Of a stretch of 64,000 nt of DNA, positions 1 to 64,000 are shown piece by piece. The notes under the pieces were generated by a model that saw only the letters and a list, made by a program, of their open reading frames with translations, was not told the DNA's origin and searched no databases. This stretch comes from a virus. Its lineage: Duplodnaviria; Heunggongvirae; Uroviricota; Caudoviricetes. The DNA lies in the IMG/VR virus record IMGVR_UViG_3300042691_036629, positions 53,500 to 117,499 of that record; one strand, written 5' to 3'. The translations under genes and the position numbers were made by a program. How positions within the stretch are numbered: the first letter of the stretch is position 1; every line of letters begins with the position of its first letter.

Positions 1-521
1 AACCATTTTATAACATTATTAAATTCTCCGTGATATTTATTTACTTCACTTAGATTAATATCTATACCATTTATAATTACATAATTGATAATTGGTATAA
101 CACATTTTGTAAAACCTTCGCATCTTTCTGAGTTTCGAGTGCCATAAGACATTCTGCCTCTCATATTCATTTTAGGTTTTGTCTTCCAACTACCATTTAA
201 TAATCGATCAAGAACAATTGGATCTCCAAATATCTTATCAAACTTTGGTTTTGTTTTATTACTAATTAGTTTTTTGAGCCTTTCACTTTTAGTGTTATTA
301 ACAATCAACTCTTTTAAATCTCTAAATGACCAATATTTGATAGTTTCATAATCGGAATTAACCACATACATAACAAAAGAACAAAATTCAGAAAGACCGG
401 ACTGAACCATCATATTCATAGATGATATACCTTTCACATAATTAGAAACTAGTGGTATTTGTTCAACCGATTTATTATAAGTTTCTAAATTCCTTTTAAT
501 TATATCGTAACTTAAAATCAT
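1..521 (-). CDS. hypothetical protein, N-terminal part only (gene continues beyond window start)
   Basis: ATG at 521-519 overlaps the TGA of the formyltransferase gene (ATGA). The frame stays open for about 173 codons to position 1. No recognisable motif. Confidence 0.4.
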   Translation of the reverse strand, partial: MILSYDIIKRNLETYNKSVEQIPLVSNYVKGISSMNMMVQSGLSEFCSFVMYVVNSDYETIKYWSFRDLKELIVNNTKSERLKKLISNKTKPKFDKIFGDPIVLDRLLNGSWKTKPKMNMRGRMSYGTRNSERCEGFTKCVIPIINYVIINGIDINLSEVNKYHGEFNNVIKW

Positions 522-1063
522 AGTATTTCTCTTATCACAATTGGTAAATTCTTTTCTAATTCTTTTACTTTATTACAAATTGTTTCTGGTGTGTCGTGAT
601 ATTCTACTTTACAAGAGTATTGTTTTATAATTGAACCTTTATCATACTCTTCATTAACCCAATGAATTGTTATACCGGTTTCAACTTCCTTTTCTTCAAA
701 AACTTTTTTATGAACATTCATACCCCACATTCCCTTACCACCAAACTTTGGTAGAAGTGATGGGTGTATGTTAATAATCTTAAACTTATCAGTTAAAACT
801 TTAGGTATCTTTAAAAGAAAACCAGCAAGAACAATTAAATCTGGTCTTAATTGTTCTAACTGGTTTATAAAATTATCATTATCTAAATCATCTTTAGATA
901 TGATACTAAAATCAATATTCTCATTTTTTGCAATGTCTAATACCTTTGCCTCAGAGTAGTTGCAAATTATCTTGGAAATATAAATATCACTATTTCGAAA
1001 ATAGTTTATTATATTCTGTGCATTAGTTCCATTACCAGATGCGAAAATGATAATATTTTTCAT
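518..1063 (-). CDS. formyltransferase-domain protein (PurN/GAR-transformylase-like)
   Basis: 181 aa. IIIFASGNGTNAQNI N-terminus and HPSLLPKFGGKGMW motif are typical of the PurN/Fmt formyltransferase core. Confidence 0.6.
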   Translation of the reverse strand: MKNIIIFASGNGTNAQNIINYFRNSDIYISKIICNYSEAKVLDIAKNENIDFSIISKDDLDNDNFINQLEQLRPDLIVLAGFLLKIPKVLTDKFKIINIHPSLLPKFGGKGMWGMNVHKKVFEEKEVETGITIHWVNEEYDKGSIIKQYSCKVEYHDTPETICNKVKELEKNLPIVIREIL

Positions 1064-1815
1064 TACTTACCTAAAACTTCTTTTTGGTAGTATTCATCAA
1101 ATCCTGATAGTAAATTACTAATGTTGTAAGTTTTATCATTAGTGATAACTTCATCAATGAAACCAAATTCTAAAGCTTCGTAAGCGTTTAACCATTTATC
1201 TCTACGAGCTGCTTCTAATACGTAATTGAAATCACGACCAGAATTTTCAGCTAACATCTTAAATAAGATGTAATTGTATTTTTCAGACTCCATTTGAGAG
1301 ATACGGTTATCTTCGATATGACCTTGAGCACCAGAACTAACTTGGTGGATCATAACTTTTGAAAAGTTCAAAGAAGAACGTTTTCCTTTTGTACCAGATG
1401 AAAGTAAGATTGAACCCATTGAAGCAGCCATACCAGTGTTGATTGTTTCAATATCAGAATTGATATATCTCATAACATCAACCATACTCAAACCAGATTT
1501 AACAGAACCTCCTGGTGAATCAATGTGCATTTTAATATCTCTCTTCTCAATCGAGTCTAAATACATTAACTGTGCTTGAACAACAGTTGACATATTATCA
1601 TTCACCACACCAGCAACCCAAAGAATACGATCTCTCATTAAACGTGAGAAGATATCCATTTGTGTTACTCTCATTTCTCTTTCTTCTAAGATGTAAGGAG
1701 TTAATGAGTTCTCAGGAGAAATTCCATTCTCTAAATTTTTCTCGAAATAGTGAAGGTTCATAGATGAAATACCTTTACCAAGTGCGTACTTTTTGAAATC
1801 TTTACCGAAATCCAT
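1063..1815 (-). CDS. clpP: ClpP-family serine protease (possible prohead protease)
   Basis: 250 aa. ClpP-like catalytic Ser/His context: GMAASMGSILLSSGTKGKRSSLNFSKVMIHQ. Confidence 0.75.
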   Translation of the reverse strand: MDFGKDFKKYALGKGISSMNLHYFEKNLENGISPENSLTPYILEEREMRVTQMDIFSRLMRDRILWVAGVVNDNMSTVVQAQLMYLDSIEKRDIKMHIDSPGGSVKSGLSMVDVMRYINSDIETINTGMAASMGSILLSSGTKGKRSSLNFSKVMIHQVSSGAQGHIEDNRISQMESEKYNYILFKMLAENSGRDFNYVLEAARRDKWLNAYEALEFGFIDEVITNDKTYNISNLLSGFDEYYQKEVLGK

Positions 1816-2001
1816 ATATTTAATTTTAAAGTTTACTTATTAAAAAACGATTTATCCAATTCTGGATATTTTTCTAAAATTTTAATTCCATCTTCTTGGA
1901 ATTTTTTTGAGTTCATAACCCAATCTTTATCAGTGGGTATACCACCCCATAATAACTGACAAATAAAGTTATATTGTTTTGTTGTTAATTTTTCCATATT
2001 C

Positions 2002-2271
2002 TTAGTTTAAGAAGTTGCCTGCTAAATCATTAAAAAGTGGAGATCTTTTTAAGATCTCATTAATCACATCAAAACCAATATCTTGAAGAGCTAATTTGAA
2101 AATTATATCACCATTCCAATCGGTGTGAATTTTTTCTACAATTTCACCTTTACATAAATTACTTATATCAGATTTGTATAGAGATACTTCGATACCATCA
2201 TATATAATGAAACCTTTCTTGACAAGAGAAGTGAAACTTGATTCGTTTAATAAAATTCTATTTTCTTTCAT
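2002..2271 (-). CDS. hypothetical protein
   Basis: 89-aa ORF in track with same-strand tight packing. No motif recognised. Confidence 0.4.
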   Translation of the reverse strand: MKENRILLNESSFTSLVKKGFIIYDGIEVSLYKSDISNLCKGEIVEKIHTDWNGDIIFKLALQDIGFDVINEILKRSPLFNDLAGNFLN

Positions 2272-2288
2272 ATCATGTTTTATTTTCT

Positions 2289-2492
2289 TTATTTATTAAG
2301 TTTAGAACCTTTACAAATATTTTTATTTGTTAAATTATTTTCATAATTCCAAACATCATTTGAAACCATATGACATTTATGATTTTCTATTTTACCAAGA
2401 CTTTTCATCTTTTCAAAATAACTTCTAAACTTAATACTATGTTGATTAGTATTGGTCCATGGACACTCTTTACACGGCTTACTACAACTCAT
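2289..2492 (-). CDS. hypothetical Cys/His-rich small protein
   Basis: 67 aa with CxxCxW and HKCH residues. Overlaps the neighbouring gene by 11 nt. Confidence 0.35.
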   Translation of the reverse strand: MSCSKPCKECPWTNTNQHSIKFRSYFEKMKSLGKIENHKCHMVSNDVWNYENNLTNKNICKGSKLNK

Positions 2493-2751
2493 CTTCTAAA
2501 ATCATTCTTAATTTCATTTCTCTAACCATTGAGATATCACCATCACAAATATCTTCTAAGGCAGCTTCTAAACAATCATTCTGAGAATACCAAACTTTAT
2601 CCCAAGAAGATATTTCAACATCACCTGGATAAATTATCGTATATGAAAAAGCATCACCAGCAATTTCACCACTCATGCGATCTCTATAAGGTTCTTGTAG
2701 AACTAAGACATCACAGTTGTAAAACTTATATTTCTTTACAATTTTATCCAT
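2482..2751 (-). CDS. hypothetical protein
   Basis: 89-aa ORF, acidic, end-to-start packed with neighbours. Confidence 0.4.
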   Translation of the reverse strand: MDKIVKKYKFYNCDVLVLQEPYRDRMSGEIAGDAFSYTIIYPGDVEISSWDKVWYSQNDCLEAALEDICDGDISMVREMKLRMILEDEL

Positions 2752-3026
2752 TTCTTTATTCTATCCATAAAACTTTTCTTTGGTATAGAAGCTTCGATAC
2801 GAGACCAATTCTTTTTAACATATTCTATTTTATCCAAATGTTGATTACACAATCTTCTTATCTCGTCATTCGGAAGACCTGTTGTAGCAGTCGTGTATTG
2901 CCAAAGGTTCTTACGAGATTGTTCCATTGATTCCCAAACATCTGGATAGGAATAACCATTTCGAATCGAATAGTCAATATAAAGATCCCACTCCTTCTCT
3001 AAGAATTCTCTTTCTGAAATTTTCAT
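2736..3026 (-). CDS. hypothetical protein
   Basis: 96-aa ORF with overlapping start/stop against both neighbours. Confidence 0.4.
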   Translation of the reverse strand: MKISEREFLEKEWDLYIDYSIRNGYSYPDVWESMEQSRKNLWQYTTATTGLPNDEIRRLCNQHLDKIEYVKKNWSRIEASIPKKSFMDRIKKWIKL

Positions 3027-3256
3027 ATAATATAAAAAGTTTTCATATCTAAACTATCAACACGAACTATACCATGTTTTGGGAAATCTCTCCATTTACA
3101 AGCATCTGTATATCTTTCTTCACTAACCGCAATTAACTCTTGATCCTTTACCCAGTTCATTAACTCTGTTAGCTTATTAGAAAGACGAATAACATCTATA
3201 TTAAGTGCTATATTAGAACTCTCTTGAAATATCGATTCATGATATATGTTGTTCAT
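3023..3256 (-). CDS. hypothetical protein
   Basis: 77-aa ORF. The GGTATTTAA tail motif of the upstream gene lies 36 nt before its ATG. Confidence 0.4.
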   Translation of the reverse strand: MNNIYHESIFQESSNIALNIDVIRLSNKLTELMNWVKDQELIAVSEERYTDACKWRDFPKHGIVRVDSLDMKTFYII

Positions 3257-3291
3257 ATTATTTCTTTTTTATAAAAGTAGTAAATATAATT

Positions 3292-3729
3292 TTAAATACC
3301 TAATTGTTCTAATCTTTTTCTTCTTGTATTTCTTGTTATAAGTATGTTTTTGAAAGCTTCTGAATTATAAACATTAAATAATTTATTTACATCTACTTTA
3401 GAAGTAATTGGATTAGTTTTAGTAGTACCATCACCAAATGTCATTACTCTAATATATTCTATAATAACTGTTTTTTTATTTTTCTTAATTATCTTAATTG
3501 TTTCACCTTCTCTTAAAAAATGTATCTCTTTAGAAAGACTAAAATGATTTTTATCAGTTGTAAATTGATCACCTACTTTTAGATAGTCTAAAAACTCTTC
3601 CATTAACGCAGTGTTATATAAAGAATTAAAATTACTTAATTGTTTATTTAACTCTTTTTCTTTATCATATAAATCGTTTAATTCTCTTCTAAACTCAGAT
3701 TGTTTCTGAATGATCTCTAATATATCCAT
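3292..3729 (-). CDS. hypothetical protein with C-terminal ELGI-tail motif
   Basis: 145 aa ending RRKRLEQLGI, a member of the C-terminal (R/K)xxKLxELGI family. Confidence 0.45.
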   Translation of the reverse strand: MDILEIIQKQSEFRRELNDLYDKEKELNKQLSNFNSLYNTALMEEFLDYLKVGDQFTTDKNHFSLSKEIHFLREGETIKIIKKNKKTVIIEYIRVMTFGDGTTKTNPITSKVDVNKLFNVYNSEAFKNILITRNTRRKRLEQLGI

Positions 3730-3859
3730 ATATTAATTTTCAACAAAAGTAATAATTTTTTTTATACTACTAAACTTTTTTAAAACATTATTAAATCTAT
3801 AAAATATAACATTCATACGAGTTCAATTAAGAAATCGTAATAAAAAAATATAAAGTAAA

Positions 3860-4132
3860 ATGAATAAAGCAGAATTAGTAGAAGCAATTGCTAACGAAAC
3901 TGGATTGAGTAAATCTAAATCTGGTGAAGTTGTTAACACTATCGTGAAAACAATTTCTGAGTCTTTAGCAAAAGGTGAGAAAGTTTCTTTAACTGGTTTC
4001 GGTACTTGGTCAACAAACACAAGACCTGAAAGAAAAGGAAGAAATCCTAAAACTGGTGAAGAAATTACTATCGCTAGTAAAACAGTTGCTAAGTTTAAAC
4101 CAGGTAATGAGTTAACTAAAAGTGTTAACTAA
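3860..4132 (+). CDS. hup: HU/IHF-family DNA-binding protein
   Basis: 90 aa. MNKAELVEAIA...GFGTWSTNTRPERKGRNPKTGEEI...KFKPG is a classic HU signature. Confidence 0.85.
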   Translation: MNKAELVEAIANETGLSKSKSGEVVNTIVKTISESLAKGEKVSLTGFGTWSTNTRPERKGRNPKTGEEITIASKTVAKFKPGNELTKSVN

Positions 4133-4153
4133 TTATCAGTTCAAATTTTTCTT

Positions 4154-4185
4154 AAAAACCACCAATTTAATTGGTGGTTTTTTTA
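4154..4185. terminator. rho-independent terminator hairpin after HU gene
   Basis: AAAAACCACCAA-TTTAA-TTGGTGG followed by a T7 run. Confidence 0.6.
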
Positions 4186-4196
4186 TATATACAAAT

Positions 4197-4706
4197 ATGA
4201 AATGGATTAAAAGATTTGAGAGCTTTGATATGCCTTACTACAATAGTGAATGGGAAAAGTATTTACCAAATGAAATAACTATTATAAAAGGTCAAGATGA
4301 TTTTACACAAAGAAAAGTATATAAAACGGGAAACATAATGATTCATTCAGATATGGTTCAAATAACTTATACACATGAAGAATATCCAATGGATACGAAA
4401 GATGTTGTTCCTGAAGTAGTTGATTTTGATATACACTTTGTTAAAAATGGAAGCATATCTTTAGATGTTGATATTACTTATGGTGACTCAATGGCTAGTG
4501 AGTTTAAGATAAAGGGTGATAAAGTTCATGTTATACAATATACTTCTTATGGTTCTAAATTTGATCCATCAAATACAGTTTTTGCTTTAGATGAAAATAG
4601 TTTAATGAGTTTTATTAAATTCTTTAATATGTTTGAGGGAATCGATGTTGATAGAAATGAATTTAATTTTTTAGACGATAATCCCAATAATTATACACCA
4701 GATTAA
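4197..4706 (+). CDS. hypothetical protein, MKxIKxFE N-terminal family (start corrected from 4122)
   Basis: The track ORF starts at 4122 inside the terminator hairpin. An internal ATG at 4197 gives MKWIKRFESF..., preceded by TATATACAAAT. Confidence 0.5.
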   Translation: MKWIKRFESFDMPYYNSEWEKYLPNEITIIKGQDDFTQRKVYKTGNIMIHSDMVQITYTHEEYPMDTKDVVPEVVDFDIHFVKNGSISLDVDITYGDSMASEFKIKGDKVHVIQYTSYGSKFDPSNTVFALDENSLMSFIKFFNMFEGIDVDRNEFNFLDDNPNNYTPD

Positions 4707-4742
4707 TTTTTATTTGTATATTTACATAAATAAAAATTCACT

Positions 4743-4892
4743 ATGGGAACTTTAGCACTTATAATAATCTTCATTTTATTATTTAGAATTTTGAGACCTG
4801 TTTTCTCATTAGCTCTTTCCATTTTAATGCCTTTCATTAAAATAGTATTAATAGCAATTTTAATATTTGTTGCTTTTATTTATCTTTTTTAA
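4743..4892 (+). CDS. possible small membrane protein (49 aa)
   Basis: MGTLALIIIFILLFRILRPVFSLALSILMPFIKIVLIAILIFVAFIYLF is entirely hydrophobic. Below the track cut-off. Confidence 0.3.
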   Translation: MGTLALIIIFILLFRILRPVFSLALSILMPFIKIVLIAILIFVAFIYLF

Positions 4893-5136
4893 AGGGACAG
4901 TGGCGACAACCAGTGTTACAACAAACTGGTCTTATTATCTTTAAGTATTCCTCGGTGAATACTCTCATTTTTATTCCATCTATTTCTTCCCAATAGAAGT
5001 CAACATCTTCTATAAGTTCGTCTGCTCTTAATCTTTTATTCTGACACATAATTTATATATTTTTTAATAAAAATTAGTTTTTAGAAAAATATTTTTAATA
5101 TATACTAAAAAATAGATTAAAAAATACATTATAATT

Positions 5137-6813
5137 ATGAAGTGGATAAAATCAAGAAAAAATTTCCTAAACGAAGCTAAGATTGGTGATGTTATCTTAC
5201 CATCTCAAAAGAAAGAAGTTATCAGAACTTTTGGTGAGAAGTGGTTAGACATGGAAGAAATTACAGCTACTGAGAAAATTATTCAAGGTGATTGGGAATT
5301 ATCTAAAGAAGATAAATTTAAAGTTCTAAACGTTCTTTTTGGATGTGACGTTGAAGAAGCTCAAAAACAATATGCTGATTTACCAGATGAGTTTATAGCT
5401 GCGGTTAATGAGTCTTTATCATTCTTAGAAACTGCTGATGATACAAGAGATGTTAATATCAAAAGAGCTAAAGAATCTTTGTCTGAATTAGATCTTAAAG
5501 ATATTGGTATTGATGAGATGATTGCTCTTAACTACCCAGTTTTAAGAAAGTTATCTAACGAAACTAACAAAGCTGAAATCATTCAAAGAGATGAAACAGG
5601 ACGTCCTGTTATGGGTGCCGATGGAAGACCAGTTAAAATTCAAGTTGAACCAGGTCCTGTATTTGAAAAAAACTTAATCAACTTAGAATCTTTCAGACAA
5701 GATTATAACAAATATTATGATAAAAAAGTTGAAGCTAACTTTAATGATAGAAATATTCAAGCTATTATAAACGTTGTTAAACAGGACCATAATAGTGAGT
5801 ACAAAACATCATATAAAGTATTTAATAGACCAGTTCATTTAAAAATATCACACAACCCAAAAGATATTTTAAATATGTCTATTTCAAAATTCTACGCATC
5901 TTGTCAACATTTATACTCAGGAGGTTATAGAAGTCAACTTATTGGAAACGTTTTTGATCCACATTCAATTCCAGCTTTCTTAATTGTTAAAACTCCTATT
6001 TATAATGGTGATGATTTACTTTCTGAGCAATTACCAATTGCTAGAAGTATGGTTAGATGGTTAGATGGATATGATAAGAATGAGAAAGGTGCTATCTTCT
6101 TTGATAGAACTTACCCTGATAGATTAAGAGAAGTTATGTATGAAATGCTAACTAAATATACTGGAATGGAACCTATCGGAACTCAAGCTAAATCAAATGG
6201 ATTGAAATATACTTTCTCTCCTGATATACCTGCTCAAGCACAAGGTGATATTAGAGATCCTTATATGGATTCATTAGGATTAAACAGAAAGAAATATGTT
6301 GGTATCAACACAACAAGATTAACTACATCAATGAGTGGATTTGATAAAATGATCATTTCTCCACAAGCTAAAGTTAAAGAGTTAATCGTTGATTCACCAT
6401 CTGTACCTGAAGCATTATTCTCATTACCATTGAAATTAGATTGGATTAAATTTAAGTTTATCAATATCAAAGAAATGCCAGATACAAGTAAGTTTGATTG
6501 TAAATCATTTGCTTTTGATAAATGTAAATTTTCTAGTGAAGATATTCAAAAAGTTATTGCTGATCACAAAGATATGAATAAATTACAATTAACATCTTGT
6601 GAAGTTGATGACTTAAAATTAAGTGGTTTAAATGTTGAAGAATTACAATTAGTTTATACTACAACTGATTCATTAGCTAGTGTTTTAGACGGAGCTACTT
6701 TCAAAAAATTAGTTGTTTCTGGTGATTTAATGTCAGATAAAGCAAATAAAGAATACATCAATAACTTAAAAAGAGGTGGTGTTAAAATTGAAACTGTTGG
6801 TTTAGTACTATGA
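5137..6813 (+). CDS. large hypothetical protein with MKxIKxxxxFxxE N-terminus and a divergent SCM-core domain
   Basis: 558 aa. N-terminus MKWIKSRKNFLNE. Internal ASCQH...PAFLIV...ARSMVRW...IFFDRTY...DPYMDSL aligns with the GTLGxSCM/GRALxW/FMDRVY/YPYLDTL paralogs. Confidence 0.55.
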   Translation: MKWIKSRKNFLNEAKIGDVILPSQKKEVIRTFGEKWLDMEEITATEKIIQGDWELSKEDKFKVLNVLFGCDVEEAQKQYADLPDEFIAAVNESLSFLETADDTRDVNIKRAKESLSELDLKDIGIDEMIALNYPVLRKLSNETNKAEIIQRDETGRPVMGADGRPVKIQVEPGPVFEKNLINLESFRQDYNKYYDKKVEANFNDRNIQAIINVVKQDHNSEYKTSYKVFNRPVHLKISHNPKDILNMSISKFYASCQHLYSGGYRSQLIGNVFDPHSIPAFLIVKTPIYNGDDLLSEQLPIARSMVRWLDGYDKNEKGAIFFDRTYPDRLREVMYEMLTKYTGMEPIGTQAKSNGLKYTFSPDIPAQAQGDIRDPYMDSLGLNRKKYVGINTTRLTTSMSGFDKMIISPQAKVKELIVDSPSVPEALFSLPLKLDWIKFKFINIKEMPDTSKFDCKSFAFDKCKFSSEDIQKVIADHKDMNKLQLTSCEVDDLKLSGLNVEELQLVYTTTDSLASVLDGATFKKLVVSGDLMSDKANKEYINNLKRGGVKIETVGLVL

Positions 6814-8717
6814 GAAATTTAAAACATATAAAATTATTTGAAAGTTTTTCTTTATTAGAAGCATTTGCTTCAACTAGTCTTAATAAAGTTTTTAACTATA
6901 TTAAAACAAAAGAGAGTAAAGAAAAGTTTTCTAACTATGTTAGAGCAATTGCGGGACAGATTGATGTCCCGTCAACTGCTATTACAGATGAATACTTTGA
7001 ATACCTACCGTATAAAGATGCTATTAGAAAGAATGTTTCTATGGATCTTGTTGATTGTAAAGCAACTTCTATTCAAGCTTTTGGAGATCCAACAAAAAGA
7101 GGTGGTAAAGGTGTACCAGGTGATGTTTGTACCAAGGGTAAATTAAAAAAGGCTTATGGTGCTTCAGGTAGAACAAGAGAGTATGATTGTCCTATTTGTA
7201 ATGGTACTGGTAAAGTAAGTCCTAGTGGTCAATTAAAATATCTTAAATTCTGGTTAAACTCAAAAGGTGATTTTATTGGTGTTACAGCTGTTGATGGTTT
7301 ATACCATGCTAATAAGAGAGATGTAAATCAATTTAAACAAATTGATATAACTGAAGAAGTTAAAGCTGTTTTAAATAGAGAAGGTAGAAATGATGCAACT
7401 GTTAAAGCGGATTTAGAAGCTATCGAATCTAAATATGGTTTAGAATCGGGTAAAACTAGATTAGCTACAGAAGGTTTAACAAATTATAGATGGAGAGATC
7501 CAAGTGGAATAACAATAGGAACTTATTGGAAAGACAGAGATGGTAAGGTTTATATAGCTTCTGGTAATAGTCGTTTAGATGATAAAAGACAAAGACCGGT
7601 TGGTGTTAAGTGGAAAGAGTTTGGAAGTTATTTAGCTCAATTACCTTATATTTTTAATGCTGTTACTGCGAATATTGATAGAGGAATTATAAAAATATTA
7701 ACTGATATTGAAGAAAAAGATGATGTTCTTTATAATGTTGGTGTAAACTTCACATATCCTAAAAGTGGTGGTGGAAGTTTCTCTTTGCAAGATAGTTTAG
7801 ATAAATCATTTTTAAGTGAGGCTGAGTTTGCTATTATATTTGATTTCAAGAAGTTTGAGGATGATATGATTGCTAATAATACAAAAAAACTTTCAACTAT
7901 CAAAGATGAAAGAACTGAAAGAAAAAAGGGTATTATTGGAGGTAAATTAGGTATCTCTGATAAAGATATTAGAAATGCTAATTTAGAAAGATATATAAAA
8001 GCTATTTCTGATGTTGATATAACAACTGGTTTTGATAGATTAGTTAAGAAACTACCTAGATTCTTTGGTGGTAGATTATCATTCTTTTATATTTATAGTG
8101 AGAAAAACTTTATTTCATATAGAAATACTATATTGAATTTATTACAATTCATGAGAGCTGAAGATGATGATGAGAAAAAAAATATTTCAGATAAAATATC
8201 TGATCGAATAAAAGAAACTTTTAATAACAATAAAATACACTCTGAGAGATTAGATAGAAGATTGGCATCATATAAAGATATTTTAGCTGATAGATCTGTT
8301 ACATCAGAAAATGATAATGAAAAAATTTTCTATAAATCTCAATTAGATATCTTAAATAAAATTATGCAGTTGAGTGCTAAAATATCTAATAAAATATCAC
8401 AACAGGAAGTTGAGTGTATTGAAGACTTTGAAATTATATACACTAAGATAAATGGTATATATAACGCACTCAAATCTGATAGAACGGGACTATTTAAGGG
8501 TAGTGGAGGACTTCAATATGTAGGTAGTGGAGGACTTCAATATGTAGATTATTTAATTGATTATGATGATGTAAATAGAACAATTAGGTCATTTGAATCT
8601 TATTATGGAAGACCAACACCTACACCGACTGATTTAGGTTCAACTAATTTTAATAGATATGTTGAAGATACTTTAAATAAGTTAGATTATATGATACGAT
8701 TAGTAGAAAGAATATAA
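6810..8717 (+). CDS. large hypothetical protein, MKxLKxFE N-terminal family, with Zn-ribbon-like CPICNGTGK
   Basis: 635 aa. Start MRNLKHIKLFESF overlaps the upstream stop (ATGA). Contains a 24-bp tandem duplication. Confidence 0.55.
   Translation: MRNLKHIKLFESFSLLEAFASTSLNKVFNYIKTKESKEKFSNYVRAIAGQIDVPSTAITDEYFEYLPYKDAIRKNVSMDLVDCKATSIQAFGDPTKRGGKGVPGDVCTKGKLKKAYGASGRTREYDCPICNGTGKVSPSGQLKYLKFWLNSKGDFIGVTAVDGLYHANKRDVNQFKQIDITEEVKAVLNREGRNDATVKADLEAIESKYGLESGKTRLATEGLTNYRWRDPSGITIGTYWKDRDGKVYIASGNSRLDDKRQRPVGVKWKEFGSYLAQLPYIFNAVTANIDRGIIKILTDIEEKDDVLYNVGVNFTYPKSGGGSFSLQDSLDKSFLSEAEFAIIFDFKKFEDDMIANNTKKLSTIKDERTERKKGIIGGKLGISDKDIRNANLERYIKAISDVDITTGFDRLVKKLPRFFGGRLSFFYIYSEKNFISYRNTILNLLQFMRAEDDDEKKNISDKISDRIKETFNNNKIHSERLDRRLASYKDILADRSVTSENDNEKIFYKSQLDILNKIMQLSAKISNKISQQEVECIEDFEIIYTKINGIYNALKSDRTGLFKGSGGLQYVGSGGLQYVDYLIDYDDVNRTIRSFESYYGRPTPTPTDLGSTNFNRYVEDTLNKLDYMIRLVERI
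8499..8546 (+). repeat. perfect 24-bp tandem duplication (GSGGLQYV x2) inside CDS
   Basis: GGTAGTGGAGGACTTCAATATGTA occurs twice in tandem. Confidence 0.8.
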
Positions 8718-8720
8718 TAA

Positions 8721-8750
8721 AAAAAACCACTCATTTGAGTGGTTTTTTTT
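8721..8750. terminator. bidirectional rho-independent terminator
   Basis: A-run, CCACTCA-TTT-GAGTGG, T8 run, between convergent genes. Confidence 0.7.
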
Positions 8751-8958
8751 ATTTCTCTTCAATTTTGATAGTCACTTCTACCTTAACATTCTTCTTATCA
8801 AACTCTCTTAACTTAGAATTGATAAAGTCCGAAACATCTTCTAACCTAACATGTCTAAGTGTATTCTCAGTTTCCTCCGAGATAACACTTTCAATTACAA
8901 AACTATCTTTAGTTTCATAAACACGTCCTTCAAAGGACTTTTCATTATATGTTTTCAT
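8749..8958 (-). CDS. hypothetical protein
   Basis: 69-aa ORF, acidic. Confidence 0.4.
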   Translation of the reverse strand: MKTYNEKSFEGRVYETKDSFVIESVISEETENTLRHVRLEDVSDFINSKLREFDKKNVKVEVTIKIEEK

Positions 8959-8960
8959 AA

Positions 8961-9539
8961 CTATTTAATATAACCTAACTCTTTTAAAGCGTAGTAACCA
9001 AAGATACAAGCAAATATACTAATCATTATGCTACCACTTAACATACCAAATATAAGTAAAAAAACCGAAGTAACAAGAGAAATACCCATAGATAATTCAA
9101 AAGCCTTTCGTCTATTTCTCATATTCAACATTAATAAGTCTTTACAAATATGTCCACCATCCATTGGATAGATTGGTAATATATTAAAAATGAATAAAAA
9201 GAAATTCACTGTAAAGAATACTTCAACTCCTAATATTAAACCAATTATAGCCAATATTAAATTACTGAGTGGACCAGCCGCAACTACTTTAATATTATCA
9301 CGAGTGTGCATATTACTATCAACTTGTGCTTGACCAGCAAACAAACCAATACTAATACCATAAGCACCATACCCAAGATGTTGTGCCATGAATGTGTGAG
9401 CCATTTCGTGTATTAAAATAGCGATAAACGCTGAAATAAATACATCGAATTGAAAATGAACCATTGGTAATAATAAGAAAAACCAAAGACTGAGGGTTAC
9501 CGGAACACCTCTAAATGTAAATAATTTAATATCACTCAT
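8961..9539 (-). CDS. M50-family (site-2 protease-like) membrane zinc metalloprotease
   Basis: 192 aa, multi-TM, with an HEMAH zinc motif and a downstream MDGGH (LDG-like) motif. Confidence 0.6.
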   Translation of the reverse strand: MSDIKLFTFRGVPVTLSLWFFLLLPMVHFQFDVFISAFIAILIHEMAHTFMAQHLGYGAYGISIGLFAGQAQVDSNMHTRDNIKVVAAGPLSNLILAIIGLILGVEVFFTVNFFLFIFNILPIYPMDGGHICKDLLMLNMRNRRKAFELSMGISLVTSVFLLIFGMLSGSIMISIFACIFGYYALKELGYIK

Positions 9540-9581
9540 AAATATAGATTTTAGAGTATAAAGATAGTAATTTATTTTTAA

Positions 9582-10733
9582 TTATTTAAATCTTCTGATA
9601 AAATTTCTAACTCTTGGTGAATATCCAGTTGCAATTCCATAGTTACCACTTGCTGATTGTAATCCAAGACCATTTTTACCACTATAATTTAAGAGTTTAC
9701 CAGCTTTAACGTCATAAAAACTAAATGTATCAAGATAAGGGAAAGCACCATAATATATTTTCTTGACGTTGACTTCCATTTCAACATCATATTTATTACC
9801 TTTATACTCAATGTATTCCTGAGATCCTAATCCTTGATTTAATCTGGTTGCCATCCCATTTTCTTTTGCCCATTTAGTCATACTATATACCATCCAATCT
9901 TCAGTTGAATAAACTCGGTCTAAAAACTTTATCTTACCTTTCAAATCAGTTAAATTCTCTTTGATATCAAAGGCTAATCTAATTTCGGCATCCCAGATAA
10001 AAGCTCTTGCGACTAATTTATTAGAACTATCTAACATAACTAATAAACTACATACTTCTGGATTTTTTGTATAAATATCAAATAGATTATTAGTTCCTTT
10101 AAAACCATATGTGGTGGAAGATCCAAAACGTGTTATGTCTGTTCGATCTGATCTACCCTGTTGTTTATCATTCATACAAGAATTACCCAAAGTTCCCTTC
10201 ATTCGAGCATAGTTAAAAGAATCATAATATTTAGCTATTTCATTACCTTTAACAACTTTAAATTTATACTCTTCTTTAGCACCAGATTGTGATTGTAAAT
10301 AAACTACAAACTTATCAATTAAAGATTCTGGGTATTTTTTAGGAGTGTTTATAACTTTATTTAAAAATCTACCAATTTTAATTCTCGATCTTGTTTTAGA
10401 GTCCAATAAATCAGGTGATATCTCCCTCATTTTACTAGTTGGTATCCAAATTAAATTATCGCTTTTTAAACCATCGATAAACTCAGGGTATTCTTTATTA
10501 ACATTTTTCTGAGTTGTATATGAAAGATTTTTATCTTCTAGATCAACAAATGTTATATCATCATCAATTTCTTCACCATATAAGTCAAGTAAGTCTCTAC
10601 ATATATTAGAAAATTCAGATGGTGCTTTACTAATAGCTTTGTGAAAATTAGTTAGAAAGTAAAATCTGGTTTCATTTAAGAACTCCAATTCGTTTTGACT
10701 TTCAAAAACTTTAAAAGATTTTATATGTTTCAT
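9582..10733 (-). CDS. SCM-core paralog family protein with MKHIKSFKVFE N-terminus
   Basis: 383 aa. Contains GTLGNSCMND...LVARAFIW...FLDRVYS...FPYLDTF. TATATA-like box AATATATAGAAT sits just 5' of the ATG. Confidence 0.55.
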   Translation of the reverse strand: MKHIKSFKVFESQNELEFLNETRFYFLTNFHKAISKAPSEFSNICRDLLDLYGEEIDDDITFVDLEDKNLSYTTQKNVNKEYPEFIDGLKSDNLIWIPTSKMREISPDLLDSKTRSRIKIGRFLNKVINTPKKYPESLIDKFVVYLQSQSGAKEEYKFKVVKGNEIAKYYDSFNYARMKGTLGNSCMNDKQQGRSDRTDITRFGSSTTYGFKGTNNLFDIYTKNPEVCSLLVMLDSSNKLVARAFIWDAEIRLAFDIKENLTDLKGKIKFLDRVYSTEDWMVYSMTKWAKENGMATRLNQGLGSQEYIEYKGNKYDVEMEVNVKKIYYGAFPYLDTFSFYDVKAGKLLNYSGKNGLGLQSASGNYGIATGYSPRVRNFIRRFK

Positions 10734-10858
10734 ATTCTATATATTAAAGATTAAATCTCACTTTTTAATGACCAAAATAATTATTTTCAAAATAATTAAA
10801 TAAAATAACAAAGGGAGAGATAATTATTATATATATAATTAAAAATAAAAATAATTAT

Positions 10859-11437
10859 ATGGACTTTACAGAAGAAGACTTAATCGAAATGAAGAAGAAG
10901 GTTAAGCAAATGGAAAAAGAATTGAGAGAAAAAAATAAACCAAAAACGATTACAATACCTGGTAAAACTCATTCTACTATTAAAAAGTATTGTAGTGAAT
11001 TAAATTTAAATATTGGTGAGTGGGCTTCTCAAGTTTTATTAAGAGAAATAGAAAATGATAGTTGTGTTATTAAGTTAGATGATGATTATGATACAAGAAC
11101 TAAGAAACTCGCGGAAGAGATTAAACAAAAGTATAATGTTAAAAGATCAGCATTTAAGTTGGATAAGATATTTATTCATAAAGATTTAAAATCTCTTGGA
11201 TACTCAAGAATTGATGCTTATCCTATTTATGAATATACAGGTGATAATATAAACGAGTTTAAGGAGAAATATAAAGAAAATATATTAAATATATTCAACT
11301 TAGATAATGATGATATTACTGAATTACCTATAAACGAAGACCTGGACGTTGTTATACCTTATATAGGTGGTGATATTCCTTGGCAACAATCAATTTTAAA
11401 AGATATTGAAAACCTAACAAAGAAAAACTCTCAATAA
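10859..11437 (+). CDS. hypothetical protein
   Basis: 192-aa ORF preceded by a TATATATA box. Confidence 0.45.
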   Translation: MDFTEEDLIEMKKKVKQMEKELREKNKPKTITIPGKTHSTIKKYCSELNLNIGEWASQVLLREIENDSCVIKLDDDYDTRTKKLAEEIKQKYNVKRSAFKLDKIFIHKDLKSLGYSRIDAYPIYEYTGDNINEFKEKYKENILNIFNLDNDDITELPINEDLDVVIPYIGGDIPWQQSILKDIENLTKKNSQ

Positions 11438-11456
11438 TTATTGAGAGTTTCTTTTT
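11424..11456. terminator. bidirectional terminator hairpin overlapping convergent gene ends
   Basis: CTCTCAATAATTATTGAGAG palindrome followed by a T-run. Confidence 0.55.
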
Positions 11457-11863
11457 AATTGGTCTTTTTTATAAACTTCTACACAAGATCCTTGTCCGTG
11501 AAGAACCTCAAATACCCAATCACCTAAGTAATACATTTCACCGGTAAACATACAAGAATAATCTTCATACTCTTGTTCAGTAAACTCTACACCATATTCT
11601 TTAGAATACTCAAGTAGTGTCCAGTAAAGAACTTCCATAGGTTCTCTACCTAAACTATATTCACGATCACGATACTTATCAGAACTATACTTATCATAAA
11701 TCTTTTGAATAAGTTCATCGAGATTATCTCTGAAGTTATCATGGATATATTGAGTATATCTTTCTTGTCTTTCTCTTTTTCTTTTGAGTTTTTCACCAAA
11801 CTCAATAATACTTTGTTGACCTTCTTCTGAGTCAAGCCAATCTCTTAAACTATCTAAATTCAT
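11438..11863 (-). CDS. hypothetical protein
   Basis: 141-aa ORF, acidic. Confidence 0.45.
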   Translation of the reverse strand: MNLDSLRDWLDSEEGQQSIIEFGEKLKRKRERQERYTQYIHDNFRDNLDELIQKIYDKYSSDKYRDREYSLGREPMEVLYWTLLEYSKEYGVEFTEQEYEDYSCMFTGEMYYLGDWVFEVLHGQGSCVEVYKKDQLKRNSQ

Positions 11864-11906
11864 TCTACAAAATTAAAAAATTTTTTTAATATTTTATATA
11901 TACATT

Positions 11907-12518
11907 ATGTTAAAAATTAAAACTTATAACCAATTTAATTCGAGTGATTGGTTTGGACCTGTTAAGGTTCTAGATATAAAAGATCGTAAAGTTTATACAA
12001 CTTCTGGAAATTTTGTAAATAATTCTATAAATCAAATAAAGAAAGGTTATACATATGTTTTTAGATTGAATGGTGATATGATAGTTGATACGGGTATGTC
12101 TTGTGTCGATTTAGTTATTTTAGTTGATACTGGCTCAAATTATAAGATGTTGGCAATTCTAAGAAATAAAGATCCATTTAAAGGCAAGTGGGCTTGTCCT
12201 GGTGGGAACATTGACGAAGGTGAAGAACCAATAGATGCTGCTATTCGTGAGTTGGAAGAAGAAACAAGTTTAAAAGTACCTAAAAGATATTTGAGATTTA
12301 TTGATGTATTCAATGAACCGTGGAGAGATCCAAGAAATAAGAATTGTATTTCTTATGCTTTCTCAGTTATTTTAAGTGATATACCTGAAACATCCGCGGC
12401 TGATGATGCTGATGAATGTGATTGGATTGATGTTAGTTATAGTGGTGAAACTATTGTTGATATGGCATTTGATCATAAATCTGTTATAAAAGGTGCTATT
12501 AAAAGAATTAAAAGATAA
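11907..12518 (+). CDS. Nudix hydrolase
   Basis: Nudix box GGNIDEGEEPIDAAIRELEEETSL (Gx5Ex7REuxEExGu). Confidence 0.8.
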   Translation: MLKIKTYNQFNSSDWFGPVKVLDIKDRKVYTTSGNFVNNSINQIKKGYTYVFRLNGDMIVDTGMSCVDLVILVDTGSNYKMLAILRNKDPFKGKWACPGGNIDEGEEPIDAAIRELEEETSLKVPKRYLRFIDVFNEPWRDPRNKNCISYAFSVILSDIPETSAADDADECDWIDVSYSGETIVDMAFDHKSVIKGAIKRIKR

Positions 12519-12536
12519 AGATTAAATATATAAGAA

Positions 12537-13658
12537 ATGAGAAAGTATAACCAATTTATTTTAGAAAAATTAAATAATGATTTAGTCATCTTATTAGAGG
12601 GGTATTTATATTCGACATCCGAATTTCATAGAAAGATTTCCGAATTATCTAGACAATCTGGTAGAGTGGGTGATATTTCTAAAATCATTGATGAATTCTT
12701 AAATAGAAAAGCAGATCCATTTCATCAATTAAAAGATGATTCAATAACTCAAAACTTTTTTGATACTACCAATCGAGTTGATATGGTTAGTTTCACTATG
12801 AATGATAAAGTTCCTAAAGATTGGGATAATGATGAAGATCCAGATTTGCCATACACATTAGGGAGATCTGAAATGAAAATTGGTAGAGTTTTGAGATCTA
12901 TTGTGTCTATGATACAAAGTTCAAAATCTATTAATTTTAATTTAACCGATAAAGATGTTGAAGACTTTGTGAACGCATATAAATCATTAGAAATAAATGA
13001 TAAATGGCAGTTTAAAATTGTTAAAGGTGATGATATTATCAAATATTATAACACATCTAATTACTTAAACACTAATGGGACTTTAGGAGGATCTTGTATG
13101 GGTGATGCTAGGGGTAAATTAAAACTATATGTGGAGAATGATAATAAAGTTGGTCTTTTAATTCTACACAATAAAGAAACTGATCAAATTTGTGGTCGAG
13201 CTTTAGTTTGGAAACTAAAAAAGTCACCTTGTGATGCTAAATATTTTATGGATAGAGTTTATGTAAATAATGATTCTGATGTTATAAAGTTTAAAAATTT
13301 TGCTAATGAGAATAAATTTTTATATAAACAGAAAATGAATAGTCATACGGAAACAAATGTTTGTTTTTTATATGATAATAAGGAATTTTTTGGCGAAATA
13401 TCTGTCAAATTAGAAAAATCAAACTTCAATAAATATCCATTCATTGATACACTTTGTTTCTTAAAAGGTAAAAAGTTATCAAACTTACCATCTAAGAATT
13501 GTAATTGGTTACATGAAACGGATGGTGGTGATGATCAATGTTATGAATGTGATGGTGAATGTTTCTCAAGTTACAATGGAATCTGTGATGTTTGTGGAGA
13601 TGGTCACATCTTTTTGAAAAGAAAAGGAATTGAAACTAAAATAAATAGATTAGTATGA
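12537..13658 (+). CDS. SCM-core paralog family protein with C-terminal Cys-rich Zn-ribbon
   Basis: 373 aa. Contains GTLGGSCMGD...VGLLILH...GRALVW...FMDRVYV...YPFIDTL, then CYECDGECF...CDVCGDGH. Confidence 0.55.
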   Translation: MRKYNQFILEKLNNDLVILLEGYLYSTSEFHRKISELSRQSGRVGDISKIIDEFLNRKADPFHQLKDDSITQNFFDTTNRVDMVSFTMNDKVPKDWDNDEDPDLPYTLGRSEMKIGRVLRSIVSMIQSSKSINFNLTDKDVEDFVNAYKSLEINDKWQFKIVKGDDIIKYYNTSNYLNTNGTLGGSCMGDARGKLKLYVENDNKVGLLILHNKETDQICGRALVWKLKKSPCDAKYFMDRVYVNNDSDVIKFKNFANENKFLYKQKMNSHTETNVCFLYDNKEFFGEISVKLEKSNFNKYPFIDTLCFLKGKKLSNLPSKNCNWLHETDGGDDQCYECDGECFSSYNGICDVCGDGHIFLKRKGIETKINRLV

Positions 13659-15676
13659 GATATATAAAAGAATTTTTCAATTACATAAAAGAAGAATGGT
13701 CAAAGAATGAACCAATTCCAGAAATATTAGATAAAGAAAAAGGATTAGCTGTTTTCCTAATCGGTGCTCCCGGTATTGGAAAGTGCTTAGAATATAATAC
13801 ACCCATTTTAGTGAATAATAAAATGACTAAAATTGGTAAATTGATAGATAACTATAACACCGAATCAAAAATTGGTGAAATAAATATTCCTGTTAAAAAC
13901 TTATATGTTAAATCATTAAATGATAGTGGTGAGTTTGTGGAAAATGAGATTTCGAGTTTATATAGAGGCTATTCAGAAAAGTTAATAAATATAAAAACAC
14001 AAACGGGTGTTGATATAAAAGTTACACCTATACACCCATTATTAGTTTTAGAAAAAAACGGTGATATTATTTGGAAAAAATCATCAGAAATAACAATAGA
14101 TGATAAGTTAGCCAGACCTAGAATAATAAATAACACTTTTAATAATAAATCAAAAATAAGTAATGAATTATCAAGGATTATTGGTTATTCGTTAAGTGAT
14201 GGTAATTTTATAAAAAATAAAAATAGTAAATTTCTAACACTAACAAATATAGATATTGATATAATAGATGATTTTAGAAAATGTGTCGAAAAAGAAAATA
14301 AAATATTAACAGTAAAATCTAAAAAAATAAGACATAGTGTTCAATATTCAGATGATATTAAATTAGGAAATCGAAGATTTAAAAAAGATAAATATGATTT
14401 TATTTCAAATATTTCTGAAATATGTGGTGATTATATTTTTGGCAACAAATCACATAAAGTTAGAATTCCGGATGATATAATATCAAACAGTGAATCATTA
14501 AAACATTTCTTAGGTAGTTATTTATCTTGTGATGGTTCTGTATTTGAAAATAGAGTTGAATATTACACATCGTCATATGAAATGGCTACTGATTTATCTT
14601 ATGCACTTTTAATGTTTAATTTATTATTATAAATTAATTCCACCATGTCATCATTTGGTATAAATCCACCAATATTTGTATTAGTTTTTTCAATTGGTTT
14701 AATTTTTTTTCTACTACATCTAATATATTTATTTAATATTTCTCCAAATAAATTAAAATCATCACTTGTTACCCTGACTATATATGATAAAAAATCCTTA
14801 TTATTTAAATTTGTTTTTTTATTTTTTATTACCGAATTTATACCAGAAGATGAAACTGGATATAGATTTACTAGAAGTTATAAATATAGAAGAGTAATAA
14901 CGAAAAAACGTTTTAATAAAATATGTAATTTTTTAAATGAGAATAATGTTTATATACCAGAAACATATATTAATCATCACAATAACTTATTTTTTGATAA
15001 AATAACTAATATATCAACAATAGAACATAATGATTATGTTTATGATATAGTCTTAGATAAACATCATAACTTCATAGGTGGTAACTTACCAACAATACTA
15101 CATAATTCACACTTTGTGAATAATTATTTACATACAAAAAATACAAACATTAAAGACTTCTCAACTGATGATATTTCACTTCTTTACACAAAAGATCCAA
15201 ATGTTTATTATAAAGGAAAAGAAAAAGAAGAAGGTGGTAGAACAAAAAATGCGTCTGAATTAAACTTAATGAAGATGAAAGGTTTTATGAAAACTGGTCA
15301 AAACTTTATCTATGATACAACCGGTGCTGGTAAAGAATATACTGATACTGGTTATGAACACATTAAGGATATATTTGATTTAGCAAGAGAGAATGGATAT
15401 GAAATAGTTTTTATTCACTTATTATCTACATTAGAAACATCAATTGAACAAGATAAATTAAGATCGAGACACGTTGATCCACACTATATTAAATGGGCTT
15501 ATGCCAAACAAATGGGTGGTGAAGTGGATGGTGTTAAGGTAACTGGTAATATGAAAAGATATAAGGAATTAGGACCAGATAAATATTATGTTATAACTTC
15601 TATTGATAAAAAATATAAGTTTTATAAATTAGAAGGAGATAAACTTCTTAAAAGAAAAAATGATAAATGGGTTTAA
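13655..15676 (+). pseudogene. P-loop NTPase gene carrying a LAGLIDADG intein, interrupted by in-frame TAA at 14630-14632
   Basis: N-extein ends LIGAPGIGK and C-extein begins SHFVNNYLH, so the spliced Walker A is GAPGIGKS. The two track ORFs (13655..14632 and 14645..15676) are in the same frame, separated by a single ochre codon. Confidence 0.5.
13784..15106 (+). mobile_element. intein (Hint plus LAGLIDADG endonuclease domain) in Walker A motif
   Basis: Starts CLEYNTPIL and ends VYDIVLDKHHNFIGGNLPTILHN before Ser. Two LAGLIDADG-like blocks: IIGYSLSDGNF and LGSYLSCDGSV. Confidence 0.7.
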
Positions 15677-15779
15677 TACTCATTTGAATAGTTTTTCTAA
15701 TTTATAAGCTATCATACCGGCAATAGCTCCTAAAAAAAATCCTAATATTAGAATGGTTTTCTTCATAAAGTGAAGATAG

Positions 15780-16313
15780 TTATTTCTTTTTACATTTCAA
15801 AATCATTAACCACTTTCCGGATTCTAATTTAGGAAGTGCCTCTGGTGTACCAAACTCTTCAACGGATTGAGCAAATTTTAACATAACTAACTCACCTCTT
15901 TCTGGAGATGCTTTCTCTCTACCTTTTAAAGAGATAACAACTTTTACTTTATCACCGTCACTTAAAAACTCTCTACCTTTTTTAGATTTAGTTTCTAAAT
16001 CATGATCTGATATATTAACCGATAATTGTATTTCTTTTAAAGAGGATTTAACAGCATTTTTCTTTTTCTCTTTCTCAATCTTTTCTTGATTATAAAGAAA
16101 TTTGTTGTAGTCCTCAATTCTAACAATAGGTGGAGTTTGATTTTCATTAATCATAATCAAATCTTTTTCCTCTGCTTCAGCCATTCTAATAGCTTCATTT
16201 CTAGAAATAACGATTGGTTCTCCATTACCAATCAATCTAACATCACTTGATGTTATTTCTAAATTAATTTTGTGTTTTCTTTTTGGTTCTACTCTCTTAA
16301 AGGGTTTTCTCAT
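15780..16313 (-). CDS. infC: translation initiation factor IF-3
   Basis: 177 aa. VRLIGNGEPIVISRNEAIRMAEAEEKDLIMINENQTPPIVRIEDYNKFLY and the C-domain DHDLETKSKKGREFLSDGDKVKV align to IF3 throughout. Confidence 0.8.
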   Translation of the reverse strand: MRKPFKRVEPKRKHKINLEITSSDVRLIGNGEPIVISRNEAIRMAEAEEKDLIMINENQTPPIVRIEDYNKFLYNQEKIEKEKKKNAVKSSLKEIQLSVNISDHDLETKSKKGREFLSDGDKVKVVISLKGREKASPERGELVMLKFAQSVEEFGTPEALPKLESGKWLMILKCKKK

Positions 16314-16336
16314 TTATTTTTTATTTTTTATTTTTA

Positions 16337-17098
16337 TTACCACAAATCGAACTCTTTATTCTTCTTTTTATTTATGGTTTTTGATTCATCTATATATTCA
16401 AAATTTTCGATATCAAAAATAGCATCTATTTTAAAATCTCTATAATCAGCAACTCCATTCAACTCTTCCCAACCTCTATTTATCAGCTTCCATCTTCTAG
16501 AACTAATTCTTTTTTGATTATACATTTTAGCTAAGTTATTTACAAGAAACTTTCTATGTTTAGCATGTGAAATAGCACCTGGATAGTTTTGATATAAGTT
16601 TTTACCATCATAAGATATACCACAACAACTAATATCAACATTAGCAATCAAATCAATAAACGTTTGCGTGTATAAATCTTGAGTAACATCGGATGGTCTT
16701 TCAACAGACATAACTCTTGGTCTTATAAGTTGAACCACTTTAGTTCCTTTAACATAAGAATAGGGTTCAGATATAACCATATTCATATCATAAACAGATG
16801 ATAGATCTTTAGGTGCTAAATTTTCATGATAAATATATCCATTCTCAACTAATACTTTATCAACAAAATTCATTGATTTAGTACCAATTAATATATCCAC
16901 ATCATTGATTTTTTGACCGGCTATAATATCTCTTAAAGCTCCACCAAAAACTCTAACTAACTTATTATAAATTATTCCACGATCTTTTAATTCATTAGTG
17001 ATGAAAGTATCATCACCAAATAACAAAGATGAATCAAACTCTAAGTATTCGTCTAATTTTTGTTTAATCATTATATTCAAGTTTAAGTTTCTTATCAC
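16337..17098 (-). CDS. polymerase-beta-type nucleotidyltransferase (CCA-adding / poly(A) polymerase head-domain-like)
   Basis: FGGALRDIIAGQKINDVDILIG matches the GGxVRD...DxD head motif. At 253 aa it holds only the head/neck. Confidence 0.5.
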   Translation of the reverse strand: MIRNLNLNIMIKQKLDEYLEFDSSLLFGDDTFITNELKDRGIIYNKLVRVFGGALRDIIAGQKINDVDILIGTKSMNFVDKVLVENGYIYHENLAPKDLSSVYDMNMVISEPYSYVKGTKVVQLIRPRVMSVERPSDVTQDLYTQTFIDLIANVDISCCGISYDGKNLYQNYPGAISHAKHRKFLVNNLAKMYNQKRISSRRWKLINRGWEELNGVADYRDFKIDAIFDIENFEYIDESKTINKKKNKEFDLW

Positions 17099-18788
17099 CT
17101 ATTTGTAGTATGTAAAGACCTTTAGAAAGTTGTGGTAACTCTACATCAAAATAATTATCACCTAATTGTAAATCTAATGATTTTTTATAAAATTGTTTAC
17201 CGGTTAAATCATATATCAATAAGTCTTCAACCTTACTAAAAGATGAATGTAAAGAAACATTTATTTCATTTGTAATTGGATTTGGATAAACCGTTAAGTT
17301 CTCAATATTTAATTGAATTAATATAGACTCCCAATCTGTTCTTTTATAATCACCATTATAATCAGTTTGTTTTAATCGATAGTAAGTTATTCCAGTTTCA
17401 ATATTTCGATCAATTGCTTGATAGTTTATTCTTTGAGTTGAATTACCAGCACCTGGTAGAGTTGTAACTATATCATAATCTAAACCATCTTTTGACTTTT
17501 CAATTGTGAAATAATCATTATTGTGTTCTGATGCTGTTGACCATCTTAATTTAACAACACCATCTTCAAATTTAACTTTAAAGTAAATCAACTCAATTGG
17601 TAAAGCAATACCATTTGATTCATAACATCCAACATCTGGATTACCAATACGACTATAATGTCTCAAATCATCAGTTGGTGCTCCGGTTGTTGTTCCCCAA
17701 TCTATACAAGGTGATGTACCAGAAAGTGTATAATCATCACTAGCACTATTTGTGAATAGTGGATTTGATATTAACGGTGATGTATTTGATGTAGCTGATT
17801 TTATCTCAGCTGAATTTCCATAACAACAATTTGTCATGTTAACGGTAGCGGCATTATTATAAACATCATTGAAAGTATTACCTAAATTATTATAAATAAT
17901 TGTATTTATTAAATTTATTTTAGCTGATGATAAAGCCAAAACACCTCCAGTTCCAACAGAAGCATTACCATTAGCAGTTATAGTACAGTTCATAATATTT
18001 AATGTACTATATGTATTCATAGCAACAATAACAGCCTCTCCTGATGATGTATTATTTTCATAAAATAAACAGTTTTCTAATGTTAGAGTAGAGGTAGATC
18101 CAACACCAAAGAATATAGCACCTCCGTAATTAGTAGCGGTATTTGAATAAAAAATTGAATGTTTTATTGATGATGATGATGTTGGTGATAATTCTATTGA
18201 AATAGCACCACCATAATATTCAGCATTACAATTTTTGAAAGTACAATAATCGATGGTTATTCCCTCAGCAGAATAAATAACACCACCTCGGTGATGTAAA
18301 GAGGCAGTTCTTGTATCACAATTATCAAACTGACAATAAGTTGCTTTAAATCCTGTACATCCAGCAATTATTTTAATTGCTCCACCACCTCCTGGATCAC
18401 CTCCATCAGAATTTTTATGATCCTTTATAATTAATTTAGTGATTGTGATATTATCATTATTTGTGTTATTTAACAATAACCATCTTGCGGTACTACCTGC
18501 ATCAAAAATAGATGTAGGTACACCAGATGATAAAGCCGCACCAGAAATTACAAAACCTTCATCATCAGTACCAACAGTAATACCTGTCTCAGAATAAGTT
18601 CCTGCTTCAACGAAAATAGTATCATTAGAACCTAAATTATAGGTGCTGAAAACGTTTGCTAATGTTAATTTTGGTGTAATAGATGATGTTCCATTGTTTG
18701 TATTGTTTCCGGTTGAACTAATATAATAATTAGTTGCTAATGAACTAAATGATAATAATAGTGTTAGTAAAAATAATATTCTTTTCAT
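17064..18788 (-). CDS. secreted right-handed beta-helix repeat protein with T9SS (Por) C-terminal sorting domain
   Basis: Signal peptide MKRILFLLTLLLSFSSLA. Many NxxGGAI/TxxNN beta-helix repeats. C-terminus VYPNPITNEINV...IYDLTGKQ...LSKGLYILQIGDKKLKLEYND. Confidence 0.7.
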   Translation of the reverse strand: MKRILFLLTLLLSFSSLATNYYISSTGNNTNNGTSSITPKLTLANVFSTYNLGSNDTIFVEAGTYSETGITVGTDDEGFVISGAALSSGVPTSIFDAGSTARWLLLNNTNNDNITITKLIIKDHKNSDGGDPGGGGAIKIIAGCTGFKATYCQFDNCDTRTASLHHRGGVIYSAEGITIDYCTFKNCNAEYYGGAISIELSPTSSSSIKHSIFYSNTATNYGGAIFFGVGSTSTLTLENCLFYENNTSSGEAVIVAMNTYSTLNIMNCTITANGNASVGTGGVLALSSAKINLINTIIYNNLGNTFNDVYNNAATVNMTNCCYGNSAEIKSATSNTSPLISNPLFTNSASDDYTLSGTSPCIDWGTTTGAPTDDLRHYSRIGNPDVGCYESNGIALPIELIYFKVKFEDGVVKLRWSTASEHNNDYFTIEKSKDGLDYDIVTTLPGAGNSTQRINYQAIDRNIETGITYYRLKQTDYNGDYKRTDWESILIQLNIENLTVYPNPITNEINVSLHSSFSKVEDLLIYDLTGKQFYKKSLDLQLGDNYFDVELPQLSKGLYILQIGDKKLKLEYND

Positions 18789-18798
18789 GTTTCTTAAT

Positions 18799-19236
18799 TT
18801 ATAAATCTATAATGTAGTTATAAGCATTAATAGTACCTATTGTACTAAACTGATAACACTTTGTTGGTGAAGTTCCTACTAAAGAAATTTTAATAGACCT
18901 TGATAATTCCAAATAATTAAAATATTCTTCTTTTTTTACATCAGGAGATAGTATAATAGTATAGTCATTAACAATTAAGTCTTTTAGGATAAAAGTTTTT
19001 GTTTCTAAACCATATGTTATTTCTAAAACTACGGTCTGTGTATCAGAAATAAAAGTAGAGTCATGTAAACAAAACATAACATCTTCATAATACTCTTGTA
19101 ATAACAATTCACTATTACCTGATTTAATATCAGCAACTCTATAAGCATCTAAACCACTTGTTACTTCCTCATGTAAATTCCATTGAGAGAAAGTAACAAA
19201 TGGTAAAAAAATCAAAAACAAAATCCAACTCCTCAT
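18799..19236 (-). CDS. hypothetical secreted protein
   Basis: 145 aa. N-terminal signal peptide MRSWILFLIFLPFVTFSQ. Confidence 0.4.
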   Translation of the reverse strand: MRSWILFLIFLPFVTFSQWNLHEEVTSGLDAYRVADIKSGNSELLLQEYYEDVMFCLHDSTFISDTQTVVLEITYGLETKTFILKDLIVNDYTIILSPDVKKEEYFNYLELSRSIKISLVGTSPTKCYQFSTIGTINAYNYIIDL

Positions 19237-19241
19237 AAAAA

Positions 19242-19679
19242 CTATTTAGTTTTAAACCAACCCAACACTTCAATTATTTTTTCTTTAATATTTTCACTAC
19301 TATCACTAGTTAAAGCATATGATAACATATCAATAACATCTGTTTCAGAATATAACTTTTTAACTGGTGAAACAACTACAACACCATTGTGTATTTTAAC
19401 TTTGTTATCACTATCATAGGAAACCTTAACTGATCTAATACTTGGACTTTTAATCCAAGTCCAAATAAAATCATATCCGATATTTGGGTATTCATCTTCT
19501 AAGTCAGAAGTAGCAACTACTTTATCAAAAATACGAAACTCTAATAAACAATTTTCACCACCTGGTATATTCTTACCTAAAATATCATAAGTATCATCAA
19601 ATCGTCTTATATTTGATAATTTTGATGTCTGAACAACATGAACAGAACATTCTATTTGTTTATCACCTATATTAATCAT
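19242..19679 (-). CDS. hypothetical protein
   Basis: 145-aa ORF. Confidence 0.4.
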   Translation of the reverse strand: MINIGDKQIECSVHVVQTSKLSNIRRFDDTYDILGKNIPGGENCLLEFRIFDKVVATSDLEDEYPNIGYDFIWTWIKSPSIRSVKVSYDSDNKVKIHNGVVVVSPVKKLYSETDVIDMLSYALTSDSSENIKEKIIEVLGWFKTK

Positions 19680-19834
19680 ATTACTGTAATAAAATTCTTA
19701 AATCGAACAAAAATTCTTTCAAATAATTATGAAATTTAACTTGTTTTCTATATCTTCTTTTCAACGGTTTAATTTCTCTACTTCTACACTTATTCATAAT
19801 TACTTTTTTTACAAAAATAAAAAAAAGTTTAATA

Positions 19835-20296
19835 TTATTTACATTTTTTTAAAATTTCTTTACAAGTTTCTAACCATTCAAAATGTTCAACATTTACCGG
19901 TTTACAAGGATCACCACTTCTAATAATAGCCCATAATTCATCCGGATCATCATCTAAATGAAAAATAAAGTTTTTACCTTCTAAAAACTCAATCTTATCA
20001 ACGTGTTCTGTAAATTGTATTCTTTCTCTTGGAATACCAACCAATTCAGCAACATCATATAACTCTTGATTTTGTTTTTCAACCCACCACCAACCCTTGG
20101 CTAAAGCTGGTTCAGTAGCACATCGACTTGTTACAATCCAAACTTCATAACCTTCATTTACTAGTTTGGTTGCGTATTCTTGTACATCTTTACGTGACAT
20201 AGTGCTATCAAAATCCATAGATATTTTATTTCTCTTCATATATAATATACTTTTTATTCTCATCATTACTGTATATAACTCGATAAACTTTAGCAT
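19835..20296 (-). CDS. HAD-superfamily 5'(3')-deoxyribonucleotidase-like protein (start probably at an internal Met)
   Basis: DFDST (DxDxT) motif near the N-terminus. An upstream TTTTTT run suggests the real start is near Met-20 or Met-27 (about 20239 or 20218). Confidence 0.45.
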   Translation of the reverse strand: MLKFIELYTVMMRIKSILYMKRNKISMDFDSTMSRKDVQEYATKLVNEGYEVWIVTSRCATEPALAKGWWWVEKQNQELYDVAELVGIPRERIQFTEHVDKIEFLEGKNFIFHLDDDPDELWAIIRSGDPCKPVNVEHFEWLETCKEILKKCK

Positions 20297-21059
20297 ATGT
20301 CATGTTAGTATTTTTAACTACATCCATTATACTATCATAGACAATATTACATTCAATATCTAAAACCTTAATACTATTAGTTGGTTTTTTTCTTTCTCTT
20401 TTTCTCCTTATTAGAATATCATCTATTTTAAGATCGGCATTTTTAAAAATCCATATAAAGTTAAATGCACTATTACTTTTATATCTAACATTACAGGAAA
20501 TGTTTTTCCTAGAAAATCCCAATTCCAATTCAATATCTTTAGCACTTTTCCATTCTTTGATAAAATTACCATCCAAATCATATTGCAATATTGGTTTTTT
20601 TATACTCTCTGCGTTATTTTTAATCCACTCTTCACTTTTATAAACCTTAGTCCCTCTTCTTTTTTCACTTGCTAAAATCTCTTTCTCCGTTCTTTTAGCC
20701 TTTTTCTTAGTTTCGGATATCATTTTTTTAGTTTTATCCGTATGTTTTAATCCACAAGATCCTTCACCACCAAGAGTTAAATTCATTCCAAATTTATAGT
20801 TGTATCTTCGAAAACTATTATATTCAATTATATACTTTGTCTCCAACTCAGATAAATATTCCTCACTACAAAAATCTTCAAATAGTATCTCAAAACTATG
20901 TTTATCCCAACCATATTTAACTAATGATTTATACAAAACTCTTTGTTTTTTACACCATAAACCTTTATAAGATCTTACTCTCTTTTCCAAATTAAAAGTT
21001 TTACCAATATAAATCCTGTTAGTTGGTGAAATTATTTTATAAATATATCCCTTTTCCAT
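20226..21059 (-). CDS. GIY-YIG homing endonuclease
   Basis: MEKGYIYKIISPTNRIYIGKT...R...E core, with a basic C-terminal DNA-binding region. Confidence 0.7.
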   Translation of the reverse strand: MEKGYIYKIISPTNRIYIGKTFNLEKRVRSYKGLWCKKQRVLYKSLVKYGWDKHSFEILFEDFCSEEYLSELETKYIIEYNSFRRYNYKFGMNLTLGGEGSCGLKHTDKTKKMISETKKKAKRTEKEILASEKRRGTKVYKSEEWIKNNAESIKKPILQYDLDGNFIKEWKSAKDIELELGFSRKNISCNVRYKSNSAFNFIWIFKNADLKIDDILIRRKRERKKPTNSIKVLDIECNIVYDSIMDVVKNTNMTYAKVYRVIYSNDENKKYIIYEEK

Positions 21060-21149
21060 AATAGTATATATTTATTATCAAAATCGAAAAGTTTCTTTTC
21101 ATAAAATGTGAAAAAATTTTTTTAAGTTAAACATTTTTATATATAAGTT

Positions 21150-22865
21150 ATGAGTAATATTTTAAGATATGATAGTTTCCTAAACGAGAGTAAACTCAAT
21201 TTACTACTTGAAGGTAATATGGTTTATAAAGATGATTTCAAAGAAATTTTGAAGTCGGTTAATAGTCCACTTTCAAAAGAGATTTTAGATTTAGAGGGTG
21301 TTGACGTTGATGTTGATACAAACTTTATTGATATTTCTGATGATAAAGACAACTTTATACAATTTAAATCCGATAAAAAGTCTAAAAACTCTTGTGTTAT
21401 AATTGATTTTGGCGCATCATTGTCTATCTTATCAAAAGAAATATTTACATCATTTGCTAAATTATTTGAAGATCCAAGAGTCGAAAAAGGTTTTTTGAAT
21501 TGGTATGAATTACTTCAAAGAAACCAAAAAGCTACTATTACTAAACAGATAACAAGTATTGATGATTTTAATGATGAGGATGTAAAAAATAGATTAAAAT
21601 GGTATCTTGATCAAGGACGTAAAATTTATCATATAAGATTTAATAGAAGTGGTGAGAATATTGATCTTATCATTGAAGATTATGGTCTTAAAATTGGTGA
21701 GGGAGCGGTTTCCTCACAAGAAGTTAGAGTTGGATCATTCGTTCAATCACTATTGAAGAAAGCTGGTAAAGAAGTTAAAGGAACTGAAGTTGAAGATTTT
21801 GTAACTAAGTTTTCAATTGCCACTAAAGCTAAAAAAGAAAATATATTCTCTGATTTTGAATTGGTTGAAGGTGATGATATTAAAAAGTTTTATTATGAAG
21901 GTAATTATTATCGAGGTGGTAATCATACTTTAGGAGCATCTTGTATGAGACATGCTAGATGTCAAGACTACTTAAACATATATTCTAAAAATCCTAAAAG
22001 TGTTGGATTAGTTATATTAAAATCTAAAGAAGATCCAACTAAAATTATAGGTAGAGCTCTTCTTTGGAAAAAACCAGAATATATGCCATGGGATGGTGGT
22101 GATGATGAAGGAGTAATAACGAAATATAATTTAGTAAAACATACCGAATCAGAAGGAAAACCATTTATGGATAGAATTTATGTGAGTAATTCACCAGACC
22201 AAGAATTGTTTATTAAATACGCAATTAAAATGGGATATGTTTATAAGAAAAATCAAAATATTTCAGAGGAAGAGTTTATGTTTAATGGTTCTGATTCAAA
22301 CATCGGAACAATTAAAGTTGATTTAGAAATGAACGGCTTTAGTAAATACCCTTATTTAGATACTCTTTGTTATTATGAATGGGATTATGGATTCTTAACA
22401 AATGAGCAAAAATTAGTAATAAATAGTAACTATTACGAACTAAGAGAAACTGATGGTGGTAATGGAGAAGAATGTGAAAGATGTGGTGGTGATGAAAGAA
22501 TTGATTGCTATGAATGTGAGGGTGATGGAAGATATGATTGTGAAGAATGTGGTGCCTCTGGTGAAGTAGAATGTTCTAATTGTGATGGACACGGTACTCT
22601 ACCTTGTGATAACTGCGAAGGAACTGGAAAAGAAGACTGTTCTAGTTGTGATGGAACTGGAGAAGATGATGAGGGAAATGAGTGTTCTTATTGTAGTGGA
22701 TCAGGTAAACAAGATTGTTCTGAATGTGAGGGTGACTGTACTAACGAATGTGATAGATGTGGTGGTGATGGTACCAGAGAGTGTGGTGATTGTGATGGTG
22801 AAGGTAGAATTTGGTGTAATCGATGTGATGGTGATGGTAGAATTGATTGTCCAGATTGTACATAA
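21150..22865 (+). CDS. SCM-core paralog family protein with C-terminal DnaJ-like CxxCxGxG zinc-finger array
   Basis: 571 aa. N-terminus MSNILRYDSFLNE. Contains HTLGASCMRH...VGLVILK...GRALLW...FMDRIYV...YPYLDTL, then about nine CxxCxGxG repeats. Confidence 0.55.
   Translation: MSNILRYDSFLNESKLNLLLEGNMVYKDDFKEILKSVNSPLSKEILDLEGVDVDVDTNFIDISDDKDNFIQFKSDKKSKNSCVIIDFGASLSILSKEIFTSFAKLFEDPRVEKGFLNWYELLQRNQKATITKQITSIDDFNDEDVKNRLKWYLDQGRKIYHIRFNRSGENIDLIIEDYGLKIGEGAVSSQEVRVGSFVQSLLKKAGKEVKGTEVEDFVTKFSIATKAKKENIFSDFELVEGDDIKKFYYEGNYYRGGNHTLGASCMRHARCQDYLNIYSKNPKSVGLVILKSKEDPTKIIGRALLWKKPEYMPWDGGDDEGVITKYNLVKHTESEGKPFMDRIYVSNSPDQELFIKYAIKMGYVYKKNQNISEEEFMFNGSDSNIGTIKVDLEMNGFSKYPYLDTLCYYEWDYGFLTNEQKLVINSNYYELRETDGGNGEECERCGGDERIDCYECEGDGRYDCEECGASGEVECSNCDGHGTLPCDNCEGTGKEDCSSCDGTGEDDEGNECSYCSGSGKQDCSECEGDCTNECDRCGGDGTRECGDCDGEGRIWCNRCDGDGRIDCPDCT
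22465..22860 (+). repeat. coding tandem array of about 9 Cys-rich CxxC(x)GxG units
   Basis: Repeated TGTGA(A/T)GGTGATGG...TGT units. The antisense ORF at 22701..22889 is an artefact of this repeat. Confidence 0.7.
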
Positions 22866-22880
22866 AATATAAAGATAAAT

Positions 22881-23264
22881 ATGAAACACTTAAAAAAGTT
22901 TAATGAGAATATTGAAGATGATAGTTTTGACTACGACTATGTAAAATTATGCTTTATTGATTTAATAGAGTCTGATAAAATCAAATATATTGATGATGAA
23001 GATTTTGTTTTAATAGAGTTTGAAAAGTTACCAGAGCCAAAAGTAGATTATCGAAATAATTGGGATGGATCACCTCTTATGAAAATTGAAGATTATATAA
23101 AAGATCTCCAAATTACAAAAGATATAATGAATGATATAAATAGTGGTATTAAAAAAGTAAAAGATGAATATCCAAATTACGAATGTGTAATAACATATGA
23201 TGATGGTATGGAATATGGAGAACTTATTAGAAATCCACAAATAAAAGTATCTATATTTGAATAA
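22881..23264 (+). CDS. hypothetical protein, MKHLKKFNE N-terminal family
   Basis: 127-aa acidic ORF. Confidence 0.45.
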   Translation: MKHLKKFNENIEDDSFDYDYVKLCFIDLIESDKIKYIDDEDFVLIEFEKLPEPKVDYRNNWDGSPLMKIEDYIKDLQITKDIMNDINSGIKKVKDEYPNYECVITYDDGMEYGELIRNPQIKVSIFE

Positions 23265-23272
23265 CTATAAAC

Positions 23273-23302
23273 AAAAAACCCACTCAATTGAGTGGGTTTT
23301 TT
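23273..23302. terminator. bidirectional rho-independent terminator
   Basis: AAAAAACCCACTCA-ATT-GAGTGGGTTTTTT between convergent genes. Confidence 0.7.
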
Positions 23303-23350
23303 AACGAGTGAATAAAGAAATTAGTTTACAAGTTTGGTGCCTTGTTTAAA

Positions 23351-24931
23351 TTAAACTAATTCAGGTTGTTCTTTAGAAACAAGATCCTCTAACTTCCCAC
23401 GTATGATGGTCAAAGTCGTTTCGTTATAGAACTTACCATCTTTGAAGATAACTTTCAGCTCATTATCTTCCGAGTTAACATCATCCCAAGTACATTTATC
23501 AATTAATGTAAACTCACCATCAACTTTAACTACTTTTAGTAATCCAGTTGCTGATTTTTTAGTACCATCATCAGTGATAGGGTCTTTAAAGATGTTGATA
23601 CCTTCAACATCACCATCAACTTCAATTTCGATGTAGGTTGCTTTTTGAGCCATACCATGTGTATCGCGTGTTACCATCTGAAGTGAATAGGATCCCACAC
23701 CGAGAACGATGTTTGTTGTTGCAAATCCTTTAGCTGATAATCTTTCATAAATACTCTCAGCTCTCTTATAGTTAATAGAGTCACCATAGATAGCACCAAT
23801 GTGTGAGTCTAATTTTTTATATCCGGTTGATGTTTCAGTACCACCAAAGATATCCCATAATAACTCGATAACACCTTTATATTGAGGTTGTTTGTATCTT
23901 TCATTATAAGAAGACATATCTGGAGTTATGCTACCACAAATAATATCTACTGGATCACCAGAGTCAGGACGGATAACAAGTTTGCCATCTCTTGCTAAAA
24001 TTTCATCTTTTAATATTTGACAGTACTCCGTAATAACTCTCCATAAATCCCAAGTATCAGATACTAATGACAATATTCCAGTTGGAAAAGTTCTTAATAA
24101 ATACCTAAATGTCTCAACTTCAAAGTTACCAACCTTATCCCAAGAACCATCTTTAGTCTTAATGAAAAATCCAGTCAATGAACACATAATAGCATGTTCA
24201 GATGCGATAACAGAGTTGATACAAACATCTTTTTCATCATAATACATTCTAGCAGCTGGTATAACAGGTAGTGTATCTGAACCTCTCGAACAAGTAGCAA
24301 ATCCTAAACCACTATTAACAATAGCTGATTTACCACCCATACCTCTCATTGAGAAATCATGATTTTGATAGTCAACAAACCACAAACTCTCCGGATCTGT
24401 TTTTGTGATCCACTTTGTTGATAACTCTCTTAATGCGAATGATAGCGTCGCTGAAGTTGGTGCTTGCCAAGATTCAGCAGAATTAATAGTTTCTAAGTAA
24501 TTAACTATCCAGTCAAAAACTTGACCATTTAAAGGTTTAGTATTAACGATAGTCGATAATGGTATTTTATACGGAATTCTCTCACCTTCAGTGATTGCTC
24601 TAAACTCAATCGGAAGATATCCCAATTTATGTAGTTCTTTGAAGTGAGTAACATCAAAAGGATCACTCAGCATTAACATATCTGTTAAATCCTTCCCAAA
24701 TTGATCGATTTCTTCAATTGGTCTTTGAAAAAAGTTAACATCCCAATCTTGTTTCATTTTTCTCACCATCATTTGTTGACCAAACGAAACAATTTTACCA
24801 TTATTTGGACAATTGCTATATTTACCACTCCTTGGTGTAAAATTTGATTGCATCAAAACACTACCCACTGGTAGCATTGGTTTGTGTCCTGTTTTATACA
24901 CATCGGTATAATAAATTTCTAAAAAGTTCAT
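23351..24931 (-). CDS. nicotinamide phosphoribosyltransferase (Nampt/NadV-like; possibly Namat-type)
   Basis: 526 aa. Conserved LVIRPDSGDP active-site block of the Nampt family. Confidence 0.75.
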   Translation of the reverse strand: MNFLEIYYTDVYKTGHKPMLPVGSVLMQSNFTPRSGKYSNCPNNGKIVSFGQQMMVRKMKQDWDVNFFQRPIEEIDQFGKDLTDMLMLSDPFDVTHFKELHKLGYLPIEFRAITEGERIPYKIPLSTIVNTKPLNGQVFDWIVNYLETINSAESWQAPTSATLSFALRELSTKWITKTDPESLWFVDYQNHDFSMRGMGGKSAIVNSGLGFATCSRGSDTLPVIPAARMYYDEKDVCINSVIASEHAIMCSLTGFFIKTKDGSWDKVGNFEVETFRYLLRTFPTGILSLVSDTWDLWRVITEYCQILKDEILARDGKLVIRPDSGDPVDIICGSITPDMSSYNERYKQPQYKGVIELLWDIFGGTETSTGYKKLDSHIGAIYGDSINYKRAESIYERLSAKGFATTNIVLGVGSYSLQMVTRDTHGMAQKATYIEIEVDGDVEGINIFKDPITDDGTKKSATGLLKVVKVDGEFTLIDKCTWDDVNSEDNELKVIFKDGKFYNETTLTIIRGKLEDLVSKEQPELV

Positions 24932-24966
24932 AGTTTTTATTTTTTATAAAGATAATAATTATTCTA

Positions 24967-25950
24967 TTATTCCAAAACATTTTTGTTGAAAATTTCAGTA
25001 CTCCATTTTTTATAAACTCTACTATCTATATTATCATTTAATATTTTACTCTCCATGATATATGATTCATATAAAGACATTTCCTTTTCAAATAAAATCT
25101 CAACATCTTTTATAAAACCTTTAGATTTACTCTTCAATGACTTTATTCTACTTTCAACCGAAACTGTTGTTATTCCTATTTTATAATAATCACCATTATT
25201 TATTCTCAAATAATATAATTTAGATTTTTTATCCTTTAATTCTGGTTTATCTTCAAATAATTTCTCAGTGTAACCACCAACTAAAATATTATTAAAAACC
25301 ATATTCTTAATTTTACACTCAAAACAATATTGACCGCTTTGGTGTTTTTGAACACTCTTAACAAATAGCCCATGATCCGGACAAATTATATCTATTTTCG
25401 ACCTCTTGTTAATATAAGTATCTCTATTATATTCAGGATAAATATATTTATCATTATAAATATTTGATAATTTTTCTATAACATCATCATAGGTTTGTGT
25501 TTTATTGAGTACTCTATTATCATTAGCACATAATTTACACCCATAGGTGTTATTACTTAATAAATGTATATTCGGTTTTGTATAAAAATCACCATGTTCT
25601 GAACAAGTTATTTTTATATAATCACCAACAAACCCATTGTAGTTTGATAAATCGTATTTGAATTTATCACCAAACTTCTCATAACATCTACCCAAGAACT
25701 CATCTTTTGAAATGATATTTGGACCCTTTACATAATCTCTTTTTATTTTCTTTTTTTCAATTTCCCAACATAATTTACATCCATATTTTGAACGTAAATG
25801 CTTATCAGGTGTTTGAAAAAAATCTTTATGTACTGGGCATATGATTATAGATTTAGTTTTAGCATTCACATAATTAAACTTACTATAATCAAATTTATTA
25901 CCAAATTTAACTATCGATTTTTTTATAAATTCTTCTAACATAAGTATCAC
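24967..25950 (-). CDS. Zn-finger repeat protein with C-terminal GIY-YIG-like/T5orf172-like domain (putative homing endonuclease)
   Basis: Three CPxHGxF...GCKLC-type units, then YYLRINNGDYYKIGITT. Confidence 0.45.
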   Translation of the reverse strand: MILMLEEFIKKSIVKFGNKFDYSKFNYVNAKTKSIIICPVHKDFFQTPDKHLRSKYGCKLCWEIEKKKIKRDYVKGPNIISKDEFLGRCYEKFGDKFKYDLSNYNGFVGDYIKITCSEHGDFYTKPNIHLLSNNTYGCKLCANDNRVLNKTQTYDDVIEKLSNIYNDKYIYPEYNRDTYINKRSKIDIICPDHGLFVKSVQKHQSGQYCFECKIKNMVFNNILVGGYTEKLFEDKPELKDKKSKLYYLRINNGDYYKIGITTVSVESRIKSLKSKSKGFIKDVEILFEKEMSLYESYIMESKILNDNIDSRVYKKWSTEIFNKNVLE

Positions 25951-25986
25951 TTCTTTTATACTTATATATATAAGAACCTATTACCT

Positions 25987-26844
25987 CTAAAATAATTTAG
26001 ATTTCCAGTCTTTATTTTCTTCAATAAGAGATATTTTTTGTAGATAATCAACTACTAATTCATAATCATTAACATCATTATCACCAGTGTAGTTCCATTC
26101 TACTTCATTCAACCAAGTAGAAGCTTGATCTTTTTCTAAGTTATATCTCCAAGAAATTTCATTTGAATAGAAATCATGTAATGATGGGTTTTTAATCTCA
26201 TTTGCGACACCACCAACGACTTTCATAACTTCTCTTAACAAATCTTTGTGTTGTTCATAGATCTCGTTTCTAACAGCAACTACGAAACAGGGCCAAGGTG
26301 TTACAACTTCACCGATACATTTACATTTCTCTGCTTTAACAAATGGATAAGTTGTAAACTTTTCCCATAAGAAAACATCAGACTGCCCATTCTCTAAAGC
26401 CCATAAACCACCATAAACATCACCAACAACTTCAAACTTTAAATCATCGGTATTCCAACCTCTTTGAAATGAGTTTACATAAGCCATTAAGTGTGAACCA
26501 GAACCTTCTCTTGAGATAGCAAATGTTTTACCTTTGATATCATCAGAAGTTTTCATTTCTGAATTAAAAGGTACGTGAATACCCCATCGTAATGGACTTT
26601 TAACATAAACTGTTAATATTTTGGCATCCAAACCATCTAAAATTGCTTTTGTAATTCCTTCAGTAAGAAGAACTGCGATGTCAATTGAACCTGCTTGTAA
26701 ACCTTTAATCATTTGACCAGTACCACCAGTCATATCAGACCAGTGTAGATTTACATCTAAATCATTTAATCTTCCTTCTTCAATGGCTAAACGCCAAGGT
26801 AAGTTGAAGTGTTCGGGAACACCTCCTATTTTAAAGTTTTTCAT
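25987..26844 (-). CDS. hypothetical protein (periplasmic-binding-fold/NMT1-like?)
   Basis: 285-aa ORF sitting between the Nampt-like and Prs-like genes. Assignment is weak. Confidence 0.35.
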   Translation of the reverse strand: MKNFKIGGVPEHFNLPWRLAIEEGRLNDLDVNLHWSDMTGGTGQMIKGLQAGSIDIAVLLTEGITKAILDGLDAKILTVYVKSPLRWGIHVPFNSEMKTSDDIKGKTFAISREGSGSHLMAYVNSFQRGWNTDDLKFEVVGDVYGGLWALENGQSDVFLWEKFTTYPFVKAEKCKCIGEVVTPWPCFVVAVRNEIYEQHKDLLREVMKVVGGVANEIKNPSLHDFYSNEISWRYNLEKDQASTWLNEVEWNYTGDNDVNDYELVVDYLQKISLIEENKDWKSKLF

Positions 26845-26849
26845 ATCTT

Positions 26850-27623
26850 TTATATAATACTTTTATAATCAATCAATTCTAAATTATTTAGAACATAATA
26901 GTCATACTTACTATTAGTAGTAAATATCTTATCATAACACTCAAGACTTGTATTTGGATCTTGAATAGTCATATGACTAACTGCTAAGTATATCTTACCA
27001 ACATTTCTCTCCTTTAACATATTCAATAGACCTATAAATGTACCACCCTTTACACATAAATCATCCAATACTAATATATCTCTACCACCAAAATCAGAAC
27101 AATCAATAACTTGCTTCAAATCATGTGTTTTTAAATCTCTAGACTTACTAGCACAATAAACATCACCATTAAATCCTATTTTATCAACTAATTTATTTAT
27201 CCATTTAAATGAACCAGCATCTGTTGAAAATAATATTGGATTAGAATCAATTCTACTTAAAACACTTGATATAAATTTAGAATTATCAACAACTCTAATA
27301 TTATTCAATCCCATTTGAGTGGAATCAGAATGTGGATGGAAAACATAAACTTTACTAAAATTACATGAGTTGATAAAGTCACAAACTATCTTTAGTTCAA
27401 ATGATTGATTATCAAAAAATCTACGGTCATGTTGCTGTTGAAACATACATGGTATAAATAACTCAACATCTTTAATTCCATTAAAATCACAAACCTCTTT
27501 GATGGATTTTATGAAAAAAAGGTCCTCATATGAATTTATTCTTTCGGTTATTATAGGTTCACTAAAATCCTCTACTTCAACATAAAAGCTACCATCCGGA
27601 TATTTCTTTTTTAAATATTTCAT
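26850..27623 (-). CDS. ribose-phosphate pyrophosphokinase (Prs)-like protein (possibly Adps-type)
   Basis: PCMFQQQHDRRF aligns to PYfgYaRQDRK. ILVLDDLCVKGGTF resembles the PRPP-binding loop. At 257 aa it is shorter than canonical Prs. Confidence 0.6.
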   Translation of the reverse strand: MKYLKKKYPDGSFYVEVEDFSEPIITERINSYEDLFFIKSIKEVCDFNGIKDVELFIPCMFQQQHDRRFFDNQSFELKIVCDFINSCNFSKVYVFHPHSDSTQMGLNNIRVVDNSKFISSVLSRIDSNPILFSTDAGSFKWINKLVDKIGFNGDVYCASKSRDLKTHDLKQVIDCSDFGGRDILVLDDLCVKGGTFIGLLNMLKERNVGKIYLAVSHMTIQDPNTSLECYDKIFTTNSKYDYYVLNNLELIDYKSII

Positions 27624-28408
27624 AATAATTCTTCTTTAAATAAAACTGACTCTTTTAATCTTCTCAATAATTTATACTTTATTCCTAAAACTCTACTAAT
27701 CCTAAGTAAAGGAACTTTATTATACAATAAATCCTTTATCTCATCAACCCTATCTAAAATAGATCCCATCTCACATTTATCACCATGCCATCTATTATAA
27801 TTAGCAGAGTCACACTCAACATTACAAATATAACAAATTTTTTTATTTTCTTCTATACCCTTTTTTATTTTTTCAATCTCATCATTGGATAATTCTCTAT
27901 TCTTATTCCAAGGTATTTTTCCCTTACCTGCTTCTGATATTTTTTTTCTATGTTCATCTGAAAAAGTTCGACCAGAATGTGATTTATTTCCAAATCTAGC
28001 TTTTATTAAATTTTTCTTCCACTCACCATCAATTACTTTACCAATGTGTGATTTAGATGCCTTCTTCCTAGACTCTTCACTCCAAACTCTTTTTATTTGA
28101 CCATCACCACCATCTGTCATATTTACTAAATTACCTAAACCTAGATCCTTTCTACCATAAAATAAAATCAGATTTTTTTCTAGACTTTTCACATATTCAT
28201 AATCATCGGTCTCACATACTATCTCAATTGAATAATCATCATTCAATAAAGAAACTGTATTTAACCAATGTTTATTTCTCCTTTTTTTATTAAAAGCCCT
28301 ACTATACTTATTATAAGTTATATCAGATTTATTTTTTGTCCCTATACCAATATAGAAAATGATATTACTATCATTTCTTATATGTTTATATAAATAATGT
28401 TTTCCCAT
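27620..28408 (-). CDS. GIY-YIG homing endonuclease
   Basis: HYLYKHIRNDSNIIFYIGIG...R...E, followed by basic repeat tracts. Confidence 0.55.
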   Translation of the reverse strand: MGKHYLYKHIRNDSNIIFYIGIGTKNKSDITYNKYSRAFNKKRRNKHWLNTVSLLNDDYSIEIVCETDDYEYVKSLEKNLILFYGRKDLGLGNLVNMTDGGDGQIKRVWSEESRKKASKSHIGKVIDGEWKKNLIKARFGNKSHSGRTFSDEHRKKISEAGKGKIPWNKNRELSNDEIEKIKKGIEENKKICYICNVECDSANYNRWHGDKCEMGSILDRVDEIKDLLYNKVPLLRISRVLGIKYKLLRRLKESVLFKEELL

Positions 28409-28446
28409 TATCTATATATAAAAAACTTACTCCCTCAGACGGGAAA

Positions 28447-28806
28447 TTATTTTAATAATTCTTTTAATTTTTTATCTCTGATTTTACCTTTTACCAATTC
28501 ATCACTATGTGAGCCAACTATATCTTTGAATTTAAAAGTAACAATTAAATCTTTGTGTTCATGATTATAACTCCATCTCGCAGGAGCGAAATGTAAAGTC
28601 TGAATCTCACAATTCAAGAATACCCAAGTGTAATGTCTTTTCATACACACCATTTTATCAATTTCCGGAAATGATTTTAAGTAATTTAAATCATCTTCAA
28701 CACAATCATAAAGATGAAGTACAACAGTTCCGGCTTTTTTTAATTCTGATGCTTTCCCAAGCATATCCATGGTTTTGTATTCTCGTTCTCCTATTTTAAT
28801 ATTCAT
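28447..28806 (-). CDS. hypothetical protein, C-terminal tail IRDKKLKELLK
   Basis: 119-aa ORF carrying a tail-motif variant. Confidence 0.4.
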   Translation of the reverse strand: MNIKIGEREYKTMDMLGKASELKKAGTVVLHLYDCVEDDLNYLKSFPEIDKMVCMKRHYTWVFLNCEIQTLHFAPARWSYNHEHKDLIVTFKFKDIVGSHSDELVKGKIRDKKLKELLK

Positions 28807-28808
28807 AA

Positions 28809-29405
28809 TTAAAATTTTAAAATACCATCCAATCTATTACTACGATTTAATGTTTTCATACTCTTATTGATAACATCAATATTATCTTTTATTTTATCAA
28901 ATATTTTCTGATTTTTATCTTCATAATATTTGATAATATAATCCCATGCAAATATAGTAACATCTTTCTTAATTTGGTGTTTTGTTGTACTTTTTATGTA
29001 TAGATGATGTTCTGTATTACCGACACCTAATTGTGTTCTACCAATTCGACAAGTTGAAAATTCAACTTGTTTACCATCGTAACAATTTAATGAAATATAC
29101 ATACAATATTCACCATCATGTGACTCAATCAAAACCGTCCAATATGAATAAGTATCCGTACAATAATCATCATCAATCTTTACCTTCCAGTTTTCTAACT
29201 TTATGTTCTCCATAAAATTATAAAATGTTTTATAATCAGGTTCGATATCTTCATATTGAGGCTCTTCAGGTATATTAGCAACTATCTTAACATCTTTATA
29301 CTTTTCAATAACCTCTTCACTTTCTTTCTTTACTTTTAATAACTCTGAATATTTCACAAATAGAAAAACTTGTGATGCTATCAATAACAATACTAAAACT
29401 ATCAT
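28809..29405 (-). CDS. hypothetical membrane-anchored protein
   Basis: 198 aa with an N-terminal TM segment. Its ATG is embedded in the upstream gene's GGTATATGA tail. Confidence 0.4.
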   Translation of the reverse strand: MIVLVLLLIASQVFLFVKYSELLKVKKESEEVIEKYKDVKIVANIPEEPQYEDIEPDYKTFYNFMENIKLENWKVKIDDDYCTDTYSYWTVLIESHDGEYCMYISLNCYDGKQVEFSTCRIGRTQLGVGNTEHHLYIKSTTKHQIKKDVTIFAWDYIIKYYEDKNQKIFDKIKDNIDVINKSMKTLNRSNRLDGILKF

Positions 29406-29653
29406 ATACCTAATTCATTTAATTTAAAATCTCTAACTATTTGATCAGAAGGTTCATTTAATAAACTTTCTAACTTTTCTATTTCTTTATTCTTTTCTTC
29501 TATTAAATCATCACATTCTTTGTCTGTTAAACCACCACCATAAACTCTATCTATATCTTCGAAGTGCCAAAACATTTTAACAAAGTATTTTAATTCAGAA
29601 AGTTCTTTTTTGAGTTTTCGCCTTTCTACACCAGATATTTTATACGGGCTCAT
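29402..29653 (-). CDS. hypothetical protein, ELGI-tail family
   Basis: Ends RDFKLNELGI. Confidence 0.45.
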   Translation of the reverse strand: MSPYKISGVERRKLKKELSELKYFVKMFWHFEDIDRVYGGGLTDKECDDLIEEKNKEIEKLESLLNEPSDQIVRDFKLNELGI

Positions 29654-29955
29654 AATAATTCATTTAATTTAATTTCTCTGATTATTTCTTTAACATCTTT
29701 TTCAAATTTTAAGTATTCAATTTCATCTTCATAATAAGGAATAAAGAATTTATGATTTTTATCTTCTTCATATTTATAATGTGGTTGTATCATAACTAAA
29801 TCATCAAGATAATCATCAATATTTTCATTTGATTCGTCATACAAGAATATATCACCATTATACCAATCCCAACCATCAGCATAAAGATAAGGTTTTATGA
29901 ACTCAAATTGTTCATAGTTACATTTTAAATTTTTATAATCAGTGAAGAATTTCAT
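29650..29955 (-). CDS. hypothetical protein, tail variant IREIKLNELL
   Basis: 101-aa acidic ORF. Confidence 0.4.
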   Translation of the reverse strand: MKFFTDYKNLKCNYEQFEFIKPYLYADGWDWYNGDIFLYDESNENIDDYLDDLVMIQPHYKYEEDKNHKFFIPYYEDEIEYLKFEKDVKEIIREIKLNELL

Positions 29956-30191
29956 TAGTCTAAAATTGATTCTAATTTTTTATCACGATATTCTTCAACA
30001 GTGAGAAAATCACGTCTATAATACTCACCAAGATAGTTATTACCATCAAATATCTTATACATATAAACAATACCATATGAAAAACCTAAAGAAACCTCAT
30101 TGGTTTTAGCGTTGTATTGTTTATTCAATTCTAACTTTTTATTTCTTGTATAAGAAATATCTGGTTCATTTATACAAATTACTTTTATCAT
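29955..30191 (-). CDS. hypothetical small protein, tail variant YRDKKLESILD
   Basis: 78-aa ORF. Confidence 0.4.
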   Translation of the reverse strand: MIKVICINEPDISYTRNKKLELNKQYNAKTNEVSLGFSYGIVYMYKIFDGNNYLGEYYRRDFLTVEEYRDKKLESILD

Positions 30192-30406
30192 TTTATTCCA
30201 ATTTTTCTTAACTGACTATCTCTCCATTCATCAATTTTAATAAAGAAACCAGGTTGATAAACCTCTGATATCATACCATTATCATCTTTTATTAAAATAC
30301 AATCAAGATCAGCAAATTTATTTAAAATCTCGGTATATTTTTTACCAACAGTTAGTCTATGTTCATTAGCAGTATTGTCAACACAAACCCAAATAATTCC
30401 AATCAT
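30188..30406 (-). CDS. hypothetical small protein, tail WRDSQLRKIGIK
   Basis: 72-aa ORF. Confidence 0.4.
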   Translation of the reverse strand: MIGIIWVCVDNTANEHRLTVGKKYTEILNKFADLDCILIKDDNGMISEVYQPGFFIKIDEWRDSQLRKIGIK

Positions 30407-30660
30407 ATACCCAACTCTTTTAACAATTCGTCTCTCATTTCAGACTTATTTAATGGTCTCATAATATCATCACTATAATTACCCTCTACACCATCTTCAT
30501 TAGTGACTTTATAGAAAGGTCCACTATAATCATCATATCTTCTCGAAACAAATGGTACGTGACCAGTTGATATAACATTATATACTTTACCAACTACTAA
30601 AGGGTAGGTACTAACTGACCCACCCCATCTCTTTTGATTGGAAATACATTTAACTTTCAT
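30403..30660 (-). CDS. hypothetical small protein, ELGI-tail family
   Basis: Ends MRDELLKELGI, with synonymous codons relative to other members. Confidence 0.45.
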   Translation of the reverse strand: MKVKCISNQKRWGGSVSTYPLVVGKVYNVISTGHVPFVSRRYDDYSGPFYKVTNEDGVEGNYSDDIMRPLNKSEMRDELLKELGI

Positions 30661-30682
30661 GTAACATCATGATATTAATTAT

Positions 30683-30892
30683 CTATTTTGAGGATTTCTC
30701 AAATAGTCCTAAATTACATCTATTATCTACTTCTTTTAAAGTTTCAAAATTTCTACAAGAAATAACTTTACTTTTAAATTTCACCCAGAAAAAATTATAC
30801 TTTTGATAAACAATATATTCATCATCAACTTTTTCATAAAATACTTTTATATCACTAAAGCCGTTGTTCAATATTTTGTTTATTTTTTCCAT
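30683..30892 (-). CDS. hypothetical protein
   Basis: 69-aa ORF. Confidence 0.35.
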   Translation of the reverse strand: MEKINKILNNGFSDIKVFYEKVDDEYIVYQKYNFFWVKFKSKVISCRNFETLKEVDNRCNLGLFEKSSK

Positions 30893-30915
30893 ATAACAAA
30901 GATATGGAAAATAAA

Positions 30916-31512
30916 CTATATTCCGAGTTCTTTTAATTTAATATCTCTTAATTCACTAAGAAAAATTTTATTATCTTCATCTGTGATCCACGATTGAACA
31001 TCAATATGATCCCAATAAAAAACTTTTTTTGTATTTGATACTTCTGGTTTATAATTTCCTAAACCTAAGAATCTATTATACCCATATTTTTTCTCAAATG
31101 TAACAATCTTTACTACTTTATTATCTTCATGTATATAAAGTTTTATATAAGGTTCAAATACTAGTTCCGGTCTTGGTAGAGATGTTTTAATTTCGGAAAT
31201 AGATGTCATGTTTGGTTTATCAAATTCAGAATTAGACATTATAATCATCTTATAACACTCTCTCCATCTAATATCAAATGACCAAGCATCACCTGGTGGT
31301 CTACCATTTTCATGCACTTTACAGTTACACCAATGTTTAACAGTTCGAAACTCAGCATTTTCATGATCTACTATTCCAATACCATTACAACTTTTACATA
31401 CATTGTTAAGAGCTTTTTCTACCTTGCGTTCTATTTCTTTTTCCTCAATTATTTCTTTTTGTTTCTCAACTTTTTCTAAAAAGTAATTGTAAAGTCTTTT
31501 AAAGATATTCAT
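30916..31512 (-). CDS. hypothetical Cys/His-containing protein, ELGI-tail family (start corrected)
   Basis: The track start at 31554 translates the terminator hairpin. An internal ATG at 31512 gives MNIFKRLY... The protein ends LRDIKLKELGI. Confidence 0.45.
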   Translation of the reverse strand: MNIFKRLYNYFLEKVEKQKEIIEEKEIERKVEKALNNVCKSCNGIGIVDHENAEFRTVKHWCNCKVHENGRPPGDAWSFDIRWRECYKMIIMSNSEFDKPNMTSISEIKTSLPRPELVFEPYIKLYIHEDNKVVKIVTFEKKYGYNRFLGLGNYKPEVSNTKKVFYWDHIDVQSWITDEDNKIFLSELRDIKLKELGI

Positions 31513-31520
31513 ATTTATTA

Positions 31521-31556
31521 TAAATAAAAATGAGTCACCATTTAGGTGACTCATTT
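31521..31556 (-). terminator. rho-independent terminator downstream of SPFH gene
   Basis: TGAGTCACC-ATTTA-GGTGACTCA. On the minus strand it is followed by U-rich UUUUUAUUUAU. Confidence 0.6.
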
Positions 31557-31570
31557 AGTTAAACTGTTTA

Positions 31571-32416
31571 TTACTTAATTCCTTTTATCACAGTAGTCCC
31601 TGAACCAAAGACGTTGCCAGAACCATAAGGTGAACCTTGACCATCAGCGTATCCTTTCCACTTAATGTATTCGATATACTGAGGGTTTTTATTTAATTGT
31701 TGAGCCTCTTTCTTAATTGCTTCTGCTTTAAAGGTTGCTGTAATGATTAAAGAAGAGTCACCACGTGCTTTTTCAATTCTAGCGTCTGCTAAGTTTTTCT
31801 CTTCAGTTTTCTTTAACTCAGAAGTTAAGTTTCGCTGTTTTTGAGTTTCTTTACTAACAATCTCATTCGCAATTGCTCCTGGTAAGTTTACGTCTGCTAA
31901 CTCAACATAGTTCAATGTTATAAAGTTTTTAGAAAAGTCTTCTCTTAGGATTTCCTCAATCTCTTCTTCAAGTGCTTCACGTTTAGTTGAGTAAACCTCT
32001 TGGTAAGTATATCGACCAATTACGTCTTTAATAGCACCTTTCACTTTATCATCAATAACTTGGATATAACCAGGTCCGTGTTTTAAGTGTAGTTTAGGTG
32101 TTTTACCTTTAGCCGCTGAATAGTTAGTTGATAAAACAACTGTGATATCTGTACCGTTGATATCCATTACGGTTGTTGTATCACGTTTTGATTGTTGACG
32201 AATGTTGTAAGTAACCATTTCGTTCCAAGGAGCTACAAAGTAAGTACCCTCGTCATAGATTACTTCTTTTTGGATACCTCCACTATATGGTTTATAAAGG
32301 AACCCTTCTGAACCTTGTTCTACATCTTCCCAAGACGTGATAAAGATGATAATACTGATAAGCGAAACTAAAGAAATCGCTACTAATTTAATGATGTTTT
32401 TTGGTGTCATTTCCAT
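31571..32416 (-). CDS. SPFH/band-7 (prohibitin/HflK-like) membrane protein
   Basis: 281 aa. N-terminal TM segment, then an SPFH core and a coiled-coil. Confidence 0.7.
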   Translation of the reverse strand: MEMTPKNIIKLVAISLVSLISIIIFITSWEDVEQGSEGFLYKPYSGGIQKEVIYDEGTYFVAPWNEMVTYNIRQQSKRDTTTVMDINGTDITVVLSTNYSAAKGKTPKLHLKHGPGYIQVIDDKVKGAIKDVIGRYTYQEVYSTKREALEEEIEEILREDFSKNFITLNYVELADVNLPGAIANEIVSKETQKQRNLTSELKKTEEKNLADARIEKARGDSSLIITATFKAEAIKKEAQQLNKNPQYIEYIKWKGYADGQGSPYGSGNVFGSGTTVIKGIK

Positions 32417-32418
32417 TT

Positions 32419-32709
32419 TTATTTTTGTTTATTGATTATTAAATAATTTACTACTAAATAGATGATTGTGAATTCTAATCCAATCACCGCGATTTTACCA
32501 ACAAGTGGTAAGACTTTCGCAAATCTCAGAGCTAATAAGATTGAGATTAGTGAAATAATAATACCAATCGGTATTTTAAAAAAAGGTTTGTTGATTAAAG
32601 TCATAAACTTACTGGGTTCACGTACTTTCTTTGGTTTTTCCAATACCTTATAGATCATAATCATGACTATAATAAGTGGAACAAATGCGATTAAAAATCT
32701 AAATATCAT
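32419..32709 (-). CDS. small polytopic membrane protein (possible NfeD-like partner of SPFH)
   Basis: 96 aa with three hydrophobic segments. Lies directly upstream of the SPFH gene on the same strand. Confidence 0.4.
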   Translation of the reverse strand: MIFRFLIAFVPLIIVMIMIYKVLEKPKKVREPSKFMTLINKPFFKIPIGIIISLISILLALRFAKVLPLVGKIAVIGLEFTIIYLVVNYLIINKQK

Positions 32710-32741
32710 ATTGTTTTTTTTGTAAAGATAATAAAAATATT

Positions 32742-32996
32742 TTAAATACCTAACTCATTTAATTTATTTTCTCTTTCTTTTCTTAAAACCTCATTAACTC
32801 TACATTTACCGAAATAAAAATTACCCATTATTCTGCGTTCCGGGTGGAATAAATCAACTGATAACATTTCTACGTGGATTTCTCTAAGTCTAATAACCTC
32901 AACACAATCATCAAACCAAATATCATTTACATTTGCTGTGTTTTCTTCTTTTAAGATAATTAGTATCTTCCTCATTACATCGATATCAATCTTCAT
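32742..32996 (-). CDS. hypothetical protein, ELGI-tail family
   Basis: Ends RENKLNELGI. Confidence 0.45.
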   Translation of the reverse strand: MKIDIDVMRKILIILKEENTANVNDIWFDDCVEVIRLREIHVEMLSVDLFHPERRIMGNFYFGKCRVNEVLRKERENKLNELGI

Positions 32997-33481
32997 TTTT
33001 TAAACAATAATTTACCGATTACTTTTGCTTTTTCTTGAAACTCTTCAAATGTACCATTATTATGTACAACAATATGAGCATCTTCGATTGATATTTTATT
33101 TGTGATTTCAGAGTTACCAAGACGCTTTGAAGCATCAACCCATATGATTATATCAAAAAGATGTTTAGACGCTTCAAACTCTTCTAAATCTCTCATTCCA
33201 ACATAACAATCATTTTCTTTCAAGATGGCTTTTGCTAACTTGGCTTTATCTTCTTTGTTGAAGAAACAGATAAGTTTATACCATAAACTTCTATGGTTTA
33301 CTCTATCTTCAAAACACTCTTCGATTGATTGGTAACCATATTCATCTTTAATTGTGTCGTAAATGAATAGCTCATTTGCCATTTCGGATGAAGATCTGTA
33401 AGTCATTCCGAAATACTCATTTAATAATTCAGCGAGTGTGTCTTTTCCAGACCTCATGTTACCAAGAATCAAAATCTTCAT
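32993..33481 (-). CDS. P-loop kinase, dNMP-kinase (T4 gp1)-like
   Basis: MKILILGNMRSGKDTLAELL Walker A resembles the T4 gp1 RSGKDT motif. Confidence 0.5.
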   Translation of the reverse strand: MKILILGNMRSGKDTLAELLNEYFGMTYRSSSEMANELFIYDTIKDEYGYQSIEECFEDRVNHRSLWYKLICFFNKEDKAKLAKAILKENDCYVGMRDLEEFEASKHLFDIIIWVDASKRLGNSEITNKISIEDAHIVVHNNGTFEEFQEKAKVIGKLLFKK

Positions 33482-33662
33482 ATTTAAATTTATTTATTAA
33501 AAATGTACCCACAACACCACTTCTATATTCTTGTTGCTGTTCGGTTCCTCTTCGGTTGGTCTCTGTAAAGTTATAATCATTTTATATATCAAGTATTATA
33601 TAACTACCAGAAGGTACATTACAAATATAATAAAATAAAGCTAAAAGTTTAATATATAATCT

Positions 33663-34295
33663 ATGAAATATTTAAAATCATTTAAAGAGAGTATTGCTGG
33701 TGTTGATACAAATTTAGAAAGAATAGAAAGATGTAAAGATCTTAACGAACAGGAATTCTTAGACTTATTAAGACAAAATTGTAAAAACTTCTCATTTAGT
33801 AATGATTTGTTGTGGAGAGGTAAAAATAAAGTTAGTAAGTCTGATTTACAATTATTTCAACCAAGTCCTCGTAATGCTAGACCAGTTGCATTTCCTAAAT
33901 TTTTTAATGACATAGCTGATGATCCTAATTTCCCAGTTAAAAGAAAGAATTCGTTGATTGGTGGTACCAATCTTGATACACTGAAATTTTTAGTTGATAG
34001 TGATATGTTCTTAGTTATACCTTATGATAATTCAGAAATTGTTTTTTGTCCAATTGTTGACTTATGGGCTTTATCTAATGATAGACCTGGTGGAAGTGAA
34101 TTAGTTGGTAGAAAACAAATTAGTAAAGATAATTTTATAATGGTTAATTATACTCCAGATTTTAAAGTTCCTTTAGAAGACTTATCTAAATTAGATAAAG
34201 CTAATTTACGTGGAGGTGTTGAGTTTTTCACATCAAGTCCTTGTTTGTTAGTACACGAATCAAAGGTTGATTGGTTAAGAAACTCTTTAGATTAA
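33663..34295 (+). CDS. hypothetical protein, MKYLKSFKE N-terminal family
   Basis: 210-aa ORF with a TATATA box just upstream. Confidence 0.5.
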   Translation: MKYLKSFKESIAGVDTNLERIERCKDLNEQEFLDLLRQNCKNFSFSNDLLWRGKNKVSKSDLQLFQPSPRNARPVAFPKFFNDIADDPNFPVKRKNSLIGGTNLDTLKFLVDSDMFLVIPYDNSEIVFCPIVDLWALSNDRPGGSELVGRKQISKDNFIMVNYTPDFKVPLEDLSKLDKANLRGGVEFFTSSPCLLVHESKVDWLRNSLD

Positions 34296-34787
34296 ATCAC
34301 TTAGTTTAATATCTCTAATTATGTTTTTTGAAATGGTGGAGTAAGCATCATTATCAGAAAATTTGATAAAGTCTTTCACATCGAAGTTTTCTTCTACATA
34401 AGAAAAGAAATCTCCCAACTTAGTAATCCATTTATTCTCATGATAATGTTGATTATGATAAAAAGGTAGATAAATATCTACATCACCTGTAAAATGTTTT
34501 AAAAACTCACTTGTTTCTTCTTTTAGAAATCTACCACCATCTTCTTCGTGAAACATTCTTAAATCTCTAATGAAAACTCTTTTGTGTTTCAATCTGTCTA
34601 AATTAAACTTTTTAATGTTTTTTAAACAATAACTATTGCCCCAAGTTTCTTGACTTGAATATGAATGTAACATCAAACTATTAGTTTGGTGATAAATAGA
34701 TTCAATAACTTTTGTTAAGTTATTACCCCATCTATCACCAGACAAAAAAGTGGTTTTATTTATCTCTATTTCTATCTTGTATATCAT
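34287..34787 (-). CDS. hypothetical protein, tail IRDIKLSDLI
   Basis: 166-aa ORF. Confidence 0.4.
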   Translation of the reverse strand: MIYKIEIEINKTTFLSGDRWGNNLTKVIESIYHQTNSLMLHSYSSQETWGNSYCLKNIKKFNLDRLKHKRVFIRDLRMFHEEDGGRFLKEETSEFLKHFTGDVDIYLPFYHNQHYHENKWITKLGDFFSYVEENFDVKDFIKFSDNDAYSTISKNIIRDIKLSDLI

Positions 34788-35019
34788 TTTTAGATAGTTC
34801 TTTTTCTATTAATGATTCGAATGTTTGATCTAATTCACTTTTTTTAATAATCCACTTAATCATATTATACATTATGTATAACATTAATAATTTGAAAACT
34901 AGTGGTATATTACCAAAAATTAAATCTACACCTAATATATATTTTGTGAAGAAATAAAAAAGGTTTAAATCAAATAAATGTAGAATTATTAGGTAACATC
35001 TAAGTAGAAATAGTTTCAT
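34756..35019 (-). CDS. hypothetical membrane protein
   Basis: 87 aa, hydrophobic. Confidence 0.35.
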   Translation of the reverse strand: MKLFLLRCYLIILHLFDLNLFYFFTKYILGVDLIFGNIPLVFKLLMLYIMYNMIKWIIKKSELDQTFESLIEKELSKNDIQDRNRDK

Positions 35020-35660
35020 TACTTTTGTAATTTAAGTTTCTTTTTAGCCTTTTTCTCAGCACTTACTACTTTCTTGGCTTCAGCAAAATTGGTTTTTTGA
35101 TCTTCTGTTAAATCAAGAACTAACTTTTTAACACTTTCATGTCGGTTAGTTACTCTATTATAAGTCCAATTTGAAGTATAAATTGGTTTTATATCAGCAA
35201 AATTGTAAATACTTAAAAGTGTTTGATACCACTCAACACTATCATTAGCATAATGTAATAAGTAAGTTCTATATTTCGCAAAAAACTTTTTAAGTGCTGG
35301 TTCATCACTTTTCTTTAAGAAGTCCCATTCTTTTTTAAGAGAGTTGAGATAACGTCTATCATATTCTCTATTAGGTGTGTTAGCACTTTCTAATAACTCA
35401 ATAAATTTAGAGTGAAGAATTGATTTTTCATCATCAACACAAAGTAAACTATCTAGTTGATTATCTCTAACTAAAGAAGATAAATGAGCTGCGATATCAA
35501 AAGTTTTGGTTAATTCAAAAACTTCAACTGTACCCTCTGTTGACTTTTTTAACTCTTGATTTAGTTTTTTCTCGCTATAAACATATGTTATGTTGTTGTA
35601 AGTATATTGGTTATTCTGACCATAATACTTCTTACTTGTTATTTTCCAAATCTTACTCAT
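35019..35660 (-). CDS. hypothetical protein
   Basis: 213-aa ORF with a Lys-rich C-terminus. Confidence 0.4.
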   Translation of the reverse strand: MSKIWKITSKKYYGQNNQYTYNNITYVYSEKKLNQELKKSTEGTVEVFELTKTFDIAAHLSSLVRDNQLDSLLCVDDEKSILHSKFIELLESANTPNREYDRRYLNSLKKEWDFLKKSDEPALKKFFAKYRTYLLHYANDSVEWYQTLLSIYNFADIKPIYTSNWTYNRVTNRHESVKKLVLDLTEDQKTNFAEAKKVVSAEKKAKKKLKLQK

Positions 35661-35752
35661 TTAATACAATTTTTGACAAATATAAAAAATATTTTTTTTA
35701 AATCGATATGAATTTTAAAAAACTTTATTTAATTTTACACTAAATATGTTGT

Positions 35753-35959
35753 ATGAAAAAAGACAAGAAAAAAAAGAATAAATTAAAAAAGAAAAATGAT
35801 AAGCTTGATAAAGTAATTGAAAAATTAAGGTATCATGTTTATAGAAACTATCAATGGTGTCATCACAACGATTGTGAAGAAACAGATTATATTAAAGGTG
35901 TGAATGATATTTGTATTTCAATGGTTGAATTCACAAAAAAACTTAAAAAGAAAAAGTAA
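35753..35959 (+). CDS. hypothetical Lys-rich small protein
   Basis: 68 aa, highly basic, with CHHNDC. Confidence 0.35.
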   Translation: MKKDKKKKNKLKKKNDKLDKVIEKLRYHVYRNYQWCHHNDCEETDYIKGVNDICISMVEFTKKLKKKK

Positions 35960-36309
35960 TGTATTGTATCTGTTGTAAGAAAAATAATGTATCACCATTT
36001 ATTGATAAAAATCTTGATGAAACCGAAGAAGATTTACTTTGGAGATCTGTTGAGAAACAAGGTAGAAGATTAACCATCAATAATGAAATGATCAATAATG
36101 GTATTATACATATAATTGATGCTGGATACGGATCTGTCCATGATATGGACCAATTCATTATTGCTATATGTGATGATTGTATAAAAGAAAATCTTAATGA
36201 TGCTACTTTATTAATATTTAAGAGTGCTGATTATAGAAACGCTGATAAACAATTAGAAGAATCAAAAAAGAAATATAGAAGAAGAAAAAATTTAGATGAT
36301 TTAGTATGA
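35959..36309 (+). CDS. hypothetical Cys-containing protein
   Basis: 116-aa ORF overlapping its neighbours at start and stop. Confidence 0.4.
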   Translation: MYCICCKKNNVSPFIDKNLDETEEDLLWRSVEKQGRRLTINNEMINNGIIHIIDAGYGSVHDMDQFIIAICDDCIKENLNDATLLIFKSADYRNADKQLEESKKKYRRRKNLDDLV

Positions 36310-36497
36310 AAATAGTATTAATTATAATAGTATTAATTTTAACTTCTTGTAATAATTACAATATATACCAACAAAGAATGAATGATAGAAAAGAAGATTC
36401 TATCAAAATGTTTCACGAAGTTCATAAGGTAAGAAAAAAATGTTCAAGTGGTAGAAGAACAAAAAAATTTAGAAAAAAACCAAAATACACGAATTAA
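36306..36497 (+). CDS. small putative lipoprotein
   Basis: MKIVLIIIVLILTSC lipobox-like signal. Confidence 0.4.
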   Translation: MKIVLIIIVLILTSCNNYNIYQQRMNDRKEDSIKMFHEVHKVRKKCSSGRRTKKFRKKPKYTN

Positions 36498-36540
36498 ATA
36501 AACATTTTTCACTATATTTGTTAAACAAAATCTGAGAAAA

Positions 36541-37224
36541 ATGGTATACGACATCAATCAAAAATTTAATTTCTTACAAGACTTAACCTCAATGGTAGTA
36601 GCTGGTATAACTCCTTCTATCTTAGTAACTGGTGAAGGTGGTTTAGGTAAAACTCATACAGTTAAAGAATCTATTAATGAGAGTGGTTTACAACCAGATG
36701 ATTATGTTTTCTTTAAAGGTTACTCAACAGCAAGAGGTCTTTATAATACTCTTTACGATAACAATGGTAAGTTGATTATTTTTGACGATTGTGACTCAGT
36801 ACTAGATGATAGAGTTGCTGTTAATATCTTAAAGTCAGCACTTGACTCTTATGATACTCGTGAAATTTCTTGGATGGCTAAAATGAATAAGAGTGATGAA
36901 TACCCACAACAATTTAAGTTTACAGGTAATATCATCTTTATTTCAAATAAAAATAAGTCTAGTATTGATCAAGCAGTTTTATCAAGATCTTTAACTGTTG
37001 ACTTGTCAATGACTCCATCTGAAAAGATACAACGTATGAAATTTATCCTACCAAATATCTTACCAGACTATGACATTAAAGTAAAAGAAGAAGCATTAAA
37101 CTTCTTAGATCTTAACAAAGATAAGTGTGAGTTGAATATGAGAACATTAATTATGATTTCAAAAATCAGATGTTGTTACCCAGATACTTGGAAAAACTTA
37201 GCAAGTTATATGATTAACTCATAA
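36541..37224 (+). CDS. AAA-type P-loop ATPase
   Basis: Walker A GEGGLGKT. Walker B LIIFDDCD. Confidence 0.55.
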   Translation: MVYDINQKFNFLQDLTSMVVAGITPSILVTGEGGLGKTHTVKESINESGLQPDDYVFFKGYSTARGLYNTLYDNNGKLIIFDDCDSVLDDRVAVNILKSALDSYDTREISWMAKMNKSDEYPQQFKFTGNIIFISNKNKSSIDQAVLSRSLTVDLSMTPSEKIQRMKFILPNILPDYDIKVKEEALNFLDLNKDKCELNMRTLIMISKIRCCYPDTWKNLASYMINS

Positions 37225-37252
37225 AAAAAAGAGGTCACAGACCTCTTTTTTA
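37223..37252 (+). terminator. rho-independent terminator
   Basis: AAAAAAAAGAGGTC-ACAG-ACCTCTTTTTT. Confidence 0.7.
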
Positions 37253-37389
37253 ATTTAAAATAACTATATTTATATAAAAATAAAAATCATGAACCAGTAC
37301 GAAGACTACTTTGACACAGAACTAATAAAACTTATGACAAAAGCGATTGCTTTAGACGCACTTATCTATGATTTAACTTATTATAACTA

Positions 37390-37821
37390 ATGTTAAAAGC
37401 ATATAAAGTTATTAAAAGTATAGAACTTTCTTTTCATAATAAAGAAAAGGTTGATTATGGTATTCATTTAGAAAATGGAGATTCATTTTTCATTGAAAGT
37501 GGATTCTGGAATAGTAATTATTCTTCTAAATCAGAGGAAGTCTTTATATTAAGAAGAGTTATCTATTCAGAACAAAATCTTTATAAAGATGAATCAGGTG
37601 AAATAAAAACAAAAGAACATACCAAAGATGTTGATAATATCAATATCATAAATCCTACTATAAAGTCATATGATGGTGATGGTGTGAGAACCATTGGAAC
37701 ATTCTTTGATAAAAAACCTTTTATTGAAAAAATTGATATACTAATATCAGAGGGGATAATAGAAGAGTCTGTTTCTTGGAATAGAGAATTAAAACTAAAA
37801 CAAATTATAAATGAGATTTAA
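37390..37821 (+). CDS. hypothetical protein
   Basis: 143-aa ORF. Confidence 0.4.
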   Translation: MLKAYKVIKSIELSFHNKEKVDYGIHLENGDSFFIESGFWNSNYSSKSEEVFILRRVIYSEQNLYKDESGEIKTKEHTKDVDNINIINPTIKSYDGDGVRTIGTFFDKKPFIEKIDILISEGIIEESVSWNRELKLKQIINEI

Positions 37822-38623
37822 CCACGACGCTAAAACAACTGATGAAGCAATTGAATATTTTATGGCGAGAGCTAAACAATTGTTACGATTTGGTTTTTCA
37901 TTAAATGAAATAATAACTCCGGATGAAGGTGTTGTTATTGCTTATTTTATTAAAGGTGGACTACCATACCAATCAATTTATATATTAGATGGGTACCGAG
38001 GTAAAGGAATTTACAAAGAGTGGATAACAAATAAAATTATAACGTCAACTGATTGTAACATTTCAGATTACTTAAAAAAGAATGATATACCATTCGTAGA
38101 AGTAGATTTTGAAGATACGAAAGAATACAAAACAATATCACAATTTTATGGTGATCAAAAGGCAACTCGTAGTGGTGTTTACTTAATGAACCACATAGAT
38201 GAAGGTCTTTATATTTTAGAAAAAATAGGAGCATCAGAAACAGCTAAAAAGGCTTATATGTTACACCCTATTATTCAAAGTGATGAGGCATTAAAACAAA
38301 ACTATGACCAATTAAAGGAATTTGATACAAAGACTATAATTGCTTTAACAGAATATCGTTCAGTAGCAAATGAATACTTATCTAAAAGAGAGATTAATTC
38401 TTTAGAAGAAATTAGATTATCTCCTTTAAAAGATGTAAATGATATGTTGATCGCTGATAAAATTCAAAATAGAAAAGATTTTGAACTTTATCATTTAGGA
38501 ACACATCCGAGAAGTAATGAATTAGATCAATACTTTAAGAATTGGTTAGAAAAATTAGGTATAAGTGATGAAACTTATCAGAAATTTAAAATTGAAATAA
38601 CAGATTTATATGAGACTTGTTAA
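37811..38623 (+). CDS. hypothetical protein
   Basis: 270-aa ORF. Confidence 0.4.
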   Translation: MRFNHDAKTTDEAIEYFMARAKQLLRFGFSLNEIITPDEGVVIAYFIKGGLPYQSIYILDGYRGKGIYKEWITNKIITSTDCNISDYLKKNDIPFVEVDFEDTKEYKTISQFYGDQKATRSGVYLMNHIDEGLYILEKIGASETAKKAYMLHPIIQSDEALKQNYDQLKEFDTKTIIALTEYRSVANEYLSKREINSLEEIRLSPLKDVNDMLIADKIQNRKDFELYHLGTHPRSNELDQYFKNWLEKLGISDETYQKFKIEITDLYETC

Positions 38624-38897
38624 AATAACAACACTTCCAAAAGCATCAGACGCTTGGATTGATCGAGATGTCATTATGTTACACTCTTGCTTTCAAATTC
38701 TTGTAGATTGTGTTGAAAAAGAAGGAGTTGACACTCATTGTAATTATGAAGCTCACAAAGATTTTGTAGATGAAGTAAGATTTCTTTATCAATGGTGGAA
38801 AATTCGTTCAGATAGAGATTGGAAGTTAAACTCTGATGATGAAGATGATGAAATGTTACTTCGTCTTATGAAAATCAGAAAATCACTTTGGACCTAA
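38610..38897 (+). CDS. hypothetical protein
   Basis: 95-aa ORF with an acidic C-terminus. Confidence 0.4.
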   Translation: MRLVKITTLPKASDAWIDRDVIMLHSCFQILVDCVEKEGVDTHCNYEAHKDFVDEVRFLYQWWKIRSDRDWKLNSDDEDDEMLLRLMKIRKSLWT

Positions 38898-39105
38898 ACC
38901 TTTTCCATAAAATAATTTTTTGATATAATTATATCTTTTCTTTGTGGTGGTCTCCAACCTTCAACCTTAATAAAACTCTCATCAAAAGAATATATCCAAT
39001 TGACTTAACATCTTCATAAATATCACAAACCTTTTGTATATCAATATCTTCTTTCTTGAAGTAAGCTTCGTATAACTTTAAGTATCTCATTCATTATATA
39101 TTAAA

Positions 39106-39140
39106 TAAAAAAGTCCTGATTTTCATCAGGACTTTTATTT
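39106..39140. terminator. bidirectional rho-independent terminator
   Basis: AAAAAAGTCCTGAT-TTTC-ATCAGGACTTTTATTT between convergent genes. Confidence 0.7.
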
Positions 39141-39576
39141 AATTCGGATAAACATCTGATAGATTCATCATCACATCTAACTCCTCTCTATTTCGTTCTA
39201 ACCAATTATTATAGAACTCGTGGAATGGACCACCTTCTTCAAACGAACTCTCGTCAATCTTTAAGAAACGATCTCCACTATATTTCTCACCTCTTTGTTT
39301 AGCAATGTAATACCTAACACACTCTAACGCCGCCATACTGTTTTCTTCTCGCCAAACATTATAACCTTTTGATGGCATGTAAAAGATATTAGACTCTGGG
39401 TGACCTAATGAACCACCAGTATTCTCAGCCACGCAAAGACCTTCTTCGATTAAATCATCAAGTATCTTTGCGATTGTTGGACCACCAGCAACTTTAACAA
39501 TTCCAGATGTTCCCTGACCTGTTAACTTTTGCGTTTCAATAAACGCTTTGTAAAATTCTTCTTTTGTATAACTCAT
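39139..39576 (-). CDS. hypothetical protein
   Basis: 145-aa ORF. Confidence 0.4.
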   Translation of the reverse strand: MSYTKEEFYKAFIETQKLTGQGTSGIVKVAGGPTIAKILDDLIEEGLCVAENTGGSLGHPESNIFYMPSKGYNVWREENSMAALECVRYYIAKQRGEKYSGDRFLKIDESSFEEGGPFHEFYNNWLERNREELDVMMNLSDVYPN

Positions 39577-39579
39577 AAC

Positions 39580-39783
39580 TTATATTTCAACTACTTCAAA
39601 TTCATTAACTGGAAAATCTCCATTCTCTGTGTAAATAACATCATCATAACAATCTAGCATTTCTTCAGCATCTAATTTTCTACCAAATGTTATAAAAGCC
39701 TCTTCCTCAGGAATTAAAAAGGCACCACCCTCATCTTCATATAAAAAGGTATTAGTGGGTTTGTGTTTAATTGCGTATCTCAT
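39580..39783 (-). CDS. hypothetical small acidic protein
   Basis: 67-aa ORF. Confidence 0.35.
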   Translation of the reverse strand: MRYAIKHKPTNTFLYEDEGGAFLIPEEEAFITFGRKLDAEEMLDCYDDVIYTENGDFPVNEFEVVEI

Positions 39784-39785
39784 AT

Positions 39786-40094
39786 TTATTTTTTAAATGA
39801 TCTTATATGACTTAATAAATCTTGTACAAAATAAATCTCAGATTGATGAAACCCATCAATCTCCAATATCTTCATAGACTTCTCTAAACTTCTTTCAAAT
39901 ATTCTATTGTAGAATAGTGCTTTCTCACCATCAAACTTCTGATTGAACTTATTAACAGCATCTCTGATGTAATCACATTGCTTATAAAGTCTAAGTAATG
40001 AACCACTTTCTGATTCCTTAACTATGAATTCAGATAACACCTCAGCAATGTTAACTAACTTCATGAAATTCTTATCTTTTAATAAATGTTCCAT
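39786..40094 (-). CDS. hypothetical protein
   Basis: 102-aa ORF. Confidence 0.4.
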   Translation of the reverse strand: MEHLLKDKNFMKLVNIAEVLSEFIVKESESGSLLRLYKQCDYIRDAVNKFNQKFDGEKALFYNRIFERSLEKSMKILEIDGFHQSEIYFVQDLLSHIRSFKK

Positions 40095-40095
40095 C

Positions 40096-40341
40096 TTAAT
40101 CAGTTAAACGACCAACCCAAGTTCCAATTAAAACCCCTGATATGGCAGCAATCGCACCAGTCAACATTCTTGGCATAAATAAACCAGTTACAAACTCGAT
40201 TGTGAAAATTGATGTCCATAATAAAAGACATAGTATTATTACAACTAAAATACCCCTAAACCCTTTATCTGGTCCCTTTCCAATAAAATTTCTAATAAAA
40301 TTTTCCATACTATCTATATAAAAATAAACAAAGAGAAACAA
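40096..40341 (-). CDS. small membrane protein
   Basis: 81 aa with two TM segments. Confidence 0.4.
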   Translation of the reverse strand: MFLFVYFYIDSMENFIRNFIGKGPDKGFRGILVVIILCLLLWTSIFTIEFVTGLFMPRMLTGAIAAISGVLIGTWVGRLTD

Positions 40342-40495
40342 ATATTACAGTGATTATAAATCCCCATAACAACCCATGTAGTGCTGTTATGAATATAAAG
40401 AATAAAAGACTACCTAAAATAGGTCTCAATTCCTTCAATAAAAATCTCTTTAGTTTCATATAACAAATATACTAAATTATTTTAATATATACACT

Positions 40496-40927
40496 ATGAA
40501 ATATCTAAAACTATTTGAAAAATTCACTATTGAAGAACTCATTGAAAATAATAAAAAGGCTAATGAAATACTAGAAGATATTAAAAGTATATCATATATC
40601 ATAGAAGATGAGGGATTTGATATTCAATATACCTTTCAATTCAGTAAAGATTGGAAACAATCATTTATAAATGTTGATGATTATAACACATCAAGAGATG
40701 CTGGTAGAGCTAGAAAAAAGATAAATGGAATTTCTTTAGTTATTCACAAAAATTCGATTGAGACATCTAAAAAAACTAGACTTGATTTTTCACCTTCTGA
40801 TAATGAAATACTTAATAATTTTATTGTTCTTCTGAAAGAACACTTAGATTATATAGATGGAAAATCTATTCTAAGTGGGCGCGGTAATTTTAATAATTCA
40901 ATGAGTATTTTAATTCAATTTGGTTAA
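40496..40927 (+). CDS. hypothetical protein, MKYLKLFEKF N-terminal family
   Basis: 143 aa, with TAATATATAC just 5' of the ATG. Confidence 0.5.
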   Translation: MKYLKLFEKFTIEELIENNKKANEILEDIKSISYIIEDEGFDIQYTFQFSKDWKQSFINVDDYNTSRDAGRARKKINGISLVIHKNSIETSKKTRLDFSPSDNEILNNFIVLLKEHLDYIDGKSILSGRGNFNNSMSILIQFG

Positions 40928-41640
40928 GAGTAGAATTTATCAGAAAACACACTATAATTATTACCAACAGAATTATGATCGTTTATAACAGCAAAAACAA
41001 CCTCTTTATATAAAGATGAATAACCTTCTTCAACTAAAACCTTTCTAAATAATTCTGACATCACATGGGGATCATTCCCAAAAACACCACAACCAAAAGC
41101 TCCCAAAACCAAGTTCTCAACACCATGTTTAGATGGGATAGTAAGCATCAATCTTATCTTTTGGAGTGTAATCTCTTCATAAGTCTCTTTATCATAACTA
41201 CGACTGTTTAAGTTTATAGCAGCTATCGTAATAATATCACACTCAACCGGTTCCATATCATTATAATCCTTATCTTTAAAGAATGTAGCATCTGATGTAT
41301 AAAGACAAGTACCATCTTCTAATGGATAAAAATCTTCTACAATTGAATTGATTAAGTTAGAACATCTAAATAAACATTCTTCTTGAGCTCTGGCTCCATT
41401 ACGAACTCCACCACCCGGTTTCTTATACGAAGCCATATTCAAGCCACAAGTTTTACCAGACTTAGATAACTCTACAAGAGCAGATACCGTATCTAAATTA
41501 ACGACCTTAACATTACCTTTATAAACTGATAAATAAGGTCCAACTATCTCATTATTTGAATGTTGTGTTGTAACACCATCATTAAACTTCACGGACTTGA
41601 TTTGAGTATCGTGAAATATCTCTACTAAATTATTTCTCAT
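40924..41640 (-). CDS. macro-domain-like / microbial PARG-like (DUF2263-type) protein
   Basis: KKPGGGVRNGARAQEECLFRCSNL matches the GGG-x6-8-QEE signature of PARG/macro-like ADP-ribose-processing enzymes. Confidence 0.5.
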   Translation of the reverse strand: MRNNLVEIFHDTQIKSVKFNDGVTTQHSNNEIVGPYLSVYKGNVKVVNLDTVSALVELSKSGKTCGLNMASYKKPGGGVRNGARAQEECLFRCSNLINSIVEDFYPLEDGTCLYTSDATFFKDKDYNDMEPVECDIITIAAINLNSRSYDKETYEEITLQKIRLMLTIPSKHGVENLVLGAFGCGVFGNDPHVMSELFRKVLVEEGYSSLYKEVVFAVINDHNSVGNNYSVFSDKFYS

Positions 41641-41642
41641 AT

Positions 41643-41942
41643 TTATAAATTATCTGGTTTAGGTGGTTGTTCACCTTCTTTTAAAATCCTATCTTTTGGT
41701 GGTGCAGGAACTGGATCACGCCCTTCTTTTATTATCTGACTTCTTGGTGGTTTTGGTTTACTAATCTTACCATTAACATACTTAACAGCCTCAGGTCCTC
41801 TTGTTACAATAACCTCTTTGATACTATCGACAACAGTATCCTCAATTTTACTTTTGAAAGAAACAATCTTCCAAATTAAAAATAATACAGCAATCGCAAT
41901 AATTCCTAATACGACTACTAATGATATTAAAATTCCATTCAT
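41643..41942 (-). CDS. membrane-anchored Pro-rich protein
   Basis: N-terminal TM segment and a C-terminal PKPPR...PVPAPPK...PPKP tract. Confidence 0.4.
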   Translation of the reverse strand: MNGILISLVVVLGIIAIAVLFLIWKIVSFKSKIEDTVVDSIKEVIVTRGPEAVKYVNGKISKPKPPRSQIIKEGRDPVPAPPKDRILKEGEQPPKPDNL

Positions 41943-41947
41943 ATTTT

Positions 41948-42208
41948 TTATATTACACCGATCTTTTTAAGTTTAAAATCTCTTCTATCAGAAACCGTTC
42001 TAAATAATTTCTTTGGATAAGAACATCTGAGCATTTGAGAACCCTTTGGTCCAGAAACATAATCATCAAAGTAAATTAAATATTGACCTTCGAGCCGAGG
42101 TGGGACCACTAAATCAGATACCTCTCTAAATTTATACCACTTACCAACCTTCAAACTCTTGTAATAACCACAACCATTTGATACACACTGAACCATCCCA
42201 TCTTTCAT
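41948..42208 (-). CDS. hypothetical small protein, tail RRDFKLKKIGVI
   Basis: 86-aa ORF. Confidence 0.45.
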   Translation of the reverse strand: MKDGMVQCVSNGCGYYKSLKVGKWYKFREVSDLVVPPRLEGQYLIYFDDYVSGPKGSQMLRCSYPKKLFRTVSDRRDFKLKKIGVI

Positions 42209-42247
42209 CCTAATATCTTTTTTAATTTACAAATTCCGTATAATAAA

Positions 42248-42574
42248 TTAAATACCTAACTCCTCAAAATTCATTTCATCTAAAACCTCAATAGGAACCG
42301 GACTTCCATCCATTATCTTAGACAAAACTCCATAAACCCAACCACTGAAACCAGCATAACTCTCCTTGTGACATTTATAACAACTACCACTAGCTCCTAT
42401 AAAGTAATAGTAATCACTATCAGATTCCACCTTAACAATACCAGAGTTCATCTTCCAACGATCACTGCCGGCATAACCACCACGCCAACCACCGAAAACT
42501 CGATAGTAAACACCATCAACACCGTCAATTTTTAATATAACCCAGTTCTCTGGGCTTTCAGTTACCACTCTCAT
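42248..42574 (-). CDS. hypothetical protein, tail EMNFEELGI
   Basis: 108-aa ORF. Confidence 0.4.
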   Translation of the reverse strand: MRVVTESPENWVILKIDGVDGVYYRVFGGWRGGYAGSDRWKMNSGIVKVESDSDYYYFIGASGSCYKCHKESYAGFSGWVYGVLSKIMDGSPVPIEVLDEMNFEELGI

Positions 42575-42870
42575 AACTTTGATATTTCTTCTTTTATACG
42601 TGGGAATAACAATTCATGATTTAAAACTCCCTTAACTACTTCTCTCTTATATTCAATACTTGCTCGATATCCGGGTTGACTCCAAAATCTTCTTAGACCA
42701 TAATTAACTTCTCTGAAAACATCAATTATATCATCATACTCATCAATTAATACACGTAAAGGTATATCTTTAAACCTATCTTCTCTTTCACGAGCATAAG
42801 ACGTAACATAATCAAAAATATAATTCACCTTTTCTTCTAAAGACTTTTCTCTTAACTCTTCTAATGTCAT
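42571..42870 (-). CDS. hypothetical protein, tandem paralog A
   Basis: 99 aa. Starts MTLEELREKSLEEKVNYIFDYV and ends GVLNHELLFPRIKEEISKL. Confidence 0.5.
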   Translation of the reverse strand: MTLEELREKSLEEKVNYIFDYVTSYAREREDRFKDIPLRVLIDEYDDIIDVFREVNYGLRRFWSQPGYRASIEYKREVVKGVLNHELLFPRIKEEISKL

Positions 42871-43166
42871 AACTTTGATATTTCTTCTTTTATACGTGGG
42901 AATATCAATTCATGATTTAAAACTCCCTTAACTAATTCATTTTTAAATACATTAGCACCTAATCGATACCAATCGGTATGATATTCAGCTGGTCTTAAAC
43001 TCCTATTAACTTCTCTAATAGCATCAAATATATCCTTATATTCAACAATTACTCCACGGAAAGAAATATTTCTAAACTTTGGTCCCAATCCATGAGAGAT
43101 AACGTAGTCACATATATAATCTACCTTTTCTTCTAAAGGACGATCTCTTAATTCTTCTAATGTCAT
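42867..43166 (-). CDS. hypothetical protein, tandem paralog B
   Basis: 99 aa. Starts MTLEELRDRPLEEKVDYICDYV with the same C-terminus as paralog A. About 65 nt of near-identical DNA at both gene starts. Confidence 0.5.
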   Translation of the reverse strand: MTLEELRDRPLEEKVDYICDYVISHGLGPKFRNISFRGVIVEYKDIFDAIREVNRSLRPAEYHTDWYRLGANVFKNELVKGVLNHELIFPRIKEEISKL

Positions 43167-43555
43167 ATTCCTATAATATTATTTAATTTTATTTCTCTTC
43201 TGATTGCTGGTAAATGTTTGTAAAACTCATCACCAAGATCGAGATCCCAAATAAACTTAGGTTTAATAGTTAAATTTACCTTACTAAGACCAGAACTCTC
43301 AAAACTTGTAATCTCTCCATGTATAACCCTATTTACAGTATTTATTCTAATTCTAAAACATCTCAATACAATTAAATCAAACCTCTCATTTTGTTTAAAA
43401 ATATTCTCAATATCATAAAACTCGTTAGTGCTAAAACCAGTATGTCTATTTACACCACTATAAGTTATGGAACCATCATCCAATAAAGTAAAGTAATCAA
43501 AATCAAATGAAAATGATTCAGCCTTATCCGATAAACAAAATGTGATCTTATTCAT
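43163..43555 (-). CDS. hypothetical protein, tail IRREIKLNNIIGI
   Basis: 130-aa ORF. Confidence 0.4.
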   Translation of the reverse strand: MNKITFCLSDKAESFSFDFDYFTLLDDGSITYSGVNRHTGFSTNEFYDIENIFKQNERFDLIVLRCFRIRINTVNRVIHGEITSFESSGLSKVNLTIKPKFIWDLDLGDEFYKHLPAIRREIKLNNIIGI

Positions 43556-43556
43556 A

Positions 43557-44018
43557 TTAAATCGACTTTAGAAAATCATCTAATGACTTATTACCCTTCT
43601 TACCATTACACTCACCACAACATGGAGTTATATTACTAACATCAAACCTACCTCCTCCTCTTGATACAGGAACGATATGATCAATCGTAGCCTTTATACT
43701 TTCTTTGACACGCATCCCATCATACTCAATAACCAAATCTCCCTTACCACAATAAGTACACTTAATATCACCATCACGAGATAAAACACTCTCTAAATAA
43801 CTTCTACTAAACTCAATACGTTTATTAATCAAATCCATCTTCTCTATATAATCCACATCCATCTCCATTAAATATTTTCTTAATAAGATAGAAGATGCTA
43901 ATGATTTACAATTACTAACATCAGATAATATTAAATCCACCTCTTTTGTAGACCCCGAACTCGACTTCTTAACAAACTTTATCATATTATGTGTGTGATT
44001 ATATACAAATATAATCAT
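43557..44018 (-). CDS. HNH endonuclease
   Basis: CTYCGK...IDHIVPVSRGGG...NITPCCGECNGKKGN is the HNH/zinc-finger signature. Confidence 0.7.
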   Translation of the reverse strand: MIIFVYNHTHNMIKFVKKSSSGSTKEVDLILSDVSNCKSLASSILLRKYLMEMDVDYIEKMDLINKRIEFSRSYLESVLSRDGDIKCTYCGKGDLVIEYDGMRVKESIKATIDHIVPVSRGGGRFDVSNITPCCGECNGKKGNKSLDDFLKSI

Positions 44019-44042
44019 TTAATAATTCTTTTCAAAGAAAAG

Positions 44043-44768
44043 TTAAATTGGTAGATTAACTTTATTTAAAAGTTGATTAGAAACGTGTGTATATATCTCT
44101 GTTGTTTTGGTGGATGAGTGACCTGCTATTTTCTGTATTATTCTTAGATCTGTTCCATTTTCTAAGAGGTTGGTAAAGGCTGAGTGTCTGAGGGTATGTA
44201 TAGATGAATTTTCATCAATATATTTTTTATAGATATTTTGACAGGATTGTATTGAATATTTGTTTGTGGATTGACCATTAAAAAGATATTCTTTTGGTGT
44301 ATATTTTTCTGAATATATTTTTATTAGATTTTGTACGTTTTCTGAAAGTGGTACAATTCTATCTTTTTTACCTTTAGCATTTTTAATATGAATAATCATT
44401 CTTTTGGAGTCAATATCTTCTATTTTAAGATTTATTATTTCGGAAACTCTTAAACCAACTGAATAGGTTAAAGTAAGTATAGTTTTATGCTTAAGGTTTT
44501 CTATTTTAGAAAGTTTAGATTTGATATAATCGCCTACATCATTTGTCCATTTTCCATTAAAAAACGCAGGTGTTTCAAATATAACATTAAACCCCTTATC
44601 AACAATGAAAAAATTCATAGTATCAGAAAATACACCCCAAAAAAATCCATTAGAATCTTTAGTGTTATCATCTATTATATCTCCAATAGTTTTACTCTCA
44701 CTAACATCAGATATATTCAAGTTTTCTTTAAACTCTTCGAAACTTTGTATGTTATTTTTACCTTTCAT
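44043..44768 (-). CDS. tyrosine recombinase catalytic domain with non-canonical N-terminus (truncated/chimeric integrase)
   Basis: Catalytic motifs GLRVSE (box I Arg), HTLRHSAF (HxxR) and GHSSTKTTEIYTHV (Tyr). The N-terminal about 70 aa are unrelated to a core-binding domain and are shared with the neighbouring gene. Confidence 0.65.
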   Translation of the reverse strand: MKGKNNIQSFEEFKENLNISDVSESKTIGDIIDDNTKDSNGFFWGVFSDTMNFFIVDKGFNVIFETPAFFNGKWTNDVGDYIKSKLSKIENLKHKTILTLTYSVGLRVSEIINLKIEDIDSKRMIIHIKNAKGKKDRIVPLSENVQNLIKIYSEKYTPKEYLFNGQSTNKYSIQSCQNIYKKYIDENSSIHTLRHSAFTNLLENGTDLRIIQKIAGHSSTKTTEIYTHVSNQLLNKVNLPI

Positions 44769-44830
44769 CTTTGTAAATTATTTTAGTTTATATATTAAAA
44801 AGAAAACCTAAATATATCTGTGACCGTTAG
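44694..44830. repeat. direct repeat unit copy 1 (5' coding end plus upstream region)
   Basis: ACTCTCACTAACATCAGATATATTCAAGTTTTCTT...TATATATTAAAAAGAAAACCTAAATATATCTG...CGTTAG, repeated at 45001-45140. Confidence 0.7.
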
Positions 44831-45075
44831 TGAGAATAGACTGGAATACATTTATCCATATCTATATCATCTAAAACTTGAATGTCACCTCTTTCTGCTT
44901 CTAAATCTTGTAGTGTAAAATATCCACCTTGTAGTTCTATATTGAGAATTCTGTATATTTTACCATTATATTCACATCTATCTGGAATCATATTCCATCT
45001 ACTCTCACTAACATCAGATATATTCAAGTTTTCTTCTGACTCGTTAAATCTTTTAAGGTGTGTTAATTTATTCAT
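44827..45075 (-). CDS. hypothetical protein sharing N-terminus with the integrase gene
   Basis: MNKLTHLKRFNESEENLNISDVSESR. Compare the integrase N-terminus MKGKNNIQSFEEFKENLNISDVSESK. Confidence 0.45.
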   Translation of the reverse strand: MNKLTHLKRFNESEENLNISDVSESRWNMIPDRCEYNGKIYRILNIELQGGYFTLQDLEAERGDIQVLDDIDMDKCIPVYSH

Positions 45076-45140
45076 AACTCGTTTATTATTTTTAAGTATA
45101 TATTAAAAAGAAAACCTAAATATATCTGAGTATCGTTAGA
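45001..45140. repeat. direct repeat unit copy 2
   Basis: Near-identical to 44694-44830. Confidence 0.7.
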
Positions 45141-45240
45141 TCACATTGAAACGCAATCTAACAAAGAATATTTATCATTGAAACGAAACATATTCTCAAC
45201 CGTTATATACAATAAAAATTTTACACCCTTCTTAAAAAAA

Positions 45241-45690
45241 TTAAAATTTTTTTGACATATAAAGAACACCTTGTCCAGTATTATGATAAATTTCAAATCC
45301 AAAACTCTTATATAAATTTACTGCAGGTTTATTATGTTCCATAACCTGTAAATCCACAATATCTACACTGTATCTTAAATATTCTAAAACTTTTTCCATT
45401 AATATTTTAGAATATCCTTTCTTTCTATATTGTTCTTTTATCATTAAATCCCACAAACTTATATGTGGTTGATTATTGAATTTATTATTTTTAATGACAT
45501 TACTAAACATTGTCCAACCTACCACTTCACCATCTTTCAACAATTCAAAACGATGTCCATCTATATTAGTTGAAAAATAATCTAATTTTTCAAGTTCTTC
45601 CCTAATAAACTCTCGTAGAGTTGTTTTTATTTTATGTTTCATATCTAATTTTAATTTTTTACCATCCCACATTTTTACGGTATATAACAA
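45241..45690 (-). CDS. GNAT-family N-acetyltransferase
   Basis: 149 aa with an acetyl-CoA-binding motif-A-like IKEQYRKKGYSKILM. Confidence 0.6.
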   Translation of the reverse strand: MLYTVKMWDGKKLKLDMKHKIKTTLREFIREELEKLDYFSTNIDGHRFELLKDGEVVGWTMFSNVIKNNKFNNQPHISLWDLMIKEQYRKKGYSKILMEKVLEYLRYSVDIVDLQVMEHNKPAVNLYKSFGFEIYHNTGQGVLYMSKKF

Positions 45691-45769
45691 GGTGTATATG
45701 CAAGTTTTTTATTAAGTCATAGTATATATTAAAGGTTAGAATTAAAAAACCTACATATACAACCAACCG

Positions 45770-46024
45770 TTAGTTCCAATATTTAATTTTATCAAAACTA
45801 TCTCTATGTTTATCACTTACCCAATACCAAAATTTACCATATTCAAGGTAGTTAAACATTGGTATTGCAATTAACATCATCAAAAAATATAAACCAAGTG
45901 CTATAAATCCACCTTTTACTAACCCAAAGTCAAGTGCAAAAAACGCATGAGATAATGGAAATGTAAGTGATAAACCACCTAATATTTTTAAATAAGAAAT
46001 CAAATCTGTTTTTTTCATAATCAT
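45770..46024 (-). CDS. small membrane protein
   Basis: 84 aa with two TM segments. Confidence 0.4.
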   Translation of the reverse strand: MIMKKTDLISYLKILGGLSLTFPLSHAFFALDFGLVKGGFIALGLYFLMMLIAIPMFNYLEYGKFWYWVSDKHRDSFDKIKYWN

Positions 46025-46434
46025 GAATTAAAATTAAATACTAAAACTAACAAAAAATATAAGCAATTATTTCATTACTTTCAAATAAAAGTTGTCTGTT
46101 AATAATTAAGTTCTGTGTTTCAATTTAAGTTTTCGTTAATAACTGCTTATATTCTCAACCGTTATGTGTAAGTTTTCTTAACATTAATTAAAAAAAGTGA
46201 AGTATATGTTAAAACCAAGTTCAGTTAAAACTACAAGTGCTAACAATATACATAACCACATAGTAATTAACATACTTCTATCACCTTTCCACAAAAAATC
46301 TATTTCTTCTATTATCTTTTTCATATTTATATTTTTTTAATTAACTAAAAACCTACACATAACAAATGATAAACAACATTAAAACGATAATTTATCATCA
46401 GACGTTATAAGTAATAAAATTGATGAAAGCTTCG

Positions 46435-46899
46435 CTATTTGAAATAAGTTTCAATAATATCAGATTTAGGTATCAGAACAAAACTATTTTCATCTGGATG
46501 ACTATTATATCCAATATCACTTAATTTACCAATTTTTATACCATTATTATTAATTAAATCATGAGTCTCATCAAAAGTATAATACCCATCTATACTTTTC
46601 AACTCATCTGGTATTATTTTACCAATTTCAAACCAAGTATCACCATTAAATTCGTTTTCAACTAATCCATATCCACAAGATAAAATACTACCATCTTTAA
46701 GTTTAGCAAACCAATACTGATTATTTAATTTAAAATCATTGTATATTTTTTCATAATCATATATAAACTCACAATTATCATTAGATAGTTTATAACACCT
46801 AAAAGCTCTCTGATACTCTAAATCACTCGTTGCTATTATTGAATTCTTTGAATTGACTAACCTCCAAACATCATCAACCTTAAATAATCTACCTTCCAT
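46435..46899 (-). CDS. hypothetical protein
   Basis: 154-aa ORF. Confidence 0.4.
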   Translation of the reverse strand: MEGRLFKVDDVWRLVNSKNSIIATSDLEYQRAFRCYKLSNDNCEFIYDYEKIYNDFKLNNQYWFAKLKDGSILSCGYGLVENEFNGDTWFEIGKIIPDELKSIDGYYTFDETHDLINNNGIKIGKLSDIGYNSHPDENSFVLIPKSDIIETYFK

Positions 46900-47130
46900 A
46901 ACTTATAAATTACCATTAAATAAACCTAATTCCCACATAACTATTGTGTCCTTTCATAGTGAGATATTTCTACAAATATAAATAAAAAATAACTACTTCT
47001 TACCGTTAGGTAAAAAAATTTTAATACATCTCATTTAATAAATCTATACCCTTGGTATAAACTATAACCTCTAACTCAGAAGAATGTTAGAAATCTTATC
47101 CAGTAATAAATTAATCTGTTTCATATTATT

Positions 47131-47472
47131 TTATAATTTAATCCCACATTCTATAAAGTCTTCTGACTTCATTACCTCTTTCAATTTGAAGTACATTTTA
47201 ATTTCATTGTAGGTTGCTTTCTCAATGAATTTAAGATAAGTTTCTAAGTTTTTGAATGTATCGTATGGTATGAATTCAAAATTACTAAAATCCCAATTAT
47301 CGTATTTATAACCGTGTCTCCAAGTTCTGGAAAACCAAACTGGTTTGTCATAAATAACTTTACCTGATAAGTATCTACTATATACTGATTCACCACCACC
47401 GATATAACCAGAAAGAAGTGTAAATCCGTCAAAGAAATATCCCTTTTTGTTTTTTAGATCAAATACATTCAT
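47131..47472 (-). CDS. hypothetical protein
   Basis: 113-aa ORF. Confidence 0.4.
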   Translation of the reverse strand: MNVFDLKNKKGYFFDGFTLLSGYIGGGESVYSRYLSGKVIYDKPVWFSRTWRHGYKYDNWDFSNFEFIPYDTFKNLETYLKFIEKATYNEIKMYFKLKEVMKSEDFIECGIKL

Positions 47473-47626
47473 ATATTTTCGTTTTGATTTAATAAATATA
47501 AGAACTCTATACGAATAATAAAAATAAATTATAGTGTAATGTGAACAATTTTACGTTTATAGAATTTGAATTAGTTTTGATTTAATTTGAATGGAACGAT
47601 TTCAAAGTCATACTTCACTTTTAGTT

Positions 47627-47656
47627 AATACTAAATTCCGCACACTTTTTAGTACC
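47627..47656. repeat. palindromic element copy 1 (ACTAAA-N-TTTAGT family, diverged)
   Basis: AATACTAAATTCCGCACACTTTTTAGTACC. Confidence 0.55.
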
Positions 47657-47667
47657 TTATTTTTCAA

Positions 47668-47697
47668 CATACTAAAATCCGGTCGTTTTTTAGTATA
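47668..47697. repeat. palindromic element copy 2
   Basis: CATACTAAAATCCGGTCGTTTTTTAGTATA. Confidence 0.55.
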
Positions 47698-47907
47698 TTT
47701 TTGTGTAAACTCTATCGCCATTTCATTTTCTCTACCAGTAGCCTTATTTTCAGCACCAATTTGTATATACACACCTCTCGGAAAGCCTTGACCTGCTTAC
47801 GTTTCCAGAGGGTCATTTTTCAGTAAAAAATCCACTGGGTTTTTACCTGGTTTTTAACAATTTTAATCGGTGATTTCGGGCGGCTCGGATCAATCAGAAC
47901 TAAAGAA

Positions 47908-47937
47908 GATACTAAAAAACGTGCGGATTTTAGTATC
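47908..47937. repeat. palindromic element copy 3
   Basis: GATACTAAAAAACGTGCGGATTTTAGTATC. Confidence 0.65.
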
Positions 47938-47956
47938 TTCTCTGAAGTTTAGTATA

Positions 47957-48029
47957 GGTCAGAAGGGACAGGATTCGAACCTTAATCTCTCTCTTAATGA
48001 GAGGCTCTTTCCAGTTGAGCTACCCACCT
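47957..48029 (-). tRNA. tRNA-like gene, anticodon loop AUUAAGA (possibly tRNA-Leu UAA), weak T-stem
   Basis: GGATTCGAACC on the plus strand, so the T-loop is read on minus. Acceptor stem AGGUGGG/CCCUUCU pairs 6 of 7. D-arm GCUC..GAGC. Anticodon stem CUCUC/GAGAG. Confidence 0.5.
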
Positions 48030-48039
48030 AACCTATTTT

Positions 48040-48459
48040 TTAATTTATTAGTGTTTCTAATTGGTAATCTCTTCTTAGTTGAGTTATTGTTCCTTCGAAA
48101 GTAGATTGGAAACGTGTGAATTTCCATTTAACATCGTTTAGGATTAGGAAGCCTGTTTTTGGGCATTTAGATTGAATTACTTTACCGTTTCTTGGTATGA
48201 TATGTTTATAGATTGCGTCTTTGTTTGTAACGATTATGATTGGTTTAGAGTAGTCGAAGTTATCGAATTGTTTAACGATTTCTGGTATTGATATACCTGT
48301 GTGGGTACCAACTTTGAATATTTGGATATTTTCTTTACCTAATATATCGGATAATTCGTTTGCGATTGCGTGTACGTTAAACTCGGTTGTTTTGATAACG
48401 TTTATTATTCCGATTTCTAATCCGATTATTTGTGATTTTATTATAGTGTCAAGGTTCAT
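48040..48459 (-). CDS. hypothetical protein
   Basis: 139-aa ORF. Confidence 0.4.
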   Translation of the reverse strand: MNLDTIIKSQIIGLEIGIINVIKTTEFNVHAIANELSDILGKENIQIFKVGTHTGISIPEIVKQFDNFDYSKPIIIVTNKDAIYKHIIPRNGKVIQSKCPKTGFLILNDVKWKFTRFQSTFEGTITQLRRDYQLETLIN

Positions 48460-48541
48460 ATCTCTTATTTTGTTTTAGTATTTTATACTCTCACTCTGTG
48501 AGTATAAAGATAATGATTTTATCTGTATATCACAAGCTAAT

Positions 48542-48569
48542 GATACTAAAATCCGCACGGATTTTAGTA
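48542..48569. repeat. palindromic element copy 4
   Basis: GATACTAAAATCCGCACGGATTTTAGTA. Confidence 0.65.
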
Positions 48570-48645
48570 GTTTCTTTAGAAACTCTAAACGAAGTTTAGT
48601 ACCTGAGTTAACGAAGGTTCACTATTTTTCCACGAAGTCAGAAAC

Positions 48646-48876
48646 CTATTTTTTCTCTTCGGGTATAATGAATAGTTCTTTGAGGCCTTCTATGGTACAA
48701 AGTCTTAATTGAGAGCTTCCATTCTCATTTATCCAGAACGCTGGACCTTCTAATCCGTACCAGTTTAGGACATCTTCCGATGCAATCTCTATTATTGTTG
48801 AAATAGTCCCTGAGTTTTTAGATGTGAATTCATCACCTTTCTTGTAATCTTTCATGATGTTTTTTATATTTAACAA
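48646..48876 (-). CDS. hypothetical protein
   Basis: 76-aa ORF. Confidence 0.4.
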   Translation of the reverse strand: MLNIKNIMKDYKKGDEFTSKNSGTISTIIEIASEDVLNWYGLEGPAFWINENGSSQLRLCTIEGLKELFIIPEEKK

Positions 48877-49172
48877 GCACTACTGACCGTTTCCGAATAG
48901 AGAGTTACGTCATAACCGTGAGAATAAAAATCACCCAACCCACCACTATCAATTACAAGTTTGTGGTCAAAATCGGGATGAATTACTACTACTTGCGTTC
49001 CATCATCTGTTTCGATATTATCCGTTGTTGCACCTATACAGTCAAGGAAATGTTGCATACTTTGGATGTTATCCATTTCCTGTATTGAATAGTCAATAAT
49101 GCGATAACTATTTTCGCCTTGTTCAAACATTTCCTTTACGGAGTTTGGTATTTCATAAATTACTGTTGCCAT
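48870..49172 (-). CDS. hypothetical protein
   Basis: 100-aa ORF. Confidence 0.4.
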   Translation of the reverse strand: MATVIYEIPNSVKEMFEQGENSYRIIDYSIQEMDNIQSMQHFLDCIGATTDNIETDDGTQVVVIHPDFDHKLVIDSGGLGDFYSHGYDVTLYSETVSSAC

Positions 49173-49312
49173 TGCTTTTGATTTTTATTTGTGTTTCAAA
49201 TTAAGTTCCTACTAAATTACCCGTGCCAGCGTATAACAGCGGTTTTGTGCAAGCTGCTCGACCGCTCAATGCCAAGGCTTCGTAGCCTAACACAAAACCG
49301 CAAAACGGGCCA

Positions 49313-49543
49313 TTAATACACCGACACCTTTTCGAGTGTGGCTTCTATATCTGACAACAATCCTTTTGCCCATAAATTAGGCTTAAATTGTCTTAAAATA
49401 TCTCTCATTTCAATCAAGTCACCTTGAGAAAATTCGATATTCACTATTGCTTCTTTGAGTGGTAAGAAGTCTGTTTCTTCTTCTGTGTGTTCGATAATTT
49501 TTTCTTCGTATCTCATTTTGTGAAATTTAACGGCACATAACAA
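49313..49543 (-). CDS. hypothetical protein
   Basis: 76-aa ORF. Confidence 0.4.
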   Translation of the reverse strand: MLCAVKFHKMRYEEKIIEHTEEETDFLPLKEAIVNIEFSQGDLIEMRDILRQFKPNLWAKGLLSDIEATLEKVSVY

Positions 49544-50067
49544 GGGCTTTGTGTAATAGCCCTATCAAGTGTCGTGGTTAATTTTAAGTTTCTACTAAGG
49601 ACTACTACGCAAAGCCCCGATACGTTAGTGTGCATTAGTAATACGACAAATAGTGTGTTCTATTTTAAAACCTTCGTATTTAGGTAGATTACTCCAATAC
49701 TCTAAACATTCGATAATAGGGTTGCCCTCAAGCCATTCTACTAATAAATAACGCACACTAACAGCATCTTGGCTCAATGCCTTAGTTTCATTGAAGGTTA
49801 GATATATTTGCCTCCTATTGGATTATGGAGATGGACGCTGATTAGGTTTGTATCTAACCTTTAAGATTATAATTCAATTACTTCATTACCGAATGATGTT
49901 GATACATTTAATTTTCTTTTATTGCAATTGTCACATTGGTGGACTTTGATATTTAGTTTTTTATCGTTTTGTACAAGTTCCCACTTGTGATTACAATCTT
50001 TATTGAATAGTTTTTTGAATAAGGTTATCATGGTTGTTTATTTTTAGTTTATACAAATATAAGAAAT

Positions 50068-50097
50068 AAATACTAAAAAACGTGCGGATTTTAGTAT
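50068..50097. repeat. palindromic element copy 5
   Basis: AATACTAAAAAACGTGCGGATTTTAGTATT, preceded by the shared TTTAGTTTATACAAATATAA leader. Confidence 0.65.
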
Positions 50098-50111
50098 TTT
50101 ATTAGTAAAAT

Positions 50112-50315
50112 TTAGATTATTCCAAGTTCATTTAACTTCTCTTCTCTTATTTCTTGTTGTGTTCTGAAAAAGTCTTTACCTATCAATTGCATATGACCTT
50201 CATCATCTATGATCCAATATTGGTGAGTTGAATGTGCGTTTACTTGGTAGGTCTTGCCTTTAGTTATTTTGTAAGTACCTTCAGCTATACATATAATATT
50301 CATTTGTTGGTCCAT
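50112..50315 (-). CDS. hypothetical small protein, ELGI-tail family
   Basis: Ends IREEKLNELGII. Its own ATG is preceded in the non-coding DNA by GAATTAGGAATATGG. Confidence 0.45.
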   Translation of the reverse strand: MDQQMNIICIAEGTYKITKGKTYQVNAHSTHQYWIIDDEGHMQLIGKDFFRTQQEIREEKLNELGII

Positions 50316-50328
50316 ATTCCTAATTCTT

Positions 50329-50622
50329 TTAGTTTATTACTTCTCCAATATTATCTATGATGAATTTATTTAAATCGTTAAATATTTCTTCTAAAATTTC
50401 ATCTGAAGTTAAATCGTTGATAAAATAACCATATAATAATTCACCATCAATTTTCAAATCACATAAATCAAAAGAAACACCATATATTTCTTCAATTTCT
50501 TCTTGTTTATTATAAAACAATTCTTTTGAATCATTAAATATTGAATCAAAAACAGTCTGTTCTATATTGTGGTCCAAGACTAATGTTTTATTTGTCTTGG
50601 GGTTAGTCAAATGTGTTTTCAT
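50329..50622 (-). CDS. hypothetical acidic protein
   Basis: 97-aa ORF. Confidence 0.4.
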   Translation of the reverse strand: MKTHLTNPKTNKTLVLDHNIEQTVFDSIFNDSKELFYNKQEEIEEIYGVSFDLCDLKIDGELLYGYFINDLTSDEILEEIFNDLNKFIIDNIGEVIN

Positions 50623-50657
50623 TTTAATAAAATAATTTTACCTACATTAAATCTTGA

Positions 50658-50936
50658 TTACATATTCCCGGTTACTGCCAATATACCTACTATTATTGAC
50701 CATAACAACAGAGCTGACGCTGGTATCACGAAAAGGGTGTAGATTAGTACGCGGTCCTGAATGTATCGTCTCTTTATGGTGGAGTGGTCTTCCAGGTATG
50801 CCTGTCCCTCTTCTTTGCTACTGACGAGGAATAGGTAATCCCATTCACCTTTTTTATTTTTCTTGTATATAGCTGGGTGGCAGTCTCCTTCCCACATACG
50901 GAAAGTATCCATTTTATATTCTTCGGTAGTTTTCAT
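50658..50936 (-). CDS. hypothetical protein with C-terminal TM segment
   Basis: 92-aa ORF. Confidence 0.4.
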   Translation of the reverse strand: MKTTEEYKMDTFRMWEGDCHPAIYKKNKKGEWDYLFLVSSKEEGQAYLEDHSTIKRRYIQDRVLIYTLFVIPASALLLWSIIVGILAVTGNM

Positions 50937-50980
50937 AGGAACTTGTTTTGTAGAACAAATATACTAAACTTTGTTTAGAT

Positions 50981-51010
50981 TATACTAAAATCCGCACGTT
51001 TTTTAGTATT
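50981..51010. repeat. palindromic element copy 6
   Basis: TATACTAAAATCCGCACGTTTTTTAGTATT. Confidence 0.65.
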
Positions 51011-51209
51011 TTTCCTCAAAATTTAAAGGTTTTCTTTTTAGTTTACCTTTACTATTAATACTTTTATACAGAATAAAAGATACCAACATCCATAAAGATG
51101 TTACACCTAATTGCATTATTGGGTAATTTTTATCAATTCCATTTTGGTAATTATTCACAACTATAAATATTGCACAAACTATTATTAGTATTTTAAAAAA
51201 CTTTTCCAT
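51003..51209 (-). CDS. small membrane protein
   Basis: 68 aa with two TM segments. Its 3' end overlaps palindrome copy 6. Confidence 0.35.
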   Translation of the reverse strand: MEKFFKILIIVCAIFIVVNNYQNGIDKNYPIMQLGVTSLWMLVSFILYKSINSKGKLKRKPLNFEEKY

Positions 51210-51279
51210 TTCTATTTAATTTAGTATTAGTTTTAGCCATAACATTTAGTTTATACAAATATAAATAAAAATGAGACAA

Positions 51280-51309
51280 AATACTAAAATCCGCACGTTT
51301 TTTAGTATT
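51280..51309. repeat. palindromic element copy 7
   Basis: AATACTAAAATCCGCACGTTTTTTAGTATT with the same leader as copy 5. Confidence 0.65.
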
Positions 51310-51633
51310 TATTTGTTTTATTATTTATATAAGCAGGTTGGAGTTTACCCTCTACGTATTGGAGTTATACGGACCCGTCTTCGATGTTCTCATTGACATT
51401 ATAAAGATAGTCATTTTATATGACTCTCACAAGTGAGTAGGGTTTTTATTTCATAAAAACAACTTCTTATGGATTTAGTTTTTTATTCTTTTTAACCCAC
51501 TCTTTACCCCATATCATTTTACTTATCATTTTATTTGCATACTTTGGGTATTTAATTAATAACCAAAGTGTGGTAAAAAGAAAAAATGTGAATACCAATA
51601 ATCCTACTATAAGTATTATTTCTAATAAATCTA

Positions 51634-52065
51634 TCATATATTTAAAGTATTTAGTTTAGCGTTACGTATTTCTAAAGTTATATCATCACTATTATTAGTG
51701 AATATCATATTTAATTCATTTCTTGTGAATGATCTTCTTTTTCCAAAATCATCTATGATATAGAATCTTTCTTTCTTTTCATTCTTTTGTTTGCCTATTT
51801 TCTTTTTACGCATAGCGTTCCTTTTAGATAGGTAATCAAAATACTCATATGGACTTACATATCCATCATATTGATAGTGGAATGCTATCCAGTCATGATC
51901 ATTTGAGCCAATGATTTCGTGTGATTTCTTAGTCCCTGGTGAGTTATCTAATATAAGATACTCTTTACCTAAGGTGAACCCTTTAAATGACTTTATATTG
52001 AAGATACGTGTGTTAATCATTTGGTTTGTTTTTTGTTTCATTGACATGGTAAAGACCATTTTCAA
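51634..52065 (-). CDS. hypothetical protein, tail IRNAKLNTLNI
   Basis: 143-aa ORF. Confidence 0.4.
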   Translation of the reverse strand: MKMVFTMSMKQKTNQMINTRIFNIKSFKGFTLGKEYLILDNSPGTKKSHEIIGSNDHDWIAFHYQYDGYVSPYEYFDYLSKRNAMRKKKIGKQKNEKKERFYIIDDFGKRRSFTRNELNMIFTNNSDDITLEIRNAKLNTLNI

Positions 52066-52379
52066 AGTATTTCTCTTATTTTCTCATCCCTTATTATTTG
52101 GGTCATATGTTTATCTAAATATTCTTCAATTTTATTATCTAATGAACTATGTCTCTCAGAAGTATAGAAATTCATATTTTTATCACCTATTTCATAATTG
52201 ATAAGATATGACCATTTACCAAATACGAGTGTAAGTAGAATACTCTTTATTTTGATTTCACAATTACTATATGGCTTTGAAGAATAATGAATACCAGAAA
52301 CAGTAATATCCTGAATTAGTTCAATTATATCATCATGAACTTCTTCACCAATCTGAGTAAATTTTGGATTTTTAATCAT
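52062..52379 (-). CDS. hypothetical protein (start trimmed to internal Met to avoid 74-nt overlap)
   Basis: The track ORF runs to 52460. An ATG at 52379 gives MIKNPKFTQIGEE and clears the upstream gene. Confidence 0.35.
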   Translation of the reverse strand: MIKNPKFTQIGEEVHDDIIELIQDITVSGIHYSSKPYSNCEIKIKSILLTLVFGKWSYLINYEIGDKNMNFYTSERHSSLDNKIEEYLDKHMTQIIRDEKIREIL

Positions 52380-52386
52380 ATCTGAT

Positions 52387-52611
52387 TTACATCCATTGAT
52401 TTTTCTTCTTGAATGAAACGTAGGCACCACCATTATATTGGAAACCATCAGTATCAACATGGAAGCCTTCGTCTCTAAGGCGTTGTATGTTATTCTCTAA
52501 AAGGTTGCTATCAATAAGAACTTGAGATTTACCGGAAGAGAATTCTCTTTGTAGTTGTGATATTATCTTATTAAAGTTAATATCAGCTTTCATTTGGTCT
52601 GCTAAATTCAT
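52387..52611 (-). CDS. hypothetical protein
   Basis: 74-aa ORF. Confidence 0.4.
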   Translation of the reverse strand: MNLADQMKADINFNKIISQLQREFSSGKSQVLIDSNLLENNIQRLRDEGFHVDTDGFQYNGGAYVSFKKKNQWM

Positions 52612-52880
52612 TATTTCTCAGGTTTTAATAGTAAATAAGCAAGAATGTATATAACCATTCCAAAAAATGTATAAGCTAAGTATTCCATATATTTATGTTT
52701 TAGTTTGTTTAGTCTAGTTATTTGCCCAATAATCTGAATGATTTAGATTAGGGTTATTTGGTTTAGGAATTCTACCTAATTTGATTAGTTTATTCCATTG
52801 AAATCTCTCTGTATATTTCCCGATAAGGAAACTGGTGATTATTATTGGTATAAGAATAATTGCTATCATAGTTTATTTTT

Positions 52881-53066
52881 TTAAAAAGTCAAATTTGTAT
52901 TATATCTAACATCTACGCCATTTAATTCTATAATATCAGCAATAATAAATGACATATAATTATATTCACCATTTATATTGAATTTACCTTTATGTACATC
53001 AATTTCATTTATAGTCTCTTTAAAGCCGTTTAATAACTTAACACTATCACCTTTTCTTACTTTCAT
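52881..53066 (-). CDS. hypothetical small protein
   Basis: 61-aa ORF with a KGDSV beta-barrel-like start. Confidence 0.35.
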   Translation of the reverse strand: MKVRKGDSVKLLNGFKETINEIDVHKGKFNINGEYNYMSFIIADIIELNGVDVRYNTNLTF

Positions 53067-53078
53067 ATGTATTATATT

Positions 53079-53435
53079 TTAATCTATCAATATAATTGAT
53101 TTTTGTTTCGCCTTTGATTTAACTCCTTCTAAGTTAGGATCTTTATGTGAATAACTAAACCCTTCATCATCGATACATTGGTATAATTCTCCTAAACCCC
53201 ATGTAGATAAATCTCTTTCTGTGGCATATCTTTCAACTTCATCTTTAACGTTAGATAGATCAAACCAGCATTGTTTACCATCTTTAATTAGTTTTCTTTC
53301 TGAAATAACATCAAAATTATCACGATTTAATATTCTGAATGATTTAAACCCAAAGTCCCATGAAACATAAGCTTTTAGATAATTTTGTTTATCTTCTTTG
53401 GGTCTTAACTTTTTTCTAGCTTTCTTAGATGCCAT
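53079..53435 (-). CDS. hypothetical basic protein
   Basis: 118-aa ORF. Confidence 0.4.
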   Translation of the reverse strand: MASKKARKKLRPKEDKQNYLKAYVSWDFGFKSFRILNRDNFDVISERKLIKDGKQCWFDLSNVKDEVERYATERDLSTWGLGELYQCIDDEGFSYSHKDPNLEGVKSKAKQKSIILID

Positions 53436-53445
53436 ATCTTATAAT

Positions 53446-53679
53446 TTAAAAAATTTCAAGGAATTTTTCAAAATCATTATCCGGCATTTCATCAAGTAGT
53501 TCGGATAATGTAATTGAATGTGCTTTGGTTTTAGAACAACTCATAGGTACTAATGTTGCAAATTCAACTATATCAGATTCAACATCGATGAAGTTTACCA
53601 TTTGGCAATCTTCAGTATAGAAACCAAGAGTTCCACAAAAATCGGGAAATTGAGATTTGAATATTTCGGACTTTGTCAT
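53446..53679 (-). CDS. hypothetical protein
   Basis: 77-aa ORF. Confidence 0.4.
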   Translation of the reverse strand: MTKSEIFKSQFPDFCGTLGFYTEDCQMVNFIDVESDIVEFATLVPMSCSKTKAHSITLSELLDEMPDNDFEKFLEIF

Positions 53680-53770
53680 ATAATAAAATTATTATTAACA
53701 AAGATAAGCATTTTATCTGGATTTCACAAGCTCAGGTATACTAAACTTAGTTTAGATTTTTACGTAGTAA

Positions 53771-53800
53771 AATACTAAAAAACGTGCGGATTTTAGTATT
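53771..53800. repeat. palindromic element copy 8
   Basis: AATACTAAAAAACGTGCGGATTTTAGTATT, preceded by the TTTATCTGGATTTCACAAGCT leader also seen at 48521. Confidence 0.65.
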
Positions 53801-53959
53801 TTCTGGACTTTTTCCAATTGTATCTTCTCTCATTGTAAATTACAAGAAAAATAGACCAAACTATAATCATTGGAAGTGACCAATAAAACCACAACATATA
53901 AAACATAAAAATATGTAGTATTAGTGAAATGGCTGGTGAATAAATTAATTTTTTCATCT

Positions 53960-54220
53960 TTAGTATAAGATTAGAGTATAAGTTGTTTCTGATCCATTAC
54001 TATTATACCAATTCTCTGTAACGAATTCGACTCTATAACCTCCTTTAACGAGTTTATTTACTACTTTGATATCATTCGTTGTAATTACTCTCCTTTGTTT
54101 AAGAGGGATGTTGTAAATCGTTCTATGATTATAATTGGTGCGACTATTATCAGTTGTTGTATAACTAAATAGAGCGAGTGTTATGATGGTGATAAGACCA
54201 CCTAAGATTACATTTTTCAT
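53960..54220 (-). CDS. small secreted protein (paralog of 62221..62484)
   Basis: Signal peptide MKNVILGGLITIITLALFS. Shared KGGYRVEFVT / KGYQVQQVVT block. Confidence 0.45.
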   Translation of the reverse strand: MKNVILGGLITIITLALFSYTTTDNSRTNYNHRTIYNIPLKQRRVITTNDIKVVNKLVKGGYRVEFVTENWYNSNGSETTYTLILY

Positions 54221-54376
54221 TTTATATGTATTTTTTAGCTTCTTTAATCATTTCTTTAGCTTGTTCCTCCACGATTTTAGGATCAGCTTGAGGGTGAAGA
54301 CTTTCAAAGTATTCTAATACTTCTTTAACTTTTAGTCTACCACTCTCAGCAATTATTTCTCTTATTTGGAATATAT

Positions 54377-54712
54377 TCATAATTCTAATATTAATTTTAA
54401 TCTCATATCTCTTCTTAATTCTTTACCATCAGATCTGTTTCCACAGATAATTTCAATTGCGTATTCTAAAGCATCCTTATATGTTTTAAATAGAATCTCA
54501 TTATTATCTCCATAACCACCACACATCATAGTTCCACCTGGATAACTAATATTAATAGACCATCTCCAACCAGAGTATTCATCATCATAAAACCCATCAA
54601 GAGTTATATTCCACTCATAATGCGACTTTAACTCATGGTAAAATTGGCAATCAGTACCATAGTTGAATACTTTTTGGCTAGTAAAAGTATTTAAATCTGT
54701 ACTATAATCCAT
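54377..54712 (-). CDS. hypothetical protein, tail RRDMRLKLILEL
   Basis: 111-aa ORF. Confidence 0.4.
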   Translation of the reverse strand: MDYSTDLNTFTSQKVFNYGTDCQFYHELKSHYEWNITLDGFYDDEYSGWRWSINISYPGGTMMCGGYGDNNEILFKTYKDALEYAIEIICGNRSDGKELRRDMRLKLILEL

Positions 54713-54969
54713 TAGTATCTCTTTTTCTCCATGAAATCTATAAATATAGTTGCTGGATCAAATGATATAACTAAACTTGATATTGCGTAGAGTTCTTCAT
54801 CTACGATCTCAGTAATATCTTTTAGTTTATCTAAACTATCGATTTCAATTTCGAATACTTCAAATGGTGGATATTTAGTACTTCCAGTGGGTACTAATTT
54901 GGCTCCTAATTTTATTAGGAGATCATCATTTTGGTAATGAGTATCGTTGAAGTCTATTTCGAATTTCAT
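54712..54969 (-). CDS. hypothetical acidic protein
   Basis: 85-aa ORF. Confidence 0.4.
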   Translation of the reverse strand: MKFEIDFNDTHYQNDDLLIKLGAKLVPTGSTKYPPFEVFEIEIDSLDKLKDITEIVDEELYAISSLVISFDPATIFIDFMEKKRY

Positions 54970-54981
54970 AGTTTTAATAGA

Positions 54982-55344
54982 TTATATACCTAAATGTGTA
55001 AGTCTCGAATCTCTTATCTGAGCCAGATATACTCTTAAAGATTCTTCTGCTCTTTGTATTTTGTTATCATTCATATATAACCAAACCTTAATAAGAGATT
55101 GGTGTCTTTCATTTAGGTCGGATAGGACTTGATCATCTGCCTGGTCTTCATCGATGAGGTCCACCATATGCATTCCTACTATAAGTCTTTCGAATGGATC
55201 TGTTATTGTATCCAGTTTATCAGCGAACTCTGATTTAATATTGGTTACATTATGTTTCTCTAAGATTTCAGGGAATGCATCTTTTACATAATCATGTTTC
55301 TCTAAGAAATCTTTTAACTTATTTAAAATATTGGTGGTATTCAT
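54982..55344 (-). CDS. hypothetical protein, ELGI-tail family
   Basis: Ends IRDSRLTHLGI. Confidence 0.45.
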   Translation of the reverse strand: MNTTNILNKLKDFLEKHDYVKDAFPEILEKHNVTNIKSEFADKLDTITDPFERLIVGMHMVDLIDEDQADDQVLSDLNERHQSLIKVWLYMNDNKIQRAEESLRVYLAQIRDSRLTHLGI

Positions 55345-55406
55345 AGTTTAACTCTTTTACAAATATAGTAACTTTGTTACTCTTTTCAAATAAAAATGAT
55401 TAAAAT

Positions 55407-55643
55407 CTAAATAACTTTCATACTTAATGGGGTGAAGAATGAAGGATCTTCCTTACACTCAAATTCAAATGTTGAACTATAATAAGGCTGTTGAGAAAGA
55501 TTTTCTGGTCTGATATATTGAGAATTAATATATTTCCCACCAATATTCTCAAATTGCCATATAATCATTTTTAATTGTTCATCACCTATAAACTTACCAT
55601 TAGGTAGGTGAGCACTAACATCTATTGTTATTTGTGTTTTCAT
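55407..55643 (-). CDS. hypothetical protein
   Basis: 78-aa ORF. Confidence 0.4.
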   Translation of the reverse strand: MKTQITIDVSAHLPNGKFIGDEQLKMIIWQFENIGGKYINSQYIRPENLSQQPYYSSTFEFECKEDPSFFTPLSMKVI

Positions 55644-55644
55644 T

Positions 55645-55944
55645 TTAATAAGTTTTTAATAAGTTTGCTAATCTAACATCTCTCAGAAGTATTCTAACAT
55701 CTTCTGAATATTCAAATAGGTGTTTATCTTTTATTTTATGAAGATCCCACCAAATATTGGTTTGATAAGACCCATTTTTCGGGTATCGAACCGTTATGTC
55801 CCAAATACCCTTTTTACTTCTACGTCCTATATTTGCATCACAACCTTCCCATGGGCCGGATGTAAACTTTACGCCTTTACCCTCTAATATATTCATAGGG
55901 TGTGAGCATTTTCTTAATGCTTGTCTCCGTTTCTTAGAACTCAT
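55645..55944 (-). CDS. hypothetical basic protein, tail LRDVRLANLLKTY
   Basis: 99-aa ORF. Confidence 0.4.
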   Translation of the reverse strand: MSSKKRRQALRKCSHPMNILEGKGVKFTSGPWEGCDANIGRRSKKGIWDITVRYPKNGSYQTNIWWDLHKIKDKHLFEYSEDVRILLRDVRLANLLKTY

Positions 55945-55945
55945 A

Positions 55946-56128
55946 TTATTTATACATTTTCTCTAACATAAGAATCATTTGTTCTGATTGTTCTTTTGTT
56001 AATGTGAGAATGATTGTTTCTTGACAATCGAACTCAAGTCTTAGTTCATTATGTTCTCTAAAAACACATACATCATCGGTAAATTTATCTACTGATGAGG
56101 TTGATTTAATATTGTTTATTCCTTTCAT
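55946..56128 (-). CDS. hypothetical small protein
   Basis: 60-aa ORF. Confidence 0.3.
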   Translation of the reverse strand: MKGINNIKSTSSVDKFTDDVCVFREHNELRLEFDCQETIILTLTKEQSEQMILMLEKMYK

Positions 56129-56483
56129 TTTAATCTAAGTCTTTTGATATTCTTTTGAGTACTATGAATATTAGAATTATGACGGTAATAACCAGTGGAA
56201 CTACTGATAAAATGATATGCCATGGTTGTACTCCTTCTTTCATGATTATTTACAATTAGGGAAGTTTTGGTGTATATGTGATAATACGACCATTGTACAA
56301 ATGATGGTGAATATCATACTAATTACTAATGAGGTAAATGGAGACAATTTCATAATTCTATTTTTAGTTTATATAAAGATATGAATTTTTTTAGAATAAA
56401 CAAAGTTAATATATACTTTATGAAGATAAGAAAATTTAATGAATCTATCCATCTGAATCATTTAATAAATAATATATAGAAAT

Positions 56484-57056
56484 ATGAAATACTTAAAATT
56501 ATTTGAAAACTTCGATGGAGAAGATCCTAAATGGATTGTAACATCTGCTTTAGATCCAATAGAGGTTGATGAGGTTACCTTTGATGAGAAGTACGGAGAT
56601 ACATCTATGTTTCGTTTATTTGAATTTAGTGAAGAACCTAGTGAAGATAAAATAAACCATTTAAAATCATGGATAGAAGAGGAAGGATATTACTCTCATA
56701 AAACAAGTAAAGGAATTATAGTTACTGATAAACCAATAGAGAATGTATGTATTGATTGGTTAAATAAAAACTTTTCTGATATGGAAAAAGTTGAGAGTAA
56801 GGATCACCCTGGATGTGTTCTTTATAGGTATAATCCAGGTGACAATATAATTTTTTATGATAAAAGTAGAGATAGACGAATTTACGTAAGCACTTCAATC
56901 TGGTCGTTTTTTGAGAGATATGGTTTTTTATTGAATATATACAAGAAGGAGGCGTGGGAATGGAGTAAAGAAACCATCATGAATAATTGGTTAAATATTG
57001 ATGGTAAATTAGTAGTATTATTAAATAAAGGTTCACTTCTTCAAGTATGTGTATAA
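56484..57056 (+). CDS. hypothetical protein, MKYLKLFENF N-terminal family
   Basis: 190 aa with AATATATAG just 5' of the ATG. Confidence 0.5.
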   Translation: MKYLKLFENFDGEDPKWIVTSALDPIEVDEVTFDEKYGDTSMFRLFEFSEEPSEDKINHLKSWIEEEGYYSHKTSKGIIVTDKPIENVCIDWLNKNFSDMEKVESKDHPGCVLYRYNPGDNIIFYDKSRDRRIYVSTSIWSFFERYGFLLNIYKKEAWEWSKETIMNNWLNIDGKLVVLLNKGSLLQVCV

Positions 57057-57173
57057 AGCAGGTTGGAGTTTAATAGTAATATGATACCAGAAAATAATGA
57101 TGAAGAATAATGAAATATCTATCATTTCAAAATTCTTTTCAAAGAAAAATATATAAATAAAATATTATCAATT

Positions 57174-57413
57174 TTATTCAAGTAAAGTGGATAATCTCAT
57201 ATCTCTCAACTCCTCTTTGGTATAAAAGAATTTCCCATAGTAATGAATATCATATTCATCTGGAGAAAAGAACCAAGCTTTTAAAGTATCATCATAAATA
57301 TTTAGACCACCATATGTATTTTTTATTACATATTCTTTACCAATAGTCAATTTATTATGGTTATTATAAATTGAGCTCGTTTTAGCAATTAATATATCTC
57401 CCTTTTTAAACAT
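57174..57413 (-). CDS. hypothetical small protein, tail LRDMRLSTLLE
   Basis: 79 aa with the KGDILIAK..IGKEY small-barrel-like pattern shared with other tail-family members. Confidence 0.45.
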   Translation of the reverse strand: MFKKGDILIAKTSSIYNNHNKLTIGKEYVIKNTYGGLNIYDDTLKAWFFSPDEYDIHYYGKFFYTKEELRDMRLSTLLE

Positions 57414-57735
57414 ATGATAATGGTCTTAGAGTTTTCAAATACTTAATAAGTGATGATTTTATACTTAGATATGGGAATATATTCTTTAAGTCGGAGATCT
57501 TTTGGATATTATCATCCAACTCTTGTTTATTTCTATAAGTATATGACACTATATGGTATTTACCTTCTCTACGTAGATCTTCTGATTTTTCGTTTTTATC
57601 TTCCCATTCAACAAATATCTTTGAATATTCACGAGTATGTTGTATAGATATTTCTGGCTTACAATATTTAATTTCTATACTCTTATGAGTTTCACCTTTT
57701 TTAATTTTAAGTCTTCGTTTTCTGGATGATGCCAT
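57406..57735 (-). CDS. hypothetical basic protein
   Basis: 109-aa ORF. Confidence 0.4.
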   Translation of the reverse strand: MASSRKRRLKIKKGETHKSIEIKYCKPEISIQHTREYSKIFVEWEDKNEKSEDLRREGKYHIVSYTYRNKQELDDNIQKISDLKNIFPYLSIKSSLIKYLKTLRPLSYV

Positions 57736-57827
57736 TCTGGTGGTTTTAATTTACACATCAAAGATAATAATTTTTTCAATTAGTTTCTATAATGTTGTTA
57801 ATCTTTATATCTCCATAACCGTTAGTT

Positions 57828-58040
57828 TTAATTTTCTCCAAGTAACTCACTAAGTTTTTTATCACGAACTTCAGCTTTATTTTTCACCATTCTTTCCACT
57901 TCCACTCTCAATTCAAATGGCTCTAATATAGCAATTAATCCACCACTATTATAAATTTCAATAGAAGCAAAATTTTCAGGTATGTACTTAATCTTACACC
58001 CAGGATTGAGCTTCTCATATTCTTTAATTAACTTTTTCAT
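57828..58040 (-). CDS. hypothetical small protein, tail VRDKKLSELLGEN
   Basis: 70-aa ORF. Confidence 0.4.
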   Translation of the reverse strand: MKKLIKEYEKLNPGCKIKYIPENFASIEIYNSGGLIAILEPFELRVEVERMVKNKAEVRDKKLSELLGEN

Positions 58041-58171
58041 TATGTTTATGTTTATTTAAATAACAAAACTTACTCAAAGATAATAAATTTTTTCAATTAA
58101 CTCATCAGTTGATTGATTTTAATATCTCTCAATTCTCCTTTAAAGGTTTTTTTTATTATTTCTATAATAGT

Positions 58172-58666
58172 TTAAAAATCTGGTTCAGTTTGTGAAGAAC
58201 TTAGATTTAATGTAAATGAATCATATTTAATATAACCATAATCGATTTTGGTATCTGTACCGACTAATCTGGATCCAGTATATCTAAATCCTGGATCTCT
58301 TCTTTTTTCAATATCATTTCTATTATATGAGTATTCAACATCTTCACTTATTAAAAAATCATATCTATTCCCAAAATTAGTAGCTTCCAGTTTGATTGAA
58401 ATATTTCCTTTTCTGAATTCCAATACTTCTAATCTACTCTTTGATGCAATGTTATCAATTAATAGTTTATTTATTTTGAATCCAATAGTTTCAACTAAAT
58501 CGTTAATTCTACTATTAGGATTCAGTCTAAACATAATTGAATTACCAACTAATCTAATATCAAATAAAGGACCCTCGTGTCTATGACCTTCATTTTGATG
58601 TGCGGGCTTTGTCGTATGTGGTTCTTCGGCAAGACCCAATCTCCTATCTTGAGTTTCATAGTCCAA
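58172..58666 (-). CDS. hypothetical protein (start uncertain; track uses a non-ATG start inside a GC-rich patch)
   Basis: 164 aa. The first codon is TTG. The N-terminal about 35 codons lie in the GC-rich island. Confidence 0.35.
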   Translation of the reverse strand: MDYETQDRRLGLAEEPHTTKPAHQNEGHRHEGPLFDIRLVGNSIMFRLNPNSRINDLVETIGFKINKLLIDNIASKSRLEVLEFRKGNISIKLEATNFGNRYDFLISEDVEYSYNRNDIEKRRDPGFRYTGSRLVGTDTKIDYGYIKYDSFTLNLSSSQTEPDF

Positions 58667-58934
58667 TTTCTTTCAGCTTCATTTCTCTCGTCTCTTCTAT
58701 GGAGAAGAACCTTCCTTTGCCAAGGGTCAGACGGTTTCCGTCGTCGCCGATCACCTTGTAGTACTTGTCATAATCAGGGAAATCATCAGGGGATGTCCCG
58801 GAGATGTCCTCGCACTCGTAGATCTTCCCTCTCGTGAGCACCTTGTTGGGGGTGGGATTTTTATATCCCAGGTCGAGCGTTAGGAAGTAGTCTTCCTTGG
58901 CAATCAGCTTTGCGGTCATAATATCTTTTAACAT
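58656..58934 (-). CDS. hypothetical small protein, ELGI-tail family, encoded in GC-rich island
   Basis: Ends TREMKLKEIGL using GC-rich synonymous codons (CTG, ATT, GGA, CTA). Confidence 0.45.
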   Translation of the reverse strand: MLKDIMTAKLIAKEDYFLTLDLGYKNPTPNKVLTRGKIYECEDISGTSPDDFPDYDKYYKVIGDDGNRLTLGKGRFFSIEETREMKLKEIGL

Positions 58935-59191
58935 ATTCCTAATTCCTTTAGTTTATCATCCCTCATTTTCTCCCTATCTAATTCGAATACATAATGATAG
59001 TCTGTGTTTATAGAACCATCTTCTCTTACTATGGTTATCGAACCTGGTTCAGGAGATCCGGTATGAGGACATGTATAAGGTTCTATGATATCGATTATCT
59101 GACCTCTATGATATTTACGAGTGAAATGTGATATACTTGGATGAGATTTATATTTGACGAAGTCTCCAATACTTAGTTTATTTTCCATCAC
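58928..59191 (-). CDS. hypothetical small protein, ELGI-tail family
   Basis: Ends MRDDKLKELGIC. GAATTAGGAATATG overlaps the next start codon. Confidence 0.45.
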   Translation of the reverse strand: MMENKLSIGDFVKYKSHPSISHFTRKYHRGQIIDIIEPYTCPHTGSPEPGSITIVREDGSINTDYHYVFELDREKMRDDKLKELGIC

Positions 59192-59744
59192 TACTTAATT
59201 TATAAATTCCTTTATATTTGAATAAGACACCATCAATATATGATAATTTATCTAAGACAATTCTATTAGGCATATTTAATGTTGAATCCATACCACCTGA
59301 TATATGTGTAGCATATATAATTTCTTGTACATCACCAGTTCCATTTGAATAATTAGCTGGTATGACACCTGATTTTGATATATCAGTTAAACCAGGAGAT
59401 ACACATAAATTTCTATCAGCATATCCATCCAATTCACGTTCCAAGGATGTTCTAATGCCACCCTTACCATAATTAATACTAATTAAGTGTGATAATTTTA
59501 CCATATGTGAATCTATACAAGATAAAACTTTCTCATTCAAATTATTTATATCCAAATCATCATATAAATTATCAATCAAATCAATTAACTGTGAAATATC
59601 TCCATCTATATCACTATATTTTTGATTTAATAGTATATTTAATTTATAATCCCTATTAGATATTTCTTTGAACTTTTCCTTTAAAATTAAATATTTATTC
59701 AATAAATATGTAAAATATTTATAATGTTCAGTTTCAAACTTCAT
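59178..59744 (-). CDS. hypothetical protein
   Basis: 188-aa ORF. Confidence 0.4.
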   Translation of the reverse strand: MKFETEHYKYFTYLLNKYLILKEKFKEISNRDYKLNILLNQKYSDIDGDISQLIDLIDNLYDDLDINNLNEKVLSCIDSHMVKLSHLISINYGKGGIRTSLERELDGYADRNLCVSPGLTDISKSGVIPANYSNGTGDVQEIIYATHISGGMDSTLNMPNRIVLDKLSYIDGVLFKYKGIYKLSSDGK

Positions 59745-59762
59745 TTATTAATTTATTATTAT

Positions 59763-60101
59763 TTAAATACCTAACTCTTCCAATTTTTTATTTCTAATAT
59801 AAGATTTACTAGGTAGTAATTGATCTTCTTGAAATGTAAGTGTTAGAAAATCAATGTCAAATTCATAACCCATACTGGTTGTATGATTATTTTCAAATGG
59901 TGTATTATCCTTAACTACACATAACCACATATTATCATGCTTATTATATCTCATAGAGATTATTTCACCTTCAATTTTATAACCATTAGTATTAAGATAA
60001 CCATCTGTTACAACAGAGTCACCTATTTTAAATTTAGGAGCAGGTGCATTATAAAATAATTTATATGTTCTATAAATGAACCAGGTTTTAATTTTTTTCA
60101 T
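59763..60101 (-). CDS. hypothetical protein, ELGI-tail family
   Basis: Ends IRNKKLEELGI. Confidence 0.45.
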   Translation of the reverse strand: MKKIKTWFIYRTYKLFYNAPAPKFKIGDSVVTDGYLNTNGYKIEGEIISMRYNKHDNMWLCVVKDNTPFENNHTTSMGYEFDIDFLTLTFQEDQLLPSKSYIRNKKLEELGI

Positions 60102-60465
60102 TTTTACTTAGAATGGTATTAATCTTTATATCTCTAATTTCAGCAGTTGTTAGAGCCTCGTCTCTTTGTAGTACAGAATCTAATATTAGTTTTTCTTGTT
60201 CGGTCGCAAGACGAGTTGGTCTATTCCATACAGAAGTACCTTCACCTAATGTCCAGGGGTAAGTGTTGGCCCCATCTGATTTTCTAATGAATACAACACT
60301 ATTTTTGTGCCAGTGGTTATTCATATTAGAGAAGCTTTGGCAATCTATTATAGAGTCGAATACATTTTGTGTTGAGTTGGGTCTAAATATACTAAAGCCT
60401 TCAGTACCATCAACTCTGATTGATGTTACGTGGTATGTTTCTCCTTTTTTGAACTCTCTATACAT
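60088..60465 (-). CDS. hypothetical protein, tail-like EIRDIKINTILSKNEKN
   Basis: 125-aa ORF. Confidence 0.4.
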   Translation of the reverse strand: MYREFKKGETYHVTSIRVDGTEGFSIFRPNSTQNVFDSIIDCQSFSNMNNHWHKNSVVFIRKSDGANTYPWTLGEGTSVWNRPTRLATEQEKLILDSVLQRDEALTTAEIRDIKINTILSKNEKN

Positions 60466-60501
60466 TTAATTTCTTTAGAATGTTTTAAATCAGATTCGAG
60501 T

Positions 60502-60981
60502 TCATAACTCTAAGTTATTTAGTATTTCTATTGCCTTATCCGTACAGATTCTTGTCAAACCATAACCAATATCAACACAATCTTCGTGATCTTTATTACC
60601 AGATGTTTTTACGAAATAAGGTAGTTGGTGTTCTTCCATATCTGTATCATCGTCTAAGATTAAATAACTCGTAATATCTTTGTTCTCTTTAAGATAAGCG
60701 TCTATTTCTTTTCCTCTACATAAAGTTGTGCCATAATGTCTCATAAAGTTTGGAGTTATACCAATAACCTCACCTGGTAAACCTCTTTTAATCCACATTT
60801 CTTTCATTATTTCTAACCCACTTAAACGCCAAGTACTACTTATAACAATCTTAGCACCAGTTTCATCAATCAATCGTTTTAGATTGTCTACTAAGTGTGG
60901 ATGAAATAGTGATCCATATTCATCTCTACCTTCGTAACAAAGGTTAAGAACGCCATCTATGTCTAAAAATATTACTTTCAT
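60502..60981 (-). CDS. HAD-superfamily phosphatase
   Basis: Motif I FLDIDGVLN and motif II ISSTWR. Confidence 0.55.
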   Translation of the reverse strand: MKVIFLDIDGVLNLCYEGRDEYGSLFHPHLVDNLKRLIDETGAKIVISSTWRLSGLEIMKEMWIKRGLPGEVIGITPNFMRHYGTTLCRGKEIDAYLKENKDITSYLILDDDTDMEEHQLPYFVKTSGNKDHEDCVDIGYGLTRICTDKAIEILNNLEL

Positions 60982-61051
60982 TTAGATACTTTTATAACAA
61001 ATATAATAAAAAATCACACACTATAAACCCAATTATTATAAATCTCTCATA

Positions 61052-61369
61052 TTATTTTTTTAATAATTCACTTATCTTCTTATCTCTTAAATATGTCTTA
61101 TATTCGTTCATACTTATTCGATGTATCTCTTCATAGAATATTGTCTTCTCCTCAGAGAAAAATGGTTCACTTGAAATCGTTTTACGACGGATTGATATAA
61201 AATCATCATCGATTGTATTGTTTGAATCTATTGTAAATATTCCAATAGATTCATCATCAAAATCCTCCCCTGTAATCTCTGACAATATTTCTATATCGTA
61301 TTCACCGGAATAATCATTTTTTTCATTCACCAAATAAAATAATTCGGTGACCTTTTTAATAGATCTCAT
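61052..61369 (-). CDS. hypothetical protein, tail LRDKKISELLKK (start trimmed)
   Basis: The track ORF (to 61489) runs across the tRNA-like gene. An internal ATG at 61369 gives MRSIKKVTELFY. Confidence 0.4.
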   Translation of the reverse strand: MRSIKKVTELFYLVNEKNDYSGEYDIEILSEITGEDFDDESIGIFTIDSNNTIDDDFISIRRKTISSEPFFSEEKTIFYEEIHRISMNEYKTYLRDKKISELLKK

Positions 61370-61371
61370 AG

Positions 61372-61537
61372 AAGTCAGAACAGGACTCGAACCTGTACAC
61401 ACTCGTTCCCGTTTATAGGGCCGCCTTGTCGATTGTACTTCTCGTGCGTCTACCAAATTAACATTGTCCCCGTAGTGGATTCTAACCACATTATTTTTAC
61501 AACTAGAACGGGGATGTTAATATTCCGCCACCTGACT
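61372..61537 (-). tRNA. class-II-like tRNA-like gene with about 65-nt structured insertion in the D-loop
   Basis: Acceptor stem AGUCAGG/UCUGACU is perfect. T-arm ACAGG-UUCGAGU-CCUGU. D-arm GCGGAAU[insert]UUGGUAGACGC. The insert (about 61457-61521) is flanked by the 8-bp inverted repeat ATTAACAT/ATGTTAAT plus CCCCGT/ACGGGG. Anticodon not resolved. Confidence 0.5.
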
Positions 61538-61594
61538 AACGAGGGTTTTAATCTGTTATACCCACAAACTTAATTTCATCTATGAAGTTACCCT

Positions 61595-61819
61595 TCATAC
61601 ACAAGTAATTATAATTCTTTCTCTATTCGGATATAAAACATACTTTTTATTATCTAATAATATATGTTTTAAATTTTTTTTCCATTCAATATTATCTCGA
61701 GTATCATAAACCACTATTGATTTATTCTTTAATAACTCTAATATATTATCAACAATATCATCAGTATTATTACCACTCTCAATGATTTTTCTAATTTCGT
61801 CTTTCATATTATTTAGCAA
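61595..61819 (-). CDS. hypothetical protein
   Basis: 74-aa ORF lying between tRNA-like genes. Confidence 0.35.
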   Translation of the reverse strand: MLNNMKDEIRKIIESGNNTDDIVDNILELLKNKSIVVYDTRDNIEWKKNLKHILLDNKKYVLYPNRERIIITCV

Positions 61820-61828
61820 CCATGTTCG

Positions 61829-61918
61829 TAGTCAGAAAAGGATTCGAACCTATATAAGCAAAATTTTCAGAATCAGTATCTGAGTCATCTAGCCGTCCTA
61901 CCATTAGACGATCTGACT
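61829..61918 (-). tRNA. tRNA-like gene, anticodon loop UACUGAU (CUG, Gln-like), non-canonical D region
   Basis: Acceptor stem AGUCAGA/UCUGACU is perfect. GGTTCGAATCC T-loop. Anticodon stem UCAGA/UCUGA is perfect. 90 nt long. Confidence 0.5.
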
Positions 61919-61924
61919 ATTTAG

Positions 61925-61999
61925 TGGACAGATTGAGATTTGAACTCACGTAACACCTGATCAAGGTCAACCCAGTTGTATTAAGTTACATTTCCGCCC
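61925..61999 (-). tRNA. tRNA-like gene, weak anticodon stem (loop UUGAUCA, GAU, Ile-like?)
   Basis: Acceptor stem GGGCGGA/UCUGUCC with two G-U pairs. D-stem UGUA/UACA. T-loop GAGUUCAAAUCUC. Confidence 0.4.
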
Positions 62000-62073
62000 T
62001 GGCGTGTATTTTTTATTCAATAAATGGTATTTACTAAACCTCACCCTATGTAATACACAAAACCACACATAGT

Positions 62074-62167
62074 TAGAACCTCGTAGTCAGGACAGGACTC
62101 GAACCTGTATGAGAACCTTTCGATTTTACCTACATGGATTTACCTCTAATAACGTCTACCAATTCCG
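62074..62167 (-). tRNA. class-II (Leu-like) tRNA, anticodon unresolved
   Basis: Acceptor stem AGUCAGG/CCUGACU is perfect. D-arm GCGGAAUUGGUAGACGU. T-arm ACAGG-UUCGAGU-CCUGU. Variable arm AAUC-GAAA-GGUU. Same 5' half as the insertion-bearing gene. Confidence 0.6.
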
Positions 62168-62220
62168 CCACCTGACTAAAACAAATATAGTAATATTTTT
62201 ACAATAATCACCAAAATCTT

Positions 62221-62484
62221 TTAATATTTAACCATTAAGAAACTATGATTTCTTGGTTCATTATAATCACCAGTCACTACTTGTTGTACTTGATATCCCT
62301 TTTGTAGATATTTATTTAATTGATCGTATCCTACATATACCGTCGAAGTTGGTTTAGCAGGTACAGTTAACATAACACCACTGTTTCCACCAAATCTATT
62401 ATCATTCGTTGCACCACTAATAGTCATTGATAATGTAGTGATTACGGTTATACCGATTGCTATTCCTAAAAGTATTCTTTTCAT
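62221..62484 (-). CDS. small secreted protein (paralog of 53960..54220)
   Basis: Signal peptide MKRILLGIAIGITVITTLSM. Confidence 0.45.
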   Translation of the reverse strand: MKRILLGIAIGITVITTLSMTISGATNDNRFGGNSGVMLTVPAKPTSTVYVGYDQLNKYLQKGYQVQQVVTGDYNEPRNHSFLMVKY

Positions 62485-62515
62485 ATTATTCCAGTTTTAT
62501 TTTTAACGAAGTCAA

Positions 62516-62752
62516 TTAAGAGAACCAACAATTACAAGTACCTGAGTTATATCTACCACACTCTGGACAACGGTGTTTTTTCTCCTCCTTGACCTTCTCT
62601 ACTTTCTCTAGTTTTAAATTAGATAAATATTCAGTCTCTATTTTAAGATAAGATTGTAAAACATCTTTTAATGTAAACATATTAATACCACCATTTTTAT
62701 CGTATAAATCAATCTTATCAATCAATTGTTCCATTGGAGTTTTATCAGCCAT
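62516..62752 (-). CDS. hypothetical protein with C-terminal Zn-ribbon
   Basis: Ends CPECGRYNSGTCNCW. Confidence 0.4.
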   Translation of the reverse strand: MADKTPMEQLIDKIDLYDKNGGINMFTLKDVLQSYLKIETEYLSNLKLEKVEKVKEEKKHRCPECGRYNSGTCNCWFS

Positions 62753-62833
62753 CTCTTTTCGTTTTTAATTTATACTACAAATATAAAAAAAATAAAAATT
62801 ACTTTTTAATATATAAAGAAAATAAAAATTATT

Positions 62834-63130
62834 ATGAAGAATATTAAAACATTTGAAAATTATGGACGTGATAGAGGAACATATCAAGAAAATGAAAGAC
62901 GTTCAGATAGAACTAAAGAGTTAGACAATTTTTTAAGAAAGAAAAATGTAATCAATGATGATAAAACATCCGAAATTATCGAAAGATTTAAAGCTGAGTT
63001 TGGTAATAGAGATTTTTCAACTCAAGAGTTTGCTGAGTTCTATCATGTATTAAGAACTGAAGGTTTTGATGGTATTCAGATTTTTAATGCTTTAGGTAAT
63101 ATGATACCAGAAAATAATGATGAAGAATAA
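62834..63130 (+). CDS. hypothetical protein, MKNIKTFENY N-terminal family
   Basis: 98-aa ORF with TAATATATAAAG upstream. Confidence 0.45.
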   Translation: MKNIKTFENYGRDRGTYQENERRSDRTKELDNFLRKKNVINDDKTSEIIERFKAEFGNRDFSTQEFAEFYHVLRTEGFDGIQIFNALGNMIPENNDEE

Positions 63131-63669
63131 TGAGATATTTACAAACATATGAGTCACTATCAAATGATAGTTTAGTTTCTTTAGTAAAAGAACTTAATAA
63201 TATAAAACCAGATGCTATTATCTATTCATCACCAGGAAGGTTTACATTTAACCACCCAAGCGTTAAATTGATTAAATTGAATTTTGAAGAAGGTGATTTA
63301 GTTAGTACATCAAAGTCTAGTTTTGATAATTCAAATGATAAAGGTGCTCATTTATTGAGTATGGGAAATTCAATTGAATACCTTTATAAAAATGATCCAG
63401 ATTATATTAAAACTAAGAATATAAAAAAATTAAACTTACCAATCTATGTAGTTTTAGATAAGGTTGATAAAAAGAAGTTATTTGAAATTGCTAATAAAAT
63501 AACTGATAGTGGTTATTCGGTTACTTATTATATGTTTACATATAGTGAACAAGATTGGTTAAAACCTGAAAACTTCTCTGTAAATTCACTTAGATATTCA
63601 AAGAAAATTTCAGAAAGTGAAATAGTGGGACTTAAACATGATTTTAAGTTTGTTATAGAGTTTAAATAA
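63130..63669 (+). CDS. hypothetical protein, MRYLQTYESL N-terminal family
   Basis: 179 aa. Its start overlaps the upstream stop (ATGA). Confidence 0.45.
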   Translation: MRYLQTYESLSNDSLVSLVKELNNIKPDAIIYSSPGRFTFNHPSVKLIKLNFEEGDLVSTSKSSFDNSNDKGAHLLSMGNSIEYLYKNDPDYIKTKNIKKLNLPIYVVLDKVDKKKLFEIANKITDSGYSVTYYMFTYSEQDWLKPENFSVNSLRYSKKISESEIVGLKHDFKFVIEFK

Positions 63670-63699
63670 TTTATTATTATATTTAAAAAAATAAATGAA

Positions 63700-64000
63700 A
63701 TGAAAAAATTAAAAACATTTGAAGGTTTTTTTGACTTCTTCGAAAAAAGTGATGAACAAAAGTTAAAGTCCGCTAAAAATAAAGTGATTGGACTTTGTAA
63801 TTTATATTTAATTGGTGATAGCTCTATTGGTAAAAGGTTTAGAGTTAATGATGATTTATCTGTTGATGTTTATTGTCATGTTGATTTATCTGGTTTAAAG
63901 CTAACTAAGTTACCGGTTAAGTTTAATAAAGTCAATGGTGATTTCAATTGTAGTAACAATCAATTAACATCCTTAGAAGGTGCTCCAAAAGAAATTAATG
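63700..64000 (+). CDS. hypothetical LRR-like protein, MKKLKTFEGF N-terminal family (3' end beyond window)
   Basis: The first ATG at 63695 hits TGA after two codons. ATG at 63700 opens a frame to the window end. GDFNCSNNQLTSLEGAP resembles bacterial LPX-type leucine-rich repeats. Confidence 0.45.
   Translation, partial: MKKLKTFEGFFDFFEKSDEQKLKSAKNKVIGLCNLYLIGDSSIGKRFRVNDDLSVDVYCHVDLSGLKLTKLPVKFNKVNGDFNCSNNQLTSLEGAPKEIN

Follow-up and report, generated by a model that had tools for sequence, protein, structure and literature searches.

An N-terminal tag shared by unrelated proteins of Bacteroidota megaphages and its possible role in capsid targeting

About one in ten genes (∼8–10 per cent) of an uncultured Bacteroidota jumbo/megaphage of 28 per cent GC begin with the same peptide of roughly ten residues, M-[KR]-[YH]-[IL]-[KR]-x-[FY]-E-[ENS]-[FY], which sits at residue 1 and is followed by an acidic/polar stretch. 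The DNA analysed here (the window) is a stretch of 64,000 nucleotides, and among complete genomes the nearest is LR745206 (635 kb). The tag occurs in a single phage lineage, does not extend beyond viral sequence and is maintained by strong purifying selection. By analogy with T4, it may be this lineage's counterpart of the capsid targeting sequence and load proteins into the phage head, a reading to which we give about even odds (probability roughly 0.5). It is the best explanation because the lineage has T4-type head genes, because tagged genes lie within the head module, and because a late-promoter-like box precedes many of them.

All 16 N-termini listed in the initial annotation read in the DNA as written there, and the motif that they were said to share is real. 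The strict core ^M[KR].[LI]K.[FY] begins 10 of 130 greedily called window genes, where internal positions predict 0.02 and sites behind an internal K/R predict 0.30 (binomial P ≤ 6e-13), and none of 140 non-gene ORFs in the window. By a leave-one-out PSSM, 11 of the 130 genes reach 10 bits against 0.016 expected (Table 1). A further four to five window genes have a tag that is weaker or offset by a few residues (the weak or offset copies being 6810, 63130, 45075(-), 44768(-) and the remnant ORF at 56420–56479), and a second type of N-terminus, M-x-K-Y-N-Q-F-I/L-x-E, with Y4 and F7, is seen in three (12537, 21150 and 11907); 12537, 21150 and 10733(-) are mutual paralogues. The F-x-E ending ascribed to the motif is limited to the FNE and FKE variants, because the glutamate usually adjoins the phenylalanine (F7-E8). 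At a threshold of 8 bits the PSSM recovers 13 of 171 genes in LR745206, none of 90 in T4 and none of 53 in Tenacibaculum phage PTm1.

Table 1. Window genes and ORFs with the tag or a related N-terminus. In the text each is named by its start position, with (-) for the minus strand. Bits are PSSM scores; boxes are copies of the late-promoter-like box, with their distance upstream of the ATG; a slash marks a putative cleavage position.
Coordinates	Strand	Length	N-terminus	Bits	Box	Remarks
4197..4706	+	169 aa	MKWIKRFESFD	11.1	4185–4191 (ATATATA), 5 nt	Tagged; box follows terminator-like hairpin 3' of HU gene
5137..6813	+	558 aa	MKWIKSRKNFLNE/A	12.8	5098–5104, 32 nt	Tagged, R at position 7; L-N-E site at residues 11–13; L128 orthologue begins MKWIKTRKQFLIEA; weak match to phrog_21231 (virion structural protein), E = 0.004
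6810..8717	+	635 aa	MRN-LKHIKLFESF	6.5 (unshifted)	none, because start overlaps preceding stop	Tag offset by 3 residues; L128 orthologue has canonical start MKYLKLFEAFES
9582..10733	-	383 aa	MKHIKSFKVFES	12.5	10738–10744, 4 nt	Tagged, K-V-F-E-S variant
11907..12518	+		MLKIKTYNQFNSS	5.3	4 nt	NUDIX hydrolase, tag weak/atypical; domain at residues 73–177 (2e-17) behind 70-aa N-terminal extension
12537..13658	+	373 aa	MRKYNQFILEK		4 nt	Second N-terminus type; conserved core gene of the lineage
13655..15676	+		MRYIKEFFNYIKEE	12.4		Tagged, P-loop kinase-like; intein after GAPGIGK; frame broken by TAA 14630–14632 within degraded LAGLIDADG domain
21150..22865	+	571 aa	MSNILRYDSFLNE/S		4 nt	12537 paralogue; weak tag match
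22881..23264	+	127 aa	MKHLKKFNENIED	10.0	none	Tagged; second in operon
33663..34295	+	210 aa	MKYLKSFKESIAG	13.9	33652–33658, 4 nt	Tagged; single + strand gene amid - strand genes
38929..39090	-	53 aa	MRYLKLYEAYF	11.5	39095–39101, 4 nt	Tagged; terminator-like hairpin upstream of box; first 36 aa similar to those of 40496; absent from initial list
40496..40927	+	143 aa	MKYLKLFEKF	16.5	40485–40491, 4 nt	Tagged; lone + strand gene
44043..44768	-	241 aa	MKGKNNIQSFEEFKEN		21 nt	Chimeric ORF: residues 1–77 of a separate 122-aa offset-tag ORF plus C-terminal half of tyrosine integrase
44827..45075	-	82 aa	MNKLTHLKRFNESEEN		21 nt	Offset tag; residues 1–26 common to 44768(-)
56420..56479	+	19 codons	MKIRKFNESIH		56409–56415	Remnant directly upstream of 56484; probably stump of lost tandem paralogue
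56484..57056	+	190 aa	MKYLKLFENF	21.2	56472–56478, 5 nt	Tagged, consensus copy; lone + strand gene
62834..63130	+	98 aa	MKNIKTFENY	13.4	62809–62815, 18 nt	First of three consecutive tagged genes
63130..63669	+	179 aa	MRYLQTYESL	7.5		Weakly tagged
63700..64000	+		MKKLKTFEGFF	14.5		Tagged, LRR-like; cut by window end (182 aa in sister contigs)

The proteins behind the tag are unrelated, as first described. MKYLKLFE starts 71 non-redundant IMG/VR proteins that otherwise share nothing (mean column identity 6 per cent), and tagged proteins form no fewer than 160 unrelated clusters, whose median length is 147 aa, on contigs of 20–36 per cent GC. Back-translated, this octapeptide occurs in more than 119 stretches of IMG/VR and at least 598 of metagenomes, and 19 times across 596 Gb of genomes from bacteria and archaea, where a rough estimate of chance is ∼10. 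The tagged proteins comprise fast-evolving small orphans together with ankyrin, LRR, SET, kinase and hydrolase proteins; Pfam identifies a zeta-toxin/AAA_33-type kinase and a pterin-4a-carbinolamine dehydratase among the tagged enzymes, and others appear isochorismatase-like from a reading of their N-terminal sequence. The initial annotation had regarded the motif on clearly non-structural enzymes as an argument against packaging, and some tagged proteins do look like ordinary enzymes, although the NUDIX gene is only weakly tagged. The tagged ‘truncated recombinase’ is instead a strain-specific deletion fusion (44768(-)); sister strains have a 122-aa ORF and a separate 266-aa integrase that starts MKKTNYYEIC.

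Within the 56484 family the tag is virtually unchanged among 24 homologues that are 38–64 per cent identical overall, and it is the most conserved segment of the orthologues. It is predicted to lie unpacked, outside the fold: residues 1–9 and 1–25 fall below a pLDDT of about 50 in two AlphaFold models (pTM 0.76 and 0.79), and in that of 56484 residues 1–9 stay under 50 while the body reaches 83–93. The tag has no hydrophobic stretch, which rules out a signal peptide or membrane anchor.

The tag carriers are T4-related Bacteroidota jumbo/megaphages. Their lineage encodes a gp23-type major capsid protein, a gp20 portal, a gp55-like late sigma factor, a gp25-like baseplate wedge and a prohead protease of gp21 type that is joined to a scaffold of 14-residue repeats; tblastn with T4 proteins matched gp17, gp18, gp20, gp21 and gp23, and among the neighbours of tagged genes Pfam found Gp23 in four and Portal_T4 in three. 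A single region of LR745206 (L161) holds the portal, the major capsid protein, a 707-aa gp21-like protease-scaffold (phrog_207, 4e-30), the gp55-like sigma factor (phrog_234), a gp4-like protein, a gp44-like clamp loader and the gp25-like wedge with a box ahead of it. An MKYLKLFEQF gene lies between portal and protease in four loci (L085, L101, L089 and L045), and in L085 and L101 the protease is followed by an MKYVKLFEQF gene, which the longer L085 sequence places between protease and major capsid protein. These slots are held in T4 by gp67/gp68/gp22. The contig (L098) with the tagged 4197 orthologue (1185–1670(-), 42 per cent identical, start MKYLKLFEGF) also encodes portal, protease-scaffold and capsid. 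On the contig that carries the window, a search for T4-type head genes found none. In Lak-B1 and LR756500, which also have a gp23-type capsid, 42-kb samples round the capsid gene are almost tag-free, and the tag is therefore not obligatory for a gp23-type head. The gene at 1063–1815, at first put forward as a ClpP-like prohead protease, is a genuine ClpP family member (Pfam, 181 bits), but the prohead protease of the lineage is likely the gp21-type protein.

The specificity of that protease looks T4-like, judging by the scaffold repeats, which read ...YSEY[LI]AE/NLDK, and by the capsid propeptide, SINE/NA or KLYE/DA. A site of the form (L/I)xE ends at residues 8–14 in 41 per cent of tagged proteins against 15 per cent of the untagged (P = 7e-13), most often at E8 and E13. 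The remaining 59 per cent of tagged proteins lack such a site nearby, so that the description of the tag as a cleavable propeptide holds at best for a subset. At P3 of the putative E8 site, L is present in only ∼26 per cent of tags, and T, K, S and R are common.

Under capsid targeting, tagged proteins would be made late, many from the TTTAATATATA box, presumably read by the gp55-like sigma factor. The short amphipathic tag would attach them to the scaffolding core of the prohead during its assembly, here the gp21-type protease fused to its 14-residue-repeat scaffold, and the gp23-type shell would enclose them as it forms. The protease would then trim the tag where an (L/I)xE site follows, and the cargo would enter the next host together with the DNA. 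We infer scaffold binding, packaging, cleavage and injection from the lineage and the gene context, and from a tag that is portable, virus-confined, conserved and predicted to be unpacked. Against them, a cargo drawn from 8–17 per cent of genes would be very large, and some tagged proteins resemble ordinary cytoplasmic enzymes. Wobble bias and a frequent leaderless-type arrangement also suggest a component at the level of the mRNA.

Such a component raises the question of whether the tag is mainly an mRNA feature. In that case its first ∼30 coding nucleotides would aid initiation or the first steps of elongation on late transcripts that are leaderless or have a very short leader, and the peptide would be a by-product. 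The TTTAATATATA box stands 4–6 nt before the ATG in 12 window genes and 153 genes of IMG/VR loci, and at 3–6 nt it is enriched in tagged genes with an odds ratio of 4–22; if the box has the spacing of the T4 late promoter from its transcription start, transcription would start at the AUG or right beside it. The phage has its own IF3 (15780–16313). Across 160 unrelated families Y3 is TAC in 37 per cent of tags against 13 per cent in gene bodies (P = 2e-9), K2/K5 are AAA in 92 against 81 per cent and F10 is TTC in 34 against 20 per cent, and in the 56484 orthologues TAC and AAC are invariant while the remaining synonymous sites look saturated. Codon differences between copies had been offered as an argument for selection on the peptide; the ten window copies do fit genome codon usage, but the reasoning is only partly valid because the wobble bias is position-specific. 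Even so, a primarily nucleotide-level role seems improbable. The TAC excess is in part common to N-termini in general (27 per cent in untagged ones), each tag position has both synonymous codons common, with I/L written TTA, CTA, CTT, ATT or ATA, and the wobble states of Y3 and N9 are unlinked. Variation conserves the amino acid rather than the nucleotide (Y/H/W/F at 3, F/Y at 7 and 10). In IMG/VR loci 160 of 211 tagged genes lack a proximal box, and of the 129 genes that have one, 78 are untagged, among them those for the baseplate wedge and GIY-YIG proteins; tagged genes also occur in operons whose stop and start codons overlap (6810, 13655 and 63130), and the motif occurs in cellular genomes roughly at chance.

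Conservation, portability and an unpacked state would suit any trans-acting peptide, and the tag could instead be an address to a destination other than the capsid, such as a chaperone or protease of the phage (its own ClpP, with the tag as a degron timing lifetime), a replication or assembly compartment, or the membrane. The ClpP gene is real, several tagged proteins are enzymes useful in the cytoplasm, and under half have a T4-type cleavage site; yet nothing links the tag to ClpP or to any compartment, whereas tagged genes lie between portal, protease and capsid genes and are enriched behind the late-promoter box, and we consider such an address unlikely. Far less plausible still is a tag of little function, carried along in a module of promoter plus first codons. 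Duplication and recombination, illegitimate or homologous, would spread this module and give new genes a common start, as at the hyperplastic internal-protein loci of T-even phages. Tandem tagged paralogues occur at 62834–64000 and, at the locus corresponding to 56420, in L012 and L014, where the window has what is probably a 19-codon stump with its own box; 39090/40496 and 44768/45075 are alike only in their first 26–36 residues, and a natural deletion has fused a tagged N-terminus to an integrase. Against passive spread, the tag is the best-kept part of the diverged 56484 family, whose conservation suggests a dN/dS well below 1 in the tag, and it persists in all those unrelated clusters across the full range of GC. 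Its synonymous states are unlinked, and most tagged genes have no box.

By score the tag does not qualify as a T4 capsid targeting sequence, and the T4 peptides MKTYQEFIAE and MELITELFDE are too unlike it to count as homologous. What they have in common with it is M1, K2, F7 and an amphipathic style of aromatic residues plus acid. The second N-terminus type is also comparable with T4: the 12537 protein begins MRKYNQFILEK, and its Y4 and F7, invariant among 30 aligned homologues, are placed as in MKTYQEFIAE.

The tag, an N-terminal peptide of roughly ten residues with the form M-[KR]-[YH]-[IL]-[KR]-x-[FY]-E-[ENS]-[FY], is greatly over-represented among the genes of the window. All sixteen N-termini listed in the initial annotation are present as written, and a strict core pattern (^M[KR].[LI]K.[FY]) is matched by 10 of the 130 called genes against 0.02–0.30 expected (P <= 6e-13), with no match among 140 non-gene ORFs. 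A leave-one-out position matrix places 11 window genes at or above 10 bits where 0.016 would be expected, among them one for a protein of 53 aa that was absent from the earlier list. Weaker or shifted versions begin genes 6810, 63130, 45075(-) and 44768(-) (window genes are named by start coordinate); judged by its orthologue on the syntenic IMG/VR contig L128, which begins with the canonical MKYLKLFEAFES, 6810 is a true member carrying three extra residues. A second type of N-terminus, M-x-K-Y-N-Q-F-(I/L)-x-E, is found on genes 12537, 21150 and 11907.

Downstream of the tag the proteins are unrelated, as had been claimed, except for the mutual paralogues 10733, 12537 and 21150 and two pairs that are alike over their first 26–36 residues only; at least 12 unrelated families are distinguished among the window carriers by all-against-all BLASTP. 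Two other details of the original description do not hold. The ending F-x-E is incorrect, the glutamate normally standing directly after the phenylalanine (F7-E8), and the supposed tagged 'truncated recombinase' is a deletion chimera, in which residues 1–77 of a tagged ORF have been joined to the C-terminal half of a tyrosine integrase by a strain-level deletion. The deletion shows in a comparison with L004, L006 and L007, since sister strains keep both genes intact: an integrase of 266 aa with the N-terminus MKKTNYYEIC, and a distinct 122-aa ORF that bears the tag. Pfam and PHROGs searches with the tagged window proteins returned almost nothing beyond NUDIX, intein and integrase matches, and no IMG/VR relatives were found with the 10733 protein or with an alignment of the 56484 family. 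The fold of the 12537 family gave a weak GNAT-like match that does not indicate a function.

Two tagged genes of the window have peculiarities of their own. The P-loop kinase-like gene 13655 contains an intein directly after its Walker A motif (GAPGIGK↓C), with a degraded LAGLIDADG homing-endonuclease part, and because this part is interrupted by an in-frame TAA, this strain may lack an active copy of the host gene. Stop-codon recoding was considered for this split gene and rejected, since the stop is TAA and the window reads at a coding density of 0.89 in the standard genetic code with ordinary stop usage (95 TAA, 22 TGA and 11 TAG). Directly upstream of 56484 lies a 19-codon ORF (MKIRKFNESIH...) with its own promoter box, probably what is left of a tandem paralogue that was deleted, given that two full copies are present in L012 and L014.

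Outside the window the tag has a restricted but populous distribution. Searching related phage genomes with the N-terminal matrix, as had been proposed, proved productive in LR745206 (13 of 171 genes at 8 bits or more in 142 kb); the matrix found 0 of 53 genes in the first 50 kb of the Tenacibaculum phage PTm1, a jumbo phage with an AT-rich genome and a Bacteroidota host, and 0 of 90 genes at 8 bits or more in 56 kb of T4. When IMG/VR, metagenomes, and bacterial and archaeal genomes were scanned with back-translated MKYLKLFE, there were more than 119 stretches among the IMG/VR matches listed and at least 598 in the metagenome collection, against 19 in 596 Gb of bacterial and archaeal genomes, which by rough estimate is near chance; the tag is thus essentially absent from cellular genomes. 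In the first 80 IMG/VR loci (GC 0.20–0.36, with one exception at 0.45), 88 of 91 MKYLKLFE matches begin an ORF of at least 50 codons. When all loci were pooled, the tagged genes numbered 253 and fell into 160 clusters (median length 147 aa), and 71 non-redundant tagged proteins have nothing beyond the tag in common. Most of these 71 are orphans; Pfam recognized ankyrin repeats (4), a BspA-type LRR, a SET domain, a zeta-toxin/AAA_33 kinase, a pterin-4a-carbinolamine dehydratase and a few others.

A logo built from 144 N-termini outside the search pattern's selection reads M, K/R, Y/H, I/L, K/R, x (L/T/K/S/R), F/Y, E, E/N/S, F/Y, followed by an acid-rich stretch (D+E at residues 11–25, 20.5% in tagged proteins versus 13.8% in controls). 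Tested as a secretory or lipoprotein signal, the tag was found to lack a hydrophobic core of about ten or more residues, its Lys and Glu alternating with aromatics. No description of the tag was found in the searchable literature, including a paper on the aquatic 'moraphages', apparently members of the phage group to which the tag carriers belong, and searches on tag strings and on links between the capsid targeting sequence (CTS) of T4 and megaphages gave no match.

The window itself, at 26–31% GC, had no match and no near-identical phage among GenBank phages by megablast with 12 kb of its sequence. It encodes a ClpP-family protein that shares 80% identity with one in LR745206 (634,780 bp) and about 41–44% with those of other 0.54–0.64-Mb phages, including the Prevotella Lak phages. 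Other products are HU, IF3, a type IX secretion sorting-domain protein, PurN, NAMPT, PRPP synthetase, PARG, GIY-YIG and HNH endonucleases and an integrase, and genes identical to those of the window lie on contigs from freshwater metagenomes, the longest of 172 kb. From the ClpP relatives, the gene content and these identical genes it is concluded that the window is part of a Bacteroidota jumbo/megaphage.

Several features of this phage deserve mention in their own right. NAMPT, PRPP synthetase, a NUDIX hydrolase and a microbial-type PARG make up an NAD-/ADP-ribose-related set that may be an NAD-salvage or counter-defence module, and tagged isochorismatase-like proteins (identified by eye from sequence) occur on related contigs. 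A 574-aa protein has a signal-peptide-like N-terminus and a C-terminal Por_Secre_tail domain, which suggests export through the secretion system of the Bacteroidota host. Upstream of many small minus-strand genes, about 10–25 nt from the start, TAnnTTTG-type motifs (e.g. tatatttgt, ctttataaa) can be picked out by eye; as they resemble the Bacteroidota -7 promoter element, early transcription by the host polymerase is probable for these arrays.

Features of the window and of related loci (positions in the window unless a record is named)
Feature	Position	Strand	Remark
ClpP-like gene	1063-1815		full ClpP family
NAD-/ADP-ribose-related set	23351-24931 (-), 26850-27623 (-), 11907-12518 (+), 40924-41640 (-)		
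P-loop kinase-like gene with intein	13655-15676	+	in-frame TAA at 14630-14632
IF3 gene	15780-16313	-	Pfam IF3_N and IF3_C
Type IX sorting-domain protein	17064-18788	-	
Additional tagged protein	38929-39090	-	
Region of the deletion chimera	44043-45075	-	
19-codon ORF	56420-56479	+	
Boxes (ATATATA core)	4185, 10744(-), 11896, 12526, 21139, 33652, 39101(-), 40485, 56409, 56472		also 5060(-), 21071(-), 28419(-)
TAnnTTTG-type motifs, examples	24931, 35660, 50031, 50936, 55344, 60981	-	
TAnnTTTG-type motif, example	36541	+	
L161	LR745206 180,764-222,413		portal, 707-aa protease protein, capsid protein (these three at about 193.1-202.4 kb of the record); gp4-like head-completion protein, gp44-like clamp loader, gp55-like sigma factor, gp25-like wedge
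Protease and repeat-scaffold fusion	L161 17783-19906		LR745206 ~198,546-200,669
Protease and repeat-scaffold fusion	L085 2001-3977		
Protease and repeat-scaffold fusion	L045 1938-3872		
Protease and repeat-scaffold fusion	L098 9405-11591		

The lineage has T4-type head genes. Pfam matches among 120 randomly chosen neighbours of tagged genes include Gp23 (4), Portal_T4 (3) and glutamine synthetase (3), and tblastn with T4 proteins found gp17 in at least 10 loci, gp20 in 9 and gp21 in 4 (L045, L085, L089 and L101, E ~2e-8), as well as gp23 and gp18. Giant eukaryotic viruses, suspected as the source of the IMG/VR contigs from ankyrin, SET, LRR and DUF5824 matches, were rejected on the strength of the Gp23 and Portal_T4 neighbours and the tblastn matches to gp17, gp20 and gp21. 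For the L085 capsid protein, which is gp23-type, the nearest counterpart is that of LR756500 (50% identity), followed by Lak phages (42%), PTm1 (36%) and LR745206 (32%). The 707-aa LR745206 protein has an N-terminal gp21-type protease domain (phrog_207 at 4e-30; Pfam Peptidase_S77 weak, E = 0.005) and is 38% identical to the L085 protein matched directly by T4 gp21. Its scaffold-like C-terminal part contains about 12 tandem 14-residue repeats (NIxYSEY[LI]AENLDK) and then a very acidic stretch. Every repeat holds an (L/I)-A-E site similar to the I-A-E of T4, and about 45 residues into the capsid proteins stands a conserved SINE↓NA or KLYE↓DA, which together suggest that the T4-like (L/I)xE specificity of the protease has been kept. 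With a separate gp21-type enzyme present, the window's ClpP-like protein, a full member of the ClpP family once put forward as the prohead protease, is an unlikely candidate for that role.

Tagged genes lie inside this head module. A gene beginning MKYLKLFEQF is placed between portal and protease in L085, L101, L089 and L045, and one beginning MKYVKLFEQF follows the protease in L085 and L101, standing between protease and capsid gene in the longer sequence of L085. These are the positions of gp67/gp68 and gp22 in T4, an equivalence drawn from gene position; PHROGs and Pfam assigned the tagged head-module proteins to no informative family. No head genes were found within 10 kb beyond either end of the window; protease and scaffold are known from relatives, among them L098, a contig with T4-type head genes that encodes a tagged orthologue of the window's 4197 protein at 42% identity.

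The proposal of a cleavable propeptide could at best hold for part of the family. A canonical (L/I)xE ends at residues 8–14 in 41% of tagged versus 15% of untagged proteins (P = 7e-13), with peaks at E8 (25%) and E13 (10%), and within residues 8–30 the figures are 58% and 32%; the other 59% have no such site at residues 8–14, and trimming is therefore plausible in a subset only. Common P3 residues before E8 among 144 tags are L (37 tags), T (33), K (21), S (13) and R (12), with Gly and Ala rare, and the phiKZ-type (S/A/G)-x-E motif was not matched at the boundary of these tags.

There is reason to think that selection acts mainly on the amino acids of the tag. Synonymous codon choice in the window copies matches genome usage, and replacements conserve the peptide, not the DNA, with Y/H/W/F at position 3, F/Y at positions 7 and 10, and I/L at position 4 through TTA, CTA, CTT, ATT or ATA. 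The decapeptide is nearly invariant and the best-conserved segment in the 56484 family (24 homologues, 38–64% identity), and Y4 and F7 are invariant in all 30 aligned homologues of the 12537 family. AlphaFold models predict confident bodies for both (pTM 0.76 and 0.79, respectively), with pLDDT below about 50 for residues 1–9 in the former and 1–25 in the latter; a segment so conserved yet outside the predicted fold suggests that it acts on a partner. A modest effect of the 5' coding region appears to be added. Among 56484 orthologues (L011–L020), whose other synonymous sites look saturated, the codons of Y3 and N9 do not vary, being the minor codons TAC and AAC, and where residues are identical the codons agree at a rate of 0.80 in the tag versus 0.60–0.67 elsewhere in the gene. 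With each cluster counted once, TAC encodes Y3 in 37% of tags versus 13% in gene bodies (P = 2e-9), AAA at K2/K5 reaches 92% versus 81% and TTC at F10 34% versus 20%; TAC is also raised in untagged N-termini (27%), and the wobble states of Y3 and N9 are not linked.

Many of these genes are preceded by a promoter-like box, TTTAATATATA, that ends 4–6 nt upstream of the ATG in 12 window, 26 LR745206 and 153 IMG/VR-locus genes; a second class lies about 18–25 nt upstream. In the window, 14 of 50 ATATATA heptamers have an ATG at +3 to +6 versus 3.7 expected, and terminator-like hairpins precede the box at 4197 and 39090. Boxes also stand before untagged genes, for example the GIY-YIG genes 21059(-) and 28408(-) and the gp25-like baseplate wedge of LR745206, a phage that encodes a gp55-like late sigma factor. 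The box may be this lineage's equivalent of the late promoter of T4 (TATAAATA); with the spacing of T4 late promoters, the 4–6-nt class would give leaderless or nearly leaderless late mRNAs. The window's IF3 gene is of interest beside such genes, as IF3 in E. coli is reported to select against leaderless mRNAs.

It might be asked whether the tag is mainly an mRNA-level initiation signal of leaderless late transcripts. Its association with the proximal box (odds ratio 4–22) and the mild wobble bias point that way, but tag and box also occur apart: of 211 tagged genes in the IMG/VR loci, 160 (76%) have no proximal box, 78 of 129 proximal-box genes have no tag, and the amino-acid replacements are conservative, so that this account is improbable. 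A promoter-plus-start module that spreads by recombination and itself does little is more improbable still, to the point of being remote. The reading preferred here, to which a probability of about 0.5 is given, is that the tag is a lineage-specific capsid (prohead-core) targeting signal, T4-like in function and possibly descended from that of T4, with an unusually large and varied cargo. Counted against it are the ordinary-looking enzymes among tagged proteins, the third to a half of tagged proteins that have no cleavage site, the lack of head genes on the window's contig, and the near absence of the tag from 42-kb samples of both Lak-B1 and LR756500. That the tag is a docking peptide for some other machinery is unlikely, less so than the mRNA-level account.

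If the tag does target the prohead core, a wider and more tentative proposal follows, a possibility short of even odds: a large T4-related clade of Bacteroidota jumbo/megaphages (among them LR745206-like phages and probably the 'moraphages') would load more than 100 unrelated tagged proteins into the capsid for delivery to the next host. The cargo would comprise ankyrin, LRR, SET-domain, kinase and hydrolase proteins and many small orphans. Were this true, the injected arsenal could be read from genome sequence alone, even for phages that nobody can culture; giant phages would possess, in protein packaging, a modular means of delivery on a large scale whose cargo likely serves anti-defence and host takeover, and the tag would offer a compact handle for loading foreign proteins into the capsids of Bacteroidota phages. 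Even with another role, a near-invariant decapeptide on at least 160 unrelated families is a strong and easily testable lead.

Short peptides with a task comparable to the one proposed for the tag are found in cellular compartments. The cargo-loading peptides of encapsulins and the encapsulation peptides of microcompartments are short and amphipathic, are joined by a flexible linker to unrelated cargo enzymes and dock inside the shell, which in encapsulins has the HK97 fold; encapsulin peptides are mostly C-terminal with another consensus, and the systems are cellular, without scaffold or protease. Among phages, we know of short-peptide capsid targeting shown experimentally for only a handful of T4 proteins. 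The propeptides of phiKZ-like phages are long and share no one decapeptide, their cleavage motif is (S/A/G)-x-E, and to our knowledge no common N-terminal tag has been described in these giant phages. PhiKZ and SPN3US do package dozens of proteins, including paralogue families and enzymes, and their gp21-type protease cuts after Glu (PMC5694885, PMC7411985).

The closest known system is the CTS of T4 IPI, IPII, IPIII and Alt (Mullaney and Black 1996; reviews PMC9026906, PMC3012670). In the IPIII peptide residues 4 and 7 are reported to be important in targeting and residues 8 and 10 in processing, and in T4 targeting persists with an uncleavable peptide (PMC9026906). Like the tag, the CTS is an N-terminal peptide of about 10 residues with an MK start, an aromatic or hydrophobic residue near positions 3–4 and 7 and an acidic residue at 8–10, and is borne by otherwise unrelated, fast-evolving proteins; some tag copies end in (L/I)xE, and the tag-carrying phages have the gp21-type protease, scaffold core, gp23-type shell and gp55-type late transcription of T4. 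The peptides themselves (NC_000866: MKTYQEFIAE in IPII and IPIII, MELITELFDE in Alt) have M1, K2, F7 and an aromatic-plus-acid amphipathic style in common with the tag, but cannot be aligned with MKYLKxFExF as one motif, the tag having its Glu at 8 and a variable P3; the 12537-family N-terminus (M-R-K-Y-N-Q-F-I-L-E) is closer, matching at Y4, F7, I8 and E10. Unlike T4, the tag phages have Bacteroidota hosts and many genes with leaderless-type starts, and their tag is known from sequence alone. The difference in scale is the largest, for T4 has about four CTS proteins, whereas in this lineage 8–17% of genes, in at least 160 families, are tagged.

What the first reader, a model, noticed from the sequence alone, without database searches (positions are those of the whole stretch)
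5137..22865. Four-member paralog family with a conserved uncharacterised core (GTLGxSCM, VGLLIL, GRALxW, FMDRVY, YPYLDTL)
Genes 9582..10733(-), 12537..13658, 21150..22865 and, more divergently, 5137..6813 share a core of about 150 aa with five ordered motif blocks. The invariant Cys (in SCM), Arg (in RAL), Asp-Arg (in DRxY) and Asp-Thr (in LDT) suggest an enzymatic or metal-binding fold. I cannot assign it to a known family from sequence alone. All four also carry the N-terminal propeptide-like motif, and three have different C-terminal add-ons: none, a single Zn-ribbon, or a 9-repeat zinc-finger array. This is the diversification pattern typical of phage host-interaction or anti-defence effectors.
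Basis: seen in the sequence. Interest (0 to 1): 0.8.

Follow-up and report, generated by a model that had tools for sequence, protein, structure and literature searches.

The report
Virus-only paralog family with GNAT-like core
Three genes, not four, are true paralogs of a very large, unnamed protein family found almost only in large phages of Bacteroidota-type hosts; its core is invariant and enzyme-like, its function is untested, and two copies start with a look-alike of the phage T4 capsid-targeting signal.

Summary
Genes 9582-10733(-), 12537-13658(+) and 21150-22865(+) are real paralogs (BLASTP E 2e-30 to 7e-14). A 70-sequence core HMM finds exactly these three in six frames. The fourth gene, 5137-6813, belongs to its own large family with a C-terminal leucine-rich repeat. 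It shares only motif order and secondary-structure order with the others (P about 0.005-0.02), so homology is unproven.

The core family is huge: 4,868 clusters at 50% identity. It is nearly absent from 185,579 cellular species genomes and has no match in Pfam, NCBIfam, PHROGs or PDB sequences. Seven residues are invariant in all 216 unique domains: Y171, S186, C187, R221, W225, D239, Y242.

The C-terminal add-ons are DnaJ/BSD2-type CxxCxGxG zinc knuckles: none, 2 and 12 CxxC.

Each paralog has closer orthologues in other phages, so the duplication is old.

12537 begins MRKYNQFILE, matching the T4 capsid-targeting sequence MKTYQEFIAE at all four functionally mapped positions.

Best guess: Cys-dependent effector enzymes, possibly capsid-delivered. 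Function is untested.

The parts
12537..13658 (+). Paralog B, 373 aa: N-terminal T4-CTS-like decapeptide, N-terminal domain, invariant core, and one C-terminal Zn knuckle
   Evidence: BLASTP paralogy. 380 close homologues. AlphaFold pLDDT 85.8, pTM 0.79.
12537..12566 (+). MRKYNQFILE: look-alike of the T4 capsid-targeting sequence MKTYQEFIAE (Y4, F7, I8, E10 identical)
   Evidence: Sequence. T4 CTS sequence from PMC8442874. Roles of positions 4/7 (targeting) and 8/10 (processing) from PMC9026906. Y4 nearly invariant and F7 invariant in 47 orthologues.
12981..13505 (+). Core domain of paralog B (aa 149-323) with SCM 13092-13100, GRALVW 13194-13211, FMDRVY 13245-13262, PFIDT 13437-13451
13539..13604 (+). 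Single CxxCxG...CxxCxGxG zinc knuckle of paralog B
   Evidence: CxxC at aa 335 and 350. C335, C338, C350 and C353 nearly invariant in orthologues.
21150..22865 (+). Paralog C, 571 aa: N-terminal Y-D-S-F-L-N-E motif (aa 7-13), core aa 224-428 (nt 21819-22433), SCM 21939-21947, GRALLW 22050-22067, FMDRIY 22164-22181, PYLDT 22350-22364
22473..22859 (+). Array of 12 CxxC units at an 11-aa period (DnaJ/BSD2-type CxxCxGxG knuckles)
   Evidence: Regex count. BSD2_CRD matches 15 of 70 and DnaJ_CXXCXGXG 10 of 70 family members, best E 3e-10 and 9e-9. For this protein alone BSD2_CRD gives only E 0.092.
9582..10733 (-). Paralog A, 383 aa, no C-terminal add-on. Core aa 148-356 (nt 9666-10292) with a ~25-aa insertion after SCM. 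SCM 10173-10181, ARAFIW 9993-10010, FLDRVY 9909-9926, PYLDT 9726-9740
5137..6813 (+). Separate family, possibly a very remote relative. 558 aa. Mid-domain aa 228-392 (nt 5818-6312) with SCQ, ARSMVR, FFDRTY and PYMDS. C-terminal leucine-rich repeat aa ~410-558 (nt 6364-6810)
12527..12532 (+). TATATA promoter-like element 5 nt upstream of the ATG of paralog B. Equivalent elements at 21138-21143 (+) for paralog C and 10738-10743 (-) for paralog A
   Evidence: The same TTAATATATA-type element precedes most family genes on IMG/VR contigs.

Best explanation
The three genes are ancient paralogs of a very large, virus-restricted protein family that has not been described before.

Each protein has four parts:
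- a short N-terminal signal;
- a conserved N-terminal domain of about 130 aa;
- an alpha/beta core of about 175 aa whose strand/helix order resembles the GNAT acyltransferase fold;
- a variable C-terminal module, most often beads of DnaJ/BSD2-type zinc knuckles.

I read the core as an enzyme or small-ligand-binding pocket. It would be built around the invariant Ser-Cys on the helix pair after the first strand, Arg and Trp on strand 3, Asp-Arg-x-Tyr on strand 4, and Pro-x-x-Asp in a C-terminal loop. My best guess at the chemistry is a Cys-dependent transferase or hydrolase that acts on a host molecule. It is not a CoA-dependent acetyltransferase.

The variable tails would give each paralog its own partner or target.

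In the large phages, the N-terminal Y-x-x-F-[IL]-x-E signal would target the proteins into the prohead, as the T4 capsid-targeting sequence does. The signal would then be cut after the Glu, and the proteins would enter the cell with the DNA.

What is shown: paralogy, family size, virus restriction, invariant residues, a confident model, weak GNAT-like fold similarity, the zinc-knuckle tails, and the signal resemblance and its enrichment.

What is inferred: catalysis, the target, capsid packaging and cleavage.
For: - Paralogy.
- Family size: 4,868 clusters at E<=1e-3 and 1,615 at E<=1e-30.
- Virus restriction: only 4 small metagenome-bin contigs among 185,579 species genomes, against 149 loci on IMG/VR viral contigs, many of 170-198 kb and often several per contig. 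There are 6-16 copies in uncultured phage genomes of 635-735 kb and one copy in Cellulophaga podophages.
- Invariant residues: Y171, S186, C187, R221, W225, D239 and Y242 in 216 of 216 unique domains; M188, Y198, R240, P301 and D304 in 215 of 216.
- Model: pLDDT 85.8, with the core above 90.
- Tails: 92 of the 150 best cluster representatives carry 2 or more CxxC, with Pfam DnaJ_CXXCXGXG/BSD2_CRD hits.
- Old paralogy: orthologues at 50-68% identity against 25-33% between paralogs.
- Signal: 12537 = MRKYNQFILE against T4 MKTYQEFIAE. The T4 positions 4 and 7 (targeting) and 8 and 10 (processing) are all identical. The motif [YFW]xx[FY][ILVMF]xE occurs in the first 18 aa of 67 of 147 representatives and 38 of 62 IMG/VR members, against 0.23% of internal windows. 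Synonymous differences between copies of the looser MKYLK motif argue for selection at the peptide level.
- Context: NAMPT-type NAPRTase, NUDIX, PARG, a Gad2-like gene and NADAR lie nearby in this phage and in relatives.
Against: - No catalytic activity is known for any member. Invariant Arg/Asp pairs and aromatics could be structural.
- Whether the invariant residues cluster in space could not be checked.
- No T4-type prohead protease, scaffold or capsid gene lies in the window or within 10 kb of either end. The ClpP at 1063-1815 is not in a head module.
- The Cellulophaga phi38:1 homologue (gp037) lacks the N-terminal signal. It is annotated hypothetical, not structural, and lies in the early/middle part of that genome.
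- About half of the family members lack the strict signal.
- The same loose N-terminal motif also heads a NUDIX enzyme and an intein-bearing P-loop protein, so it may mean something other than packaging.
Confidence: 0.4

Rival explanations
1. The proteins are non-enzymatic internal head (inner-body or ejection) proteins. In this reading the paralogs act like the T4 internal proteins or the paralogous inner-body proteins of phiKZ/SPN3US-type giant phages. They would help condense or eject DNA, or bind and block host defence proteins stoichiometrically. The invariant residues would hold the fold or a binding surface together.
For: - The N-terminal signal resembles the T4 CTS.
- The family is multi-copy in large and huge phages.
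- Bead-like zinc-knuckle tails could pass through a tail channel.
- T4 internal proteins are described as a diverse defence set sharing only the CTS (PMC3012670).
Against: A single Cys, two Arg, two Asp and four aromatic residues are conserved in 215-216 of 216 unique sequences (seven of them in all 216) down to about 25% overall identity. That is unusual for a purely structural or binding protein. There are no virion data. The phi38:1 homologue is not annotated as structural.
Confidence: 0.2
2. The core is a bona fide GNAT acyl-CoA N-acyltransferase that acetylates a host protein or small molecule.
Against: - There is no Pfam acetyltransferase match, even at E<=1, for the window proteins or 70 relatives.
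- The b4-a3 loop is D-R-V-Y-x-x-x-D-S-D, with no Gly-rich pyrophosphate loop.
- Helix a4 is absent.
Confidence: 0.08
3. 5137-6813 is a true, highly diverged fourth member, so that a 'superfamily' spans both families. In this reading its mid-domain has the same fold and pocket, fused to a leucine-rich repeat instead of zinc knuckles.
For:
- The predicted secondary-structure order around them is the same: b-a-a-b-b-b-a-b.
- hhalign aligns R, FxDRxY and PYMD with P 0.0045-0.013.
- It is the best non-member in the ordered-block test.
- It co-occurs in the same huge phages, LR745206, LR756502 and LR756504.
Against: - Not detected by BLASTP or by HMMs.
- The statistics are marginal (z 2.3).
- The SC block does not align, because the spacing differs by about 12 aa.
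- DR is not conserved within the 5137 family.
- A Foldseek search of the 5137 model against viral structures did not return core-family proteins.
- The region around SCQ is low-confidence in the model (pLDDT<50 at 250-262).
Confidence: 0.45
4. The shared N-terminal motif is not a capsid-targeting signal. It would instead be a degradation or recognition tag, for example for the phage-encoded ClpP with host ClpX. Alternatively it is a by-product of selection for efficient translation start on very short-leader mRNAs made from the TATATA element just upstream of the ATG.
For: - ClpP is encoded at 1063-1815.
- TATATA lies 3-9 nt before the ATG of 19 ORFs.
- The motif also heads enzymes such as NUDIX and a P-loop protein.
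Against: - Several TATATA-preceded genes lack the peptide motif.
- Codons differ synonymously between motif copies.
- The Y/F/[IL]/E spacing equals the experimentally mapped T4 CTS.
Confidence: 0.25

Closest known systems
GNAT (GCN5-related N-acetyltransferase) fold, SCOP acyl-CoA N-acyltransferase superfamily
Phage T4 internal proteins and other CTS-bearing head cargo (IPI, IPII, IPIII, Alt)
   Same: The N-terminal decapeptide matches M-[KR]-x-Y-x-x-F-I-x-E with the same four functionally mapped positions. The mature parts are diverse behind a shared signal. Each gene carries its own promoter-like element.
   Different: Packaging and cleavage are not shown. No T4-type head genes were seen in the sequence available. 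The mature proteins are large (370-570 aa) and share a conserved core, whereas T4 internal proteins are small and unrelated to each other. The hosts are Bacteroidota-type, not enterobacteria.
DnaJ central CxxCxGxG zinc-finger domain / BSD2 cysteine-rich domain
   Same: Repeated CxxCxGxG units in the C-terminal tails. Pfam DnaJ_CXXCXGXG and BSD2_CRD hit 10 and 15 of 70 relatives.
   Different: The arrays have up to 12 or more units at an 11-aa period instead of the two zinc centres of DnaJ. There is no J domain. The arrays are fused to an unrelated core.
Paralogous inner-body / ejection protein families of giant phages (phiKZ, 201phi2-1, SPN3US)
   Same: Multi-copy paralog families in large phages. 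In those phages the propeptides are removed after Glu by a gp21-related protease (PMC9026906).
   Different: No sequence or fold relationship was found. The jumbo-phage hits in BFVD to the 5137 model have TM below 0.2. The cleavage motifs differ.
Cellulophaga phage phi38:1 gp037 (YP_008241418) and Calle_1 gp065
   Same: These are the only homologues in cultured phages, and they carry the full core with SCM, GRALVW, LDRIY and YPYMDT.
   Different: Single copy. No T4-like N-terminal signal. The tail is an acidic repeat (EDAVY-type) instead of zinc knuckles. The host phage is a 72-kb podophage.

Membership tests
Core paralog family (this finding) | Significant sequence/profile similarity over the core | tested here: met
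   9582, 12537 and 21150: BLASTP E 7e-14 to 2e-30; core HMM E 1e-50 to 1e-61.
Core paralog family (this finding): membership of 5137-6813 | Significant sequence/profile similarity over the core | tested here: not met
   No BLASTP or HMM hit. hhalign P 0.0045-0.013. Ordered-block score 0.9 bits against 108-124 bits, z 2.3.
Core paralog family (this finding): membership of 5137-6813 | Same fold, with the conserved residues on equivalent elements | tested here: inconclusive
GNAT acyl-CoA N-acyltransferases | GNAT fold b1-a1-a2-b2-b3-b4-a3-b5-a4-b6-b7 | tested here: inconclusive
GNAT acyl-CoA N-acyltransferases | Motif A pyrophosphate-binding loop Q/R-x-x-G-x-G/A between b4 and a3 | tested here: not met
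   The sequence there is FMDRVYvnnDSDv. There is no Gly, and D246/S247/D248 are conserved.
GNAT acyl-CoA N-acyltransferases | Match to a Pfam Acetyltransf_* / NCBIfam GNAT model | tested here: not met
   No hit at E<=1 for the window proteins. No hit at E<=0.01 for 70 relatives.
T4-type capsid-targeted internal proteins | N-terminal ~10-aa CTS with Tyr4/Phe7 (targeting) and Ile8/Glu10 (processing) | tested here: met
   12537 is MRKYNQFILE, with all four positions identical. 21150 has the same Y-x-x-F-L-x-E shifted by 3 aa. 9582 matches partly (I4, F7, E11). 5137 has different spacing.
T4-type capsid-targeted internal proteins | The phage encodes a gp21-type prohead protease and a gp22-type scaffold | not tested
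   Only 64 kb plus 10 kb on each side of a 171,766-bp contig could be read, and no head genes lie there.
T4-type capsid-targeted internal proteins | Protein present in virions with the propeptide removed after Glu | not testable with these tools
   This needs virion proteomics. The only cultured relative (phi38:1 gp037) lacks the signal and is not annotated as structural.
DnaJ/BSD2-type zinc finger (C-terminal add-ons) | Repeated CxxCxGxG units | tested here: met
   12 CxxC at an 11-aa period in 21150 and 2 in 12537. Pfam hits in relatives reach 3e-10. For 21150 itself BSD2_CRD gives only E 0.092, below the cut-off.
Leucine-rich repeat (C-terminus of 5137-6813) | LRR solenoid fold | tested here: met

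The most novel reading that the evidence does not exclude
Large and huge phages of Bacteroidota-type hosts would use a T4-like capsid-targeting peptide to load their heads with an arsenal of enzymes from a previously unrecognised superfamily. These enzymes would have a GNAT-like fold, be independent of CoA and depend on a Cys. Each would be tethered to a different target-binding tail (zinc-knuckle beads, acidic repeats, nuclease, and possibly LRR). They would be injected with the DNA to modify host molecules, perhaps in NAD/ADP-ribose-based defence, before any phage gene is expressed.
Probability: 0.15. Interest if true: 0.8.

Novelty: new variant of a known kind. Interest (0 to 1): 0.55.

Why it matters
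The core is one of the larger protein families with no name in the libraries searched here. It has about 4,900 clusters at 50% identity, is confined to viruses, and is missing from Pfam, NCBIfam, PHROGs and the PDB. Its invariant Ser-Cys / Arg / Trp / Asp-Arg-x-Tyr / Pro-x-x-Asp pattern predicts a single conserved chemistry that is cheap to test by mutagenesis.

If the T4-like N-terminal signal works as in T4, capsid targeting of cargo would extend far beyond the T-even phages, to phages of up to about 800 kb. It would also offer a handle for loading foreign proteins into phages of Bacteroidota.

If the proteins are only structural or early accessory proteins, the finding is an ordinary, though very abundant, phage ORFan family.

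Tried and rejected
- Pfam, PHROGs and NCBIfam scans of the four proteins, phi38:1 gp037 and 70 relatives found nothing for the core.
- Profile searches of PDB sequences with both families found nothing meaningful.
- My initial hunch that this was a PcfJ-like domain got no support: there was no Pfam hit at E<=1.
- Megablast of 18 kb against 50,697 phage records gave no match.
- Foldseek against AFDB50 could not be run because the library was unavailable.
- Adding AlphaFold secondary structure to hhalign raised the score by only 2.3.
- Two genome-collection scans found 0 and then 4 hits, all on small metagenome-bin contigs. Alignment A4 was too diverse for pattern design.
- I looked for head-morphogenesis genes next to the window and found none.
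- I tried to time phi38:1 gp037 expression from the literature. The gene numbering differs from RefSeq and no supplement is held.
- A strict Nudix-box regex on flanks was too strict to be informative.
- One literature search (Mahaphage/paralog) returned nothing useful.
- Stop-codon recoding as an explanation for the split intein gene is unlikely. The in-frame stop is TAA, which is also the commonest stop in the window.
Full report
**What is there**

The window has 28% G+C. It comes from a 171,766-bp metagenomic contig.

All-against-all BLASTP of the window's ORFs links three of them:
- 12537-13658(+) with 21150-22865(+): 32.7% identity over 309 aa, E 2e-30.
- 12537-13658(+) with 9582-10733(-): 26% over 386 aa, E 6e-21.
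- 21150 with 9582: 24.7% over 255 aa, E 7e-14.

A core HMM built from 70 diverse relatives hits exactly these three in a six-frame translation (E 1e-50 to 1e-61). Nothing else scores at E<=1.

**The fourth gene**

5137-6813 is not detected by BLASTP, by a 3-sequence HMM or by the 70-sequence HMM. It has its own large family: 1,009 proteins among the scored candidates. Two tandem paralogs occur in an uncultured 636-kb phage.

Profile-profile comparison gives P=0.0045 and 0.013. It aligns only the Arg strand, FxDRxY and PYMD. The SC block does not align. Adding AlphaFold secondary structure changes little.

I also ran an ordered five-block test, with scoring matrices built only from non-window members. 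The three true paralogs score 124, 116 and 108 bits. 5137 scores 0.9 bits. That is the best of all other ORFs, but only z=2.3, and 45 of 2000 shuffles reach it.

Within its own family the 'DR' is replaced in some members: YFESAY and YFDMVY.

I therefore treat 5137 as a separate family that may be a very remote relative, at about 45%.

**The family at large**

A profile search of 1.84 billion cluster representatives finds 4,868 clusters at E<=1e-3 and 1,615 at E<=1e-30. Lengths run from 166 to 1,109 aa.

None of the listed relatives carries a precomputed Pfam domain. Direct scans against Pfam, NCBIfam and PHROGs, and profile searches of PDB sequences, find nothing for the core.

Two scans of one genome for each of 185,579 bacterial and archaeal species found only four hits. 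All four are on small contigs of metagenome bins, two of which are named Flavobacteriaceae and Chitinophagaceae. By contrast, IMG/VR holds 149 confirmed loci. Many are on contigs of 170-198 kb, and there are often several per contig.

Among deposited phage records the family occurs only in two groups:
- Uncultured phage genomes of 635-735 kb, with 6-16 places each. To my knowledge these are the huge phages of Al-Shayeb et al. 2020.
- Cellulophaga podophages, with one copy each.

A relative also sits on an 816-kb contig.

A Bacteroidota-type host is indicated by a type-IX-secretion C-terminal sorting domain in 17064-18788 and by the Cellulophaga phages.

**Conservation**

In 216 unique core domains, seven residues are invariant: Y171, S186, C187, R221, W225, D239 and Y242. 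Five more (M188, Y198, R240, P301, D304) are present in 215 of 216 (numbering of the 12537 protein).

Conservation also extends N-terminally (R110, G116, E142-x-F-V-N146). The conserved unit is therefore about 330 aa, not 150.

Each window paralog has closer orthologues elsewhere:
- 9582 with P0332: 56% identity, no tail.
- 12537 with P0002: 68% identity.
- 21150 with P0314: 50% identity, with the zinc array.

The duplication is therefore old and the subfamilies are stable.

**Fold**

The 12537 model is confident: pLDDT 85.8, pTM 0.79, and mostly above 90 in the core.

Two defining GNAT features fail:
- The Gly-rich pyrophosphate loop between b4 and a3 is replaced by an acidic D-S-D stretch.
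- Helix a4 is absent.

I call the core GNAT-like in topology but not a GNAT family member. By GNAT topology they would line the central cleft. That is an inference.

**Tails**

- 21150 has 12 CxxC units at an 11-aa period.
- 12537 has two.
- 9582 has none.

In relatives these tails match Pfam BSD2_CRD (15 of 70, best E 3e-10) and DnaJ_CXXCXGXG (10 of 70, best E 9e-9).

Of the 150 best cluster representatives, 75 have four or more CxxC in the tail and 17 have two or three. Ten have acidic EDAVW-type repeats, 34 have other long tails and 14 have short tails. Two proteins contain two whole copies of the module.

**N-terminus**

12537 starts MRKYNQFILE. The T4 capsid-targeting sequence is MKTYQEFIAE (PMC8442874). 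In T4, residues 4 and 7 carry targeting and residues 8 and 10 carry processing by the prohead protease (PMC9026906). All four positions are identical in 12537. In its 47-sequence orthologue alignment Y4 is nearly invariant and F7 is invariant.

21150 has the same Y-x-x-F-L-x-E shifted by three residues.

The motif [YFW]xx[FY][ILVMF]xE lies in the first 18 residues as follows:
- 67 of 147 representatives;
- 38 of 62 IMG/VR members;
- 0.23% of internal windows;
- 0 of 69 members of the 5137 family.

The family consensus is M-I-K-K-Y-N-D-F-I-L-E-S.

A looser MK[YWH][IL]Kx[FY] motif heads at least 14 ORFs in the window, mostly on the + strand. These include a NUDIX enzyme and an intein-bearing P-loop protein. 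Its codons differ synonymously between copies.

This supports a peptide signal, and capsid targeting is the best-precedented reading. Several points count against it:
- No head genes are visible in the sequence I could read.
- The cultured homologue phi38:1 gp037 lacks the signal, is annotated hypothetical, and lies in the early/middle part of its genome.
- About half of the members lack the strict motif.

**Context**

The paralogs sit in an accessory region containing:
- ClpP and a formyltransferase;
- an M50 peptidase;
- NUDIX;
- IF3;
- a Gad2-like/PolyA-polymerase-like gene;
- a NAMPT-type NAPRTase and a phosphoribosyltransferase;
- a microbial-type PARG;
- a HAD RNA-repair domain;
- homing endonucleases.

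Orthologues of 12537 in a 185-kb and an 816-kb contig again lie near NUDIX, and there also near NAMPT, IF3 or NADAR. They are again on the strand opposite to their neighbours. This fits an accessory or counter-defence role, but it is only association.

**Verdict**

My best explanation, at about 0.4, is a virus-only, enzyme-like domain with a GNAT-like fold and a Cys-centred pocket. It would be specialised by variable tails and, in large phages, possibly loaded into the capsid through a T4-like signal.

The function remains untested. The decisive experiments are virion proteomics and mutagenesis of C187, R221 and D239.

Noticed in passing
window 4197, 5137, 6810, 10733(-), 11907, 12537, 13655, 21150, 22881, 33663, 40496, 56484, 62834, 63130 (start codons): At least 14 otherwise unrelated ORFs begin with MK[YWH][IL]Kx[FY]xxF-type peptides. 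They include a NUDIX hydrolase and an intein-bearing P-loop protein. Nearly all lie on the + strand among minus-strand genes. Codons differ synonymously between copies, which points to a peptide-level signal.
   Followed up: partly
window, e.g. 12527-12532, 21138-21143, 10738-10743(-), and 16 further sites: A (T)TAATATATA / TATATA element lies 3-9 nt upstream of the ATG of 19 ORFs. It also lies upstream of most family genes on IMG/VR contigs. It looks like a phage promoter that gives very short leaders, and it also precedes genes without the N-terminal motif.
   Followed up: partly
window 13655-14632 and 14645-15676 (+): A P-loop protein (GAPGIGK|C) carries an intein with a LAGLIDADG domain. 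The two ORFs are in the same frame and are separated by a single TAA inside the endonuclease region. The same split is seen on contigs from other samples.
   Followed up: partly
window 23351-24931(-), 11907-12518(+), 26850-27623(-), 40924-41640(-), 16337-17098(-): A set of NAD/ADP-ribose-related accessory genes: a NAMPT-type NAPRTase, NUDIX, a phosphoribosyltransferase, a microbial-type PARG and a Gad2-like/PolyA-polymerase-head protein. This looks like an NAD-salvage and counter-defence set.
   Followed up: no
window 15780-16313(-), 1063-1815(-), 518-1063(-), 47960-48029(-): The phage encodes translation initiation factor IF3, a ClpP protease, a formyltransferase and a tRNA-Leu(UAA). IF3 is also next to the 12537 orthologue on an 816-kb contig.
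   Followed up: no
window 17064-18788(-): A 574-aa protein with a signal-peptide-like N-terminus and a type-IX-secretion C-terminal sorting domain (Por_Secre_tail, E 1.5e-9). This points to a Bacteroidota host.
   Followed up: no
window 42571-42870(-) and 42867-43166(-): Tandem duplicate small ORFs: 99 aa each, 56% identical, E 1e-29.
   Followed up: no
L095 (NCBI JAVQHZ010071667.1) 584-5927: In a variant contig the 5137 homologue is truncated to 363 aa. It is followed by an SMC_N/AAA_23 protein and a PLD-ResIII-helicase protein that are not present at this place in the window. This indicates population-level variation at the locus.
   Followed up: no
P0278, P0282, P0307 (relatives): Some relatives contain two complete copies of the whole module in one polypeptide (910 and 980 aa). 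P0307 (1,109 aa) ends in what looks by eye like a PD-(D/E)xK nuclease motif.
   Followed up: no
window 44043-44768(-): A tyrosine recombinase (Phage_integrase, E 9e-35) lies inside a large, apparently lytic-type phage genome.
   Followed up: no

Follow-up and report, generated by a model that had tools for sequence, protein, structure and literature searches.

Three minus-strand genes lie in series in the window (the whole 64,000-nt stretch of DNA analysed here), encoding a T9SS-tailed protein, then a nucleotidyltransferase (NTase) and then a predicted initiation factor IF3. The first gene (17064..18788, minus strand) encodes a 574-aa protein that matches Por_Secre_tail (PF18962, 38.4 bits) and whose orthologue in the related phage L040 has a weak Beta_helix match. 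Its stop codon overlaps the start of the second gene (16337..17071, minus strand), which encodes a minimal, class II-type, Gad2-like NTase. We corrected the start of this gene from GTG 17098 to ATG 17071, the most plausible start, which forms an ATGA overlap with the upstream stop. The resulting protein has 244 aa, as in public gene calls, rather than the 253 aa of the mechanical GTG open reading frame (ORF) given in a first-pass annotation of this DNA. A 23-nt, A-rich spacer without a Shine–Dalgarno motif (16314..16336, minus strand) leads from the NTase stop to the ATG of an infC-like gene (15780..16313, minus strand), the 177-aa product of which was recognized as a full-length IF3 from its ORF, from Pfam, TIGR00168 and phrog_9787 matches and from alignment with solved IF3s. 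Scans for sigma-70 promoters (32 observed versus 34.4 expected) and for the Bacteroidota −7 motif TAnnTTTG (114 observed versus 109 expected) were at chance level, and all terminator-like matches fell within coding sequence, so these scans do not set the boundaries of transcription units.

The window probably derives from a very large phage that infects Bacteroidota. This phage is a relative of the 'Mahaphage' group, for which a 2020 study of huge phages predicted replication in Bacteroidetes, as it did for five genomes of more than 634 kb (Al-Shayeb et al. 2020; PMC7162821). The top matches of the NTase, of a 571-aa ORF and of a 635-aa ORF in the phage collection were all huge-phage records of 634–735 kb (LR745206.1 and LR756501–LR756504), and the family of the 571-aa ORF is multicopy and has members in the LR7565xx and LR745206 huge-phage records and in Cellulophaga phages. 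Megablast of window positions 8000–26000 against 50,697 phage records returned zero matches, so the window phage has no close relative in that catalogue. At least 19 metagenomic contigs, of up to 171,766 bp, encode the identical IF3 protein, and the gene content around IF3 comprises many ORFans, GIY-YIG/NUMOD and HNH endonucleases, an intein-containing P-loop protein, NAPRTase, NUDIX, PARG and ClpP proteins, a D12-class N6-adenine DNA methyltransferase and a tyrosine recombinase. We rejected a cellular origin of the window on the basis of the ORFans, the GIY-YIG, HNH and NUMOD proteins, the intein, PARG, the recombinase and the matches to Mahaphage-type records; a further point against it is that a Phage_base_V gene adjoins one IF3 homologue. 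A Bacteroidota host fits the T9SS sorting signal of the upstream protein and the near absence of Shine–Dalgarno-like motifs, which precede only 1 of 68 ORFs in the window.

The IF3 gene and its lineage

Profile searches supported the first-pass identification of the infC-like gene as IF3 across both domains. In a Pfam scan, the N-terminal domain (residues 16–83; 16065..16268, minus strand) matched IF3_N (PF05198) over profile positions 1–70 of 70 with 68.8 bits against a cut-off of 26.9, and the C-terminal, 30S-binding domain (residues 91–174; 15792..16043, minus strand) matched IF3_C (PF00707) over positions 2–85 of 86 with 90.2 bits against a cut-off of 34.8. The NCBIfam infC equivalog TIGR00168 matched end to end (142.5 bits, cut-off 60; positions 2–170 of 170), and all three of these scores lie far beyond chance. 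Additionally, the ORF matched the PHROG family phrog_9787, 'translation initiation factor' (E = 1.5e-41). Residues 4–177 aligned with residues 3–179 of E. coli IF3, and the protein also aligned with IF3 from T. thermophilus and with a third solved IF3, as chains from initiation complexes, C-domains included. The two domains are connected by a Lys-rich linker, EKIEKEKKKNAVKS, ahead of the C-terminal domain.

We then aligned 57 cellular IF3s with 120 proteins of the clade to which the window protein belongs. The conserved residues of the cellular proteins are kept both in the N-terminal half (N17, V25, R26, G31, A41, A45, D51, L52, P61, Y69, K71 and K78) and in the C-terminal half (K93, D105, K109, F116, L117, G120, D121, K122, K124, G131, R132 and P161). 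A reading in which the ORF lacks the C-terminal ribosome-binding domain therefore fails, because that domain and the conserved residues are retained. On these sequence comparisons, the ORF is predicted to encode a complete, conserved and canonical IF3, which shares with bacterial IF3 (infC, TIGR00168) its domain architecture, length, Lys-rich linker and hallmark residues, and which differs from it in the ATG start of its gene, in a location outside the ribosomal-protein operon and in clade-specific residues such as K50, N70 and V64.

Cellular infC genes are marked by a thrS–infC–rpmI–rplT operon and by a non-AUG autoregulatory start, which are features of the gene and not of the protein family; in E. 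coli, the AUU start makes infC self-repressing. Neither thrS, rpmI nor rplT was found around the IF3 gene on these contigs, which together with the ATG start is consistent with a phage copy, and all five phage IF3 genes checked have an ATG start behind an A-rich leader. The lineage of the window IF3 spans 65–94% identity in metagenomic phage-like contigs, the only kind of contig in which it has so far been found. All of the homologues that we inspected, at 68–100% identity, lie among ORFans, homing endonucleases, DNA_pol_B or Phage_base_V genes, and none in a thrS–infC–rpmI–rplT setting; those at 68–92% identity adjoin a family B DNA polymerase gene or lie a few kb from a gene for a Phage_base_V protein. 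Contigs with recorded homologues reach 147, 258 and 623 kb. The nearest cellular IF3s recovered were 40–46% identical, in an exact-peptide-pattern scan that returned no Bacteroidota. Because this cellular sample is limited by the pattern and is without Bacteroidota, we conclude only provisionally that the window IF3 was not acquired recently from a host.

IF3 matches were present in 92 of 50,697 phage records, some of which are unannotated fragments that may be host DNA. Among the best 40 of these 92, the top match was LR756504.1, and the window protein was only 34–42% identical to the matches listed; it belongs to a lineage separate from the catalogued phage IF3s (phrog_9787; Agrobacterium phage Atu_ph07, Pectobacterium phage CBB and the LR7565xx records). 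These have in common with it a two-domain IF3 and a very large phage genome, and the phrog_9787 proteins are likewise encoded outside any thrS–infC–rpmI–rplT operon. IF1, IF3 and CCA-adding enzymes were described in huge phages in 2020, with the proposal that they intercept or redirect host translation (PMC7162821), and IF3 in jumbo phages was noted in 2021 (PMC7824862). The first-pass description of phage-borne IF3 as uncommon is thus numerically right, yet a PHROG family and two papers already describe such proteins: the gene is rare but known, and the window holds a further case of an IF3 of huge or jumbo phages.

The nucleotidyltransferase, CCA-adding enzymes and Gad2

An exhaustive profile search placed the NTase in a family of 612 cluster representatives at 50% identity, mostly of 200–260 aa. 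Its relatives occur on 27 viral contigs of IMG/VR, of up to 675 kb, and its best matches among phages are LR745206.1 and LR756502.1. Catalytic motif A, R40-x-F-G-G-x-x-R-D...D57-x-D59 (RVFGGALRDIIAGQKINDVD; 16895..16954, minus strand), is of the GGxxRD...DxD type of CCA enzymes, with G43, G44, R47, D48, D57 and D59 in place. All of its defining columns are invariant across 43 aligned family members, in which R40, F42, E102, P103, N144, V145, D146, C150, S153, D155, R188, R192, K195, R199, G200 and W201 are also invariant. The family core stops near residue 211, and Pfam recognizes nothing in the N-terminal extensions that longer members carry. The protein has an intact two-metal class II core (GG...RD, DxD, E102, D146 and D155), made up of a head and a short helical neck.

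Profile searches found little beyond motif A. PolyA_pol (PF01743) reached 20.2–20.3 bits against a cut-off of 23, over profile positions 2–30 of 126, a match of 29 residues that covers motif A only, and two relatives barely reached the cut-off (23.0 and 23.8 bits). No neck or RNA-binding Pfam domain was detected even at E ≤ 10, and NCBIfam and PADLOC scans gave zero matches. A search of the family profile against PDB sequences returned only sub-significant matches to motif A (E = 0.14–1.9), and a TIM10 match in that search was rejected as spurious. Fold comparison was needed because the PDB profile search was sub-significant; it identified CC-, A- and CCA-adding enzymes and poly(A) polymerase (3wfo, 3aql, 3h37 and 1miv) as the closest folds, with the head-domain fold present and at most 157 NTase residues aligned to targets of 344–517 aa.

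The NTase nevertheless fails several defining features of CCA-adding enzymes. It is about 150–280 residues shorter than the best targets among class II tRNA nucleotidyltransferases and bacterial poly(A) polymerase, and the body and tail domains that hold tRNA in CCA enzymes are absent from its 244 aa. An invariant NVD stands where the RRD of motif B would be expected, so that RRD has apparently been replaced, and the consensus of the 43 members has no conserved ED pair at the expected place of EDxxR (motif D); both sites are those that we take to correspond from the order of class II motifs, not from superposition of coordinates. From the first-pass assignment to the CCA/poly(A) type, the GGxxRD...DxD head and the fold therefore stand, whereas the sub-threshold PolyA_pol match, the missing RRD and EDxxR motifs and the missing body and tail speak against the rest. 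Stand-alone 'CCA-adding enzyme head domain' proteins (2la3, S. pneumoniae NP_344798.1; short viral proteins with a PolyA_pol head, BFVD) are likewise small class II NTase heads.

The identical NTase protein and many relatives carry a precomputed label, PF26128 'Gad2 (weak)', which was absent from our local Pfam scan. Gad2 (Gabija anti-defence 2) is a phage protein of 400 aa that is required to escape Gabija, with an NTase domain predicted by AlphaFold (Yirmiya et al. 2023). We aligned eight Gad2 homologues from Supplementary Table 10 of the preprint of that study and compared them with the NTase family by hhalign, which revealed remote similarity (probability 86.5%, E = 4.6e-6, 135 columns, about 21% identity). 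The match takes in the catalytic core in full, with its terminal R-x-x-K-x(3)-[RK]-G-[WY] helix, and does not reach the C-terminal half of Gad2. Because of this coverage, the window NTase appears from profile–profile comparison to be remotely related to the catalytic core of Gad2 rather than an orthologue of Gad2. Both proteins are phage-borne and their NTase cores are probably homologous, but the window NTase is without the C-terminal half of about 230 residues of the validated, 394–400-aa Gad2 proteins, and has GGAxRD in place of the AGGxITS of Gad2. Some of the listed Gad2 homologues are also short (214–278 aa).

Possible linkage of IF3, the NTase and tRNA genes

The first-pass annotation had taken IF3, the NTase and five tRNA-like genes together as a sign that the phage tunes host translation. 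Only two tRNA genes reach threshold in the window, one by ARAGORN and two by Rfam at gathering score. The first, a 70-nt 'Leu-taa' tRNA (47960..48029, minus strand), was found by ARAGORN and scores 30.3 bits against an Rfam cut-off of 29; the second (61829..61918, minus strand) was found by Rfam (40.3 bits) and has 32 nt in the anticodon arm, where 13 are expected. Both lie 31–45 kb from the IF3 and NTase genes. Neither tRNA gene encodes the 3′ CCA, which weakly suggests some need for CCA addition that a host enzyme could meet. Near the NTase relatives, 5 of the 24 loci scanned contain tRNA genes.

The order T9SS protein–NTase–IF3 recurs in phage L040 and in all contigs with identical genes. 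Beyond these close relatives the two genes part: IF3 was found within 6 kb of an NTase relative in 0 of 27 IMG/VR loci, and the NTase within 5 kb of an IF3 of 76–80% identity in 0 of 3 loci. Comparison of the window with L040 gave 92% identity for IF3, 55% for the NTase and 48–96% for neighbouring genes, and the two genes are under very different evolutionary regimes. In the phage collection the NTase matches LR745206.1 and LR756502.1, and the IF3 matches listed (the best 40 of 92) fall in other records (LR756500, LR756501, LR756503, LR756504 and LR756511). ORF clustering over 28 loci revealed no universal neighbour of the NTase. A small ATP-dependent ligase-like ORF lies 1.4–2.2 kb from the NTase in five loci, two of which are duplicates, and the 571-aa multicopy ORF recurs near the NTase in five loci; we rejected both as functional partners, judging these associations to be clade synteny. 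The NTase loci without IF3, the IF3 loci without the NTase, the divergent identities and the lack of a universal partner point to an adjacency that is most likely incidental and is confined to close relatives. In the window phage, the two genes are probably transcribed together, and with 23 nt between them on one strand some co-regulation may exist.

These results bear on the main rival for NTase function, tRNA 3′-end repair, in which a minimal CCA- or A-adding NTase would mature or repair the 3′ ends of phage and host tRNAs and form one translation-takeover unit with IF3 and the tRNAs. The closest folds include CC-, A- and CCA-adding enzymes as well as poly(A) polymerase, and the best of them modify tRNA; motif A is of the type found in CCA enzymes; both window tRNAs are without an encoded 3′ CCA; the NTase and IF3 genes are co-oriented and closely spaced; and CCA-adding enzymes and IF3 have both been reported in huge phages (PMC7162821). 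However, a protein of 244 aa has no room for a body and tail, the 29-residue PolyA_pol match falls below cut-off with no neck or RNA-binding domain beside it, and NVD replaces RRD with no conserved ED pair at the presumed motif positions. The adjacency to IF3 is not conserved either, and tRNA genes accompany the NTase in only a minority of loci and are distant in the window. We therefore consider this reading unlikely, and the idea of a single translation-tuning unit is not supported, given an adjacency confined to close relatives and tRNA genes tens of kilobases away.

Proposed roles during infection

The joint explanation that we favour, with moderate confidence, is that a Mahaphage-related phage carries independent auxiliary genes, a canonical IF3 and a counter-defence NTase, whose adjacency is incidental. 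For the NTase, this would mean a template-independent nucleotidyltransferase acting in counter-defence on a nucleic-acid 3′ end or on another small target, as opposed to a CCA-adding enzyme with a housekeeping role; we propose both with low confidence. A more specific version, which we regard as about as doubtful as tRNA repair, is that the family forms a large minimal class II group that shares ancestry with the catalytic half of Gad2 and performs a new counter-defence reaction. This reaction might tag or repair nucleic-acid 3′ ends, or might yield a nucleotide product that blinds a host sensor, in either case without tRNA-holding domains.

The phage IF3 would bind the 30S subunit of the host as cellular IF3 does. 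By adding to or replacing host IF3 during infection, it may keep subunits dissociated and ready to initiate, and it may proofread the pairing of start codon and initiator tRNA on A-rich phage leaders that lack Shine–Dalgarno motifs. With its ATG start, the phage gene could escape infC feedback while the extra IF3 represses the host gene, if that gene works like the one in E. coli.

Somewhat less likely again than the tRNA-repair reading is the possibility that the phage IF3 is an interfering or discriminating variant, which would shift start-site choice to phage mRNAs or block host initiation outright. The phage clade carries several fixed substitutions (K50 for L/V, N70 for G, I53, I63, V64 and E32) where the cellular sample is conserved, and the lineage is phage-specific and only about 40–46% identical to any cellular IF3 recovered, all of which would fit such a variant. 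Most of these substitutions are conservative, however; both domains and the linker keep all their hallmark residues, domains have been neither lost nor added, and strong purifying selection fits ordinary IF3 function equally well. It is very improbable that the NTase is a toxin-like or antibiotic-type minimal NTase (MenT/AbiEii, ANT/Lnu) or a phage-carried part of a defence system, as its small size and the toxicity that overexpressed Gad2-type NTases can have might suggest, since its closest fold and profile matches lie outside the MenT/AbiEii, ANT/Lnu and defence-system NTase families.

Neither the IF3 nor the NTase result alters current understanding. The window IF3 adds one example, from a distinct and well-conserved lineage, to the huge phages with an initiation factor of their own. 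Bacteroidota initiate translation without Shine–Dalgarno pairing, and because the predicted hosts belong to this phylum, the phage protein could be a handy tool for studying the role of IF3 in Shine–Dalgarno-independent start selection. The NTase is the less understood of the two genes; it comes from a viral family of considerable size whose catalytic core is intact and which is remotely linked to an anti-defence protein. If the NTase family does perform a new counter-defence reaction on a core shared with Gad2, its characterization could also reveal how Gad2 works.

Genes found beside relatives of the nucleotidyltransferase

In a subset of the viral loci that carry relatives of the window's nucleotidyltransferase, we observed an ATP-dependent ligase-like ORF of ~220 aa lying 1.4-2.2 kb from the relative (L022, 5312..5977; L026, 7507..8145; L028, 7979..8680; L033, 8125..8817). 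The single member scanned matched DNA_ligase_A_M (E 2.4e-9) and, weakly, RNA_ligase. This proximity may hint that the relatives act where nucleic-acid ends are repaired, but clade synteny may equally account for it. We also found that members of a multicopy family, represented in the window by a 571-aa ORF (21150..22865, +) with no match in Pfam or PHROG, lie within 6 kb of nucleotidyltransferase relatives in four further viral loci. This family occupies 8-16 places per genome in the huge-phage records of 634-735 kb and is present in Cellulophaga phages as well.

An intein-bearing gene and other mobile and auxiliary genes

The gene for a P-loop (GAPGIGK) protein (13655..15676, +) contains an intein with Hint and LAGLIDADG domains, inserted directly after the P-loop lysine. 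Because one in-frame TAA (14633..14635) interrupts the reading frame, gene calling splits it in every contig into an ORF of 325 aa and another of 343 aa; the second holds the intein C terminus (...TILHN|S). The same place in a related phage (L040) is occupied by an unbroken, intein-free gene of 232 aa (8624..9322). The intein could be naturally split, or else decaying.

Large phages typically bear a mobile-element load such as that of the window, which includes genes for a microbial PARG-like protein (40924..41640, -), an HNH endonuclease (43557..44018, -), a tyrosine recombinase or integrase (44043..44768, -) and a GIY-YIG/NUMOD1 homing endonuclease (20226..21059, -). The NAPRTase-family gene (23351..24931, -) and the NUDIX gene (11907..12518, +) are auxiliary genes of the NAD-salvage type, which have been reported from jumbo phages; the L040 counterpart of the NAPRTase is only 48% identical.

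tRNA genes and translation signals

Rfam detected a tRNA (61829..61918, -; 40.3 bits) that ARAGORN missed. In the anticodon arm it carries 32 nt at a place for which the model predicts 13, and it may therefore contain an intron. A 70-nt gene called as tRNA-Leu(taa) (47960..48029, -) barely reached the Rfam cut-off (30.3 against 29) and lacks a long variable arm, a feature expected of bacterial tRNA-Leu. Neither gene encodes the 3' CCA.

Translation starts in the window are devoid of Shine-Dalgarno motifs, apart from 1 of the 68 ORFs of at least 100 aa. Window starts are preceded by A-rich stretches, with peaks at -11/-12 and -4, and the stop codons are TAA (51), TGA (12) and TAG (5).

A protein with a type IX secretion sorting domain

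We found that a 574-aa phage protein (17064..18788, -), which has a signal-peptide-like N terminus and a DUF5123/beta-helix region, ends in a C-terminal sorting domain of the type IX secretion system (PF18962). This protein would presumably be exported by the T9SS of the host, and the presence of such a domain on a phage protein points to a Bacteroidota host.
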